Source of the DNA: a bacterium
Lineage (GTDB): Bacteria > UBA8248
Reading direction: 5' to 3'
DNA length: 64,000 nucleotides
Assembly: GCA_963692865.2 (NCBI GenBank)
Contig: OY843592.1
Coordinates: 1,568,001-1,632,000, forward strand
The notes below the pieces were generated by a model, which had not been told where the DNA came from, ran no database searches, and saw nothing but the letters and a program-made list of their open reading frames with translations. Position numbers and translations under genes: made by a program. Positions 1 through 64,000 of this stretch are shown here, one piece after another; positions within the stretch are counted from its first letter, which is position 1; every line of letters begins with the position of its first letter.

Positions 1-65
1 AAATCCACTATCTGTTTATTTTTGGGATGATTCGACAATCCCCGCATAAAGGACGCTTCTCGGGC

Positions 66-1028
66 ATGGAAGCATATTTCTCGACTTTTCCCATCTGGGC
101 GAATTTCATATTCTTCGCCGCGGGTCTCCTCATCATCACGAAAGGCGCGGACTGGTTCACCGACGGCGCCGTGGGCGTCGCCGAGATCACGGGAATTCCC
201 AAAGTGGTCGTCGGCGCGACCCTGGTGAGCCTGGCGACGACGGCTCCCGAATTCAGCGTCTCCGTCATCGCGGCCTGGCTGGAGCATCCCGCCACGTCCG
301 TGGGCAACGCGGTCGGCTCCACCATCTGCAACATCGGTCTCATTCTGGCGGTGGCGTTCCTGCTCGATTCCGTGCCGCTCGCCCGTGAAGATGTTCTGCC
401 GAAGGGCTTTTTCATGCTGATGCTGGGCGTGCTGATCGTTCTGCTGGGCTGGGACGGGAAACTTGCCCGGGTGGAAGGAGCGGTTTTGTTCGCCCTGGCG
501 CCCGTTTATCTGTGGTTCACCATGAAGCGTGGCACATGGTCGGATTTCGATTTCGCGAGCGCGATGATCGACCGGGAGAAACAGCACGTCGGGCTGCGGT
601 TCATCGCCGGCTCGCTCGCGGTCGTTTTCGGCAGCGTGCTGCTCGTCCAGAACGCGGCCCATCTGGCCCGCGCCATGGGCGTTCCCGAACTGGTCATCGC
701 CCTCACGCTCGTGGCGATCGGCACGTCGCTGCCCGAACTGGTCACGGCGGTTTCCGCGTCTTTGAGCGGGCACGGGGACATGGCCGTGGGCAACGTGCTG
801 GGCGCGAACGTCCTGAACATCGCGTGGGTTCTGGGCGGGGCGTCGCTCATCGCGCCCCTGGGCATCGAGCGGCAATCGTTCGTTCTGGATTTCCCCTTCA
901 TGCTCTTGATGATGGCCGCGTTCGTTCTTCTCGCCGTGTGGAGGCGCAGGCTCGGGCGCGGCGCGGGGCTCGCGCTCCTGGCGGGGTACGTGTGCTATCT
1001 GGCGCTCATGCTCGCCTGGTTCGTTTGA
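66..1028 (+). CDS. Calcium/sodium antiporter (YrbG/CaCA family)
   Basis: Hydrophobic protein with two alpha-repeat motifs (ATTAPE..GNAVGSTICN; GTSLPE..GNVLGANVLN); ATG at 66 chosen, ORF is open from 27. Confidence 0.9.
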   Translation: MEAYFSTFPIWANFIFFAAGLLIITKGADWFTDGAVGVAEITGIPKVVVGATLVSLATTAPEFSVSVIAAWLEHPATSVGNAVGSTICNIGLILAVAFLLDSVPLAREDVLPKGFFMLMLGVLIVLLGWDGKLARVEGAVLFALAPVYLWFTMKRGTWSDFDFASAMIDREKQHVGLRFIAGSLAVVFGSVLLVQNAAHLARAMGVPELVIALTLVAIGTSLPELVTAVSASLSGHGDMAVGNVLGANVLNIAWVLGGASLIAPLGIERQSFVLDFPFMLLMMAAFVLLAVWRRRLGRGAGLALLAGYVCYLALMLAWFV

Positions 1029-1133
1029 AGACCTCCGGCCCGGAAAACAATTTTCGCTCGCCGCCGTTTGCCGGTATATTGGGGGTCGGTTTTTCGGGAT
1101 TGTATTTCGGTGTTCGCAGAGAAGAGGAATGAG

Positions 1134-1988
1134 ATGGACGTGAAAAAGATATTCGCGCTCAGCGCGGCGGTTCTGCTCCTCGGCGGCCTCGGCGCCGAAG
1201 GGGCGAGCAAGAAAACCGGCCCCTCCAGGAAAGATATGGAGCAGGTCGTGGTCGAGGTGAACGAGAAGAAAATCACGCTGGGAGAAATCGAGGCGAGGCT
1301 CAAACGCCTGGCTCCCGCCGTGCGCATCCGCATCCGCAAGAACAAGGGGCGGTTCCTGGAAGGCCTCGTGCAGGGGGAACTCCTGTATCAGGAAGCGGTT
1401 CGCCGAAAAATAGGCGAGTCTGCCGAGATACGGCAAAGGGTCGAGCGCCTGAAGCGGAGACTCGTCATCGAGGAATTCCTGAAACGCGACGCGGAGGCGG
1501 CGGGCGCGTCCGAGCAGCAGTTGCGCGACTTCTTCCTCGCCAACAAGGAGCGGTTCCGCCGCAGGGAGTCGGTCACCCTCGCCCATATCGTGCTCAAAAC
1601 CGAAAAAGAGGCGTGGGACGCCGTCGCCGAATTGCGCAAGGGGACGCCTTTCGCGCAGGTGGCGAAGCGGCGCTCCATCTTCGAGTCCACGCGCGATTCG
1701 GGCGGGATGATGGGAACGGCCGAGCGGGGGGCGTTGGACAAGGCGCTCGAAGACGTGGTCTTCAAACTGCCCATCGGCCAGCCGAGCGAGCCGATTCGCA
1801 CCTCCGTCGGCTGGCAGGTGATACGGGTGCTCGAGCGCATCGGGGCTGCGGATGCGAAGTATGAGGACGTGGAGGACGACGTGAGGCTCGTATATTCGGA
1901 ACTCAAGCGAAGCGAGAGGTACGAGGGGCTGCTCAGGCGCCTGCGCGAGGGAGCGAAAATCAAGGTTCACGCGGACCGGTTCAAATAA
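1134..1988 (+). CDS. Exported parvulin-type peptidyl-prolyl isomerase (PrsA/PpiC-like)
   Basis: Signal peptide followed by [31 protein letters not shown] rotamase motifs. Confidence 0.85.
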
Positions 1989-2103
1989 ACCGGCGGGCGG
2001 GCGGCGTCGCGCGCTATTCACATTTTTTCCACAGTTTCTCCCCCGAAGATGCACGAGCTATCCACAAGAAATTGTGCTTTTGACCCAAAAAAGCGTTGAC
2101 GGA

Positions 2104-2119
2104 GCACTATATCTTGTGG
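2104..2119. promoter_or_regulatory. NrdR box upstream of dcd
   Basis: GCACTATATCTTGTGG matches the NrdR consensus acaCwAtATaTwGtg; lies just downstream of TTGACG (2096-2101). Confidence 0.6.
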
Positions 2120-2385
2120 TTATATGGTTTCCCTCGAAACATGGTGAGCAAAAAGAATGCCAGGCGCGTCTCGCTCGTTTCGAGCCTGAGAAGCGCTTGC
2201 GGATCGCCCCCGTTTCGGGCGGACAGGGGTGGTCATCTGGGGGTGGGGGGAGTTGGTCTCCTCTCGCCCCCAGATATTATGCGTCCGGGTATTTCCACCG
2301 CCGACGCGCGGCGCTTCACGTATCTCCGGTTTCGGATGGAGCCGGGGGTTTTCGCCTCCCGCCCGGGAGGGTCGAGGTTCACGCG

Positions 2386-2940
2386 ATGTCGATAAAGTCG
2401 GACAAGTGGATATCGAGGATGGCGCGCGAGCGCGGCATGATAGAGCCCTTCGAGGACAAGCAGGTGCGCGAGGGCGCCATCTCCTACGGCGTCTCCTCCT
2501 ACGGCTACGACATCCGCATCGCCGATGAGTTCATGATCTTCACGAACGTGAACTCCACCATCGTGGACCCGAAGAATTTCGACGAGCGCTCGCTCGTCCA
2601 CGTCAAGGCCGACACCTGCATCATCCCGCCCAATTCCTTCGCCCTCGCCAAGACGGTGGAGTATTTCCGCATCCCGAGAAGCGTGCTCACCGTCTGCGTC
2701 GGCAAGAGCACCTACGCGCGCTGCGGCATCATCGTGAACGTTACGCCCTTCGAGCCCGAGTGGGAGGGTTTCGTCACCCTCGAGGTGTCGAACACCACGC
2801 CCCTGCCCGCCAGAATATACGCGAACGAGGGCATCGCGCAGGTGCTGTTTTTCGAGAGCGACGAGGAGTGCGAGACCTCCTACGCCGACAAGAAGGGCAA
2901 ATACCAGAAACAACAGGGCCTCACCCTGGCGAAGCTGTAG
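2386..2940 (+). CDS. dcd: dCTP deaminase
   Basis: [43 protein letters not shown]. Confidence 0.97.
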
Positions 2941-2954
2941 GCCATGTTGCATTT

Positions 2955-2980
2955 GTAGGGACAGGCCCCCGTGCCTGTCC
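2955..2980 (+). repeat. GTAG-footed REP-like palindrome (family C)
   Basis: GTAGGGACAGGC-ccccgt-GCCTGTCC; same family at 52467(-), 52983(-), 58012, 61991, 62536, 63727 and 63808(-). Confidence 0.75.
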
Positions 2981-3130
2981 AAGGTCGCGGCCCGCCCTTG
3001 TTTTTCCCTCCAAAACCCTTGTTTTTCTTTTCCCTTTTATGTTTCACGCTCCTGTTGTATGATGATCCCATCTTAGCCCGCCCGCAAAGCGGACTCTCCC
3101 GCTTCATCGATCTTCACGGGAGGCGTTCTC

Positions 3131-3616
3131 GTGCCCCAGGAACTCTCTCACGTCGACGGGCAGGGCCGCGCCCGGATGGTGGACGTCGGGGAGAAGGAGG
3201 TTACCCGCCGCGAAGCCGTGGCGCGCGGCCGCCTCGAGATGGCGCCCGAAACCCTGAATCTTATCCTGGCCGGAGGTATGCCCAAGGGCGACGTGCTGGG
3301 GACGGCGCGCATCGCGGGCGTCATGGCGGCGAAGCGGTGCGCGAGCCTCATCCCCATGTGTCATCCGCTGCGCATATCGAGCGTGGAGATGGAATTCTCG
3401 GCGGACGAGCCGCTCGGCCTGTTGCGCATCCAGGCCACCGTGCGCGCGCAAGACAGAACGGGCGTGGAGATGGAGGCGCTGACCGCCGTGAGCGTGGCGG
3501 GCCTGACCGTCTACGACATGTGCAAGGCGGTGGACAAGGGCATGGCGCTCTCCGATATTCGGCTGGTGAGGAAGACGGGCGGAAAGAGCGGAGATTTCAT
3601 TCTGGATGAAGCGTAA
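3131..3616 (+). CDS. moaC: Cyclic pyranopterin monophosphate synthase MoaC
   Basis: LSHVD..MVDVGEK..KGDVL..LIPMCHP..TGVEMEAL..YDMCKAVD..GGKSG. Confidence 0.97.
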   Translation: MPQELSHVDGQGRARMVDVGEKEVTRREAVARGRLEMAPETLNLILAGGMPKGDVLGTARIAGVMAAKRCASLIPMCHPLRISSVEMEFSADEPLGLLRIQATVRAQDRTGVEMEALTAVSVAGLTVYDMCKAVDKGMALSDIRLVRKTGGKSGDFILDEA

Positions 3617-3824
3617 GCATGTTCGGTGTCTTTATTTTTTGTGGGTGATACGTCCGACCCGCTCCCGCCCTTTGCCCGACACTGGAGGTGGAATGCCCCG
3701 AGCCGGGCGTTTCACGGTCGAAGGCGTTTTGGATTCCGCCTGAAATCACCACGAAACAAGGTTGTCTTAATATGCGATTGCTACTTTTACTGTTTATTCC
3801 TGAATATGGCGAAGGAAACATATT

Positions 3825-4904
3825 ATGAATGAAACCACCAAAAAGATGCCGGTGGAGACGATACCGGTGGAGAAAAAGGAGGAAACGAGCCGCCTGGGCC
3901 TGATTCTGGGCGCTCTGTTCATCGTTCTTTGCGGCGTCCTGGGCGCGGCGCTCGCCGAGGCCCTGCTCACGCCGGGCCGGATGGCCGGTCTGGCCGGAGG
4001 CGCCTTGACGGGCGTTTTGCTGCTGGCGCTCGCCAGGGAACTGGGCAAGCTCAAAGTCGGCGTTCTGGGCGGCGGGGCGGCCGGCCTGCTCCTGGGGCTT
4101 CTCGCCGCCTTGCTGGTCTGCGCTCTCATCGGCGAGGCGTTTGCGCAAAACGTCCGCCCCCTGGCCGCCGCGTCTACGGGTTTACTGTTCAGCGCTCTGG
4201 GCGTTTTTCTCGGCTCGTCGGCGGGGGGGCGGTATTCAACGCCTCTGCCCGCCAAGGGGCAAGACTCGGGCGCCAAGAAGCACCATCACGCCAAGATTCT
4301 CGACACCAGCGTCATCATCGACGGGCGCATCGCGGACATCTGCGAGGCGGGCTTCGTCGAGGGTCCCGTGGTGGTGCCCCAGTTCGTGCTCAAGGAATTG
4401 CAGCAGATCGCGGATTCCTCCGATTCCCTGAAGCGAAACCGGGGGCGCCGCGGCCTCGACGTCCTCCAGCGGATTCAGCAGAACCAGGACCTCAACATCG
4501 AGATCACCGAGATCGACTTCCCCCGCGTGAAGGAGGTGGACACCAAGCTCGTGCTCCTGGGCAAGGAGATATGCGGCAAGGTGATGACCAACGACTTCAA
4601 CCTGAACAAGGTGGCCGAGCTCCAGGGGGTGCGGGTGCTCAACATCAACGAACTGGCGAACGCGGTCAAGCCGGTCGTCCTGCCAGGCGAGGACATGAGC
4701 GTCTTCGTCATCAAGGAGGGCAAGGAGCACAACCAGGGCGTGGGCTATCTCGACGATGGAACCATGGTGGTGGTGGATCATGCGAAGCATCGCATCGGGG
4801 AGCAGATCCCCGTCTCCGTGACGAGCGTCCTGCAGACCACCGCCGGACGGATGATTTTTACGAAAATACGAGATGAATCCGAACTGTCGCGAACCGGCGC
4901 CTGA
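3825..4904 (+). CDS. Membrane-anchored PIN/TRAM domain protein (YacL family)
   Basis: N-terminal TM helices; [16 protein letters not shown] motif; C-terminal TRAM ([20 protein letters not shown]); typical position before ispD. Confidence 0.92.
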
Positions 4905-5637
4905 GCGCGCGCGCTCTTCTCCCGCATTGCCGAATCCCGACGAGGTGGCGGCGGTCGTTCCCGCCGCGGGCAGGGGCTTGCGCCTGCCCGGCTCGGTGGC
5001 GAAGCAGTTCAGAAGCCTCGCGGAAAAGCCCCTGTTCCATCACCCTCTTTTGCGGATCGCGCGCGCGCGGTTCGTGGGCCGGATCGTCGTGGCGATTCCT
5101 CCCGCCTCGGCTCCGCCCGATCTGCCCGACGGTCTGGATGTGCCCGTCGAGGTCGTCGAAGGCGGCGCGCGCAGGCAGGATTCGGTTCGAAACGGCCTCG
5201 CCGCCTTGGGGGAGGACGTCTCCTGGGTGGTCGTGCACGACGGGGCGCGGCCCCTCGTGACTTCCGAACTGCTTGAGAGGTGCCTCCTCGGCGCGGCGGA
5301 GACGGGCGCCGCGATCGCGGCCCTGCCCGTGGTGGATACGGTGAAGGCGGGCGACGCCGGGGGATTCATCCGGGCCACGCGCCCGCGCGAGGGCCTATGG
5401 CTCGCCCAGACGCCCCAGGTGGCGCGCCGCGAACTGCTCGCGCGCGCGATGGCGTGGGCGGACGCGAATGATTTCGAGGGAACCGACGAGGCGGCCCTGC
5501 TGGAGGCGGTCGGCGTGCGGGTGAAGCTTGTGGAAGGAAGCGCCGAGAACATCAAGGTGACGACGCCCGGCGACATGGCGCGCGCGGCGCGCCTGATGGA
5601 ACTCGAACGACATGCCGAAGCGGAGGCTTCCGCGTGA
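4873..5637 (+). CDS. ispD: 2-C-methyl-D-erythritol 4-phosphate cytidylyltransferase
   Basis: [39 protein letters not shown]; exact start uncertain. Confidence 0.93.
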
Positions 5638-6116
5638 TTCGCGTCGGGGTAGGCTACGACGTCCACCGGTTCGAGGCGGGGCGCAAGCTCATACTCGGCG
5701 GCGTGGAGATCCCCTTTGAGCGAGGCCTCGCCGGACACTCCGACGCCGATGCCCTCATCCATGCGATGATCGACGCGCTTCTGGGCGCGGCGGCCCTGGG
5801 CGACATCGGCGCGCACTTTCCCGACACGGACGAGGCCTATCGCGGCGCGGACAGCAGGGAACTCCTCGCGCGAGTCGTTGCGCTGCTCGCGGAACGCGGC
5901 ATGAAGCCGAACAACGTGGACTCCGTGGTGGTGGCGCAAAGACCGAAACTCGCCCCCCATATCCCTGAAATGCGCGAGGTCGTCTCCTCCATTCTGGGAA
6001 TCCCGCCCGATCGGGTGGGGATCAAGGCGACGACGGGCGAGGGACTCGGCTTCACGGGGCGCGAGGAGGGCGTCGCCGCGCACGCGGTTTGCACGATCAG
6101 CGTGGATTCTCCTTGA
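5634..6116 (+). CDS. ispF: 2-C-methyl-D-erythritol 2,4-cyclodiphosphate synthase
   Basis: [30 protein letters not shown]. Confidence 0.97.
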
Positions 6117-6209
6117 CGCCCATCGGCGCGGCATGACAAATTTCCCCCCGAACGCGACCCGAAGCGCATGTTTCACGCCTGGATACACGCCGATACCGGA
6201 GAAAGCCAT

Positions 6210-7673
6210 TTGGGCCTTCAGCTATACAACACGTTGACGAAGAAGAAAGAGCCCTTCGAACCCCTGGAAGCGGGGCGCGTGAAGATGTACGTCTGCGGGG
6301 TGACGGTGTACGATCACTGCCATCTCGGCCACGCGCGCGCCGCCATCGTCTTCGACGTGATCCACCGCTATTTCGAATACCGGGGCTATGAAGTCAACTT
6401 CGTGTGCAACTTCACCGACGTGGACGACAAGATCATCGCCCGCGCCCGGCGCCTCAAGATTCCCATCAATGAACTGACCGAAAAGTTCATCGGCGAATAC
6501 TACGCGGACATGGACGCGCTCGGCGTCCGGCGGGCGGACGCCGCCCCCCGCGCCACGGAGAACATCGAGGGCATGATCGAGATGATCGAGAAGCTCATCA
6601 AGAAGGGAATCGCCTACGAGATGGCGGGCAACGTCTATTACGATATCGGGAAATTCGCGGGCTACGGCAAGCTCTCGGGCCGCAACACCGAGGAACTGGA
6701 AGCCGGCCACCGCATCGAACCGGGCGAGGGCAAGCGCAACCCGCTCGACTTCGCCCTCTGGAAGGCGGCGAAGCCCGGAGAACCCGAGTGGGAGAGCCCG
6801 TGGGGGCCGGGCCGGCCCGGCTGGCACATCGAGTGCTCCGTCATGTCGAGCCGCTACCTGGGCGAGCGCTTCGACATCCACGGCGGGGGGGAGGACCTGG
6901 TGTTCCCCCACCACGAGAACGAGATCGCGCAGAGCGAGGGCTGCTACGGCCACGAGTGGGTGCGCTACTGGGTGCACAACGGCTTCGTGCAGATCAACCA
7001 CGAGAAGATGAGCAAGTCGAAAGGCAACTTCTTCACCATCAAGGCGATTCTGGAAGACCACCCCGCCGAGGTGATCCGCTACTTCCTGTTGGGGACGCAC
7101 TACCGGCATCCGGTGGATTATTCGGATCAGGTGGTGGGCGACGCGAGAAAGGGACTCGACAGGCTCTACAACGTGCGGCTCAGGCTCGCCGGAAGCGGCG
7201 GAGAAGACTTAGGGAGCTGGCGCGAGCGGGTGGAGGAGGCGGTCGCCGCCTTCCGCGCCCAGTTCGTTGAGGCGATGGACGACGATTTCAACACCGCGCG
7301 CGCCCTGGGCTATCTCTTCGATTTCGCGCGAAGGGTGAACGGCTTCATCAACGAGGCGGGGGCGCTGCCGGAATCCGCGGCGCAGCCTGCGCGCGAGGTG
7401 TTCGAAGAAGTGGGCGGGGTGCTCGGCCTGTTCGCCCGCTCGCCCGAGGAGTGGTTCCGAAACGCCGCGGGCGTCTCGCCCCCGGAAGGAGAGGGGGATC
7501 AAAACGGCGTCCTGCGCGACGAGGAGATAGAAGCGCTGCTCGAACGGCGCGCCGAGGCCCGGGCGAGCAGGGATTTCCCGGAAGCCGACCGCATCCGCGA
7601 AGAACTCGCGGCGGCCGGCATCGTTTTGGAAGACGGCCCAGGCGGCACCCTCTGGAAGCGCAGGGCGCCGTGA
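6210..7673 (+). CDS. cysS: Cysteine--tRNA ligase
   Basis: YVCGVTVYD..HLGH, DFALWK, PGWHIEC, FPHHENE, KMSKS; TTG start at 6210 after GGAG. Confidence 0.97.
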   Translation: MGLQLYNTLTKKKEPFEPLEAGRVKMYVCGVTVYDHCHLGHARAAIVFDVIHRYFEYRGYEVNFVCNFTDVDDKIIARARRLKIPINELTEKFIGEYYADMDALGVRRADAAPRATENIEGMIEMIEKLIKKGIAYEMAGNVYYDIGKFAGYGKLSGRNTEELEAGHRIEPGEGKRNPLDFALWKAAKPGEPEWESPWGPGRPGWHIECSVMSSRYLGERFDIHGGGEDLVFPHHENEIAQSEGCYGHEWVRYWVHNGFVQINHEKMSKSKGNFFTIKAILEDHPAEVIRYFLLGTHYRHPVDYSDQVVGDARKGLDRLYNVRLRLAGSGGEDLGSWRERVEEAVAAFRAQFVEAMDDDFNTARALGYLFDFARRVNGFINEAGALPESAAQPAREVFEEVGGVLGLFARSPEEWFRNAAGVSPPEGEGDQNGVLRDEEIEALLERRAEARASRDFPEADRIREELAAAGIVLEDGPGGTLWKRRAP

Positions 7674-7743
7674 CGACGCGCGCGGGCGAGGCCGAAGGTT
7701 GCGCGCGCGCCGGGTCTCATCCCGTCCCCGAAGAGCATAACCC

Positions 7744-8511
7744 TTGAAACCGAAACCCGAATACGTCTGCGGGGCGCACAGCGTGCCGGCGGCTCTCGCG
7801 CGCGGGCCGGAGCGGGTGAGGCGGCTCCTGATCGCGGATGGCCGCCGGAGCCGCCGGGTGGCCGAGGCGGCCCGTCTCGCCGAGGCGCTGGGTATTCCCG
7901 TCGAGGCGCTCGACTCCAGCCGACTCTCGAAATTGGCCGCCACGGCGCAGCACCAAAACCTGGTGGCGGAAGTTCATCCCACCCCGCTGCTCCCGCTCGA
8001 TGCTCTCATGGAAGCCCAGCCGGAGTCGGCGCCGCCGATTCTTTTGCTCGACGGGGTGCAGGACCCGCGAAACTTCGGCGCCATCCTGAGGAGCGCCGCT
8101 GCCCTGGGGGCGGGCGGCGTCGTCTGGCCGAAGGATAACGCCGTGGGTCTCACGCCCGTCGCGACGAAGGCGGCCGCGGGCGCGCTGGAAGTCGTGCCCC
8201 TCGCGCGGGTGACGAATCTGGCCCGCGCCGTCTCGTCTCTGAAAGAGGCGGGCTACTGGGCGCTGGCGGCGGACGCAGAAGGAGAGAAGACCCTGGGCGT
8301 CGACGAACTGCCCCGGCCCTGTTGTCTGGTCATCGGGGCGGAGGGCAGGGGCGTGCGGCCGCTCGTGCTCAGGAGTTGCGACGCGCGCGTGCGTATCCCC
8401 ATCGAGGCGGACGCCGTATCTTCGCTGAACGCCTCCGTCGCCGCGGCCATCCTGCTCCACGGCCTCCGTGAGACTCACGTAGATAGGATATCTGGAGGTG
8501 AGAAGACGTGA
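7744..8511 (+). CDS. rlmB: 23S rRNA (guanosine-2'-O)-methyltransferase RlmB (SpoU family)
   Basis: DGVQDPRNFGAILRS..GAEGRG..SLNASVA; follows cysS. Confidence 0.92.
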   Translation: MKPKPEYVCGAHSVPAALARGPERVRRLLIADGRRSRRVAEAARLAEALGIPVEALDSSRLSKLAATAQHQNLVAEVHPTPLLPLDALMEAQPESAPPILLLDGVQDPRNFGAILRSAAALGAGGVVWPKDNAVGLTPVATKAAAGALEVVPLARVTNLARAVSSLKEAGYWALAADAEGEKTLGVDELPRPCCLVIGAEGRGVRPLVLRSCDARVRIPIEADAVSSLNASVAAAILLHGLRETHVDRISGGEKT

Positions 8512-9371
8512 TTCAACCAACTGACTTTAACTTGAAAAGTCCGGCCGCAACCGAACCTTTGACTCGTTGGTTGATATCCAAAGCAACAAAAAGGGAGACA
8601 CTCACCTATGGAGAAGCAAGAGACCGTTTAGAAATAGAATGCGGTTTTGGCAGTATTGGCCAGGCATCGAAGATAGGGCCCATAGCGGAGGCAGCTCAGG
8701 AAAAAATACGCACACAAAACCCTTTAGCACCTGTCCTCAATGTGCTTCTTGTTCGAAAAGATACGAGAAAACCGGGCAGCGGTGCGCAAATACAGCTTTC
8801 CAAGCGCTTCCCCAGCAGGCGTTGGTTGAAGAAAAAGAATGCTCATGAACACCATCTTTGGGAACGTGTAGTTAATGAGGCGACTGAAGAGGTTTATGCT
8901 TATTCTGATTGGGAACGCCTCTATCAAAATGTCTACGAAAGAACTTATGAACCCGCTTTGTTCTACGCTGAGGAGGGAGCAAAGGGCGGTTTGCGACGTG
9001 GACGCGGGGGTGAGGGTAATAACCACAAAACTCTGCGATTATGGGTGAAGGGTAACCCGGGGCAGGTCGATAAGGAATTTCACAGTTTCAAAGCTCTGAC
9101 AGAAGTCGAACTCCTATCGGGAGACCGCGTCGACGGCGTGTTTTATGATAAGGGCAAAATTGTAGCCATAGAAGTCAAGTCCAGGGATTCGAATTGGGCC
9201 GATCTTCGGCGCGGCATTTACCAGTGCGTCAAATACAAGGCCGTCCTGCGCGCTCAAGACGACCGACTGCCCGTCGAATCATGGCTTGTTACCGAAACGG
9301 CGCTTGACGGCGATTTGAAAGCGCTCGCCAAAAAGCTGGGCGTTAAACATAAAAAAGTTTCACGATATTAG
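8508..9371 (+). CDS. Hypothetical protein: N-terminal winged-helix-like region plus C-terminal PD-(D/E)XK nuclease-like domain
   Basis: LTYGE..PVLNVLLVRKDTRKPGSG at the N-terminus; E..LLSGDRVD..AIEVKS..RGIYQCVKY at the C-terminus; GC much lower than the flanks. Confidence 0.65.
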   Translation: MIQPTDFNLKSPAATEPLTRWLISKATKRETLTYGEARDRLEIECGFGSIGQASKIGPIAEAAQEKIRTQNPLAPVLNVLLVRKDTRKPGSGAQIQLSKRFPSRRWLKKKNAHEHHLWERVVNEATEEVYAYSDWERLYQNVYERTYEPALFYAEEGAKGGLRRGRGGEGNNHKTLRLWVKGNPGQVDKEFHSFKALTEVELLSGDRVDGVFYDKGKIVAIEVKSRDSNWADLRRGIYQCVKYKAVLRAQDDRLPVESWLVTETALDGDLKALAKKLGVKHKKVSRY

Positions 9372-9445
9372 AATGGGGGCAATTTTCCTGCGAACCCCAA
9401 TCGCGCGCTCCTTGCCTTTCGTTCTCGTAAGGAGGATAAGGGGGG

Positions 9446-9474
9446 TTGACAAGGCGAGCCGGTGGGCCTAATTT
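9446..9474 (+). promoter_or_regulatory. Sigma70-type promoter of the tRNA-tuf cluster
   Basis: TTGACA-17bp-TAATTT, 15 bp before tRNA-Thr. Confidence 0.75.
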
Positions 9475-9489
9475 AACCCGCCTTTGCGG

Positions 9490-9565
9490 GCTGGCGTAGC
9501 TCAGCGGGTAGAGCAGCTGATTTGTAATCAGCAGGTCGGAGGTTCGAGTCCTCTCGCCAGCTCCA
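9490..9565 (+). tRNA. tRNA-Thr(TGT)
   Basis: Cloverleaf GCTGGCG/CGCCAGC; anticodon arm GCTGA-TTTGTAA-TCAGC; GGTTCGA; CCA end. Confidence 0.97.
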
Positions 9566-9730
9566 CGGCGGGACGCGCCTCCCGGACCTCGCCGGAGGAA
9601 TTCCCGGGGGAACTCCCCGCGTTTTCCCCATTCGGGCCTCGGTGGACATGGCGGCTTCGGGGAACGGATGGTTCCCTCGAAGTTTTTTTGATAGCCTTTG
9701 TGGTTGTTTTTGGGTAAATGACGGTTTTCG

Positions 9731-9815
9731 GGGGAGGTTCCCGAGTGGCCAAAGGGATCAGACTGTAAATCTGACGGCTCAGCCTTCGGAGGTTCGAATC
9801 CTCCCCTCCCCACCA
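9731..9815 (+). tRNA. tRNA-Tyr(GTA)
   Basis: GGGGAGG/CCTCCCC acceptor; CTGTAAA loop; long variable arm; CCA end. Confidence 0.97.
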
Positions 9816-9862
9816 GCAGATGAATTGTCGAGACGACCAGGACGCGCGCTTTGGGTTCAGAG

Positions 9863-9938
9863 GCGGGAATAGCTCAGATGGTAGAGCATCAGCCTTCCAA
9901 GCTGAGGGTCGCGGGTTCGAGCCCCGTTTCCCGCTCCA
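9863..9938 (+). tRNA. tRNA-Gly(TCC)
   Basis: GCGGGAA/TTCCCGC acceptor; CTTCCAA loop; CCA end. Confidence 0.97.
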
Positions 9939-10119
9939 GAATGATTCGAGGCTTTCGCCTTTTCTCGATATGAATTTTATTCGCGCGGATTTCGGCTCCC
10001 GGGGGTTGCTCCGGCCCGAATAAGCTGTATTATCCGCCCGGAACGAATGCCGGGGCGCAGGGTTCTCGGAGGTTGCTCCGGCTGAAACAAATGACGTTCG
10101 CGCGCCCGGGACGCAGCCG

Positions 10120-10195
10120 GCCCACGTAGCTCAGCCGGCAGAGCACTTCCTTGGTAAGGAAGAGGTCACCGGTTCAAGTCCGGTCGTGGGCTCCA
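10120..10195 (+). tRNA. tRNA-Thr(GGT)
   Basis: GCCCACG/CGTGGGC acceptor; TTGGTAA loop; CCA end. Confidence 0.97.
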
Positions 10196-10211
10196 GGGCG
10201 GGCGGAATCCA

Positions 10212-10240
10212 TTGAAATTTCGAGGGTCGTGCATTATTCT
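10212..10240 (+). promoter_or_regulatory. Candidate internal promoter for tuf
   Basis: TTGAAA-17bp-TATTCT. Confidence 0.45.
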
Positions 10241-10434
10241 GCAAACCGCATGAAACGCCTTGGAATCCCTCGGGTTCGCATGGTTTCCCTTTGGCGATGG
10301 ACAAGGTTTCGCCCGAGCGGGTATAAAGGCGCGTTTTCCGGGAGCGGCAAGAAAGAAGGGAAATGGTTTTTCTGCTCCGGAAGATGTAATTTTTTGATTT
10401 TCCGTTAGTTTTCAATAGAAGGAGAGTTCAGGTC

Positions 10435-11613
10435 ATGGCGAAGGCGAAGTTTGAGCGCACGAAGCCGCACGTGAACGTAGGGACGATAGGACACGTGGAC
10501 CATGGGAAGACGACGTTGACGGCGGCGATCACGAAGCACCTCTCTGAGAAGGGGATGGCGGAGGAGGTCGGCTTCGACGAGATCGACAAGGCGCCGGAGG
10601 AGCGCGAGCGGGGTATCACGATAGCGACGGCGCACGTGGAGTACGAGACGGCGAACCGCCACTACGCGCACGTGGATTGTCCGGGCCATGCGGACTACGT
10701 GAAGAACATGATAACGGGCGCGGCGCAGATGGACGGGGCGATACTGGTTGTTTCTGCGGCGGACGGACCGATGCCGCAGACGCGCGAGCACATTCTTCTG
10801 GCCCGCCAGGTGGGGGTTCCCTACATCTGCGTGTATTTGAACAAGGTGGACATGGTGGACGACGAGGAGTTGCTGGAGTTGGTGGAGTTGGAGGTCCGCG
10901 AGTTGCTCTCGACGTACGAGTTTCCGGGCGACGACATACCTGTGGTTCCGGGTTCCGCGCTTAGGGCTCTGGAGGGGAGCGACACCTCGTCGATAGACGC
11001 TTTGATGGAGGCGGTGGACGGCTACATCCCGGAGCCGGTGCGGGACGTGGACAAGCCGTTCCTGATGCCGGTTGAGGACGTGTTCTCGATATCGGGCCGT
11101 GGCACGGTGGCGACGGGCCGGGTGGAGCGTGGGATCGTGAACGTGGGGGACGAGGTGGAGATCGTGGGCATCACGGACACGAGGAAGACGGTGGCGACGG
11201 GGGTTGAGATGTTCCGGAAGCTCCTGGATCAGGGCCAGGCGGGGGACAACGTTGGCGTGTTGCTGAGGGGCGTGAAGAAAGACGAGATAGAGCGGGGCCA
11301 GGTTCTGGCGGAGCCCGCATCGATCAAGCCGCACTTGAAGTTCAAGGGCGAGGTGTACATCCTGACGAAGGAGGAGGGGGGCCGCCACACGCCGTTTTTC
11401 AACGGTTACAGGCCGCAGTTTTATTTCCGAACGACGGACGTTACGGGATTGGTGACGCTGCCCGAGGGTCGTGAGATGGTGATGCCGGGGGACAACGTGT
11501 CTTTGGACGTTGAGTTGATCACGCCGATAGCGATGGAGCGGGAGCTTCGCTTCGCGATACGCGAAGGGGGCCGCACGGTGGGGGCCGGCGTCGTCACCGA
11601 GGTCGTCGAGTAG
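10435..11613 (+). CDS. tuf: Elongation factor Tu (copy 1)
   Basis: [23 protein letters not shown]; 392 aa. Confidence 0.99.
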
Positions 11614-11652
11614 AGCGGTTTAAGCGGTCGTTTCAGGACGTCAGGTTTTCAC

Positions 11653-11729
11653 AGGCCAGTGGCTCAATTTGGTAGAGCACCGGACTCCAAATCCGGCGGT
11701 TGGGGGTTCGAGTCCCTCCTGGCCTGCCA
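11653..11729 (+). tRNA. tRNA-Trp(CCA)
   Basis: AGGCCAG/CTGGCCT acceptor; CTCCAAA loop; CCA end; canonical position before secE. Confidence 0.96.
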
Positions 11730-11789
11730 TGAACCCTGTGGCCGGTTCTTGGTTCGAGAGCGTCGGAAGCGGCTGCGGAGAGTGAATAG

Positions 11790-12005
11790 ATGAGTAACAA
11801 GGTGATGGGCTGGATTCATCAGGGGCGCGCTTTCCTGCGCGACGTGCAGAGCGAAGCGAAGCGCGTGACGTGGCTCGACATGCGCCAGACGGCGGCGCAG
11901 ACCGCCATGGCCCTCGTGTTCGTCTTCATCATTGCGATATATTTGGGACTCGTCGATCTGGCGTTGTCCAGGGCGGTCAGCTATTTCCTCAACTTCGGCT
12001 TCTAG
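11790..12005 (+). CDS. secE: Preprotein translocase subunit SecE
   Basis: FLRDV.SE.KRVTW plus a single TM helix; lies between tRNA-Trp and nusG. Confidence 0.93.
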   Translation: MSNKVMGWIHQGRAFLRDVQSEAKRVTWLDMRQTAAQTAMALVFVFIIAIYLGLVDLALSRAVSYFLNFGF

Positions 12006-12019
12006 GTCAGGATTCCGGC

Positions 12020-12547
12020 ATGTCCATGAACTGGTATGTGGTGCACACCTATTCGGGTTTTGAAAACAAGGTGAAACGCTCGATCGAAGAGCAGTTCCGC
12101 GGGGAAGAATACGAGGAGAAGCTCGGCGAAATCGTGGTTCCCACCGAGCAGGTGGTGAAGGTGAAGGGCGGGAAGAAGCGCACGAGTTCCCGAAAGTTCT
12201 TTCCCGGCTACATCCTGATCCGCATGGAATGCGACGAGGATACCTGGTACGTCGTCAAGAACACCCCGAAGGTGACGGGTTTTCTGGGCGGAACGGCTCC
12301 GAGTCCCCTCTCCGACGCCGAGATGGAGAACATCCTCAAGCAGATGAGCGGAGAGGCCGAGAAGCCCAAGCCCAAGATCGATTTCGAGAAAGGCGAGAAC
12401 ATCCGGGTGATAGACGGGCCTTTCGTGAACTTCACCGGCGAGATCGACGAGGTTCACGCCGACAGAGGAAAGCTCAAGGTCATGGTCAGCATCTTCGGTC
12501 GCGCGACGCCCGTGGAACTCGAGATGCTGCAGGTGGAGAAGGTGTAG
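12020..12547 (+). CDS. nusG: Transcription termination/antitermination factor NusG
   Basis: WYVVHTYSGFE..FFPGY..KOW GPFVNFTG..VSIFGRATPVEL. Confidence 0.98.
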   Translation: MSMNWYVVHTYSGFENKVKRSIEEQFRGEEYEEKLGEIVVPTEQVVKVKGGKKRTSSRKFFPGYILIRMECDEDTWYVVKNTPKVTGFLGGTAPSPLSDAEMENILKQMSGEAEKPKPKIDFEKGENIRVIDGPFVNFTGEIDEVHADRGKLKVMVSIFGRATPVELEMLQVEKV

Positions 12548-12650
12548 GGGAGAAAGAGCTCATCCGGGGCGCGCGGTTCGCCGCCGCCGGGAAACAGGAG
12601 AGACGCGAAGCCCGGGCGATATCCTGGTTTCGGTTTTTTGAGAGGGAGAA

Positions 12651-13076
12651 ATGGCGAAGGAAGCGGTTGGCATCATCAAACTTCAAATACCGGCCGGGCA
12701 GGCGAACCCCGCCCCGCCCGTCGGTCCCGCGCTCGGCCAGCAGGGCGTGAACATCATGGAGTTCTGCAAGGCCTTCAACGCGCAGACCCAGGGCAAGGAG
12801 GGCACGATCATACCGGTCGTGATCTCGGTGTACGCGGACAAGAGCTTCACCTTCATCATGAAGAGTCCGCCCGCCTCCGCGCTCCTCAAGCAAGCCGCCG
12901 CCCTGGCGAAGGGATCCTCCGAACCCGGGCGCGAGGGCGTGGGCAGCGTGACGCGCAGACAGCTCGAAGAAATAGCGGAGATCAAGAAAGAAGACCTGAA
13001 CAGCGCCGACCTCGAAGGGGCCGTCCGTATCATCGAGGGCACGGCCCGCAGCATGGGAATCGAGGTCAGCGGGTAG
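12651..13076 (+). CDS. rplK: 50S ribosomal protein L11
   Basis: [24 protein letters not shown]. Confidence 0.98.
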
Positions 13077-13091
13077 TTTTTATCGAACCTA

Positions 13092-13127
13092 GTGGGAGGC
13101 GTCCGCGCCGGGCGCCGCTCGAACCAC
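13092..13127 (+). promoter_or_regulatory. L1-binding autoregulatory mRNA element
   Basis: GTGGGAG-hairpin-GCTCGAACCAC directly before the rplA RBS; resembles the GUGGGAG...ACCAC L1 target known between rplK and rplA in Firmicutes. Confidence 0.7.
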
Positions 13128-13144
13128 GAAGGAGGAGCCAGGAA

Positions 13145-13849
13145 ATGCCCAGACACGGCAAGAATTACAAACAAGCCAAGGAGCGGGTCGACAGGGAGAA
13201 GCTGCATCCGCTCTCAGAAGCCGTCGGCCTCGTGAAGGAGGTATCCTCGGCGAAATTCGACGAGACCGTCGAGATATCCGCCAAGCTCGGCGTCGACCCG
13301 CGCCATGCGGAGCAGATGGTGAGGGGCAGCGTCGTTCTGCCCAACGGCATCGGCAAGGAGGAGCGCGTCGTTGCGTTCGCCAAGGGCGAGAAGGTGGCCG
13401 AGGCCAAGGAGGCGGGCGCCGAATACGTGGGCGCGGACGATCTGGCCGAGAAGATTCAGGGCGGCTGGATGGAGTTCGACCGCGTGGTGGCGACGCCCGA
13501 CGTCATGAGCGTCGTGGGCAAGCTCGGGCGGCTGCTCGGGCCGCGCGGCATGATGCCCAACCCGAAATCCGGCACCGTCTCCTTCGACGTGGGCCGCATG
13601 GTTCGGGAGATCAAGGCGGGCAAGGTGGAATATCGCGTGGACAAGGCGGGCATCATTCACGCCCCGATCGGAAAGGTGAGTTTCGAGGAAAAGGCGCTCT
13701 CCGAGAACGTCTCGGCGGTCGTGGACGCGCTCGTTCGCGCGAAGCCCGCGGCGAGCAAGGGGGTGTACTTCAAGGGGCTCACCATCTCCAGCACGATGGG
13801 GCCCGGCGTGAAGGTCGACCACCAGTCTCTTCTCGCGGCGTTGAAATAA
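13145..13849 (+). CDS. rplA: 50S ribosomal protein L1
   Basis: [34 protein letters not shown]. Confidence 0.98.
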
Positions 13850-13861
13850 GGAGGCCCTGAA

Positions 13862-14422
13862 ATGGCGACGGCAGTAGTGGAGAAAGGGAGGCTGGCGGCG
13901 GGCAAGGCGCCCCGCGCCGACAAGATCGAGGCGATAGAGGCGCTTCAGACCCGTTTCAACGAGAGTACTTCTTTGGTGCTGTTCGATTATCGCGGGCTGA
14001 GCGTCGCGCAGATGACGGCGCTCAGGCGGCAGACGCGCGAGGCCGGCGTCCGGCTCTCCGTCGTCAAGAATTCGCTCACCGAGCGCGCGGTCGCGGGCAC
14101 GGGTTTCGAGGAGTTGCGAGGAAGGCTGAACGGACCGATTTCCATCGTGACGACCGACGGCGACCCCGCGGCGCCCGCCAAGATACTAAAGGATTTCGTG
14201 AAGGAAGAATCCGCCGGCGAGATCAAGGGCGGGGTTCTGGACGGCAGGTTCCTCGAAACCGCCGATGTGGAATCGCTTGCGGACCTGCCTTCGCGCGATG
14301 CGCTGCTCTCCATGTTGCTCTCCGCACTGCAGGCCCCCGTGGCGGGTCTGCCGAGAGTTCTGAACGGCGTCGTTTCCCAGTTCATCAACGTCGTTGACGC
14401 CATTGCCAAAAAGAAAGAATAG
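13862..14422 (+). CDS. rplJ: 50S ribosomal protein L10
   Basis: DYRGLSV.QMT.LR..VVKN..LADLPSRD. Confidence 0.96.
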   Translation: MATAVVEKGRLAAGKAPRADKIEAIEALQTRFNESTSLVLFDYRGLSVAQMTALRRQTREAGVRLSVVKNSLTERAVAGTGFEELRGRLNGPISIVTTDGDPAAPAKILKDFVKEESAGEIKGGVLDGRFLETADVESLADLPSRDALLSMLLSALQAPVAGLPRVLNGVVSQFINVVDAIAKKKE

Positions 14423-14533
14423 GTGTAATATATCTGATTGCCCTGAGAAGGGGGGCAAACGGCGAAATTTCCCCAAATAAAATGGCCATGACCTGGCCGA
14501 TGGTCTATTGCGAATGCGAGGAAAGGGCGAATT

Positions 14534-14917
14534 GTGGCGACCAAAGAAGAAGTAATCGATTTCATTGAAAACATGACGGTGATGGAGTTGAGCGAATTCG
14601 TCAAGGAGCTCGAGGAGAAGTTCGGCGTGACCGCGGCCGCGCCCATGATGATGGCGGGAGCGGGAATGGCGGCGGGCGGCGACGCGGGCGAAGCGGCGGA
14701 GGAGAAGACCGAATTCACCGTCACCCTCAAAGCGTTTGGTTCGGAAAAAATCAAGGTCATCAAGACCGTCCGCGAACTGACCAGCCTTGGTCTCAAGGAG
14801 GCGAAAGACTTGGTGGAAAGCGCACCCCAAGCCGTCGTGGAGGCGGTTCCCAAGGAAGACGCCGATGCCGCCGCCGAAAAGCTCGAAGCGGTGGGCGCGG
14901 AGGTGGAAATCACATAG
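14534..14917 (+). CDS. rplL: 50S ribosomal protein L7/L12
   Basis: [29 protein letters not shown]; GTG start. Confidence 0.97.
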
Positions 14918-15011
14918 AGCTCACCCGGGATGCAGATGGCCTGATCCTCGCCGTTCGAGGCGGGGTCGGCGCTTTACTCGTATCGCCCCCACTTTCTTGA
15001 GGTGAGCCAAT

Positions 15012-19058
<4,047 letters not shown>

Positions 19059-19142
19059 ATTTGAATTTCCGAGCCTTTTTGTCCGGCGGTTCCATCCACC
19101 GCCGCCCAAGGGATGACGCATATACTCCCAAGGAGGGTTGAA

Positions 19143-23294
<4,152 letters not shown>

Positions 23295-23330
23295 ACCCTT
23301 GAAAATGTGTATTTTTTTGGACGCGCGAGG

Positions 23331-23358
23331 TTGACAAGAGCGCGTGTCGGGCTATAAT
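23331..23358 (+). promoter_or_regulatory. Sigma70 promoter of the str operon
   Basis: Perfect TTGACA-16bp-TATAAT. Confidence 0.85.
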
Positions 23359-23556
23359 CGCCGCTTCGTTGTCTGGAGTGCGCGGTTCTTGAAGTCGCAG
23401 GGCCTTATAAGTAATTGAAATAATTATGGATACTTGGCTGCCCCGTCTCGAGGCTCAGCCGAAGTCGAAATAAAAAGCCCCGAGATGAGGGCAAAGAACG
23501 CTTTGGTCTCGAAAGCGCAGGATTTTTCGGGGCGGTTTTCTCGTGATTCGGAGTGA

Positions 23557-23931
23557 ATGGTGCCGACGATCAGCCAACTGATACGCAAGGGACGCAAGCG
23601 GATTCAGACGAAGACCGACTCTCCGGCGCTGCGCAACTGTCCCCAGAAGCGCGGCGTGTGCGTGCGTGTCTACACGACGACGCCCAAGAAGCCGAACTCG
23701 GCGCTCCGGAAGGTCGCGCGCGTGCGCCTCACCAACGGAATGGAGGTGACCACCTACATCCCGGGAGAGGGCCACAACCTTCAGGAGCACTCCATCGTCT
23801 TGATTCGCGGCGGGCGCGTGAAGGATTTGCCGGGCATTCGCTATCACGTCGTCCGGGGGACGCTCGACAGCGTTGGCGTGGAAGCGCGCCGCAACGGGCG
23901 CTCCAAATACGGGGCGAAAAGGCCGAAATAA
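23557..23931 (+). CDS. rpsL: 30S ribosomal protein S12
   Basis: [17 protein letters not shown]. Confidence 0.99.
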
Positions 23932-23973
23932 GCGGCATTCTCGTTTGAGGTTCCGCAGGGAGATTCATTTTCC

Positions 23974-24441
23974 ATGGCGAGAAGAAAAAGGGCCACGAAA
24001 AGAACCGTTTTGCCGGATCCGAAGTTCAACGACCGGCTGGTGACCAAGTTCATCAACTCCTTGATGCTCAAGGGGAAGAAGAGCTTGGCGGAGCGCGTGT
24101 TCTACGGCGCGATGGACGTGGTGGAGGAGAAGATGAAGGAAGACCCCATCAAGGTGTTCAAACGCGCCATGGACAACGTGAAGCCCGCCCTCGAGGTGCG
24201 CTCCAGGCGCGTGGGCGGCGCCACCTATCAGGTGCCCGTGGAAGTGCGGCCCGACAGGCGCACGGCGCTGAGCATCCGCTGGATCATCCAGAACGCCCGA
24301 AGCCGGGACAGGAAGATAGCGAACGGCCTGGCCGCCGAGATCATGGACGCCGCGAACGACACGGGCGGCGCCGTTCGCCTGAGAGAGAACACGCACCGCA
24401 TGGCGGAGGCGAACAAGGCCTTTGCCCACTATCGTTGGTAG
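23974..24441 (+). CDS. rpsG: 30S ribosomal protein S7
   Basis: [21 protein letters not shown]. Confidence 0.99.
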
Positions 24442-24460
24442 GCCGAGGGAAGGATAGATC

Positions 24461-26566
24461 GTGCCCAGCGAAGCGCTCAGGAAAACGAGAAATATCGGCA
24501 TCATGGCGCACATCGACGCCGGCAAGACGACGACGACCGAGCGCGTCCTGTTCTACACGGGAAGAACCCACAAGATGGGCGAGGTGCACGACGGCGCGGC
24601 CACCATGGACTGGATGGCGCAAGAACAGGAGCGCGGCATCACCATCACGTCGGCGGCGACGCGCTGCGCCTGGAACGATCACGTCATCAACATCATCGAC
24701 ACGCCGGGCCACGTGGACTTCACGGCCGAGGTGGAGAGAAGCCTCCGCGTTCTCGACGGCGCGGTGGCGGTGTTCTGCGCCGTGGGCGGCGTGGAGCCGC
24801 AAAGCGAGACGGTCTGGCGCCAGGCGGAGAAATACGGCGTGCCGCGCCTCGTGTTCGTCAACAAGATGGACAGGACGGGCGCGGATTTCCAAAGAGTTGT
24901 GGAAGAGGTGAGGGAGCGTCTCGCCGCGAACCCGCTCGTGCTGCAGCTGCCGATAGGGTCGGAGGAGCACTTCGCCGGCATGGTGGATCTCGTGACCATG
25001 AAGGCGCGGGTGTTCGACGAACCGATGGGCGCATCCTACGAAGAGGCGGAAGTGCCCGAGGAGATGAGGGCGGAAGCCGATGACTTGAGAGAAAAGCTCT
25101 TCGACACGCTCTCGATGTTCGATGACTCGTTGATGGAGAAATATCTGGAGGGGGAGGAGATTTCTCCCGAGGAGGTCCGGGCCGCGATTCGACAGGGAAC
25201 GATCTGCGGCGAATTTGTTCCCGTCGTATGCGGCTCCGCGTTTAGGAACAAAGGCGTTCAGCTCCTGCTCGACGCCATCGTCGACTACCTCCCCTCTCCC
25301 CTCGATATCCCCCCCGTTCAAGCCGTTTTGTCAGATGAAGATTTGGAACTGGGCAGAAAGCCCGAAGAAAGAGCGCCCCTGGACGACGACCCGCTCTGCG
25401 CGCTGGCTTTCAAGGTCATGACGGACCCTTATGTGGGTCAACTGGTATTCATCCGTATATATTCCGGCGTGCTGAAGTCGGGTTCTTCCGTATTGAACAC
25501 GATCACCGGCAAGCAGGAGCGCGTAGGGCGTCTCATGCGAATGCACGCGAACAAGCGCGAGGAGATACAGGAGGCCCATGCAGGCGACATCGTCGCCGCC
25601 TTGGGCATCAAACAGGCCAAAACGGGCCACACCCTCTGCGCTCCATCCCACCCCATCCTCCTTGAAACGATCAACTTCCCCGAACCCGTTATTTCCATCG
25701 CCATCGAGCCGAAAACGAAATCGGATCAGGACAAACTCGGCAACGCCCTGGCGAGGCTCTCGGATGAGGACCCGACCTTCCGTGTGCGTTCGGACGAGGA
25801 AACGGCGCAGACCATCCTCTCCGGCATGGGTGAGTTGCACCTGGAGATATTGGTGGACAGGCTTTTCCGCGAATTCGCGCTGGAAGCCGGCGTGGGCAAG
25901 CCCCAGGTCGCCTATCGGGAGACGATTCGGGCCGAGGCCACCGCGCGCGGGCGTTTCGTGCGCCAGTCCGGCGGACGCGGGCAGTTCGGGGACGTGGAGA
26001 TCACCATCAGGCCGATCGCGCCCGGCGGCGGCTTTCAGTTCGTCAACAAGATTGTGGGCGGCGTGGTTCCCAGAGAATACATTCCGGCGGTCGAAAACGG
26101 CGTCAGGGAGGCCATGGAAAACGGAGTTTTGGCCGGATATCCGCTGCTCGATATCGAGGTCACGCTTTTCGACGGGTCGTTCCATCAGGTCGACAGTTCG
26201 GAGGTGGCCTTCAAAATCGCGGGCTCCATGGCCTTCCGGGAGGCGGCGAAGAAGGCGAAACCCGTTCTGCTCGAACCCATCATGGACATGGAAGTGGTGT
26301 GCCCCGCGGATTTTCTGGGCGACGTCATGGGAGACCTCACTTCCCGGCGCGGCCGAATCCGCGAGATGGAAGACAGGGCGGGCGCCAAGGTGGTGAACGC
26401 CTCCGTCCCGCTCTCGGAGATGTTCGGTTACGCCACCGACGTACGGTCGATGACCCAGGGCAGGGCGACCTATACGATGCAGTTCGGCCGCTATGAAGAA
26501 ATGCCGCGGCAGCTTGCCGAGGAATTGATGGCGAAGAACGTAGGCACTGCAGTCGAAACGGCATAG
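24461..26566 (+). CDS. fusA: Elongation factor G
   Basis: [27 protein letters not shown]. Confidence 0.99.
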
Positions 26567-26636
26567 ACAGGTATTTCGGGAGAGGGCGCGCGCGAGCGGC
26601 CCTCTTTGATTATCCAATAGAAGGAGAGTTCAGGTC

Positions 26637-27815
26637 ATGGCGAAGGCGAAGTTTGAGCGCACGAAGCCGCACGTGAACGTAGGGACGATAGGACACGTGG
26701 ACCATGGGAAGACGACGTTGACGGCGGCGATCACGAAGCACCTCTCTGAGAAGGGGATGGCGGAGGAGGTCGGCTTCGACGAGATCGACAAGGCGCCGGA
26801 GGAGCGCGAGCGGGGTATCACGATAGCGACGGCGCACGTGGAGTACGAGACGGCGAACCGCCACTACGCGCACGTGGATTGTCCGGGCCATGCGGACTAC
26901 GTGAAGAACATGATAACGGGCGCGGCGCAGATGGACGGGGCGATACTGGTTGTTTCTGCGGCGGACGGGCCGATGCCGCAGACGCGCGAGCACATTCTTC
27001 TGGCCCGCCAGGTGGGGGTTCCCTACATCTGCGTGTATTTGAACAAGGTGGACATGGTGGACGACGAGGAGTTGCTGGAGTTGGTGGAGTTGGAGGTCCG
27101 CGAGTTGCTCTCGACGTACGAGTTTCCGGGCGACGACATACCTGTGGTTCCGGGTTCCGCGCTTAGGGCTCTGGAGGGGAGCGACACCTCCTCGATAGAC
27201 GCTTTGATGGAGGCGGTGGACGGCTACATCCCGGAGCCGGTGCGGGACGTGGACAAGCCGTTCCTGATGCCGGTTGAGGACGTGTTCTCGATATCGGGCC
27301 GTGGCACGGTGGCGACGGGCCGGGTGGAGCGCGGGATCGTGAACGTGGGGGACGAGGTGGAGATCGTGGGCATCACGGACACGAGGAAGACGGTGGCGAC
27401 GGGGGTTGAGATGTTCCGGAAGCTCCTGGATCAGGGCCAGGCGGGGGACAACGTGGGCGTGTTGCTGAGGGGTGTTAAGAAAGACGAGATAGAGCGGGGC
27501 CAGGTTCTGGCGGAGCCCGCATCGATCAAGCCGCACTTGAAGTTCAAGGGCGAGGTGTACATCCTGACGAAGGAGGAGGGGGGCCGCCACACGCCGTTTT
27601 TCAACGGTTACAGGCCGCAGTTTTATTTCCGAACGACGGACGTTACGGGATTGGTGACGCTGCCCGAGGGGCGTGAGATGGTGATGCCGGGGGACAACGT
27701 GTCTTTGGACGTTGAGTTGATCACGCCGATAGCGATGGAGCGGGAGCTTCGCTTCGCGATACGCGAAGGGGGCCGCACGGTGGGGGCCGGCGTCGTCACC
27801 GAGGTCGTCGAGTAG
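26637..27815 (+). CDS. tuf: Elongation factor Tu (copy 2)
   Basis: Protein identical to copy 1 in the ORF track. Confidence 0.99.
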
Positions 27816-27839
27816 GCGACGGAAGGATAGCGCGAGAAG

Positions 27840-28148
27840 ATGAGCCAGAAGATTCGGATTCGACTGAAGGCGTACGATCACCGTCTGCTGGACCAATCGG
27901 TGGGCGAGATTGTCGATACGGTGAAGCGCACGGGCGCTTCGCTCGTGGGGCCGGTGCCGCTGCCCACTTCCATCAACAAGTACACGGTGCTGCGCGGCCC
28001 GCACATCGACAAGAAATCGAGAGAGCAGTTCGAGATCCGGACGCACAAGAGGCTCGTGGACATCATGGAACCCACGCAGCAGACGGTGGATGCGCTCATG
28101 AAGCTCGAACTCGCCGCCGGCGTGGACGTCGAGATCAAGCTGAACTAG
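27840..28148 (+). CDS. rpsJ: 30S ribosomal protein S10
   Basis: [17 protein letters not shown]. Confidence 0.99.
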
Positions 28149-28161
28149 GCGGGATGATGTG

Positions 28162-28875
28162 ATGCAATTTTTACTTGGCCGGAAGATCGGGATGACCCAG
28201 GTGTTCTCGCCGGATGGCGGAGCCATTTCGGTGACGGTGGTCGAGGCGGGCCCCTGCACCGTCGTACAGCGCAAGACCGAAGAGAACGACGGCTATGCGG
28301 CCGTTCAACTCGGGTATTTGCCCCGAAAGGAAAAGGGTCTCTCAAAGGCGGCCCTGGGCCATTTTCAAAAAGCGGGTACGCAGCCTTTTCGCTACCTCCG
28401 GGAGGTTCCGCTGGAGGATGAGGACGCGGAACTCGAGGCCGGCAACCTCATCGACGTGACGATATTCGATCGCGGCGACCGCCTCGACGTGACGGGCACG
28501 AGCAAGGGACGCGGCTTCGCCGGCGTGATGAAGCGTCATGGATTCGGCGGCGGGCCGGCGTCCCACGGCGGCATGTTCGATCGCCTCCCGGGGGCGATGG
28601 GGGCTTCGGCATATCCCTCGAAAATCATCAAGGGGAAGAAAATGCCGGGCCAGATGGGGAACGAAAAGGTCACCACGCAGGGGCTTTTGGTGGTGGACGT
28701 CATCCCCGAGGAGAATTTGCTTCTGCTCAGAGGCGCCGTGCCCGGGGCGAACAATGGATTCGTGGTTCTGCGCAAGAGCGTCAAGGGCAACAGGGGCGGA
28801 CTGGAAAAACCGAAAGAGCAGGCCAGGAGCCTGAATCCCCTGAAGGCTTCCAAGCGGGCCGCGCGAGGGAGTTGA
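28162..28875 (+). CDS. rplC: 50S ribosomal protein L3
   Basis: GRKIGMTQ..SKGRGFAGVMKRH. Confidence 0.98.
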   Translation: MQFLLGRKIGMTQVFSPDGGAISVTVVEAGPCTVVQRKTEENDGYAAVQLGYLPRKEKGLSKAALGHFQKAGTQPFRYLREVPLEDEDAELEAGNLIDVTIFDRGDRLDVTGTSKGRGFAGVMKRHGFGGGPASHGGMFDRLPGAMGASAYPSKIIKGKKMPGQMGNEKVTTQGLLVVDVIPEENLLLLRGAVPGANNGFVVLRKSVKGNRGGLEKPKEQARSLNPLKASKRAARGS

Positions 28876-28883
28876 GGAGCGAG

Positions 28884-29510
28884 ATGCCCCAGATTGATGT
28901 GTATGACCTCGAAGGAGAGGTGGTGGAGCAGATGGATCTGCCCGAGTCCGTTTTCGACGGTGAGGTGAAGATGCACCTGATCCACCAGATGGTGAAGGCG
29001 CAACTCGCGGCGCGGCGCGCAGGCACGCATTCGACGCTGACGCGCAAGGAAGTGCACGGCACGGGAGCGAAGCCCTTCCGGCAAAAGGGCGGGGGACGCG
29101 CTCGGGCGGGCGACGTGAAATCCCCGATATGGCGCCACGGCGGGGTCACCTTCGGCCCCAAGCCGCGCGATTACAGCCAGAAGATGAACAAGAAGATGAA
29201 AAGCGGCGCGCTCAGGAGCGCCCTGAACTTGAAGTGGAAAGAAGGGAAGCTGCTCATCGTGCGCGACCTCAATCTGCCCGAGCCCAGGACGCGCCTCATG
29301 GTGGAAGTCATCGGGAATCTGAATCTGGGCCGAAAGGCGCTGATCGTGGATGACGGGGGCGAGCGGAATTTCGAGTTGGCGACGAGAAACATCAAGGGTG
29401 CGAAGCCGATGCGGCCCGAAGGCCTGAACGTATACGACATCATGGGCCACGAGCACCTCGTTTGCACCAAGGGCGCGCTCGGCGGCATCTCGGAAAGGTT
29501 GGCGGGCTAG
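28884..29510 (+). CDS. rplD: 50S ribosomal protein L4
   Basis: [22 protein letters not shown]. Confidence 0.98.
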
Positions 29511-29512
29511 GC

Positions 29513-29800
29513 ATGGAGAACACATCCATCATCCGCAGGCCCTGCGTGACGGAAAAAAGCATCGCGAGCACCGAGGAGGCGAACAAGGTCGTCTTCGAGG
29601 TAGCCGTTGATGCGAACAAGATAGAGATAAAAAAGGCGGTGCAGGAGTTGTTCGGCGTCACGGTGCTGAACGTGAACACGATGCGGGTGCCCGGAAAGAA
29701 GGTTCGCATGGGCCGCTACCAGGGCGTCAAGCCAGCATGGAAAAAAGCGATTGTGACGCTGCGCGAAGGCGACACCATCGAGTTTTTTGAATCCGCTTAG
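29513..29800 (+). CDS. rplW: 50S ribosomal protein L23
   Basis: [23 protein letters not shown]. Confidence 0.97.
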
Positions 29801-29817
29801 TTTTTGAGGCGAGCATT

Positions 29818-30648
29818 ATGCCGGTGAAAAAATACAAGCCGACTTCTCCGGGGCGGAGATTTCAGGACGTTCTCCTGCGGGAGGAGATTACGACGGATCG
29901 CCCCGAGAAGTCCCTGACCAAGGGGATGTCGAAGTCCGGCGGAAGGAACAACCGGGGCCGCATCACCACCTACCAGAGGGGCGGAGGCCACAAGCGCCGC
30001 TACCGGGTGGTGGATTTCCGTCGTGAGAAGATTGGCGTGCCCGGCAAGGTGCGCTCCATCGAATACGACCCGAACCGCTCCGCGCGCTTGGCGCTCATCG
30101 TTTATCTGGACGGGGAGAAGCGCTACATCATCGCGCCCGACGGCCTCGAAGTGGGCGCGACCGTCAGTTCCGGACCCGACGCGGAGATTCGCGCCGGCAA
30201 CGCGCTGCCCGTGGAGCGGATTCCGCTGGGCACCACGTGCCACAACATCGAGATGAAGCCCGGACGCGGGGGACAAATCGCCCGCAGCGCGGGCGTGAGC
30301 GCCCAGCTCATGGCGAAGGAGGGGAATTATGCGCAGTTCCGGCTCTCCTCCGGCGAGGTCCGCATGATTCACCTTGCTTGCTACGCCACGATTGGCGAGG
30401 TGGGAAATTCCGACCACAGCAACGTGAGCCTCGGCAAGGCGGGCCGCAAGCGCTGGCTGGGCCGTCGCCCCAACGTCCGCGGCGTGGCCATGAACCCGGT
30501 GGATCATCCCCTGGGCGGCGGCGAGGGCAAGAGTTCGGGAGGCAGGCACCCGGTGACCCCGTGGGGCAAGCCGACGAAAGGATACAAGACGCGCAAGAAG
30601 GACAAGCCTTCTTCCAAATTCATCGTGCGGCGAAGAAAATCCAGGTAG
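29818..30648 (+). CDS. rplB: 50S ribosomal protein L2
   Basis: [25 protein letters not shown]. Confidence 0.99.
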
Positions 30649-30674
30649 CCGGATTTCAGGGAGATTGGATAGCG

Positions 30675-30959
30675 ATGCCACGTTCTCTTCATAAGGGGCC
30701 ATTCGTAGACGCTCACCTTCGCAAGAAAGTGGAGGCGATGGACGAGAGCGGCGAGAAGCGGATGATCAGGACCTGGTCGAGGCGTTCCACCATCGTCCCG
30801 GATTTCGTCGGCCATACGTTCGCCGTACATAACGGCAAGAAATTCATACCCGTGTACGTGACGGAGAACATGGTGGGCTTCAAACTCGGGGATTTTTCAC
30901 CCACCCGCACGTTCCGCTCGCACTCGGGAATGACGAAGCGCCAGGTTACGCTGAAGTAG
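30675..30959 (+). CDS. rpsS: 30S ribosomal protein S19
   Basis: RSL.KGPF..TWSRRS..HNGK. Confidence 0.98.
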
Positions 30960-30997
30960 GTTTTGGTGGATAAGGGCGATATAGGCAAGGGAATGAC

Positions 30998-31333
30998 ATG
31001 TCCAAGGCGATTTTGAAGTATTACAGAGCCAAGCCGCGCAAGACGCGCCAGGTAGCGGACATGGTTCGCGGCAAGCGCGTGGCGGACGCCCTCAACCTTT
31101 TGCGCTTGTCCACGCGCTCATCGGCCAAGGTGGTGGAGAAGGTGATTCTCTCCGCCCTCGCGAACGCCACCGACAAGGGTGAGCACGACGACCCCGAAGG
31201 TCTCGTCGTGAAGAGCATTCGGGTGGACGCGGGGCCGACGCTCAAGCGGTTCCGCGCGCGCGCGCGGGGGCGCATCGGCCGCGTCAAACACAGAAGTTGC
31301 CACATTCGCGTGGATATCGGCGAAGCGAGTTAG
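30998..31333 (+). CDS. rplV: 50S ribosomal protein L22
   Basis: PRK.R.VAD.VRG..GPTLKR.RARARGR. Confidence 0.97.
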   Translation: MSKAILKYYRAKPRKTRQVADMVRGKRVADALNLLRLSTRSSAKVVEKVILSALANATDKGEHDDPEGLVVKSIRVDAGPTLKRFRARARGRIGRVKHRSCHIRVDIGEAS

Positions 31334-31342
31334 GGAGACAAT

Positions 31343-32005
31343 ATGGGTCAAAAAGTTCACCCCATCGGTTTTCGGGTCGGAATCACCAGGGGCTGGAATT
31401 CGCACTGGTTCACCAAGCACAATTTCGGCGACCTGCTTCTGGACGATCTGCGTATCCGCAAGTACGTCAAGGAGCGCCTCTCGCACGCAGGCGTGAGCAA
31501 CGTGGAGATAGAGCGCGCCAGCCAGCGGGCGCGCATCAACATCTGGACGGCGCGGCCGGGCATCATCATCGGAAAGCGCGGCGCGGAGGTGGACAGGCTG
31601 AAGGCGGATCTGCAAGAACTCACCGGCAACCAGGTGAACGTGAACATCAAGGAAGTGCGCAAGGCCGAGATGGACGCCCAACTCGTGGCGGAGAACATCG
31701 CCATGCAGCTTGAACGCCGGATCGCCTTTCGCCGCGCGATGAAAAAAGCGGTGACCTCGGCCCTTCGCTTCGGCGCCAAGGGCGTGAAGATTCAGTGCTC
31801 CGGCAGACTGGGGGGCGCGGAGATTGCGCGAACCGAGTGGTACCGTGAAGGGCGCGTACCGCTCCAGACCCTTCGAGCGGACATCGACTACGGGTTCGCC
31901 GAGGGGAAGACGACGTACGGGATCATCGGCGTGAAGGTCTGGATATTCAGAGGCGAGATGATCCGCCAGGCGAGAAGGACGCCTTCCCAGACCCTGGGTT
32001 CGTGA
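31343..32005 (+). CDS. rpsC: 30S ribosomal protein S3
   Basis: [21 protein letters not shown]. Confidence 0.99.
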
Positions 32006-32025
32006 TAGGCGCTTAGGAGCGAGAA

Positions 32026-32433
32026 ATGCTGCAACCGAAAAGAACGAAGTTCAGGAAGATGCAGAAGGGGCGTCTGGACGGCAAGGCCCAGCGCGGCTCG
32101 ACGCTCTCGTTCGGCTCCTATGGGCTTCAGACCCTGGAGACGGCGCATATCACGGCGCGCCAGATCGAGGCGGCCCGTATCGCCATGACGCGCCACGTCA
32201 AGCGCGGCGGGCGGATATGGATTCGTCTTTTCCCGGATAAACCCATGTGCAAGAAACCGGCCGAGGTTCGCATGGGCAAGGGCAAGGGCGCGCCCGAGTA
32301 TTGGGTGGCGCCCGTGCGCGCAGGCAGGATCCTCTATGAGATGGACGGCGTCGCCGACGACATCGCACGCGAAGCGCTTCGTCTGGCCGCCCAGAAGCTG
32401 CCGTGCAAAACCAGGATCGTGACCTCTTCCTGA
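32026..32433 (+). CDS. rplP: 50S ribosomal protein L16
   Basis: [18 protein letters not shown]. Confidence 0.99.
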
Positions 32434-32446
32434 GGGGGATGACGGC

Positions 32447-32668
32447 GTGAAATACAGCGAGGTCCTCGAGTTGAGCGATGACGAGCTCGGCTTCAAGGAG
32501 AAGGAATTGCGTCAGGAGTTGTTCAACCTGCGCTTTCGCAAGGCGACGGGCCAACTGGACAACACGGCGCGCATCTGTCTGCTCAAGCGTGATTTGGCGC
32601 GGGTGCTGACTTCAAAACGTGAGCGGGAGGGCGCGCAGGCCGCAGGCGCCGAGGGAGAGGAATCGTAG
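32447..32668 (+). CDS. rpmC: 50S ribosomal protein L29
   Basis: ELFNLRF..GQL.N.ARI..KRDLAR. Confidence 0.95.
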   Translation: MKYSEVLELSDDELGFKEKELRQELFNLRFRKATGQLDNTARICLLKRDLARVLTSKREREGAQAAGAEGEES

Positions 32669-32929
32669 ATGAGTCAGGTTCGGGGCAGGCGCAAGGTTCG
32701 TGAAGGAAAAGTCGTCAGCGACGTGATGGACAAGACCGCCACCGTCGAGGTGGTGCGTATTTTCAAGCATACGACCTTCAAGCGCGTCGTGCGCAGGCGG
32801 AAGAAATATCTGGTTCATGACGAGGAAAACTCCCTCAATACGGGAGACAGGGTGCGTATCATCGAAACCAGGCCGCTCAGCCGGCGGAAGCGCTGGCGCC
32901 TTCTGGATGTAATTGAACGCAGCAAGTAG
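32669..32929 (+). CDS. rpsQ: 30S ribosomal protein S17
   Basis: G.VVSD.MDKT..HDE..ETRPLS..KRW. Confidence 0.97.
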   Translation: MSQVRGRRKVREGKVVSDVMDKTATVEVVRIFKHTTFKRVVRRRKKYLVHDEENSLNTGDRVRIIETRPLSRRKRWRLLDVIERSK

Positions 32930-32941
32930 GGAACGGAAAAA

Positions 32942-33310
32942 ATGATTCAGGTAGAAACGATGTGCAGCGTGGCGGACAATTCGGGGGCGAAGCGCGCCCA
33001 GTGCATCAAGGTGTTGGGCGGCTCGCGCCGCAGGTATGCGCGGATCGGCGACATCATCGTCGTGGCGATCAAGGAAGCCGTGCCGAACAGCCCCATCAGG
33101 AAGGGGGAGGTCAGGCGCGCCGTCGTCGTTCGGACCGTCAAGGAGACCGGGCGCGAGGACGGCACCTACATTCGCTTCGACGACAATGCCATCGTCATCA
33201 TCAATGAAGCGCGTGAACCGATGGGGACGCGCATTTTCGGACCCGTGGCTCGTGAGTTGAGACGCAAGCGGTTCATGCGCATCGTTTCGCTCGCCCCCGA
33301 GGTGTTGTGA
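32942..33310 (+). CDS. rplN: 50S ribosomal protein L14
   Basis: [20 protein letters not shown]. Confidence 0.99.
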
Positions 33311-33318
33311 GGAAAGAG

Positions 33319-33657
33319 ATGGGCTCGAACCCAAAGAAAACGCACGTGAAAAAAGGCGATATCGTTCAGGTGATCGCCGGTCGTGAGAAGGGAAAAACCG
33401 GGAAGGTTCTTCAGGTGCTTAAACACGAGAACCGCGTGATCGTCGAGAAGGTGAACATGGTGAAGCGGCACACGAAGCCCAGCCAGGGTCAGCAGCAAGG
33501 GGGCATCCTGGAGCGGGAGGGGAAGATACACATTTCCAACGTCATGCCCGTGGATCCGAAGAACAACCAACCCTCCCGGATCCGGAGAAAGCGGCTCGAA
33601 GACGGCGCGCACGTGCGCGTGACGCATCGCAGCGGCGAATTGCTCGACACGGTGTAG
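33319..33657 (+). CDS. rplX: 50S ribosomal protein L24
   Basis: KOW VKKGD.V.VIAG..IHISNV. Confidence 0.97.
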   Translation: MGSNPKKTHVKKGDIVQVIAGREKGKTGKVLQVLKHENRVIVEKVNMVKRHTKPSQGQQQGGILEREGKIHISNVMPVDPKNNQPSRIRRKRLEDGAHVRVTHRSGELLDTV

Positions 33658-33681
33658 AAAGAGATAAGGATTTTGATCGAA

Positions 33682-34233
33682 ATGGCGTACGTGCCCAGAA
33701 TGCTGCAGCTTTATCGCGATGAAATCATGGAAAAACTCCGCAAGGAGTTCGAATACGCCAACGTCATGCAGATTCCGCGGCTTCTGAAGGTCACGTTGAA
33801 CATGGGACTCGGGGAGGCCGTGCAGAATGCGGCGACCCTGGAGAACGGCGTCGCCGAGTTGACGAGCATCGCGGGCCAGAAGCCCGTCATCACCCGCGCA
33901 AGGAAATCCATCGCGAATTTCAAGCTTCGCGAAGGGATGCCAATCGGAGCGATGGTGACGCTTCGCGGCGCGCGGATGTGGGATTTCGTGGATCGCTTGG
34001 TGAACGTGGCGCTCCCCCGCGTGCGCGATTTCAGGGGACTGAGTCCAAAGTCCTTCGACGGGCGCGGGAACTACAGCCTCGGGATTCGCGAGCAGATCAT
34101 TTTTCCCGAAATCGATATCGACAAGGTGGAGAGATCCCGGGGCATCGGGGTGGTCCTGAACACGTCGGCGAACACGGACGAAGAAGGAAGAGCGCTGCTT
34201 CGCGAGTTGGGCGTTCCCTTCCGTGTGAATTAA
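33682..34233 (+). CDS. rplE: 50S ribosomal protein L5
   Basis: [19 protein letters not shown]. Confidence 0.98.
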
Positions 34234-34244
34234 GAGGAAATACA

Positions 34245-34430
34245 GTGGCGAAAAAGTGCTTGATTGCGAAACAGAAGAAGACGCCCAAGTTCGGCGTGCG
34301 GGCTTATAACCGCTGCCAGCGTTGCGGGCGTCCGCGAGGTTATTTGAGGCGGTTCAAGATTTGCCGGATCTGCTTCCGCGAATTGTCGCTCAAGGGCGAG
34401 ATTCCGGGAGTCACGAAATCGAGTTGGTAG
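34245..34430 (+). CDS. rpsZ: 30S ribosomal protein S14 (type Z, Zn-binding)
   Basis: GTG start; CQRCGR..CRIC; 61 aa. Confidence 0.95.
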
Positions 34431-34446
34431 CCGGAGAGCAAACAAT

Positions 34447-34848
34447 ATGAGCATGACGGATCCCATTGCCGATCTTCTGACGCGCATTCGCAATGCGGTG
34501 CGCGCGGGCCATGAAAGCGTCGTGATTCCGGGCAGTCAGCTGAAGGCGCAAGTCGTCGGAATCCTGAAGTCCCAGGGCTACATCAAGGGATACGATGTCG
34601 AACCGGGCCCGACGGGCCAGACCCGGATCAAGGTGGCGCTCAAGCCGCCCCAGGACGGCAAGCTGGTGTTGAGCGGCTTAAGGCGCGTCAGCAAGCCCGG
34701 TCTTCGCGTTTACGTGAACAAGGAGTCGGTTCCCAAGGTGCTCAACGGCATGGGAATCGCCATTCTCACGACGTCGCGCGGCGTGTTGACGGACGAGGAA
34801 GCGAGAAACCTGGGCGTGGGCGGTGAAGTTCTTTGTGAAATTTGGTGA
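34447..34848 (+). CDS. rpsH: 30S ribosomal protein S8
   Basis: DPIADLLTRIRNA..SKPGLRVY..GGE. Confidence 0.98.
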   Translation: MSMTDPIADLLTRIRNAVRAGHESVVIPGSQLKAQVVGILKSQGYIKGYDVEPGPTGQTRIKVALKPPQDGKLVLSGLRRVSKPGLRVYVNKESVPKVLNGMGIAILTTSRGVLTDEEARNLGVGGEVLCEIW

Positions 34849-34858
34849 GGTGGTTTGA

Positions 34859-35404
34859 ATGTCACGCATCGGGAAAATGCCGATTCCCATACCCTCGGGC
34901 GTGGAAGTGAAGCTCGACGGGCGCCGCATCTCCGTCAAGGGGCCTCTGGGTGAACTCGACCTCGAGTTGCATCACAGGCCGAAGGTCGCGATAGACGACG
35001 GGAATATCGTCGTCTCGCGCGTCAGCGAGTCCCGCCAGGACAAGTCGCTGCACGGCCTCACGCGCTCGCTGATCGCCAACATGGTCGAAGGCGTGACCAA
35101 AGGGTTCGAGAAGGAACTCGAGATTATCGGCTTGGGATACCGCGTGGAGGCGAGGGGCAGGGGAGTCGTCCTGAACGTGGGTTATTCGCACCCGGTAAGC
35201 ATCGAACCGATCGAGGGCATCACCTTCGAGGTGCAAAGCGACCGGACCCGAACGGCGATCAAGGTAAAGGGAATCGACAAGCAGATGGTGGGCTGGGTGG
35301 CCGCCGAAATCCGGAAGGTGAAGCCCCCGGAGCCTTACAAGGGCAAGGGCATCCGCTATGCGGGCGAGACGGTTCGCCGCAAGGTCGGCAAGGCCGGCGT
35401 GTAG
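34859..35404 (+). CDS. rplF: 50S ribosomal protein L6
   Basis: [17 protein letters not shown]. Confidence 0.98.
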
Positions 35405-35421
35405 CGCGGGAGGTTTACGAA

Positions 35422-35802
35422 GTGGGTCGATTGAGCAAACTTGAGGCGCGGCTCAAGCGAAAGGTGAGAATCCGCAAGAAGAGCCGCGGAACGGGCGAGC
35501 GCCCGCGCTTGACGGTCTTCAGGAGCGGCGCGCACATCTATGCCCAGGTGATAGATGACGTTTCGGGCCGGACGCTGGCGGCGGCCTCCTCGCGCGAGAA
35601 GGATTTCGCATCCGAGGCGAAGGACGCCGAGAACGCGGGCGGGAGCAACGTGGCGGGCGCCGTTATCGTCGGCAAGCTGCTGGCCGGCCGCGCGAAGGCC
35701 AAGGGCGTCGGAAAAGTGGTTTTTGATCGCAACGGCTATCTCTATCACGGCCGCGTGAAGGCGCTGGCCGACAGCGTGAGGGATACGGGGGTGAGTTTCT
35801 GA
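35422..35802 (+). CDS. rplR: 50S ribosomal protein L18
   Basis: [28 protein letters not shown]. Confidence 0.97.
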
Positions 35803-36518
35803 TGGCGCGAGAGGCGAGAAGAGGCCGGGACAGGGAGCCCGAGAATCCCGAAGAGCGTGAGTTCATCGACCGGGTCATCTACGTGAATCGCGTGGCCAAG
35901 GTGGTGAAGGGCGGCAGGCGCTTCAGTTTCAGCGCCCTGGTGACCGTCGGCGACAGAAAGGGACAGGTCGGCATCGGGATGGGCAAGGCGAACGAAGTGC
36001 CCGAAGCCATTCGCAAGGGCGTGGAGAAAGCCCGCAAGGCGATGGTGAAAGTGGCCCTCGACAAGGAGACCATTCCCCACCAGGCGATGGGCAAATACGG
36101 CGCGGGCCGCGTGCTGCTCAAACCGGCGGCGCGGGGAACGGGCGTCATCGCAGGCGGGCCCGTGCGCGCGGTTCTGGACGTCGCCGGAGTGCGCGACATA
36201 TTGACGAAGTGCATCGGCACGAACAACCCGCACAACGCGGCCAAGGCGACGCTGCAGGGCCTATGCTCGCTGCGCAACAGGGATGAGGTTTTGGCGCTCC
36301 GGGGAATCGTTTCGGCCGATGACGCAGCCGAAGCCGCGCAGACCGAAGACGCCGAGGCCGCGGCGGTGGACGCCGAGGTCGAGGCGACGGATGCGGAGGC
36401 CGCTTCGGAAGACGTTGCTGACGGCGAACCCGTTGCCGCCGAGGATGGTGACGCCGCCGAATCCGGTGACGCTGAAGACGCCGGCGCGGACGAAGAAGCC
36501 GGCGCGAAAGAAGAGTAG
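35802..36518 (+). CDS. rpsE: 30S ribosomal protein S5 with acidic C-terminal tail
   Basis: [22 protein letters not shown]. Confidence 0.97.
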
Positions 36519-36526
36519 AGGAAGAG

Positions 36527-36715
36527 ATGGCGCAGGACAAGATTAAAATCACCTTGAGGAAGAGCGTGTCCGGCTCGAACGTGAAGCAGCGCGCCGTTTT
36601 GCATGGTCTGGGTCTGAGGCGCATCAACCAGACGGTCGTGAAGACGGACAACGCCTGCATTCGCGGCATGGTGTTCAAGATCAAGCACCTCGTAGAAGTG
36701 GAGGAGGGGGCCTAG
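36527..36715 (+). CDS. rpmD: 50S ribosomal protein L30
   Basis: LGLRRI.QTV..IRGM..HLV. Confidence 0.95.
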
Positions 36716-36729
36716 CGTCCCGGATTCAT

Positions 36730-37238
36730 ATGGCCGAGAACGACAAGAAGCCGGAAAATTCGTTTACGGGTCTGGACGATTTGTCCTCCCCAGAGGGGGC
36801 GGTGAAGGCCCGGCGGCGCGTGGGCCGAGGGACCGGCTCCGGCAGGGGAAAGACCTCGACGCGCGGCCACAAGGGGCAGAAATCGCGTTCCGGCTACAGC
36901 CGGAAGGTGGGTTTCGAGGGCGGCCAGATGCCGCTCCAGCGCCGCCTGCCGAAGCGCGGGTTCAACAACCGCTTCAAAAAAGAGTTCTCAGAGCTCAACG
37001 TGGGCCGCCTGAGCGCGCTGGCGGAGGGCGCGAGCGTCGACGCCGACGCCTTGCGGGCCGCCGGCCTCATCCGGAAAGTGGCCAGAGACGGCGTCAAGCT
37101 CCTGGGCGAGGGCGAGGTCGACCGCGCGGTTCACCTCAAGGTCCAGAAATGCAGCGAATCGGCCCGCCGGAAGATCGAGGGCGCGGGCGGAAGCGTCGAG
37201 ATCACGGCCCTCGCCGCGAAGTCGGAGGATAAAAGCGA

Positions 37239-37242
<4 letters not shown>
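36730..37242 (+). CDS. rplO: 50S ribosomal protein L15
   Basis: GRG.GSG.GKT..GFEGGQMPL.RRLPKRGF. Confidence 0.98.
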
Positions 37243-38561
<1,319 letters not shown>

Positions 38562-38564
38562 AGG

Positions 38565-39194
38565 ATGAAAATCATTCTTTTGGGACCGCCGGGTTCGGGA
38601 AAAGGCACCCAGGGCGACGGGCTCTCGAAATCCCTGCAGGTACCTGAAATCTCGACGGGGGACATGTTGCGTCAGGCGGTGGCGGAGAAGACGGCGCTCG
38701 GGCAGCAGGTGGGGGATATCATCAACCAGGGCCGCCTCGTGCCGGATGACCTCATCATTTCGGTGATCGAGGAGCGCATTGCCCGGCCGGACTGCGAGAA
38801 CGGGTTCATCCTGGATGGCTTTCCGAGGACGATTGAACAGGGCGAGGCCCTGGAGAGGGTCTTGCCGGACAGCGTGGATGTGGTTATCTATCTGAACGTA
38901 TCGAGCGAAGCCGTGGTGGCCCGGCTGGCGGGCAGGCTCACGTGCAGGAAATGCGGCGCCGTGTATCCCAACATGGACACCTCGCTTTGCTCCGTGTGCG
39001 GGGGAGACCTCTACCAGCGCGAGGACGACATGACGAGCACGGTGCTTCGGCGCCTCAGGGTGTATCAGGAACATACCGAGCCCTTGGTGGCGTTTTACCG
39101 CGACAAGGGCAAGATCGCGGAAATCAACGGTGAGGGCAGCGTCGAGGAAATTGCGCAGAGGGTGGAGGAAGGTATTGCCCGGGTGCTTGCTTGA
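38565..39194 (+). CDS. adk: Adenylate kinase (Zn-type LID)
   Basis: GPPGSGKGTQ, DGFPR, CxxC..CxxC LID. Confidence 0.98.
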   Translation: MKIILLGPPGSGKGTQGDGLSKSLQVPEISTGDMLRQAVAEKTALGQQVGDIINQGRLVPDDLIISVIEERIARPDCENGFILDGFPRTIEQGEALERVLPDSVDVVIYLNVSSEAVVARLAGRLTCRKCGAVYPNMDTSLCSVCGGDLYQREDDMTSTVLRRLRVYQEHTEPLVAFYRDKGKIAEINGEGSVEEIAQRVEEGIARVLA

Positions 39195-39946
39195 TGGCCA
39201 TTATCCTTCGTTCGCGGAAAGAAATAGAACGTTTGCGATCCAGTAACCGGGTGGTGATGAGCGTCATGGCGGAACTCAAGGAAGCGATTCGGCCGGGTGT
39301 AACGACCCTGGAGTTGGACGCCCTGGCGGAACGGGTCATTCGCGAAAAGGGAGCGATACCCGCTTTCAAGGGATACCGGGGCTATCGGCATACGATATGC
39401 GCTTCTATCAACGAAGAGGTGGTTCATGGAGTGCCTTCCGGGAAGAAACTCAAGGAGGGGGATATCGTCAGCGTGGACGTCGGGGCGAAATTGTATGGCT
39501 ACTTTGGGGACCATGCGGTCACCTTCCCTGTGGGCGATGTTGATCCCGAGGCGAAAAAATTGTTGAAATACTGCGAGGAGTCGCTTTTCAAGGGAATCGA
39601 GCAGGCCAAACCGGGCAACCGGCTGTTCGATATCTCACACGCCGTGCAAAAGCACGCGGAAAGCGCCGGTTTTTCGGTGGTTCGCGCCTATGTGGGGCAT
39701 GGGGTGGGAACGGATCTTCACGAAGAACCCCAGGTTCCGAACTTCGGCGAACCCGGCACGGGGCCGGAGCTCAAGGCGGGCATGGTTCTCGCGATTGAGC
39801 CGATGCTGAACATGGGCGTTCATGACGTGAAGGTTTTGAACGATGAATGGACGGTCGTCACCGCGGACGAGAAACTCTCCGCGCATTTTGAGCATTCCGT
39901 CGCCATCACCGAAGACGGCCCGGATATTCTGAGTCTGGCCGCATGA
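39194..39946 (+). CDS. map: Methionine aminopeptidase type I
   Basis: [27 protein letters not shown]. Confidence 0.98.
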
Positions 39947-40230
39947 GAAGACCGCGCCGCCAGGGAAGCAGGAAGAAGAGAAAGCGCGATCAGGTGGAGC
40001 GCGAGGAGCGGGCTCCCAAGGAAGGCGTGATAGAGGTGGACGGGATCGTCGTGGAGCCTCTGCCGAACGCGATGTTTCGCGTTGAACTCGAAGGAGGCCA
40101 CAAGGTGTTGGCCCATATCTCGGGGAAAATGCGGATGCACTTCATCCGGATTCTCCCCGGAGACAACGTCAAGGTGGAGTTGTCCCCTTACGATTTGACG
40201 AGAGGGCGGATAACGAGTCGCTATAAGTAG
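39943..40230 (+). CDS. infA: Translation initiation factor IF-1 (start uncertain: ATG 39943 or GTG 39994)
   Basis: [31 protein letters not shown]. Confidence 0.95.
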
Positions 40231-40259
40231 ACGTTTCAGGTGAAATCTGGAGTCAGGCC

Positions 40260-40373
40260 ATGAAGGTGAGAAGTTCCGTCAAGCCGATGTGTGACAAGTG
40301 CAAGGTCATCCGCCGCAAGGGTGTCGTGCGCGTCTTGTGCTCGAACCCCAAGCACAAGCAGCGGCAAGGCTGA
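40260..40373 (+). CDS. rpmJ: 50S ribosomal protein L36
   Basis: Translated by hand, too short for the ORF track: [37 protein letters not shown]. Confidence 0.97.
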
Positions 40374-40402
40374 GAGCAATAAGGAAATAAAGGAGAACGC
40401 GA

Positions 40403-40777
40403 ATGGCCCGTATCGCCGGAGTGGATATTCCCAACGACAAGAACGTCAACATCGCTTTGACGTATATCTTTGGAATCGGGCGGACTTCCGCGAACAAGAT
40501 AGTGGAAGAAGCGAAAATCGACGCCTTCTCGAAGGTGAAGGACCTCACCGAAGCCGAGGTGCAGGCCCTGCGCGAGATTATCGAGCGCGGCTACGCGGTG
40601 GAGGGCGACTTGAGGAGCAGGGTGACCATGAACATCAAGAGATTGATGGACATCGGCACCTACCGGGGGCTTCGGCACCGCCGCGGCCTGCCCGTTCGCG
40701 GGCAAAGAACCCACACGAACGCGCGCACCCGCAAGGGGCCGCGCAAGACGGTGGGCGCCAAGAAAAAGGACAACTGA
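40403..40777 (+). CDS. rpsM: 30S ribosomal protein S13
   Basis: [21 protein letters not shown]. Confidence 0.99.
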
Positions 40778-40815
40778 TTTCTTGATTTCGTCTCATACAG
40801 GGTAGGAGGCTTCAA

Positions 40816-41217
40816 TTGGCGCAAGCGGGCAGGGGAAAGCGCGGCGGGAAACGCCGCCGTGAGAGAAGGGCCATCGGCAAGGGGCAGGCGCACATTCTGG
40901 CGACCTTCAACAACACCATGATCTCGATTTCCGACACGGGCGGGAACGTGGTTTGCTGGTCGACGGCCGGCGGACAAGGTTTCAAGGGTTCCCGGAAAAG
41001 CACGCCTTTCGCCGCGCAGATGGCCGCTGCGGACGTCGCCAAGAAAGCGTTGGATCTCGGCGTGACTTCGGTGGAAGTATACGTGAGCGGCCCCGGTTCC
41101 GGCCGGGAGGCGGCGATTCGATCGCTGGCCGCGGCGGGGCTCGAGGTGAGTCTCATTCGTGACGTAACGCCTATTCCCCACAATGGTTGTCGTCCGCGCA
41201 AGCGGCGTCGGGTCTAG
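40816..41217 (+). CDS. rpsK: 30S ribosomal protein S11
   Basis: [26 protein letters not shown]. Confidence 0.98.
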
Positions 41218-41242
41218 GTCAAGGCAAGAGGGAGTTTGAACT

Positions 41243-41875
41243 TTGGCGCGATACAAGGATTCGGTTTGCCGGCTTTGCCGGAGAGAGGGGATGAAGCTCT
41301 TCCTGAAGGGAGATCGCTGCATCGGCGATAAGTGCTCTTTCGAAAAGCGGAGTTTTCCGCCGGGGCAGCACGGCGCGGCGCGCTCGCGGGGAAAGCTGAG
41401 CGAATACGGGCTGCAGCTTCGCGAGAAACAAAAGGCGCGGCGGGTGTATGGCGTGCTGGAGAAGCAGTTCCGGCTTTACTACAAGGAGGCGGCGCGGCGA
41501 AAGGGCGTCACCGGCGACAACCTGTTTGCGCTGCTCGAATCCAGGCTCGACAACGTCGTGTTCCGGGCGAGTTTCGCGGATTCACGGAATCAGGCGCGGC
41601 AACTGGTGATTCACAACCACGTTCGCGTGAACGGCAGGAAGGTGAATCGCCCGGCGTTCGTCGTGCGAAAGGGCGATGTCGTCGAAATCAAGGAGAAGAG
41701 CAAGAAGATTGCGCTGATCGTGCAGAGCGCGGAAAAGGGAAAAGTGCGCGGCGCTCCCGCCTGGCTCGACGTGGACCACGCCGACCTCCAGGCGCGCGTC
41801 CTGGAGCCGCCCAGTCTGGTCGATTCCCAGGTTGACATCAACGCGCAGCAGATTGTGGAACTGTATTCCAAATAA
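41243..41875 (+). CDS. rpsD: 30S ribosomal protein S4 (Cys/Zn-type)
   Basis: [29 protein letters not shown]. Confidence 0.98.
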
Positions 41876-41940
41876 ATGACGAGTTCGTTTCGACCTACTT
41901 CTTTCAAAAAGTGGTCAACCGCCGTACGGAGGACCAATAC

Positions 41941-42960
41941 ATGACAGCGATTGCCGAGCTGGTCAAACCCACCGGCCTGGAGCCGCAGCAGGAGAGCTTG
42001 ACCGATACTTTCGGCCGTTTCGTCGCCGAACCCCTGGAGCGCGGGTATGGCGTTACGCTGGGAAATGCGCTTCGCCGCGTGCTCTTGTCTTCACTGCAGG
42101 GAGCCGCTTTCACGGGTGTGCGCATCGAGGGAGTGTTCCACGAGTTTTCGAACATCCCGGGCGTCATGGAGGACGTGACGGAAATCGTCCTGAACCTCAA
42201 GGAAGTCGTCATCGAGGTTGAATCGGAAAACCTGCCGGTTCACATGCACTATCGCCATTCGGGTTCCGCAGGCGTGTTCAAGGCGGGGGACATCGAGGCC
42301 CCCGCGGGCGTGAAGGTGCTGACGCCCGACGTGGAGATCGCCAACATGAACGATGAGGCGGAACTCGAGGTGGAACTCGTGGCGCACATCGGCCGCGGCT
42401 ACGTGCCGGCGGAGAGAAACGTGGATTTGTCCCTCGGCCCCCAGTTCATCCCGGTGGACTCCATTTTCTCTCCCATCCGCCGCTGCACCTTTCAGGTGGA
42501 AAAAACCCGCGTGGGCGACATTACGGACTACGACAAGCTGATTCTCGAGGTGGAGACGAACGGAACCATCGCCCCCGTGGACGCGGTCGCCAACGCGGCG
42601 AAGATACTGAAGGACAACCTCCAGATATTCATCAACTTCGAAGAGGAGCGCGAGCCCCAGGCGCCCAAGGTGGATGAGCGCAAGCAAAGGATGGTGGAGA
42701 GCCTCGGCAGAAGCGTGGAGGAACTCGAGCTTTCGGTTCGCAGCTATAACTGCCTGAAAAACGCGAGGATCCGCACGTTGGGAGAGCTGGTGCAAAAAAC
42801 GGAAGCCGAATTGCTGAGAACGAGGAACTTCGGGCGCAAGAGTTTGAATGAAATTCGTGATATCCTCACGGCGATGGGTTTGTCCCTCGGAATGGATTTG
42901 AGCTATATGAATCTCACGCCGCGCGATTTAAGCGGGCAGGATGATTCCGAACAAGAATAG
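41941..42960 (+). CDS. rpoA: RNA polymerase alpha subunit
   Basis: [32 protein letters not shown]. Confidence 0.99.
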
Positions 42961-42971
42961 GATATGGATTG

Positions 42972-43394
42972 ATGCGGCACCGATGGCATGGAAGAAAACT
43001 GGGACGCACCTCGAAGCATCGCGATGCGATGACGAGGAACATGGTCACTTCTCTCATCGACGAGGAGAGGGTGCGGACGACGCTGGCGAAGGCCAAGGAG
43101 GTTCGCCGCCACGCCGAGCGCATCATCACCACGGGCAAGAAGGGCACGCTCCATGCGCGGCGCCGGGTCGCCTCTTATCTCAAGACCCCAGCAGCGGTCG
43201 CCAAGCTGATGGAGACCATCGCCCCGAGATATGCGGAGCGTCCCGGCGGCTACACTCGTATTCTGCGCCTCCCTCCCCGGCAGGGAGACGCCGCTCCCAT
43301 GGCGCTCCTCGAACTGGTCGACAGAGACACCACGAGAGAAGAAGAAAGACGGGAGCGCCGCCAGAAGAGAAAAGAGGCGCAAGGGGAAGCGTAG
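42972..43394 (+). CDS. rplQ: 50S ribosomal protein L17
   Basis: MRHR..RKLGR..TT..KAKE..RPGGYTRI. Confidence 0.98.
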   Translation: MRHRWHGRKLGRTSKHRDAMTRNMVTSLIDEERVRTTLAKAKEVRRHAERIITTGKKGTLHARRRVASYLKTPAAVAKLMETIAPRYAERPGGYTRILRLPPRQGDAAPMALLELVDRDTTREEERRERRQKRKEAQGEA

Positions 43395-43418
43395 GGGTCC
43401 CGATATGAGAGACTCCCG

Positions 43419-43452
43419 AAAGGAGAGCCGATGAGGCTCTCCTTTTTTGTTT
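43419..43452 (+). terminator. Rho-independent terminator of the alpha operon
   Basis: AAAGGAGAGCC-gatga-GGCTCTCCTTT followed by a T run. Confidence 0.9.
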
Positions 43453-43464
43453 TGCCTGAAGCAA

Positions 43465-43905
43465 GTGGAGACCGAGCCATTGTCCGATGTGAGAGGACGC
43501 CCGGATGCGGATGGCTGTTTCGTGTGCGGACCCGCGAACCCGATAGGCCTGAAAATCGCTTTCCGGCTCGATGGCGACGTCTGCCGCGCCGAGTTCACGC
43601 CGCAGTCCGCCCACCAGGGCTACGACGGCGTCACGCACGGCGGCATCGTCTTCAGCGTTCTCGATGACGTCATGGCGAACTGGCTTTTCCTTCAAGGGGT
43701 TCGCGCCTACTCGGCAAAGAGCGAAATCCGCTATCGCGACCCCCTGCCCGTCGGCACCCCCTTGCTCCTGGAGGGGAGGCTCAAGAAGCGAAAGGGCAGG
43801 TTCGTCGTTTTGAAGGGAAAGGCGATACGGGCGGAAGACGGCCGGGCCGTCGCCGAGGCGGAGAGCACGTTCCACGTCGTGGATGAGGGGACGGCGGGAT
43901 CATGA
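43465..43905 (+). CDS. PaaI-family hotdog-fold thioesterase
   Basis: CFVCG..NP.GL..HQGY.G..HGG..LDD; start uncertain (GTG 43465 or TTG 43480). Confidence 0.85.
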   Translation: METEPLSDVRGRPDADGCFVCGPANPIGLKIAFRLDGDVCRAEFTPQSAHQGYDGVTHGGIVFSVLDDVMANWLFLQGVRAYSAKSEIRYRDPLPVGTPLLLEGRLKKRKGRFVVLKGKAIRAEDGRAVAEAESTFHVVDEGTAGS

Positions 43906-45029
43906 AAATCGGGCTGCTCCGGGAAATCAAGCAGGACGAATACCGCGTCGCCTTGACGCCCGGGGCCGTTGAGGCTCTCGCGGAGGCGGGCCACGCCGTG
44001 ATGGTGGAAAAAGGCGCAGGCCTCGACGCCGGCATCGCGGATGCGGAATACGAGGCGGTGGGCGCGCGGGTTGTCCCCTCGGCCGAGGAGCTCTGGGCGG
44101 AGGGAGAGATGATCGTCAAGGTCAAGGAACCCCTGGAGCCGGAATTCCCGTTGATGCGCGAGGGGCAGATTCTGTTCGCCTTTTTGCATCTCGCCGCCTG
44201 CCCGCCCCTGGCGCGCGCGCTCGTGGAGAGCGGAGCCTGCGGCGTCGCGTTCGAGACGGTGACTTCGCCCGAGGGGGTTTTGCCCATCCTCCAGCCCATG
44301 AGCGAGATTGCGGGCCGGATGGCCGTTCAGGAAGGGGCCAAGTATCTGGGAAAGAACCTGGGGGGCCGCGGCGTTCTGCTGGCCGGGGCGCCGGGCGTTC
44401 CCCGTGGGAACGTGGTCATCCTGGGAGCCGGCATCGTGGGGAAGAACGCGGCCAAGATAGCGGTCGGGATGCACGCGGGCGTCACGGTGTTCGACATCAA
44501 CCACGCGCGGCTCGAATACATCGACGATATTTTCGACGGGCGCGTCAAGACGCTGGTCTCCACGCGCTTCACCATACGCGAGGCGCTTCGCGAGGCGGAC
44601 TTGGTTATCGGCGCGGTTTTGGTGCCGGGCGGGCGCACGCCGGTTCTGGTTTCGCGCGAAATGCTCGGGGAGATGAACCCCGGCGCCGTCATCGTGGACG
44701 TGGCGGTGGATCAGGGCGGCTGCGTGGAGACGATACGCCCCACCTATCACTCGGAGCCCACCTACGTCGTGGACGGCGTCGTCCACTACGGGGTGGCGAA
44801 CATGCCGGGCGTCGTCCCCCGCACGAGCGCCATCGCGCTCTCGAACGCCGTACTGCCCTACGCGCTGGAGTTGGCGAACTCCGGCCTGAAAGAAGCGGCG
44901 AGGCGCAATCCGCACTTGGCCTGCGGCCTGAACGTGGCCGGGGGGCGCATCACGCACGCGGGCGTGGCGGAAGCCCTGGGCGTGGAGGGCGCAAGCGCGG
45001 GAGAGGCGCTCGCCTGGAGGGGTTGTTGA
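43902..45029 (+). CDS. ald: Alanine dehydrogenase
   Basis: EIK.DEYRVALTP..KVKEP..PMSEIAGR..DVAVDQGGC.ET..VANMPG. Confidence 0.95.
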   Translation: MKIGLLREIKQDEYRVALTPGAVEALAEAGHAVMVEKGAGLDAGIADAEYEAVGARVVPSAEELWAEGEMIVKVKEPLEPEFPLMREGQILFAFLHLAACPPLARALVESGACGVAFETVTSPEGVLPILQPMSEIAGRMAVQEGAKYLGKNLGGRGVLLAGAPGVPRGNVVILGAGIVGKNAAKIAVGMHAGVTVFDINHARLEYIDDIFDGRVKTLVSTRFTIREALREADLVIGAVLVPGGRTPVLVSREMLGEMNPGAVIVDVAVDQGGCVETIRPTYHSEPTYVVDGVVHYGVANMPGVVPRTSAIALSNAVLPYALELANSGLKEAARRNPHLACGLNVAGGRITHAGVAEALGVEGASAGEALAWRGC

Positions 45030-45774
45030 AAAAGTCCTTGCAGGTCAGTCGGTAATCCCGCCTTAGGTCAGACATATATGTCTGATATATCATGCGGCCC
45101 GGCCTTTTTCGCCTCTCCGGCAACGGGCCGCATGATATGCGGCCCCTACAATCCCCCAAAACCCCTTTGCCAGGGGGCTTTTCTTCCGCTTCCCCGCCGG
45201 GGCATTGCCTTTTTTACCTCCCTGACAAGGGGGGTAGGGGGGGTGGTTTTCCAGCCGAGAGGGATGTCTCCTCTACCCCTCGCGGGGAAGTCGTCTGAAA
45301 AGCAGGCGGGTGTGCGCAAGGGCGATGGTTTCGTAGGGGCCGTTCGAGAACGTCCCACATTCGGGAACGGCCCCTGCAATCGAGATTACACGCCGTCATT
45401 CCGGCGCATGCCGGAATCCAGGGACTTTGCTTTTGAATTCGTCTTTTCGCATGATTGTTTTTCATGGTCGTCCTGCGGTTCGAAATTCACATCGGCTCTG
45501 GATTCCGGCATGCGCCGGAATGACGATCAAAACCGTCGAACCCTCCTCGCGGGTCGGACATATATGTCCGACCCGCAAAATCAACCACTCCCCGGTATGA
45601 CGGCGACGGGATACCGCCTTGCCGGAGGGTGTGTAGGGGTCGCATACCATGCGACCCTGATTTTCTCCACAAGGCGGGCCGCATGATATGTCGGACATAT
45701 ATGTCTGACCTACAAAAACCTTTCCTCCCCGGTCGCGTAAAACACTCGTTTATCAGGACTTTTTCAACAGCCCC
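45019..45774. mobile_element. TIR-bounded non-coding cassette 1 (MITE-like) filled with REP-like palindromes
   Basis: GGGGTTGTTGAAAAAGTCC (45019) and GGACTTTTTCAACAGCCCC (45756-45774); internal A, B, D, H and I hairpins; no coding capacity. Confidence 0.65.
45394..45525. repeat. CGTC-footed REP doublet (family D)
   Basis: CGTCATTCCGGCGCATGCCGGAATCCAG...CTGGATTCCGGCATGCGCCGGAATGACG; also at 52734-52761, 58081-58257 and 62605-62741. Confidence 0.85.
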
Positions 45775-45920
45775 TTGTCAGGGGGTATAAAAGGGCAACG
45801 TCCCTCACCGGGTCGGGGGGTAGAAAAAGACGGTGCGCCTTGCCGAGCCAAGGGGGTATGAAAAGGCGGCGCGCTCCAGCCGGGTGGAGGGGTTTTGCTT
45901 TTTCTTACCCCCCTGACAAA

Positions 45921-46194
45921 GGGGCTGTTGAAAAAGCCCCGCCAAGGGCAACGAACGCTCCTTTCCCGGTCGCGTCGAACCCTCATTCCTCAATCGGGTT
46001 CGACCCCCGCAAACCGCCAACGCCTCTTTCTTCACGCTGAGTAGCCACCGAAGGTGGCGTATCGAAGGGCGAGAGGAGCCGAACGCCTCGCGCCGAGCAA
46101 GAGGCAATCGCTCCCGCATTGGTTGCGATTGACCTTCGATACGCGGCTTCGCCGCTACTCAGGATGAGGCAAGGAGGACTTTTTCAACAACCCC
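45921..46194. mobile_element. TIR-bounded cassette 2 carrying a family E doublet
   Basis: GGGGCTGTTGAAAAAG...CTTTTTCAACAACCCC; flanks GACAAA/GACAAG; internal doublet 46030-46169. Confidence 0.7.
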
Positions 46195-46296
46195 GACAAG
46201 GGGGGGCAGGGGGGTTGGTTTTCAGGCCGGGAACAGGGGGCCCCCTCAAGGGGGGAGTGAAGTTGAAGTTCTTCCCGGTAGAGGGTATCCCCTCGC

Positions 46297-47001
46297 CTAG
46301 CCGCTCTCAGCCGGGGGGCTTTCGTTTTCAGACGTTCTCTTGATGAGGTCCAGCACGAATTTCCCCTGAATTTCCAGGTGCCTGATCACCAGGCGCTCGG
46401 CGCCTCTCCCGTCGTCGTCGAGAATGGCCTGCAGAATTTCGCGGTGCTCGGCCATGGAGCCCTCGAGACGTCCGGGCGCATGGAGCGTGACCACGCGGGT
46501 CTTCATGATCTGCTGCCTGAGGTTCCCGATGAGCCCCTGGAGGCGCGAGTTCCCGCAGGCGCTCGTGATGTGTCGATGGAAATCACGGTTCGCCGCCCAA
46601 TAGGCGTCCACCTCTCCGCGCTCGTGGCGCCGCTTCAAGCGCTCGAAATGTTCATGGAGCTTTCCGTTCGCCTTCCCCTCGCGGAGGTTCGGGGTCGCCA
46701 GGCGCGTGGCGAGGCCCTCCAGCACGCTCGTGATGGCGTAGATGTCCAGCACCTCGTCCTCGCTCACGAGGCTCACGTGCGCCCCCTTGTGCGGGACGAC
46801 GGTGATGTAGCCTTCCGCCGCGAGTTCCCGGAAGGCTTCGCGCAGCGGCGTTCTGCTCACGCCCATGGATTCCGTGAGCGTCGTCTCGACCAGCTTGTCT
46901 CCCGGCTGGAAGATGCCGTTCAGGATGGCGTCCTTTATCTGCTCGGAGGCCATCTTGCTCAGGGATTTGGGTTTTTCGATCTGGACGCCCGGTATACGCA
47001 T
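46297..47001 (-). CDS. GntR family (FadR/VanR-type, FCD domain) transcriptional regulator
   Basis: PGDKL.E..L...MGVSRTPLREA..L.AEG HTH; N..FH and EH..I..AI FCD motifs. Confidence 0.93.
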   Translation of the reverse strand: MRIPGVQIEKPKSLSKMASEQIKDAILNGIFQPGDKLVETTLTESMGVSRTPLREAFRELAAEGYITVVPHKGAHVSLVSEDEVLDIYAITSVLEGLATRLATPNLREGKANGKLHEHFERLKRRHERGEVDAYWAANRDFHRHITSACGNSRLQGLIGNLRQQIMKTRVVTLHAPGRLEGSMAEHREILQAILDDDGRGAERLVIRHLEIQGKFVLDLIKRTSENESPPAESG

Positions 47002-47106
47002 ATCAATCCCCAAACGACCCCTTGTAAGATTGTTGAAACAGTCCCCTAAAAGCAGGGAATGGATTTCTCAATCGACATACGCATCATGAAACCACTCCCC
47101 CCTTGA

Positions 47107-47279
47107 GGGGGCTGTTGAAAAACCCGGAGAGAGACAATTTGTTTGTAGGGGCCGCATATCATGCGGCCCGCCGCCGGAGGGGCGAAAATGCCGGGCCGCA
47201 TGATATGCGGCCCCTACAAAAACCTTTCCTCCCCGGTCGCGTAAAACACTCGTTCATCAGGACCTTTTCAACAGCCCCC
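47107..47279. mobile_element. TIR-bounded cassette 3 carrying a perfect family A REP doublet
   Basis: GGGGGCTGTTGAAAA...TTTTCAACAGCCCCC; GTAGGGGCCGCATATCATGCGGCCC (47145) and its inverse ending at 47217. Confidence 0.7.
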
Positions 47280-47338
47280 GTATGGAGCGTTGACGGCCGG
47301 ATGCCGGAGAAGCCTCCGAAAGTATCCATGCTTTCCCC

Positions 47339-48529
47339 TCATACCACGCCTTCATCCCGGAGGGCGCTTCTTTGCGCCTCGTCCATGCCGAGGACGGATT
47401 CGAGCACCTCGTCGGTGTGCTGGCCCAGCGCGGGCGGGGGCGTGCGCACGGCGCCCGGGGTCTCGGAGAGCTTGATGGGAACGCCGGTCACCTTCGTGGG
47501 ACCGGCGACGGGCACGTCTACGTCCACCACCATCTCGCGCGCGAGCACCTGGGGGTCGCTCAACACCTGCGCGAGGTTGTTGATGGGGCCGCACGGGATG
47601 CCCGCTCCCCGCAGGGTTTCGAGCGTCTCTCCCACCGTCTTCCCGGCGAAGAAGGCGTCGAGAATCTCCTGGAGCTCCAGGCGGTTGTCCACCCGGTCCT
47701 TGTTGACGGCGAACTTTGGGTCTTCCTTGATGTCCCCCAGCCCCATGGCGTCGCAGAACCTGCGCCAGAGGCTGTCGTTGCCCACGCCGAGGTTGAAGTA
47801 TCCGTCCCTGCACGCATACATCTCGTACGGCGTGATGGAGGGATGCTTGTTCCCCCGCCTGGGCGGAAGCTTTCCGGTCCCGAAGTAGTTGTTCGCGTGG
47901 TAGGTCAGCAGGGCCACCTGCCCGTCGAGCATGCCGACGTCGACCATCTGCCCCACGCCCGTCTTCTCGCGGTGGTAGAGGGAGAGCAGAACCCCCTGGG
48001 CGGCGAGCATTCCCGCCGTGATGTCCGCGATGGACGCGCCGAATTTGCTCGGCGGGCCGTCGGGCTCTCCGGTGATGCTCATGATCCCGCCCTCGCCCTG
48101 GATGACCACGTCGAAGCCGGGCTCGCTCCTTCTGGGGCCCGTCTGGCCGAAGCCCGAGAGCGAGGCGAAAATGACCGCGGGGTTGATGCGGTGAATTTCC
48201 TCCCAGGAAAAGCCGAGCTTGTCCAGCGCGCCGGGCCTGAAATTCTCCACGACGACATCGCCTTTGCGGATCAAATCCCGCAGAAGCTCCTTGCCGCGCT
48301 CGTCCTTCAGGTTGAGCGTGAGGCTTTTCTTGTTGCGGTTGATCGAGATGAAGTACGTGCTCACCCCGTTCAGAAAGGGAGGCCCCCAGCCCCGCGTGTC
48401 GTCCCCGCCCTTGGGATGTTCGATCTTGATGATTTCCGCGCCCATGTCGCCCAGCATCATGGTGCAGTAGGGTCCCGCGAGAATTCGCGTGAGGTCGACG
48501 ACCCGGATTCCTTCCAGTGGTCCAGCCAT
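47339..48529 (-). CDS. Class III CoA-transferase (CaiB/BaiF family)
   Basis: PL.GIRVVDL..AGPYC..GAE.IKIE..NRNKKS..ENFRPG..SGFGQ.GP..GFD..PP.LGQHT. Confidence 0.95.
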   Translation of the reverse strand: MAGPLEGIRVVDLTRILAGPYCTMMLGDMGAEIIKIEHPKGGDDTRGWGPPFLNGVSTYFISINRNKKSLTLNLKDERGKELLRDLIRKGDVVVENFRPGALDKLGFSWEEIHRINPAVIFASLSGFGQTGPRRSEPGFDVVIQGEGGIMSITGEPDGPPSKFGASIADITAGMLAAQGVLLSLYHREKTGVGQMVDVGMLDGQVALLTYHANNYFGTGKLPPRRGNKHPSITPYEMYACRDGYFNLGVGNDSLWRRFCDAMGLGDIKEDPKFAVNKDRVDNRLELQEILDAFFAGKTVGETLETLRGAGIPCGPINNLAQVLSDPQVLAREMVVDVDVPVAGPTKVTGVPIKLSETPGAVRTPPPALGQHTDEVLESVLGMDEAQRSALRDEGVV

Positions 48530-48542
48530 GAGTGTCGCTCCG

Positions 48543-49667
48543 TCAGGTTCGGATGAGTGAAATCAGCACGCCGGCCGCAATCGCCGAGCCGATGACGCCC
48601 GCCACGTTGGGGCCCATCGCGTGCATGAGCAGAAAATTTCCCGGATTCTCGTCGGCCCCCACCTTCTGGACGACGCGCGCCGCCATGGGAACCGCGCTCA
48701 CGCCCGCAGCGCCGATGAGCGGATTGATCGGCGTGCGGCTGAACGCGGCCATGATCTTGCCGAATATCACGCCGGTGGCCGTGCCGATGCCGAAGGCGAT
48801 GAAGCCCAGCAGGAGGATGCCGATGGTCTGCCACTTGAGAAAAGTCTCGGCCGTCATCGAGGCGCCCACCGAGACGCCGAGGAAAATCGTCACGATGTTG
48901 AGCAGCGCGTCTTCGGAGGTCTTCAGGAGCCTCTCCACGACGCCGCACTCGCGGAAGAGGTTCCCGAGCATGAGCATCCCGATGAGGGGCGCCGCCGAGG
49001 GCAGGAGAAGGCCCGTGAGCAGCGTCGTGACGATGGGGAAGAGGATGCGGACGGGCTTTTCGATCTCCTTGAGTTGCATCATCTCCCGCGAGCGCTCCTC
49101 CCCGGTGGTGAGCGCCTTCATGATGGGGGGCTGAATCATCGGGACGAGCGCCATGTAGCTGTAGGCGGCGACGGCGATGGGGCCGAGCAGGTGGGGCGCC
49201 AGCTTCGAGGCGGTGTAGATGGCCGTGGGGCCGTCCGCGCCGCCGATGATGCCGATGGCGCCCGCTTCCGAGAGGTTGAAGCCCAGGAATATGCTCCCGA
49301 GCAGCGTGGCGAAGATGCCGAACTGCGCCGCCGCGCCCAGGAGCAGCGTCTTGGGGTTCGCCAGCAGCGGCCCGAAATCCGTGAGCGCCCCGATGCCCAT
49401 GAAGATCAAAGGCGGGAACACGCCCGCCTTCACCCCGAAGTAGAAATAGTTGATGAGGCCGCCTTTGTCGAAAATACCGGTTTCGGGCAGGTTCGAGAGC
49501 AGCATGCCGAACCCGATGGGCACCAGCAGCAGGGGCTCGAAGCCCTTGTGGATGGCCAGGTAGAGCAGGAGGCAGGAAATGCCGAGCATGAGGGCGTCGC
49601 CCGCGCCCAGCGACGAGAACCCGGTGAGGGAGATGAACTCGGCGACCGAGTGGAACAGGCGGCTCAT
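48543..49667 (-). CDS. Na+-translocating decarboxylase beta subunit (OadB/MmdB)
   Basis: [47 protein letters not shown]; ATG overlaps the upstream stop. Confidence 0.95.
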
Positions 49668-50071
49668 GAGACCTCCAGCAGCAGTTGGGAGGCGTCCACC
49701 TTGTCGCCCTTGCGAACGTGAACCGCCTGCACGACGCAGTCCGAATCCGCGAGGATCACGTTCTCCATCTTCATCGCTTCCAGCACCAGAAGCGTATCCC
49801 CGGCTCTCGCCGAATCGCCCGGGGCGACCTCGACGGAGAGCACCACGCCCGGAAGGGGAGCGAGTATCCTGCCGCCGACGTTCGCCGCCCTGGGCGCGGA
49901 CTTGCGCGCGGCGGCGGAGGGACGGGGAGCGGCGGCGGCCTTCTCCTCCTCTTCCACCTGAACGCGATGCGTCTGTCCGTCCACCGTGATTTCGAGTTCG
50001 TTCGAGCCGGGGCCGCGCTCCACGCTCACCGCGTAGCGTTTTCCGTTGATGGTCAGATGGAAATTTCTCAC
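49664..50071 (-). CDS. Biotin carboxyl carrier subunit (MmdC-like)
   Basis: APLPG..EAMKMEN biotinylation motif; Ala/Pro-rich linker. Confidence 0.93.
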
Positions 50072-50388
50072 CGCCGCCTCCGCCGGCTGATTTGGCCCTG
50101 GCGGGCGGTTCGCGCCCAGAGGGAATTCGCGTTCCGGCGCACCGGGGGAACGTACGCCTCCGGTGTTTCGGTTTCGAGGAAATAACCGGCGGCGGCGGCG
50201 AGAACGAGTTCCATATCTTCGCCTTCAGACGAGGTTTTCTGCTCCTCGTCGCCCGAGCCTGTTTCTCCACTTCCCGAGCCGAAGAATTTCTCCAGAAGCA
50301 TGATGACCGCCATCAGCACGATCAGGGAGCCGAAGACGACGCCCATGCCGATGATCGTCAGCAAAAATCCGGGTATGAATGCGTCCAC
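50068..50388 (-). CDS. OadG-family membrane anchor subunit (MmdD-like)
   Basis: GMGVVF..LI.L TM helix; E...AAAA; C-terminal W...AR. Confidence 0.85.
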
Positions 50389-50404
50389 GGGGTAATCCTT
50401 ATCC

Positions 50405-51967
50405 TTAAAGCGGAATGTTTCCGTGTTTTTTCCGCGGCCTGTCCTCGCGCTTGTGCGCGGTCATCTCCAAGGCGCGGATGAGCGCCCCCCTCGTCCGGCG
50501 CGGCTCGATGATGACGTCCACCAGCCCGTATTTCGCCGCCGTGTAGGGCGTGGCGAAAAGGCTTCGGTATTCCGCTATCTTCTCCGCCCGCATCTTCTCG
50601 GGGTCCTCTGCTTCGCCGATCTCGCGCCGGAAGATGACGTTGGCCGCCCCTTCGGGACCCATCACGGCGATCTCGGCGAACGGATACGCCAGCACCCGGT
50701 CGTAGCCCAGGCCGAACCCGCTCATGGCGATGTAGGCGCCGCCGTAGCTCTTGCGGACGATGAGCGCGATTTTCGGCACGTTCGCCTCGCTGTAGGCGAA
50801 GAGCACCTTGGCCCCGTGGCGGATGACGCCGCCGTATTCCTGCTGGGCGCCGGGCAGGTAGCCGGGTACGTCCACGAAGTTGACGAGGGGGAGGTTGAAG
50901 GCGTCGCAGAAGCGCACGAAACGCGCGAGCTTGTCGGAGCTGTCGATGTCCAGGACGCCGGCCAGGTGCGCGGGCTGGTTCCCCACGACGCCGACGGGCC
51001 TTCCCTTAAGGCGCGCGAACCCGACGACGATGTTCTTGGCGAAATCGGCCTGAACCTCCAGGAAATCGCCCTCGTCGAAGACGTTGGCCACCAGATCGCG
51101 CACGTCGTAGGCGCTCGTGGCCTCCTGCGGGACGACCCCGTCGAGTTCGGGGTTCTCGTCCGGCGGCCACGCGGGCGGGTCGGACAGGGGAGGGTCGTCC
51201 AGGTTGTTCGAGGGCAGGAAGGAGAGCAGCTTCTTCACCGTCTCGAAGCACTCGCGCTCGTCCCTGGCGAGGAAATGCGCGTTCCCGCTCGTCGAGTTGT
51301 GCACCGCGCCGCCGCCCAGCTCCTCGACGGATACGTCTTCTCCCGTCACCGCCTTGATGACTTCCGGCCCCGTGATGAACATCTTGCTCAGCCCGTCGAC
51401 CATGAAGACGAAGTCCGTGATGGCGGGCGAGTAGACGGCGCCGCCCGCGCAGGGGCCGACGATGACCGATATCTGCGGAATCACGCCCGACGCCTGGGTG
51501 TTGTTGTGGAAGATTTGCGCGTAGCCGTGGAGCGCCAGGACGCCCTCGTGGATGCGCGCGCCGCCCGAATCGAGGATGGTGACGATGGGCGCGCCCGCCT
51601 TCATGGCGAGTTCCTGCACCTTCACGATTTTTTCCGCGTGCATCTCCCCCAGCGAGCCGCCGAGGGCGCCGAAATCCTGCGAGGCCACGAAGACGAGCTG
51701 GCCGTTCACGTACCCGCTGCCCGTGATGACGCCGTCGCCCGGCGTGCGGCGCTTGTCCATCCCGAAATCCGTCGCGCGCGTCTCCACGAAAAGGTTGAGT
51801 TCGGAGAAACTACCGGGGTCGAGGAGCAGGTCGACCCGCTCCCTGGCGGTCAGCTTCCCCTGCTTGTGCTGGCGCTCTTTCGCCGCCTCGCCGCCCAGCG
51901 CCTGCGCCTCCGAGGTGAGGGCTTTCAGTTCGTCTATCGGGTCCGGTCGATTCGGATCGGGCGGCAA
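50405..51967 (-). CDS. Acyl-CoA carboxyltransferase (methylmalonyl-CoA decarboxylase alpha / PccB-like)
   Basis: GKLTARER..GDGV..DSGGARI.EG..GPCAGGAVYSPA..DVPG..RKSYGGAY..KKHGNIPL; TTG start after AGGAG. Confidence 0.93.
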   Translation of the reverse strand: MPPDPNRPDPIDELKALTSEAQALGGEAAKERQHKQGKLTARERVDLLLDPGSFSELNLFVETRATDFGMDKRRTPGDGVITGSGYVNGQLVFVASQDFGALGGSLGEMHAEKIVKVQELAMKAGAPIVTILDSGGARIHEGVLALHGYAQIFHNNTQASGVIPQISVIVGPCAGGAVYSPAITDFVFMVDGLSKMFITGPEVIKAVTGEDVSVEELGGGAVHNSTSGNAHFLARDERECFETVKKLLSFLPSNNLDDPPLSDPPAWPPDENPELDGVVPQEATSAYDVRDLVANVFDEGDFLEVQADFAKNIVVGFARLKGRPVGVVGNQPAHLAGVLDIDSSDKLARFVRFCDAFNLPLVNFVDVPGYLPGAQQEYGGVIRHGAKVLFAYSEANVPKIALIVRKSYGGAYIAMSGFGLGYDRVLAYPFAEIAVMGPEGAANVIFRREIGEAEDPEKMRAEKIAEYRSLFATPYTAAKYGLVDVIIEPRRTRGALIRALEMTAHKREDRPRKKHGNIPL

Positions 51968-51984
51968 CGCTCTTCTCCTGAAAG

Positions 51985-52001
51985 TGTATATTGCATACAA
52001 T
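51985..52001. promoter_or_regulatory. Candidate GntR (VanR-subgroup) operator
   Basis: ATTGCATACAAT (51990-52001) is one mismatch from ATTGTATACAAT, with an overlapping TGTATA half-site; lies just 5' of the carboxyltransferase RBS. Confidence 0.55.
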
Positions 52002-52204
52002 CAGCTTTGGGCCGCAAAGTCAAGGGTTTTCAAAAGCCTCGGGAGATATTTTCGGGAGAAAACCGGCGGGGGGGGGAGTGATTGTATATCTCGCGAGGGA
52101 CGGGATTAACCCTCAGGGGGGAGTGTTTCTTCTCTTTCATCGTTCGGACATAACCCAAAAGGGGGAGTGAATTTCTTCTCTCGTCGGTATGCAATGACCC
52201 TCAA

Positions 52205-52408
52205 GGGGCTGTTGAAAAAGCCTGTTCCGGGGTCGGGCGGACACACAGGTCCGCCCCTGCGTTTCGTTTCGCAGAGGTTGGCAGGTCAGACATATATGTC
52301 TGACATATCATGCGACCCGTATTGTGAAGGCGAAAAGGCAGGGCCGCATGATATGCGGCCCCTACGGTGAGATCCCGACCGGCCCGCAAGGGGTTTTTCA
52401 ACAAACCC
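52205..52408. mobile_element. TIR-bounded cassette 4
   Basis: GGGGCTGTTGAAAAAG...TTTTTCAACAAACCC; contains a GGGCGGACACACAGGTCCGCCC hairpin, a B/A hybrid and an A REP. Confidence 0.65.
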
Positions 52409-52518
52409 GTTAAGGGGGGTAGGGGGGGTTGATTTCAAGCCGGGGAAGGACGAGGGCCTGTCCCTACATTCCCCTCGCGTCAATTCCTCCTCCTCGTGCC
52501 TGCGTAGCCCACCCTCCG

Positions 52519-52654
52519 CTTCACCCTGAGTAGCGGCGAAGCCGCGTATCGAAGGGCGAAGTTCGAGCTTGCGGGGTCAAACACGATTGATGAATGAGTG
52601 TTTGCGCGCCTCCTATCCTTCGATACGGCGCATGCGCGCCTACTCAGGATGAGG
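52519..52654. repeat. Family E doublet (C(C/T)TCA.CCTGAGTAG..CGTATCGAAGG)
   Basis: Inverted arms with internal mini-hairpins; also at 46030-46169, 62475-62516 and 63558-63652. Confidence 0.8.
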
Positions 52655-52690
52655 GTTCGGGGCGCCCTTCGATACAAACGCGCCTTTCAC

Positions 52691-52908
52691 GAGGTTGTTG
52701 AAAAAGTCCTCCTCGGTCCGAATTGAGTACCGCCGTCATTCCAGCGAAAGCCGGAATGACGGCGTGTAATCTCGATTGTAGGGGCCGCATATCATGCGGC
52801 CCGTTGCCGGAGAGGCGAAAAAAGCCGGGCCGCATGATATGTCAGACATATATGTCTGACCTACGGCGGGATTACCGACCGGCCCGCAAGGACTTTTTCA
52901 ACAACCCC
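52691..52908. mobile_element. TIR-bounded cassette 5
   Basis: GAGGTTGTTGAAAAAGTCC...GGACTTTTTCAACAACCCC; contains a collapsed D, an A and an A/B hybrid REP. Confidence 0.7.
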
Positions 52909-53086
52909 GTTAAGGGGGGGGGTAGGGGGGGGTGATTTCAAGCCGGAGAAGGACGAGGGACAGGCGCGGGGACCTGTCCCTACGGTCGTCATGATGGTTG
53001 TAACGTAGTGGGCCGTTCTTGAGAACGGCCCACGCGGAGAAACGAGCGCTTCACGAAGCAAACATTCGCCGTCCGCCCGAATCGCC

Positions 53087-54001
53087 TCAGGACGCCGTTT
53101 CCCATTCGGGGATGCCGGCGTGGAGGAGTTGACCCGGAAGCTGGCGGTTCAGGACCTTCTCCGCGTGGGCGACGGCCTCGAGGAGTTTCGGCAGGTCGAC
53201 CCCCGTTTCAATCCCCATCTCATGGAGCATGTTGATCGCATCCTCGCTCGCGATGTTCCCGGTAGCGCGCGGGGCGAAGGGGCAGCCGCCCAGGCCGCCG
53301 ATGGACGCGTCGAACGTGTCGATACCGACTTCGAGGCCCGCCAGCAGGTTGGCGAGGCCGGCCCCCCTCGTGTTGTGGAGGTGCAGCGCGTAGCGCACGG
53401 ATGGGAATTTTTCGCGTATGTGCGTGGTGAGCCTCTTGATCTCCGCCGGGTTTGTCATGCCCACGGTGTCGGCCAGGCCGATCTCCGCACAGCCCATGTC
53501 CACGTATTCGCCGACTACCCACTCCACGTCCCCATACGAAATGCGCCCCTCGTACGGGCAGCCGAACGCGGCGACCACGCCGCCCCGGAGCTTGAGGCCC
53601 GCGTCCAGCGCCATCCCGGCGACTTCGCGGGCGACGCCGAGCATCGTTTCCCGGCTCGCGCGGATGTTCTTCTGGTTGAACGTCTCGCTGGCGGCGACGA
53701 AGAGCATGACGCCGTCCAGTTCGCATTCGAGGGCGCGCTCCATGCCGCGCACGTTGGGAACCAGCGCCTCGTACTCGGCGTCGGGGCTGCGTTTGCAGCC
53801 AGCCAGCACCTCCTGAGCGTCCCTCATCTGGGGGACGTGCCTGGGACTCACGAAGCTCGTCACCTCGACCCGGCGGACGCCCGCGTCGGTGATGGCGTCG
53901 AGAAGCCGTATCTTGTCCTCGGGCGTGATGTAGGTTTTTTCGTTCTGGAGGCCGTCTCGCGTGCCGACCTCGACGATACCGACCTTCGTGGGGAGACTCA
54001 T
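53087..54001 (-). CDS. Hydroxymethylglutaryl-CoA lyase family protein (DRE-TIM)
   Basis: EVG.RDGLQNE..SFVSP..VPQM.D..DTVG..HLHNTRG..GGLGGCPFAP.ATGN. Confidence 0.92.
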   Translation of the reverse strand: MSLPTKVGIVEVGTRDGLQNEKTYITPEDKIRLLDAITDAGVRRVEVTSFVSPRHVPQMRDAQEVLAGCKRSPDAEYEALVPNVRGMERALECELDGVMLFVAASETFNQKNIRASRETMLGVAREVAGMALDAGLKLRGGVVAAFGCPYEGRISYGDVEWVVGEYVDMGCAEIGLADTVGMTNPAEIKRLTTHIREKFPSVRYALHLHNTRGAGLANLLAGLEVGIDTFDASIGGLGGCPFAPRATGNIASEDAINMLHEMGIETGVDLPKLLEAVAHAEKVLNRQLPGQLLHAGIPEWETAS

Positions 54002-54049
54002 CGGGTTCCCTCTCCTGAGCAGTTTGATAATGCGTTCGTTCTTGCAGTC

Positions 54050-55153
54050 TTATGTAGTGGTTCTGGCGATTCTTTCGACGCGGGCGGGGATGCCGACCGC
54101 TCCGTGCCCGGTCGTATCCGCCGCCGTGAACTCGCCGCCCGATATGGCGTGGCGCCACTCGGCGTATGGCTCCTCATCGAGCAGGTGGGCGAGCTCGTGC
54201 GCCCTGTCCGCGTTATCGAGCGAGAGGGCGAGGGCGAAGCCCGCGGATTTCGCGATGTAGGATTCATAGGGCGAACTGAGCAGGGCGGGTTTTCCGGCGG
54301 CGTCGAACACCCGCGCGACCTCCCAGGCGTTCCGGGGGCCGCCGAATTTCGCGATCTTGATGAGGCCGATGTCACAGGCTTCCATGTCGACCAAGCGGCG
54401 CGCGTCGTCGACCGAGAACAACGACTCATCCACGGCGACCTGCATGCCCCGGGCGCGGATTTCGCGGAACACGTCCACGTGCTTCTCCTCCGAGGGCAGC
54501 ACGGGCTGCTCGAAGTGTTCCAAATCGATCTCGACCATCCTGTCCGTGAACCACAGGGCTTCCTCGGGCGTGAACCCGCCGTTGGCATCCGTCCTCAGCT
54601 TGATATCGGGGCCGAACCGCTCGCGCAGCCTGACGATGCGCTCCGCATCCGCCACCGCGTCGACGCCCGATTTCACCTTGAGGGTCGTGACGCCTTTCTC
54701 CACGAGCGGTTCGGCCTTCCTGACGGCTTCATCAGGAGAGAGGAGGCCGATGGGAGCGTCGAGAGTAACGGCGTTTCTTTTGTGGCCGCCGAAGACTTGT
54801 GAGAAGGGCGCCTGGTCGAGTTTGGTTGCCAAGTCGACCGCGGCGATTTCGAGCGCGGTGCGCGCGGCGCCCATGCCCCTGAAGTCCGCGGCGTCGTCTA
54901 GCGCGGCGAGCAGCTCGTCCGCCTCTTTTCCCCGAATGCGGGGGGCGGCTTCACGGAGCGTGGCCGCCATCCCGGAACCCGTCTCCTGGGTGATGTACAT
55001 GAGCGGCGCCGCCTCGCCCCAGCCCTCTTCTCCAGAATCGTCCGTGAGGCGAACCACGACGCGCTCGAGCGTCGCCGCGCCGCCGTAGCGGTTTCTTGAC
55101 CCCTGGGCGACTTCCACGGCGGTATCCCAGACCGTTGCTTCCTGAATCGGCAT
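54050..55153 (-). CDS. Enolase-superfamily enzyme (muconate cycloisomerase / dipeptide epimerase subgroup)
   Basis: GWGEA; KVK; DANG; EQP; DES; KIAKFGG. Confidence 0.88.
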   Translation of the reverse strand: MPIQEATVWDTAVEVAQGSRNRYGGAATLERVVVRLTDDSGEEGWGEAAPLMYITQETGSGMAATLREAAPRIRGKEADELLAALDDAADFRGMGAARTALEIAAVDLATKLDQAPFSQVFGGHKRNAVTLDAPIGLLSPDEAVRKAEPLVEKGVTTLKVKSGVDAVADAERIVRLRERFGPDIKLRTDANGGFTPEEALWFTDRMVEIDLEHFEQPVLPSEEKHVDVFREIRARGMQVAVDESLFSVDDARRLVDMEACDIGLIKIAKFGGPRNAWEVARVFDAAGKPALLSSPYESYIAKSAGFALALSLDNADRAHELAHLLDEEPYAEWRHAISGGEFTAADTTGHGAVGIPARVERIARTTT

Positions 55154-55310
55154 GAAAGAATCTCCTGTGTGAACGGAAGGCCGGAGCCTCCGTTATTGAG
55201 GGGCTGTTGAAAAAGTCCCCTAAAAACAGGGAAAGGATTTCTCAATCGACATACGCTTAATAAATGACTCCCCCTTGAGGGTTATGACTACCCAAGGAGA
55301 GGGAAACTTT

Positions 55311-55458
55311 ACTCCCCCCTTGAGGGGGAGTCGAAGAGGCCGAGCGCTTTGTGCGAAGGCCGATTCGGTGGGGGGACATGCCACAGAAAAGAGCTCCCCC
55401 CACCAGCGCGACTTCGAGCTTCGCCCTCGTCTTGCTGACTCCCCCTCAAGGGGGGAGT
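55311..55458. repeat. Family F doublet (ACTCCCCCCTTGAGGGGGAGTC...GACTCCCCCTCAAGGGGGGAGT)
   Basis: Near-identical copy at 62184-62350; fragments near 46242, 47094, 52110, 52198, 55266 and 60487. Confidence 0.85.
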
Positions 55459-55540
55459 GATTGTTGAGTACTCTACAGGGAGAGAGATTTATCTCCTCTC
55501 ACTCCCCGGTCTTCGCCCCTTCGTCTCCTTCGGGCAACGC

Positions 55541-56062
55541 TCATTCAGGCGCGTAGATCCGGATGTCCGGCAGGGTGCGGTACGCCTCGTCGCAGTCCAG
55601 CCCGTAGCCGACCACGAAATGGTTCTCGATCGTGAAGCCCACATGGTCCGCGTGGATATCGACTTCCCGCCTCTCCGGCTTGTCCATCAACACGCACGTC
55701 CTGAGCGTTGCAGGGCGCATATCTCTCAGAATATCAATGGTTTTCGAGAACGTGTGGCCCGTGTCGAGAATGTCGTCGATGAGCAGCACGTTCCGCCCCT
55801 CGACCTCGCCCAGGTGCCTGGCGTCGATTTCCACCTTGCCCGTGCTTTGCGTCCCCTCCTTGTAGCTCGAAGCCGTGAGGAAGCCGAGCGTGGTGTTGCG
55901 CTGAAGAGCGCGGGCGAGGTCGACGCCGAAGACAATCGCGCCTTTCAGAATCATGACGACGTGAACGGGGCCTTCGGGCAGCGCGGCGTTGATCTCGGCG
56001 GCGAGCCCTGTGAGGCGCGTTTGTATCTCCGTCTCCGGTATCAATATCTCGTCAGCGGGCAT
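55541..56062 (-). CDS. hpt: Hypoxanthine phosphoribosyltransferase
   Basis: ILKG..F..DL..SSY..VLLIDDILDTG.T..FVVGYGLD..YR.LP. Confidence 0.95.
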   Translation of the reverse strand: MPADEILIPETEIQTRLTGLAAEINAALPEGPVHVVMILKGAIVFGVDLARALQRNTTLGFLTASSYKEGTQSTGKVEIDARHLGEVEGRNVLLIDDILDTGHTFSKTIDILRDMRPATLRTCVLMDKPERREVDIHADHVGFTIENHFVVGYGLDCDEAYRTLPDIRIYAPE

Positions 56063-56065
56063 CGT

Positions 56066-57208
56066 CTACTCGAGCACGGCCAGCAGAAGGCGCTTTAGAT
56101 CCTCCTGCGTCGAAGGGACGGGGTTCGTGTTGACCTGGTGGCTCTCCGCCGCGTCTTTCGCCAGGACGTCCAGGTCCTCGTTCACGACGTCCGCCGCTCT
56201 CAGACTGGCCGGAATGCCGATGTCCGTGTTGAGTTCGCGGATAGCGTCTATCGCCGCCTCGGCCGCCTGCGGGGCGCCGTCTTTCAGGAGCGGCGCCATT
56301 CGCGCGTACGCTTCGCGCATGACGGGAAGGTTGAACTCCATGACGGGCGGCAGGAAGATGCCGTTCGCCGTGCCGTGGTGCAGCCCGTGGTAGGCGCCCA
56401 GCGGATGCGCGAGCGAGTGCACGATTCCTAATCCTGTATTGGTGAACGCGCGTCCCGCGAGCATGGCGGCCAGCGAGATGGCGTCGGCGGCCTCGGGGTC
56501 CGATGGGTCGTCCACGTAGGCCCTGCCGTGCGCCCCGATGCGCGCGATTGACTCGAACGCGAGCGCCTCCGTCCAGGGGTTGGAAGCGGGCGAGCCGACC
56601 GATTCGACCGCGTGCGTCAGGGCGTCCATCATCGCGCCGGCGGCGATGTGCGAGGGAAGTTTGGCCAGGAGTGCGGAGTCGACGACCGCCACTTTCGCGA
56701 ACAGCGAGTCGTCCGCCAGGACGGTCTTGATCATGAGATCTGTGTCCGTGACGATGGAGCTCATGGTGACCTCGCTGCCCGTGCCCGCCGTGGTGGGGAC
56801 GGTGATGAGCGGCGGGCCGGGATTCGTGGCCTTGCCGCGCCCGTAGTAGTCGCTCGGCGCGCCGCCGTTCGCGACGATGGCCAGCGTCGCCTTGGCGGTG
56901 TCCATCGTGCTGCCGCCGCCTGCGGCGATGAAGCCGTCGCAGCCGTGTTCACTGAAGAAATCGCGCGCCGCGAGGATGCTGGCGTCGGATGGATTCGCCT
57001 CGGCCTGATCGTAGAACCGGTAGTCGATCCTTGAGTCTTCGAGGCCTTTCAGCACCGGGTCGAGCGCCCCGCTCGACGCGAGTCCGGGGTCGGTGACGAA
57101 CATCGGCTTCGCCATCCCCAGGTTCTTCGCCTCCTCGCCGACATGGGTGGCCTCTCCTCGGCCGAAGCGGACGCGCGGGCCGGATGCAATCTGAAACGGT
57201 TTCACCAT
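56066..57208 (-). CDS. Iron-containing alcohol dehydrogenase
   Basis: GGGS.MD.AK..PTTAGTGSE..DALTHAVES..HSLAH..HG. Confidence 0.93.
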   Translation of the reverse strand: MVKPFQIASGPRVRFGRGEATHVGEEAKNLGMAKPMFVTDPGLASSGALDPVLKGLEDSRIDYRFYDQAEANPSDASILAARDFFSEHGCDGFIAAGGGSTMDTAKATLAIVANGGAPSDYYGRGKATNPGPPLITVPTTAGTGSEVTMSSIVTDTDLMIKTVLADDSLFAKVAVVDSALLAKLPSHIAAGAMMDALTHAVESVGSPASNPWTEALAFESIARIGAHGRAYVDDPSDPEAADAISLAAMLAGRAFTNTGLGIVHSLAHPLGAYHGLHHGTANGIFLPPVMEFNLPVMREAYARMAPLLKDGAPQAAEAAIDAIRELNTDIGIPASLRAADVVNEDLDVLAKDAAESHQVNTNPVPSTQEDLKRLLLAVLE

Positions 57209-57229
57209 GAATGCACTCCTTCACTGCTC

Positions 57230-57859
57230 TTATGAGGTTTCGGAGAACGTACGAAGCATACGTTCGTAATCTTCTTCCGTGTCGATGTCGAGAAAGATAT
57301 CATCATTGGGGAGTTCGAGAAAAACGATCTGGCCGGGAGATTCGGTTTCCAGCCTTCGGATGATCCCCCGGCCTCCCGCATCGCCGCTCGTCCGGAGCAG
57401 TTCTTCTCTCAAGGAGGCAGAGAACAGCGTGGGGTTTCCGCGCCTGCCCTCGAAGGCCGGCACCGCGAGGAGAGCGTCGGGCCGGGAGGTCTGATACAGG
57501 GAAATCATGTCGTTCACAATCCCGGGCGTCAGCAGGGGCTGATCGCCCAGGACGAACAGATAGGCCTCCGCAGCCTCATGCGCCGCCTCTATGCCTGCGA
57601 TCATGCTCGTGCTCTGGCCCTCGGCGTAGCGGGGGTTGTGCGTGATGCGCAGGTTCAAGCCGCTCACGGCCTCTTTCACCTTCGCCTCCTCATGGCCCGT
57701 GACGAGGATAACCTCGGAAACTGCGCTTGCGAGCACCGCTTTCGCCGTCTTGCGCAGGACGGCCTCACCCCCCAGGGGGAGGAGGAGCTTGTTCCGCCTC
57801 AGGCGTTTCGAGAGGCCTGCGGCGAGGATGATCGCCGTGATGCGGCGCGCGTCCGCCAT
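57230..57859 (-). CDS. Nucleotidyltransferase, MocA-like (molybdenum cofactor cytidylyltransferase)
   Basis: ILAAGLS.R..NKLLL..N..Y.EG.STS..LGDQP..RGNP.LF..GD.GGR..DIDT..DY. Confidence 0.85.
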   Translation of the reverse strand: MADARRITAIILAAGLSKRLRRNKLLLPLGGEAVLRKTAKAVLASAVSEVILVTGHEEAKVKEAVSGLNLRITHNPRYAEGQSTSMIAGIEAAHEAAEAYLFVLGDQPLLTPGIVNDMISLYQTSRPDALLAVPAFEGRRGNPTLFSASLREELLRTSGDAGGRGIIRRLETESPGQIVFLELPNDDIFLDIDTEEDYERMLRTFSETS

Positions 57860-57949
57860 AGAGTGCTGTCCGCCGAAAGAGAAAAGTGAAGTTCGGGCTG
57901 CCGCGGCATGGTAAGGAGACGGGCTTCGCGGTGTCAATTCCGGGCGGGC

Positions 57950-58300
57950 GGGGCTGTTGGAAAAGTTCCGGTTTCGTGATTCGGCGTATGCGCAAGAGGG
58001 GGAGAGAGGCCGTAGGGACAGGTCGAGACCTTGGGCCGCTCACAAAAACGGCCCACTACAAGAGGCGATGCGGTTTTGATCGTCATTCCGGTGTCGGAGC
58101 CGACCGAGGAGGGAGGGTTCGACGGAATCCAGAAATGTCCCACGCGGGACATTTCACTTTGCTTTTGTATTTGACTTTTCGCTTTATCGTTTTTCTTGGT
58201 CTTCCTGCGATTCGGTATCCCCGTCTGCTCTGGATTCCGGCTTTCGCCGGAATGACGGCGGTAGCCAATTCGGAGCCAGAAGAACTTTTCCAACAACCCC
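57950..58300. mobile_element. TIR-bounded cassette 6 with 8-bp target duplication
   Basis: GGGGCTGTTGGAAAAGTTC...GAACTTTTCCAACAACCCC, flanked by GGGCGGGC on both sides; contains C, I and D repeats. Confidence 0.8.
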
Positions 58301-58515
58301 GGGCGGGCGCCGCCCGAGCCTTTCCGTTGACAACCCCTCACCTCGACCCTAATATCGGGAAGCGCTCAAAACCCACGATATTTCCCACAACACACCCGGA
58401 TGCGGGCGAGTCGTTCCACCGGTTTTGGCGCGGATTGAACGAGCGCGCTTCAAGCAGCGAATCGCAAGGATTCGAACAGTTCACTCATAGCGGAACACCC
58501 CGGAGGAGAATCACC

Positions 58516-59229
58516 ATGGCGTACAAGAACCACGAAATCATCGATCTCTCGCAAGACATCTACCAGGGACAGCCGGTGTTCGTCGGACACCCCGAAACCT
58601 GGCGCTGGACGAACATGACGCACGAGGAAAGCGCCGCCAGCGGACGCTTCAAGAGCGAGATGAGCTATTACTCGGGCATCATCCAGTTCTGCGAGCACGG
58701 CCCCACGCACGTGGATTCGGTCAGCCATCTCGACCCCTCGCCCGACGCGCCGCACATCGACGAGATGAGCTTCGATAACTTCTACAGCCGGGGCATCGCG
58801 ATTGATTTCGAAAACGTCGAGGACAACAGCTACATCAACGCCGACGACGTGAAGCGCAGGCTCGACCACTACAATTACGAGATAAAGCCGGGCGACACGC
58901 TCCTCTACACATACGGGCACTTCAAGCGCCACCACCCGACGCCTCTCTACACCACGGCCTACGCCGGCTGGACGCGCGATGCGGCCGAGTACGTTTATGG
59001 CGAGTGCGGGGCCATCAACGTGGCCACCGACGCTCCCAGCATGGATATGGCCACCAGCCCGGATTATCCCTGCCACCTCGTTTGCCGTGAACTGGGACGC
59101 ATCAACACGGAAAACCTGTGCAACATCGAACTGGTGGTGGGCAAGGAATTCCTCTATATCGGGCTTCCGCTCAAGATCCGGGGCGGGTCGGGTTCGCCGA
59201 TCCGGGCGATAGCCGTGCTGAACGCCTGA
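58516..59229 (+). CDS. Cyclase family metal-dependent hydrolase (kynurenine formamidase-like)
   Basis: IIDLS..EHGPTHVD..H; D.PS.D; ENL.N; PLKI.GGSGSPIRA; RBS GGAGGAG. Confidence 0.88.
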   Translation: MAYKNHEIIDLSQDIYQGQPVFVGHPETWRWTNMTHEESAASGRFKSEMSYYSGIIQFCEHGPTHVDSVSHLDPSPDAPHIDEMSFDNFYSRGIAIDFENVEDNSYINADDVKRRLDHYNYEIKPGDTLLYTYGHFKRHHPTPLYTTAYAGWTRDAAEYVYGECGAINVATDAPSMDMATSPDYPCHLVCRELGRINTENLCNIELVVGKEFLYIGLPLKIRGGSGSPIRAIAVLNA

Positions 59230-59251
59230 TTTCCTCTCGCGCGAGGCGAAC

Positions 59252-60286
59252 ATGAAAGCCCTGGTGAAACAGGCGAAAGGGCCCGGCAACATGGCGCTCC
59301 TGGAAGTGGAGGAGCCTCGCGTAGGCCCCGGGCAGGTGAAGGTGAAAATCGCCTATGCCGGCATCTGCGGCACGGACGTGCACATCGCCTCGGGTGAGTT
59401 TTTCCACTACTTCCCCCCGCTGGTGCTGGGGCATGAGTTCTCGGGCGAGGTGGTGGAAACGGGCGCAGGCGTCGAGGGGGTTCCGCTCGGCGCGCGGGTG
59501 ACGGCCGAACCCACGAAATCGACGTGCCGCGTCTGCCCGCACTGCATCTCGGGCCGCTACAACCGGTGCGAGGAGCGCGACATCGCGGGCGTGGTGAGCA
59601 ACGGCGCCTTCACCGACTACGTGGTCACCCGGGCGGAGTCGATTCACCGCCTGCCAGACGGCGTGAGCCTGAAGGCGGCGGCGCTCTCCGAACCCCTGGC
59701 GGTCTGCGTCCACGGGGTGTGTGAGCAATGCAGCGTGCGCGAGGGGGACGTCGTCCTCATCATGGGGCCGGGCGCCATCGGTCTTGGGTGCGCACAGGTG
59801 GCAATCGCCCACGGCGCGCGCGTGATGGTGGCGGGCGCCGGTAAGGACGCGCACAGGCTCGCGCTCGCCCGCTCGCTGGGTGCGGAGTGGACGGTGAACG
59901 TCGAGAAAGAAAACGTCCTCGAACGTGCTCTGGAAGTCACGAACGGCTGGGGGGTCGATTTGGGCGTAGAGGCGGCGGGGGCTCCCGGCGCGCTAGAAGT
60001 TTGCGTCGAGGCGGTGAAGAAGGGAGGAGAAATCCTCCAGGTGGGTCTGCCCGGCGCGCCCGTTTCGGTCGATATGGACAGGCTGGCGTTCAAGGAGATT
60101 CGCCTGGTCGGCACGTTCGGCCAGAAGCGCTCCGCCTGGCTCCTGGCCCTCGAACTGCTGGAGTCGGGCAGGGTGGACGCCGAGGCGATGGTGTCCGACG
60201 TGCTCCCGCTCGATGAATGGGAGAGAGGCTTCGACATCATGGCGCGCGGAGCGGGGCTGAAGGTGCTCCTCGCGCCCGAGGGATAG
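59252..60286 (+). CDS. Zn-dependent medium-chain dehydrogenase (sorbitol/threonine DH-like)
   Basis: GICGTD.H..GHEFSG..C..C.HC..C..EPLA..GPGAIG. Confidence 0.92.
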   Translation: MKALVKQAKGPGNMALLEVEEPRVGPGQVKVKIAYAGICGTDVHIASGEFFHYFPPLVLGHEFSGEVVETGAGVEGVPLGARVTAEPTKSTCRVCPHCISGRYNRCEERDIAGVVSNGAFTDYVVTRAESIHRLPDGVSLKAAALSEPLAVCVHGVCEQCSVREGDVVLIMGPGAIGLGCAQVAIAHGARVMVAGAGKDAHRLALARSLGAEWTVNVEKENVLERALEVTNGWGVDLGVEAAGAPGALEVCVEAVKKGGEILQVGLPGAPVSVDMDRLAFKEIRLVGTFGQKRSAWLLALELLESGRVDAEAMVSDVLPLDEWERGFDIMARGAGLKVLLAPEG

Positions 60287-60350
60287 GCCAGGAATCGGGA
60301 ATGACTGCGCAACAGGGAAGATTTGACGCGAACGGGGAGGGGCGGTTTTT

Positions 60351-60570
60351 GTAGGGGCCGCATACTATGCGGCCCGCGTCCCGGCCGGCGAGAAAGGCCG
60401 GGTCGCATAATATGCGACCCCTACACACCCTCTGGCAAGGCAGTATCCCGTCGCCGTCATACCGGTATTGCAGGGTTTTTCAACTACCCCCTCAAGGGGG
60501 GAGTGTATGGTAGGCGCTCTACATAGGTGGAGTGGTTCGGCACGACCTGCAAGGGTTTTTCAACAACCCC
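60351..60570. repeat. REP mosaic: family A doublet plus two tandem right-hand TIRs and an F hairpin
   Basis: A doublet at 60351-60424; TTTTTCAACTACCCC (to 60490) and TTTTTCAACAACCCC (to 60570). Confidence 0.7.
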
Positions 60571-60671
60571 GCCAGGCGAGGAACGGAGCATGGCCGCGCT
60601 TTTCGCCGGGAAACACGAACTCAGGGAAAGATGAGAGATATTCGGACTAACGTAAAGCATACATATAGAGG

Positions 60672-61184
60672 ATGGCACACATGAGCATCGACGGAAAAGA
60701 ATTCAGAACCGCCCTCGGCAGGTTCGCCACGGGCGTCACGGTCGTCACCGCGAAAACGTCGACCGAAGCCCGCGGCATGACGGCGAACGCGTTCTCCTCC
60801 CTCTCACTCGACCCGCCGCTCGTCCTGGTGTGTTACGACAACAAGGCGTCGAGCCTGAAGATCGTGCAGGAGGCGAAGAAGTTCGCCATCAACTTCCTGG
60901 CGGAGGAGCAGAAGAACGCCTCCGACTGGTTCGCGGGCAAGGGCCGGGACGCGGAGGATCAGTTCGCCGACATCCCGCATGAGATCGGCGAGAACGGCTC
61001 GCCCGTGCTCACGGGGAACGTGGGCGTTCTCGAATGCGACCTGCACGAGGAGCTTCCGGGGGGAGACCACACCATCGTCGTGGGGCGCGTGACGCGCGTC
61101 GTGCTCGAAGAGGAGGTGCGCGCGCCCCTTCTTTTCTACGGCAGCGCCTACCGGAAGATGGACATGGACGGCGCCTACGACTGA
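60672..61184 (+). CDS. Flavin reductase (DIM6/NTAB, HpaC-like)
   Basis: FR.ALGRFATGVTVVT..GMTANAFSSLSLDPPLV..GGDH..PLLF. Confidence 0.93.
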   Translation: MAHMSIDGKEFRTALGRFATGVTVVTAKTSTEARGMTANAFSSLSLDPPLVLVCYDNKASSLKIVQEAKKFAINFLAEEQKNASDWFAGKGRDAEDQFADIPHEIGENGSPVLTGNVGVLECDLHEELPGGDHTIVVGRVTRVVLEEEVRAPLLFYGSAYRKMDMDGAYD

Positions 61185-61220
61185 TCCTTCAATCCGGCCC
61201 TATATTCGCAAGGAGTTCCT

Positions 61221-61982
61221 TTGGCTTCATATCGCGCGGTTGCGTTCGACCTCTTCGACACGCTCGTCGATTTCGACATCTCCCTCTTCCCGGTGGTGGA
61301 GATTGACGGCAAGGAGGAGAAGACCACCTCCAAGGCGGCTTACGACGCGCTCTACGAGGGCGGTTTCCTCGTGCCGAACTACCAGGCCTTCCACCAGCTC
61401 TGGCTCCAGAACTCGAAAGAGGTCTGGGGCGAGCGCAACAACGACCCCGAGCTAAAAGAGGTTCGCTCGATAGTCCGTTTCCGTCGCCTCATGGCGCTCC
61501 TGGTGGCGATTCCCGAACAGGACAGGGAACGGGCCGCACTCACGGCCCTGAACGCCCACATGTACGGCATCGAGAATTCCGTGGTGTTCGACGCCGACCG
61601 GCTCGACGTGCTGGGGCGGATAAAAGAAGCCGGCCTGCCGGTAGCGCTCCTGAGCAACTTCGACCATGCGCCCACCGCCCGGCGGATCATCGATCGGATG
61701 GGCATCACGCCGTATATGGATTCCATCTTGATTTCAGAGGATGAGGGCTTCAGGAAGCCCGCGGCGTCGCTGTTCCTCAAGGTGGCCGAGGAGTTGGGCG
61801 TTGCGCCCGGTGAGGCGCTCTTCGTGGGCGATACGTTCGATGCCGACGTGGAGGGCCCGCAAGCGGTGGGCATGCCGTGCGCCTGGCTCAACAGGAAGGG
61901 AGCGCCCGCGCCGGAGGGAAGCCGCGCGCCCGATTTCGAGATTGCGGATATCAGGGAGGCGCTTTCGATACTGGGGTTGTAG
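61221..61982 (+). CDS. HAD-superfamily hydrolase
   Basis: FDLFDTL; LSN; KP; VGD..DV.G. Confidence 0.9.
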   Translation: MASYRAVAFDLFDTLVDFDISLFPVVEIDGKEEKTTSKAAYDALYEGGFLVPNYQAFHQLWLQNSKEVWGERNNDPELKEVRSIVRFRRLMALLVAIPEQDRERAALTALNAHMYGIENSVVFDADRLDVLGRIKEAGLPVALLSNFDHAPTARRIIDRMGITPYMDSILISEDEGFRKPAASLFLKVAEELGVAPGEALFVGDTFDADVEGPQAVGMPCAWLNRKGAPAPEGSRAPDFEIADIREALSILGL

Positions 61983-61990
61983 GAGGTCTC

Positions 61991-62760
61991 GTAGGGACAG
62001 GCCCCCGCGCCTGTCCGATGTCGGGGTGAATACAATGGACGGGCGGGCACGGTCGAACATCCCTCCTCGGAAAGCTCGACGCCCCTACGGGTTCGATTCG
62101 AGACGCGGGAGATGCGTAGGGGTGCCCCCCCGTGGTCGCCCGATTGGCTGTGCATGAAACCGATTCGTGAGAAAGGAGACTTCACTCCCCCCTTGAGGGT
62201 TGGGCTTCCCGAGGGGAAAGCCCAACGAAGAGGCCGATCCCTTGGGCGAAGGCCGATTCGGTGGGGGGACATGCCACAGAAAAATCCCCCCCCACCAGCG
62301 CGACTTCGGGCTTCGCCCTCGTCTTGCTGACTCCCCCTCAAGGGGGGAGTGGATTTGAAATTTTCCTCGGTGGGGAGAGATTTTCGTAGGGGCCGCCGGT
62401 CGGGATTGACCCACCGCGCGGCATCGGGCTTCGCAGAACGCTTGACGCCCTCATCCCGAGCAAGCATCCCGAACCCTCATCCTGAGTAGGCGCCTACGCG
62501 CCTACTCAGGGTGAGGAAGGTGGGGGGACGGCGGAGTAGGGACAGGTCGCGACCTTGGGCCGTTCTCAAAAACGGCCCCCCACAAGAGGCGATACGGTTT
62601 TGTTCGTCATTCCGGCGAAAGCCGGAATCCATTTGCGGATGCGGGTGAATCAACGACGGCGTTTCATTCCCCGCTAATGCGCGGGGACTCTGAAGAAAGG
62701 CAAAAGGCGTAAAATGGATTCCGGCTTTCGCCGGAATGACGGTGGTGGTCAATTCAGATT
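61991..62760. repeat. REP mosaic without flanking TIRs (C, GTAG variants, F, E, C-I-D composite)
   Basis: C at 61991; GTAG hairpins at 62116 and 62386; F at 62184-62350; E at 62475-62516; C-I-D at 62536-62741. Confidence 0.8.
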
Positions 62761-62816
62761 GAGGAGGGACGTTTACAGCCGCCCCCTCCAGGCCCGGTTT
62801 CTACGAGGATAATCAC

Positions 62817-63542
62817 TTGTCGGTTCTCGCGCTTCAGCATGTGGACGTGGAGAGGCTCTCGCTGCTCGAAGAGGTGCTCGCGCAGAAGGGCATTCCCGCG
62901 CGCTACCTGGCCCTCCACAAGGGGGAGCGTCTCCCGGATTCCGTGGAGGACCTGGAAGACGCGAAAGCGGTCGTCGTCCTGGGCGGGCCGATGGGCGTTT
63001 ACGAGGAGGAGAAACATCCCTGGCTGGCCGATGAGATTCGTTTCCTGGGCGATGCGATTCGCGCGGGCGTTCCGGTTTACGGCCTCTGCCTGGGCGCGCA
63101 GTTGATGGCGGCTGCGCTGGGCGCGCGCGTGTATCCGGGAGAGGGGATGAAGGAGATCGGCTGGTTCCCGGTCGATCTGGCGCCGGGGGCGAAAGGAGAC
63201 CCGCTGCTGGGGGATGAGGAGGCGAGCTTCCCGGTCTTCCAGTGGCACGGGGATACGTTCGATATTCCCGAGGGCGCCGTTCATCTGGCCTCATCCGCGC
63301 GCTACCCCAACCAGGCTTTCAGGTGGGGCGAGCGCGCCTACGCCTTTCAGTTCCACCTGGAGATTGGGCTTGAGGACATATCCAAATGGCTGGTCGCGTT
63401 CGAGGACGACATGCGTTCCCCGCGCTCGGACGCGGACGCCGAGGCGATATTACGCGATGCGCCGGGGCATATCGAGGCCTTGAACCGGCGCGCGGCGCGC
63501 TGGTTCGAGCGCTGGCTCGCTCTCGCGGGGCTTGTTGAATAA
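62817..63542 (+). CDS. Type 1 glutamine amidotransferase (GMP-synthase GATase-like)
   Basis: LQH..GGPM..GLCLGAQL..EIGW..FQWHGD..QFHLE. Confidence 0.92.
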   Translation: MSVLALQHVDVERLSLLEEVLAQKGIPARYLALHKGERLPDSVEDLEDAKAVVVLGGPMGVYEEEKHPWLADEIRFLGDAIRAGVPVYGLCLGAQLMAAALGARVYPGEGMKEIGWFPVDLAPGAKGDPLLGDEEASFPVFQWHGDTFDIPEGAVHLASSARYPNQAFRWGERAYAFQFHLEIGLEDISKWLVAFEDDMRSPRSDADAEAILRDAPGHIEALNRRAARWFERWLALAGLVE

Positions 63543-63663
63543 CCCCGCAATACCCACCCTCATCCCGAGTAGGCGCGAAGCGCCGTATCGAGGGAGAGGA
63601 CCGGCTCGGTGCAGCCCTTCGATACGCGGCTTCGCCGCTACTCAGGGTGAGGGTTTGGGGTGT

Positions 63664-63881
63664 GGGGTTGTTGAAACAGTCTACCTCCGAGGAGGGAAAG
63701 AATCCCGATCATCGAATTGTTTACCGTAGGGACAGGCCTCCGTGCCTGTCCTGATGGAGGCCTTCGCCCCGATAAGGACGTAGGACAGGCACGGAGGCCT
63801 GTCCCTACAAAACCATCGCGTCCTCCTACGCCACGTGAACCTCCAGGCCGCCGCTACCGAAACAAGGCTTTTCAACCTCCC
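63664..63881. mobile_element. Degenerate TIR-bounded cassette 7 carrying a family C doublet
   Basis: GGGGTTGTTGAAACAG...GCTTTTCAACCTCCC; C doublet at 63727-63808. Confidence 0.5.
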
Positions 63882-63968
63882 GCCCTTGTCGGCGGGGGAG
63901 CGCTCCCCTAATATGCGACTCCCCGCGGGGGTCATCACATTCCGATTCACGACATAAAGGAACCATTC

Positions 63969-64000
63969 ATGGCGGAACCCATTCGCGGCGAAATCGTCGC
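63969..64000 (+). CDS. 5' fragment of a gene running off the window (MAEPIRGEIV...)
   Basis: AAGGAA RBS then ATG; only 10 codons visible. Confidence 0.45.
   Translation, partial: MAEPIRGEIV

Follow-up and report, generated by a model that had tools for sequence, protein, structure and literature searches.

Non-coding cassettes bounded by a shared terminal inverted repeat (TIR) recur in the spacers of one 64-kb stretch of bacterial DNA (the window), and their interiors are built from mixed families of REP-like hairpins. How do such hairpins come to lie within the cassettes, and does one mobile system or two account for them? A first-pass annotation had proposed two layered systems, with DDE-type shells carrying HUH-type REP cargo. 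Here, we present evidence supporting this proposal. The cassettes are MITEs, non-autonomous derivatives of an IS1182-family insertion sequence, as their ends, target-site duplications (TSDs) and target preference indicate. We propose that the GTAG-footed REPs form a second, independent system together with tyrosine transposases of the RAYT-like Y1 HUH type. The explanation as a whole, IS1182 DDE shells layered with an independent HUH REP system, is in our judgement very probable.

TIR-bounded elements of the window

The repeat system as such was confirmed. With up to 2 mismatches, the TIR GGGGYTGTTGAAAAA is matched 17 times in the window, from 45019 to 63678, against an expectation of 0.17 (maximum 1 in 100 shuffles); genome-wide it has 1073 copies. 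Pairing is not random, since 296 of 660 neighbouring pairs within 1500 bp are convergent (+-) and 83 divergent (-+). The features are as follows, with strand given where one is assigned.

45019..45774: stretch between left (45019-45033) and right (45760-45774) TIRs, 756 bp; A REPs 45125 and 45637, B REPs 45553 and 45690, CGTC-footed D doublet 45394-45525
45775..45920: H-type element bounded by the halves of a CCCC-TGACAA-GGGG hairpin; H hairpins 45771-45784 and 45910-45924
45921..46194: IS1182-type MITE, 274 bp, in an H-hairpin loop; E-type inverted-repeat element inside
47030..47282: composite insertion, 253 bp; degenerate outer left end 47030, shared right TIR 47264-47278
47108..47278: inner MITE, 171 bp, in an F-hairpin loop, left flank TTGAG; TIR, A-REP doublet, TIR
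52205..52408: MITE, 204 bp, of a 16-copy family; B hairpin 52285, A REP 52341
52519..52654: E-type element, ~136 bp; ~35-bp inverted ends with GGCGAAGCC mini-hairpins
52691..52908: TIR-bounded mosaic, 218 bp; D hairpin 52734-52761, A REP 52782, B REP 52841
52958..53031: GTAG-footed REPs outside any shell, C 52958-52979 and I 53010-53031; abut an HMGL-like gene
55200..55460: left TIR 55200-55214 and F-K element bounded by F hairpins 55312 and 55439
57950..58300: TIR-bounded cassette, 351 bp; decayed C/I-type hairpins and D doublet (58081-58257)
60317..60570: nested remnant; A-REP doublet 60355 and 60400, inner right TIR 60476-60490, outer right TIR 60556-60570
61981..62796: repeat cluster without intact TIRs; C REP 61995, F-K element ~62180-62350, E hairpin 62475-62516, I REP 62557, D doublet 62605-62741, decayed right TIR near 62770
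63528..63542, + strand: native 3' end of the GATase gene; chance TIR resemblance, 2 mismatches
63558..63652: E-type element, 95 bp; also at the same site in sister genome G014
63664..63881: shell, 218 bp; left TIR good, right TIR decayed; C-REP doublet 63730 and 63783

Both TIRs, with at most 1 mismatch, lie where they had been placed in six of the seven annotated cassettes; in the seventh, 63664-63881, the right end has decayed (about 4 mismatches, counted by eye). The largest, 45019-45774, does have both TIRs, and the AlaDH/PNT gene upstream of it terminates within the left one, its stop codon ending at 45029. The flanks of this stretch (CTGGA/TTGTC) show no TSD and it has 0 full-length relatives; it is probably a pile-up rather than a single element. 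Beside it, both loops of the H-type element have been hit by TIR elements, and the MITE at 45921..46194 has a near-TSD with a one-base offset (ACAAA/GACAA), 3 full-length relatives and 27 partial ones. The composite at 47030..47282 is flanked by GTAAG/GTATG, a TSD in 4 of 5 bases. Its inner MITE, with 13 full-length relatives (median identity 78%), carries a feet-outward doublet of A REPs (47149-47169 forward and, after a 23-nt spacer, 47193-47213 reverse). Full-length relatives of 52205..52408 number 12 (median 96%), and its 16-copy family (median identity 91%) has members with 5-bp TSDs; a search for a full-length relative of the mosaic 52691..52908 found none. The TSD of 57950..58300 is ambiguous owing to a flanking GGGCGGGC repeat. 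In the nested remnant the inner element was inserted in an F loop (CTCAA), and the left TIR has been lost.

The annotation had also listed five orphan ends, one of which, 55200, stands as a left TIR for which no right partner was found; it shares a 50-bp subterminal sequence with the left end at 47030. The latter is no orphan but the degenerate left end of the composite whose right end is 47278, and two nested elements terminate on the right at 60490 (the inner one) and 60570 (the outer one). The end at 63527 is a false positive, being the GATase gene's own 3' end, which is present in sisters without any TIR. The 0.8-kb cluster at 61981-62796, which has no good TIRs, was missing from the earlier list.

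The cognate insertion sequence and its target sites

The cognate insertion sequence is 1514 bp long, has the same TIRs and a 5-bp TSD, and occurs in two identical copies, both outside the window, with the TSDs TTGAG and CTCAA. These two are among the 22 of 2196 candidate long TIR pairs whose 5-bp flanks are identical, versus 2.1 expected. The open reading frame of the insertion sequence encodes a 480-aa DDE transposase with DUF772, DDE_Tnp_1 and DDE_Tnp_1_6 domains, which scores 345.5 bits on the NCBIfam model NF033551 IS1182 (cut-off 270); the ends had been called IS1182/IS5-like, and the IS1182 part of that call holds. Across the genus, 14 of 23 genomes have this transposase, with up to 33 copies, and it is missing from all 5 genomes without the TIR.

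Exact repeats flanking the 443 nearest convergent TIR pairs are 5 bp long in 70 cases, 4 bp in 17 and 6 bp in 3. In 80 reconstructed empty sites the six left bases are C at 0.5-0.8 and the right side is G at 0.5-0.8, and the commonest TSDs, CTCAA/TTGAG (16) and GACAA/TTGTC (12), are the F and H loops. This insertion into hairpin loops fits the IS1182 family, in which, according to PMC5678879, IS1272 targets stem-loops and some members target palindromes. Clustering of 295 TIR pairs yielded families of 24, 23, 23, 16, 10, 8 and fewer copies, with identity up to 98%; chimeric members with swapped ends or swapped modules were seen. Since only 70 of 443 pairs have a perfect TSD and four of the seven window cassettes lack full-length relatives, it may be that many cassettes never transposed as a whole.

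Empty and occupied sites in sister genomes

Empty sites are common among the sisters (labelled G001 and so on; the source genome is G000). The 1289-bp spacer holding 45019..45774 (S1) measures 4-18 bp in 14 of the 16 sisters with both anchors. The spacer of the 47030 composite (S2) is 334 bp long in G000 and ~257 bp shorter, at 76-80 bp, in 13 of 17 sisters, which lack the whole 253-bp composite 47030..47282. The cassette at 57950..58300 (spacer S5) is missing from 9 of 15 sisters with both anchors (148-175 bp vs 529 bp). The spacer at 61981..62796 is 9-24 bp long in G010, G001, G007, G033, G009 and G015; a TIR search covering these except G033 was negative in all five, and other sisters have TIR-bounded elements there. 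The spacer of 63664..63881 is 25-30 bp in G002, G010, G016, G007 and G033, and G013 and G031 have intact right TIRs at the position of its decayed right end. Outside the shells, the site at 52958..53031 holds A-type REPs, I-type REPs or none in the sisters.

Other insertions share a site across genomes. The left TIR at 57950 is at the identical position in G014, G011, G012 and G031, with a different interior in each, and the outer right TIR at 60556-60570 is at the same site in 8 of 8 aligned genomes. At this nested remnant, a GATAG duplication can be read on both flanks in G013 and G016; the left flank of G011 is one base off, and in G000 the left end is lost.

That the mosaics are artefacts of repeat assembly is scarcely credible. 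Such repeats are hard to assemble, and short-read contigs from public runs end exactly at TIRs, but the window lies on a 3.94-Mb contig, the nested architecture recurs at the same orthologous sites in independently assembled sisters (several of them single contigs), and gene-to-TIR junctions show 0 differences in contigs of three runs, all from one study and possibly from the source sample. A host-serving role under selection, in which the repeats would for instance act as terminators, stabilise mRNA or bind nucleoid or regulatory proteins, with mobility secondary, could be argued from the strict confinement of the repeats to spacers, often right behind stop codons, from the maintenance of stem pairing by covariation and from shells kept at one site in up to 8 species. 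We regard it as very unlikely, as spacers are empty in many sisters, flanking genes give no sign of needing the elements, same-site interiors are unrelated between species, TSDs and an autonomous insertion sequence account for the spread, and no Rfam family matched at gathering score. It would, moreover, be compatible with the mobile-DNA explanation.

REP hairpins, RAYT-like genes and layering

The claim of at least eight hairpin families proved correct, all being multi-copy. Genome-wide counts are 202 + 98 for A, 65 + 56 for B, 192 for C, 40 + 19 for I, 97 for the E 12-mer, 111 for F and 66 for H; D has 24 short hairpins and ~260 ends per strand, and E has ~150 ends per strand forming 107 pairs of median length 117 bp, with the reported GAA mini-loops visible. 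Compensatory stem changes were borne out. Position 4 of the A stem and its partner (n=326) are C-G in 202, T-A in 98, A-T in 15 and non-Watson-Crick in 11 hairpins, and the B pair (n=138) is A-T in 65, G-C in 56 and non-Watson-Crick in 17. The GTAG foot is one-sided in 277 of 300 A hairpins, and REP neighbour pairs are feet-outward in 170 cases versus 18 feet-inward and 23 tandem. Both features match the REP/REPIN architecture given in PMC3733652 and PMC3116915; the GTAG-footed hairpins here form REP doublets with feet outward. For the CGTC-footed D family and for E, F and H, no enzyme was found.

Genes for RAYT-like Y1 HUH proteins number two intact and one truncated in this genome. On Pfam Y1_Tnp (cut-off 23) the two intact proteins reach 26.2 and 24.1 bits, and on NCBIfam REP_Tyr_transpos 65.2 and 59.3 bits, below its curated cut-off of 80. 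They have 782 homologues, several named RayT by their source; H75, H77 and Y161 are invariant or nearly so among 45 sequences, and Foldseek gave 30 hits at E <= 0.001, every one a Y1 HUH transposase and 4er8 among them, while a single-sequence search of PDB sequences gave no match. One gene (RAYT#2) has 13 A/B REPs within 600 bp either side, the other (RAYT#1) is flanked by C REPs, and paralogues in sisters adjoin C/J or I REPs. The RAYT-like proteins may act on these REPs and move them.

Could a single system suffice, with GTAG hairpins as MITE modules, those outside shells as shell remnants and RAYT-like genes as bystanders or domesticated? Shells occupy 2.05% of the genome yet contain half of the A and B hairpins, and decayed or lost TIRs are frequent (as in spacers S6 and S7 and at 63866-63881), so that too many hairpins are counted as "outside" shells. 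G009, G010 and G015 lack A and C REPs together with TIRs, and G033 lacks REPs and the transposase. G011, a single 4.3-Mb contig (94% complete), has 69 A, 84 I and the most C REPs (329), and neither PF01797 nor either G000 protein detected a RAYT-like gene there; thus, REPs can be abundant without a detectable RAYT. Against this, G007 combines 100 I-type REPs and two RAYT-like genes with 0 TIR matches and no IS1182 transposase; in this one sister, REPs and RAYT occur without shells or insertion sequence. It is the only genome in which presence and absence separate the two systems; A and C REPs otherwise co-occur with TIRs. Moreover, each RAYT-like paralogue has its own REP family around it, which would not be expected of bystander genes, shells do not enclose 137 of the 192 C hairpins, and the foot and doublet layout is that of published REPs. 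We therefore judge a single system to be unlikely, though less so than a host-serving role.

For two layered systems, the contents of the shells are informative. At least one GTAG REP is present in 174 of 295 shells and in 59 of 83 elements with perfect TSDs, which argues that the DDE system copies REPs along as passengers; A/B REPs occur in most members of five of the eight largest MITE families. No clean insertion of a REP doublet into, or excision from, an otherwise identical shell was found, and the boundaries of indels between shell copies fall within repeated modules. REPs within TSD-flanked elements, chimeric family members and same-site shells with unrelated interiors together support DDE shells whose REP cargo is shuffled combinatorially.

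In the mechanism that we propose, the 480-aa transposase would recognise the ~19-bp ends GGGGYTGTTGAAAAAGCC, presumably acting in trans on MITEs, and insert whatever DNA two ends enclose into a short hairpin of the form C-run/N5/G-run, at the loop, duplicating the 5 loop bases. Hairpins of F, H and further repeat families are its preferred targets, and because many of these lie inside resident shells, elements nest in one another; deletions and alternative choices of end pairs would then generate new mosaics. Feet-outward GTAG REP doublets would be served by the RAYT-like Y1 HUH enzymes, and the model also presumes a route by which this cargo entered the shells. Doublets between two IS1182 ends would be copied passively at each shell transposition, and a large share of the REP population would thereby be spread by a DDE enzyme. 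The spacers of this uncultured bacterium hold IS1182-type MITEs, many with REP hairpins inside, and so two known kinds of selfish DNA stacked one within the other.

Terminal inverted repeats and an IS1182-family insertion sequence

The terminal inverted repeat (TIR) GGGGYTGTTGAAAAA occurs 17 times in the window at up to two mismatches, always between positions 45019 and 63678; 100 shuffles of the window gave a mean of 0.17 matches and a maximum of 1. Seven non-coding cassettes bounded by this repeat had been delineated in the first-pass annotation, and six of them have both ends at the positions assigned there, with at most one mismatch each; in the seventh, at 63664-63881, the left end stands and the right end is decayed. 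A solitary end placed at 63527 turns out to be the last codons of a GATase gene itself, conserved in sister genomes without any TIR. Across the source genome (G000; 4.15 Mb in 8 contigs, 61% G+C), in which the window is C1:1568001-1632000, the motif is present in 1073 copies, 540 on one strand and 533 on the other. The 660 pairs of neighbouring TIRs lying within 1500 bp comprise 296 convergent pairs, with a median span of 253 bp, 147 and 134 tandem pairs in the two orientations, and 83 divergent pairs. An oriented alignment of 1072 ends contains ~19 conserved bases (GGGGYTGTTGAAAAAGCC) and an unexpected C-rich block 6-11 bases outside the end.

Throughout the genome, 16-mers present in at least five copies account for 4.1% of the sequence. 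Within the window such 16-mers cover 0.1% of the first 45 kb and 14.8% of the last 19 kb, and large open reading frames of 1348 and 1393 amino acids lie in the repeat-poor part, positions 1-45000. The genes between the cassettes are those of ordinary metabolism: AlaDH/PNT, a GntR/FCD regulator, CoA-transferase III, OAD beta, a carboxyl transferase, an HMGL-like protein, an enolase-like protein, Fe-ADH, a MobA-like transferase, Zn-ADH, flavin reductase, a HAD hydrolase and GATase. Scanning window positions 44000-64000 against Rfam gave no match at the gathering score. The AlaDH/PNT gene (43902-45029) now stops at a TGA inside the left TIR at 45019-45033 and in sister genomes a few codons earlier at a TAG (ttcgcctag), so that the insertion rewrote the C-terminus. 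The left ends 47030-47095 and 55200-55265 have ~50 bp of subterminal sequence in common (GTCCCCTAAAA.CAGGGAA.GGATTTCTCAATCGACATACGC) and lie 20-50 bp upstream of minus-strand start codons, those of the GntR regulator and the enolase-like gene.

When all offsets and lengths were tested, identical 5-bp flanks were found right at the ends of 70 of the 443 nearest convergent pairs; flanking repeats of length 4 number 17 and those of length 6 number 3, giving a sharp peak at 5 bp. Among candidate TIR pairs 600-15000 bp apart, 22 of 2196 have identical 5-bp flanks against 2.1 expected, and two copies of an autonomous insertion sequence (IS) have a TIR at both ends and a 5-bp target-site duplication (TSD).

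Autonomous IS copies in G000, contig C1
C1:1499149-1500662, copy 1, 1514 bp, TIR at both ends, TSD TTGAG
C1:1724374-1725887, copy 2, 1514 bp, identical to copy 1, TIR at both ends, TSD CTCAA

Both copies encode one 480-amino-acid protein with the Pfam domains DUF772, DDE_Tnp_1 and DDE_Tnp_1_6, which scores 345.5 bits on the NCBIfam model IS1182 (NF033551; cut-off 270) and 91.6 bits on the next best model, IS5_4, below that model's cut-off of 140. The likening of the ends to IS1182/IS5 at first pass was therefore right as to IS1182, the cognate transposase lying above the NF033551 cut-off. Because the autonomous element with these ends encodes an IS1182-family transposase, the cassettes, or shells, are MITEs of an IS1182-family insertion sequence. 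MITE and IS have ~19 nt in common at the ends and nothing beyond ~27 nt; in having only the ends in common with the IS, in TSD length and in their location in spacers, the shells are like MITEs of DDE insertion sequences generally. GGGG-starting ends and a 5-bp TSD had suggested an origin in the Tn3 family, which is further alike in that DNA of any kind lying between two ends can be moved to give mosaics. That origin was dropped, since the autonomous element belongs to the IS1182 family; unlike the Tn3-family system, G000 has an IS1182-family cognate transposase and ends of ~19 bp.

An all-versus-all comparison of 295 convergent pairs yielded full-length families of 24, 23, 23, 16, 10, 8, 8 and 8 copies, smaller families, and 129 singletons. 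In the genome comparison three of the seven window cassettes have full-length relatives and the remaining four have none. The TSDs of the window cassettes are imperfect or ambiguous (CTCAA/GTTAA, ACAAA/GACAA, GTAAG/GTATG).

Window cassettes with full-length relatives in G000
45921-46194, 3 full-length relatives
47108-47278, 13 full-length relatives
52205-52408, 204-bp member of the 16-copy family, 12 full-length relatives, median identity 96%

From the 83 elements with perfect TSDs we rebuilt 80 distinct empty sites. These have C at a frequency of 0.5-0.8 over six bases on the left and G at 0.5-0.8 over six or seven bases on the right, and the five duplicated bases form the loop between the C-run and the G-run. 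The commonest duplications are CTCAA/TTGAG (16), GACAA/TTGTC (12) and GAGAA/TTCTC (7), the first two being the loops of the hairpin families called F and H at first pass. F is the end of a ~175-bp element, with ~165 ends per strand and 51 pairs spaced 160-200 bp. The string CCCC-N5-GGGG occurs 767 times in the G000 genome versus 193 for the control GGGG-N5-CCCC. A scheme in which each insertion makes two new targets, and so tandem arrays, gained little from the spacing of neighbours and was set aside, 5 of 71 divergent neighbour pairs abutting at 4-6 bp.

Stem-loop targets are also reported for IS1272, a staphylococcal member of the IS1182 family, in the available portions of the paper describing it, which cite a statement that some IS1182-family members target palindromes and report that IS1272 deletes its target stem-loop and leaves no TSD (PMC5678879). 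The G000 element resembles IS1272, as there described, in its short TIRs and palindromic stem-loop targets, and differs in that its insertions keep the stem and duplicate the 5-bp loop, a course that those portions draw only as a hypothetical pathway (PMC5678879). It is also unlike IS1182/IS1272 systems in its very high copy number (1073 ends in 4.15 Mb), and unlike both these systems and MITEs in general in that the shell interiors are regularly made of other repeat families.

REP hairpins and RAYT-like genes

The GTAG-footed REP hairpin families A, B, C, I and J were counted throughout the genome with family-specific patterns, and a generic census of GTAG plus a hairpin was discarded after it gave 1093 matches versus 546 in the reversed genome.

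GTAG-footed hairpins in G000, genome-wide
A, 202 (GGGCCGCAT) + 98 (GGGTCGCAT)
B, 65 + 56
C, 192
I, 40 + 19
J, 51

The GTAG foot stands on one side in 277 of the 300 A hairpins, on both sides in 5 and on neither in 18, and C, I and J are similar. Of the neighbouring hairpins at most 120 bp apart, 170 pairs are feet-outward, 18 are feet-inward and 23 are tandem. Median gaps within doublets are 22 nt for A-A and 36 nt for A-B, heterodoublets of C with J are present, and the covariation of stems claimed in the first-pass annotation was borne out. This feet-outward doublet corresponds to the "HH dimer" of Di Nocera et al. 2013 (PMC3733652) or the REPIN of Bertels and Rainey 2011 (PMC3116915), as defined in the available sections of those papers. 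The CGTC-footed family D likewise forms feet-outward doublets, of ~140 bp, with 104 of its 182 pairs measuring 120-160 bp.

D doublets in the window (CGTC + ATTCCGGC..GCCGGAAT; feet-outward, ~130-180 bp)
45394-45525
58081-58257
62605-62741

We take family D to resemble the CGTC-tagged repeats of Neisseria.

A profile search of G000 with Pfam Y1_Tnp (PF01797) at E <= 0.001 returned nothing, which proved a false negative: tblastn with open reading frames of sister genomes recovered three RAYT-like genes. A further match at C1:808281 was rejected, being the wrong-strand reading of an ABC permease.

RAYT-like genes of G000 recovered by tblastn with sister open reading frames
C1:17499-18032, minus strand, RAYT#1, intact
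C1:861542-861967, truncated copy
C1:1531610-1532143, plus strand, RAYT#2, intact, 36 kb upstream of the window

Scanned alone, the intact proteins score 26.2 and 24.1 bits on Pfam Y1_Tnp (cut-off 23); on the NCBIfam model REP_Tyr_transpos they reach 65.2 and 59.3 bits (E 6e-18 and 4e-16), below its cut-off of 80, and we therefore call them RAYT-like. PF01797 is found in most of 782 homologues at E <= 1e-5, several of which bear the name RayT or REP-associated tyrosine transposase in the source records. An alignment of 45 sequences has H75 and H77 of the HUH motif nearly invariant and Y161 invariant. With an AlphaFold2 model (mean pLDDT 81.2), all 30 Foldseek matches at E <= 0.001 are Y1 HUH transposases of the IS200/IS605 type or REP-associated; among these, 4er8, the E. 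coli REP-associated transposase with a REP hairpin, aligns at a TM score of 0.56 and an rmsd of 4.3 over 165 columns. Searching the PDB by sequence gave no match to the RAYT-like protein.

REP-RAYT systems are recognised by REP families specific to each paralogue. Around RAYT#2 lie 13 A and B REPs, on either side of the gene, and RAYT#1 has one C REP just upstream and another inside the gene; paralogues in sister genomes are accompanied by C/J REPs (G013, G002) or I REPs (G032, G007). A REP of the cognate family lies intact and in frame inside the coding sequence in five of the six intact RAYT-like genes examined (loci L114-L118), in RAYT#1 at L118:730-760, and RAYT#2 has a decayed A-type copy at the same position (L119:880-910). 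The position falls in a poorly predicted linker, model residues 86-110, between the HUH strand and the tyrosine helix. This intragenic REP could be a self-regulation site or the scar of action in cis.

Combination of shells and REPs within and among genomes

At least one GTAG REP is present in 174 of the 295 shells and in 59 of the 83 elements with perfect 5-bp TSDs. A or B REPs occur in most copies of five of the eight largest MITE families, other families containing F-K (bounded by F hairpins), E or D elements, and half of all A and B hairpins lie inside shells, which amount to 2.05% of the genome. Being situated inside TSD-bearing, multi-copy shells, these REPs would have been copied by DDE transposition. 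Comparison of shell copies gave 71 distinct indels, with boundaries in repeated modules, and no clean insertion of a REP doublet into an otherwise identical shell. Transposition may capture whatever sits between two correctly oriented ends, or cargo may arrive by nested insertion, and these are the likeliest routes of REPs into the shells; capture of DNA between two ends has been demonstrated experimentally for TIMEs, according to the available part of that study (PMC4133298). Some members of the G000 families have swapped right halves or swapped hairpin modules, and 18 of the 83 perfect-TSD elements contain extra internal TIR copies. Nesting into internal hairpin targets, together with deletion and alternative pairs of ends, suffices to account for the mosaics.

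One sister genome separates the two systems. G007, complete in one contig, has 100 I-type REPs and two RAYT-like genes, and neither a TIR match nor an IS1182 transposase was found there. G011, a single 4.3-Mb contig, has 69 A, 329 C and 84 I REPs, its C count being the highest in the genus, and three queries (PF01797 and each intact G000 protein) found no RAYT-like gene in it, which is evidence against a strict dependence of REPs on a RAYT.

Of 18 genomes sampled within the genus, 13 have the strict 19-mer end; none of 12 from outside the genus has it, and its reversed control was absent from every genome sampled. Most public contigs containing the 19-mer are MAGs titled Nitrospinota or Nitrospinaceae; a scan of the collection gave single matches in unrelated phyla (Bacteroidales, Planctomycetota and others), with ~17 chance matches expected by our estimate. 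The IS1182-family transposase is present in 14 of 23 genomes of the genus, with a maximum of 33 copies per genome. It was found in none of the five that have no TIR match, and it also had no match in G003 and G005, which are fragmented TIR-positive MAGs.

A 20-kb region has syntenic counterparts in 22 sister genomes (74-94% identity). From 17 syntenic stretches we measured eight spacers (S1-S8) between coding anchors.

Spacer lengths in G000 and in sister genomes
S1 (45016-46296), 1289 bp in G000; 4-18 bp in 14 of 16 sisters with both anchors
S2 (47014-47338), 334 bp in G000; 76-80 bp in 13 of 17 sisters
S5 (57938-58449), 529 bp in G000; 148-175 bp in 9 of 15 sisters
S7, 824 bp in G000; 9-24 bp in 6 sisters
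S8, 354 bp in G000; 25-30 bp in 5 sisters

The excess of ~257 bp at S2 is the length of the stretch 47030-47282 together with a duplication of 5 bp (GTAAG/GTATG), so that the end at 47030, taken for an orphan at first pass, is the left end of a composite that, to judge from this length difference, moved as one unit by using the right end of the inner MITE. Full-length IS copies lie inside orthologous spacers of G014 (S5, locus L129) and G034 (S4, locus L130), where G000 has short cassettes only. Contigs of public sequencing runs break at TIRs and most of their joints reflect cross-mapping between repeat copies; none of these contigs bridges an empty site, and taken alone they are uninformative on polymorphism within the population either way. 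A high share of the sequence is present in four runs, all from a single study, and the assembly may derive from these.

In four of the eight spacers, up to eight species have the shell boundary at an identical position, with unrelated interiors. At a site outside the shells (52958-53031), sisters have different REP families or none. The left TIR of S5 is common to G000, G014, G011, G012 and G031, with interiors from ~165 bp to 3.1 kb and, in G014, a full IS nested inside. The right TIR of S6 has the same position in all eight genomes aligned, and a GATAG duplication is found on both flanks in sisters that keep the left end (read in G013 and G016). S7 and S8 follow a like pattern, with a shared boundary and differing interiors.

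Interior of S6 by genome
G000, G031 and G002, A-REP doublets
G012, G016 and G014, H-type element
G011, F-K element
G013, C REP and D doublet

In G000, S6 can be read as an inner MITE that would have entered an older, outer MITE at its F loop (CTCAA), the left part then being deleted. It is also conceivable, and in our judgement improbable, that the shells are exchangeable cassettes. The transposase may recognise a stem-loop target, as IS1272 does, and a resident MITE, being a long stem-loop too, could be exchanged foot to foot for an incoming element, by a replacement chemistry taken from the available portions of the IS1272 paper (PMC5678879). Exchange would account both for the identical TIR positions with unrelated interiors at four of the eight spacers and for the identical GATAG duplication at S6 in sisters keeping both ends. 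On this view REP doublets would travel as passengers at a third level, in MITEs that depend on an IS, and would reach high numbers even without an enzyme of their own, as in G011. For S6, nested insertion followed by deletion explains the observations at least as well.

Relation to known systems and significance

Each part is of a known kind: an IS1182-family insertion sequence with its MITEs, GTAG and CGTC REPs and REPINs with RAYT-like genes, and mosaic clusters. In the available sections of PMC3116915 and PMC3733652, REPIN-RAYT systems have the same one-sided GTAG foot, hairpins of 20-25 nt, feet-outward doublets with a 20-40-nt spacer, heterodimers of stem variants, Y1 HUH genes bordered by a REP family of their own, and several REP families and paralogues per genome. 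Unlike the systems described there, the host is an uncultured lineage labelled Nitrospinota ("Nitrospin" is absent from the available text of PMC3733652). The system is further unlike REPIN-RAYT in that the G000 proteins do not reach the NCBIfam RAYT cut-off, REPs are present in over half of the IS1182-type shells, and a cognate REP lies inside RAYT-like coding sequences (five of six intact genes examined, decayed in the sixth).

REP dimers inside long palindromes are recorded for A. variabilis and H. neapolitanus in the same text, which reads the palindromes as targets and, in those sections, names no DDE element (PMC3733652). The CGTC-1 dimers of H. neapolitanus all lie within a 41-bp palindrome (GGGaaGCTT-GAAAaACC ... 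GGTaTTTCgAAGC-gCCC), as given there, and its consensus resembles the G000 ends (PMC3733652). By analogy, this Halothiobacillus neapolitanus palindrome may likewise be the MITE shell of an IS1182-like element.

In the interleaving of small repeat families within spacers, G000 is like the BIMEs of E. coli and the mosaic intergenic regions of Neisseria. Insertion sequences that home in on palindromic repeats are a further likeness; Tobes and Pareja 2006 list IS3, IS110, IS4, IS256 and IS5 among REP-targeting families, with no mention of IS1182 in the available portion (PMC1525189). Unlike those elements, the G000 element mainly targets hairpins of C- and G-runs that are not REPs, and REPs are its cargo rather than its target. 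A 2024 review of MITEs (PMC10969869) mentions neither IS1182, nor RAYT, nor nesting. The open-access literature yielded no explicit link of REP doublets in long palindromes to a DDE element, no IS1182-derived MITEs and no loop-duplicating insertion.

For annotation these repeats are a warning: among species with flanking genes ~90% identical, spacers vary in length and content by up to 1.3 kb, and short-read assemblies break exactly at the repeat ends. The IS1182 family is, to our knowledge, little studied, and the G000 element, with its hairpin-loop targets and loop-sized duplications, is a candidate for loop-duplicating insertion in it. Beyond these two points and the stacking of two chemistries, the repeats are selfish DNA of known kinds. 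That stacking is a natural case of two modes of transposition in one genome, DDE cut- or copy-and-paste on double-stranded DNA and HUH on single strands. We know of no model of REPIN population dynamics that considers hitchhiking in MITEs; with both candidate enzymes and all parts identified, such hitchhiking becomes testable as a partial source of REP abundance.
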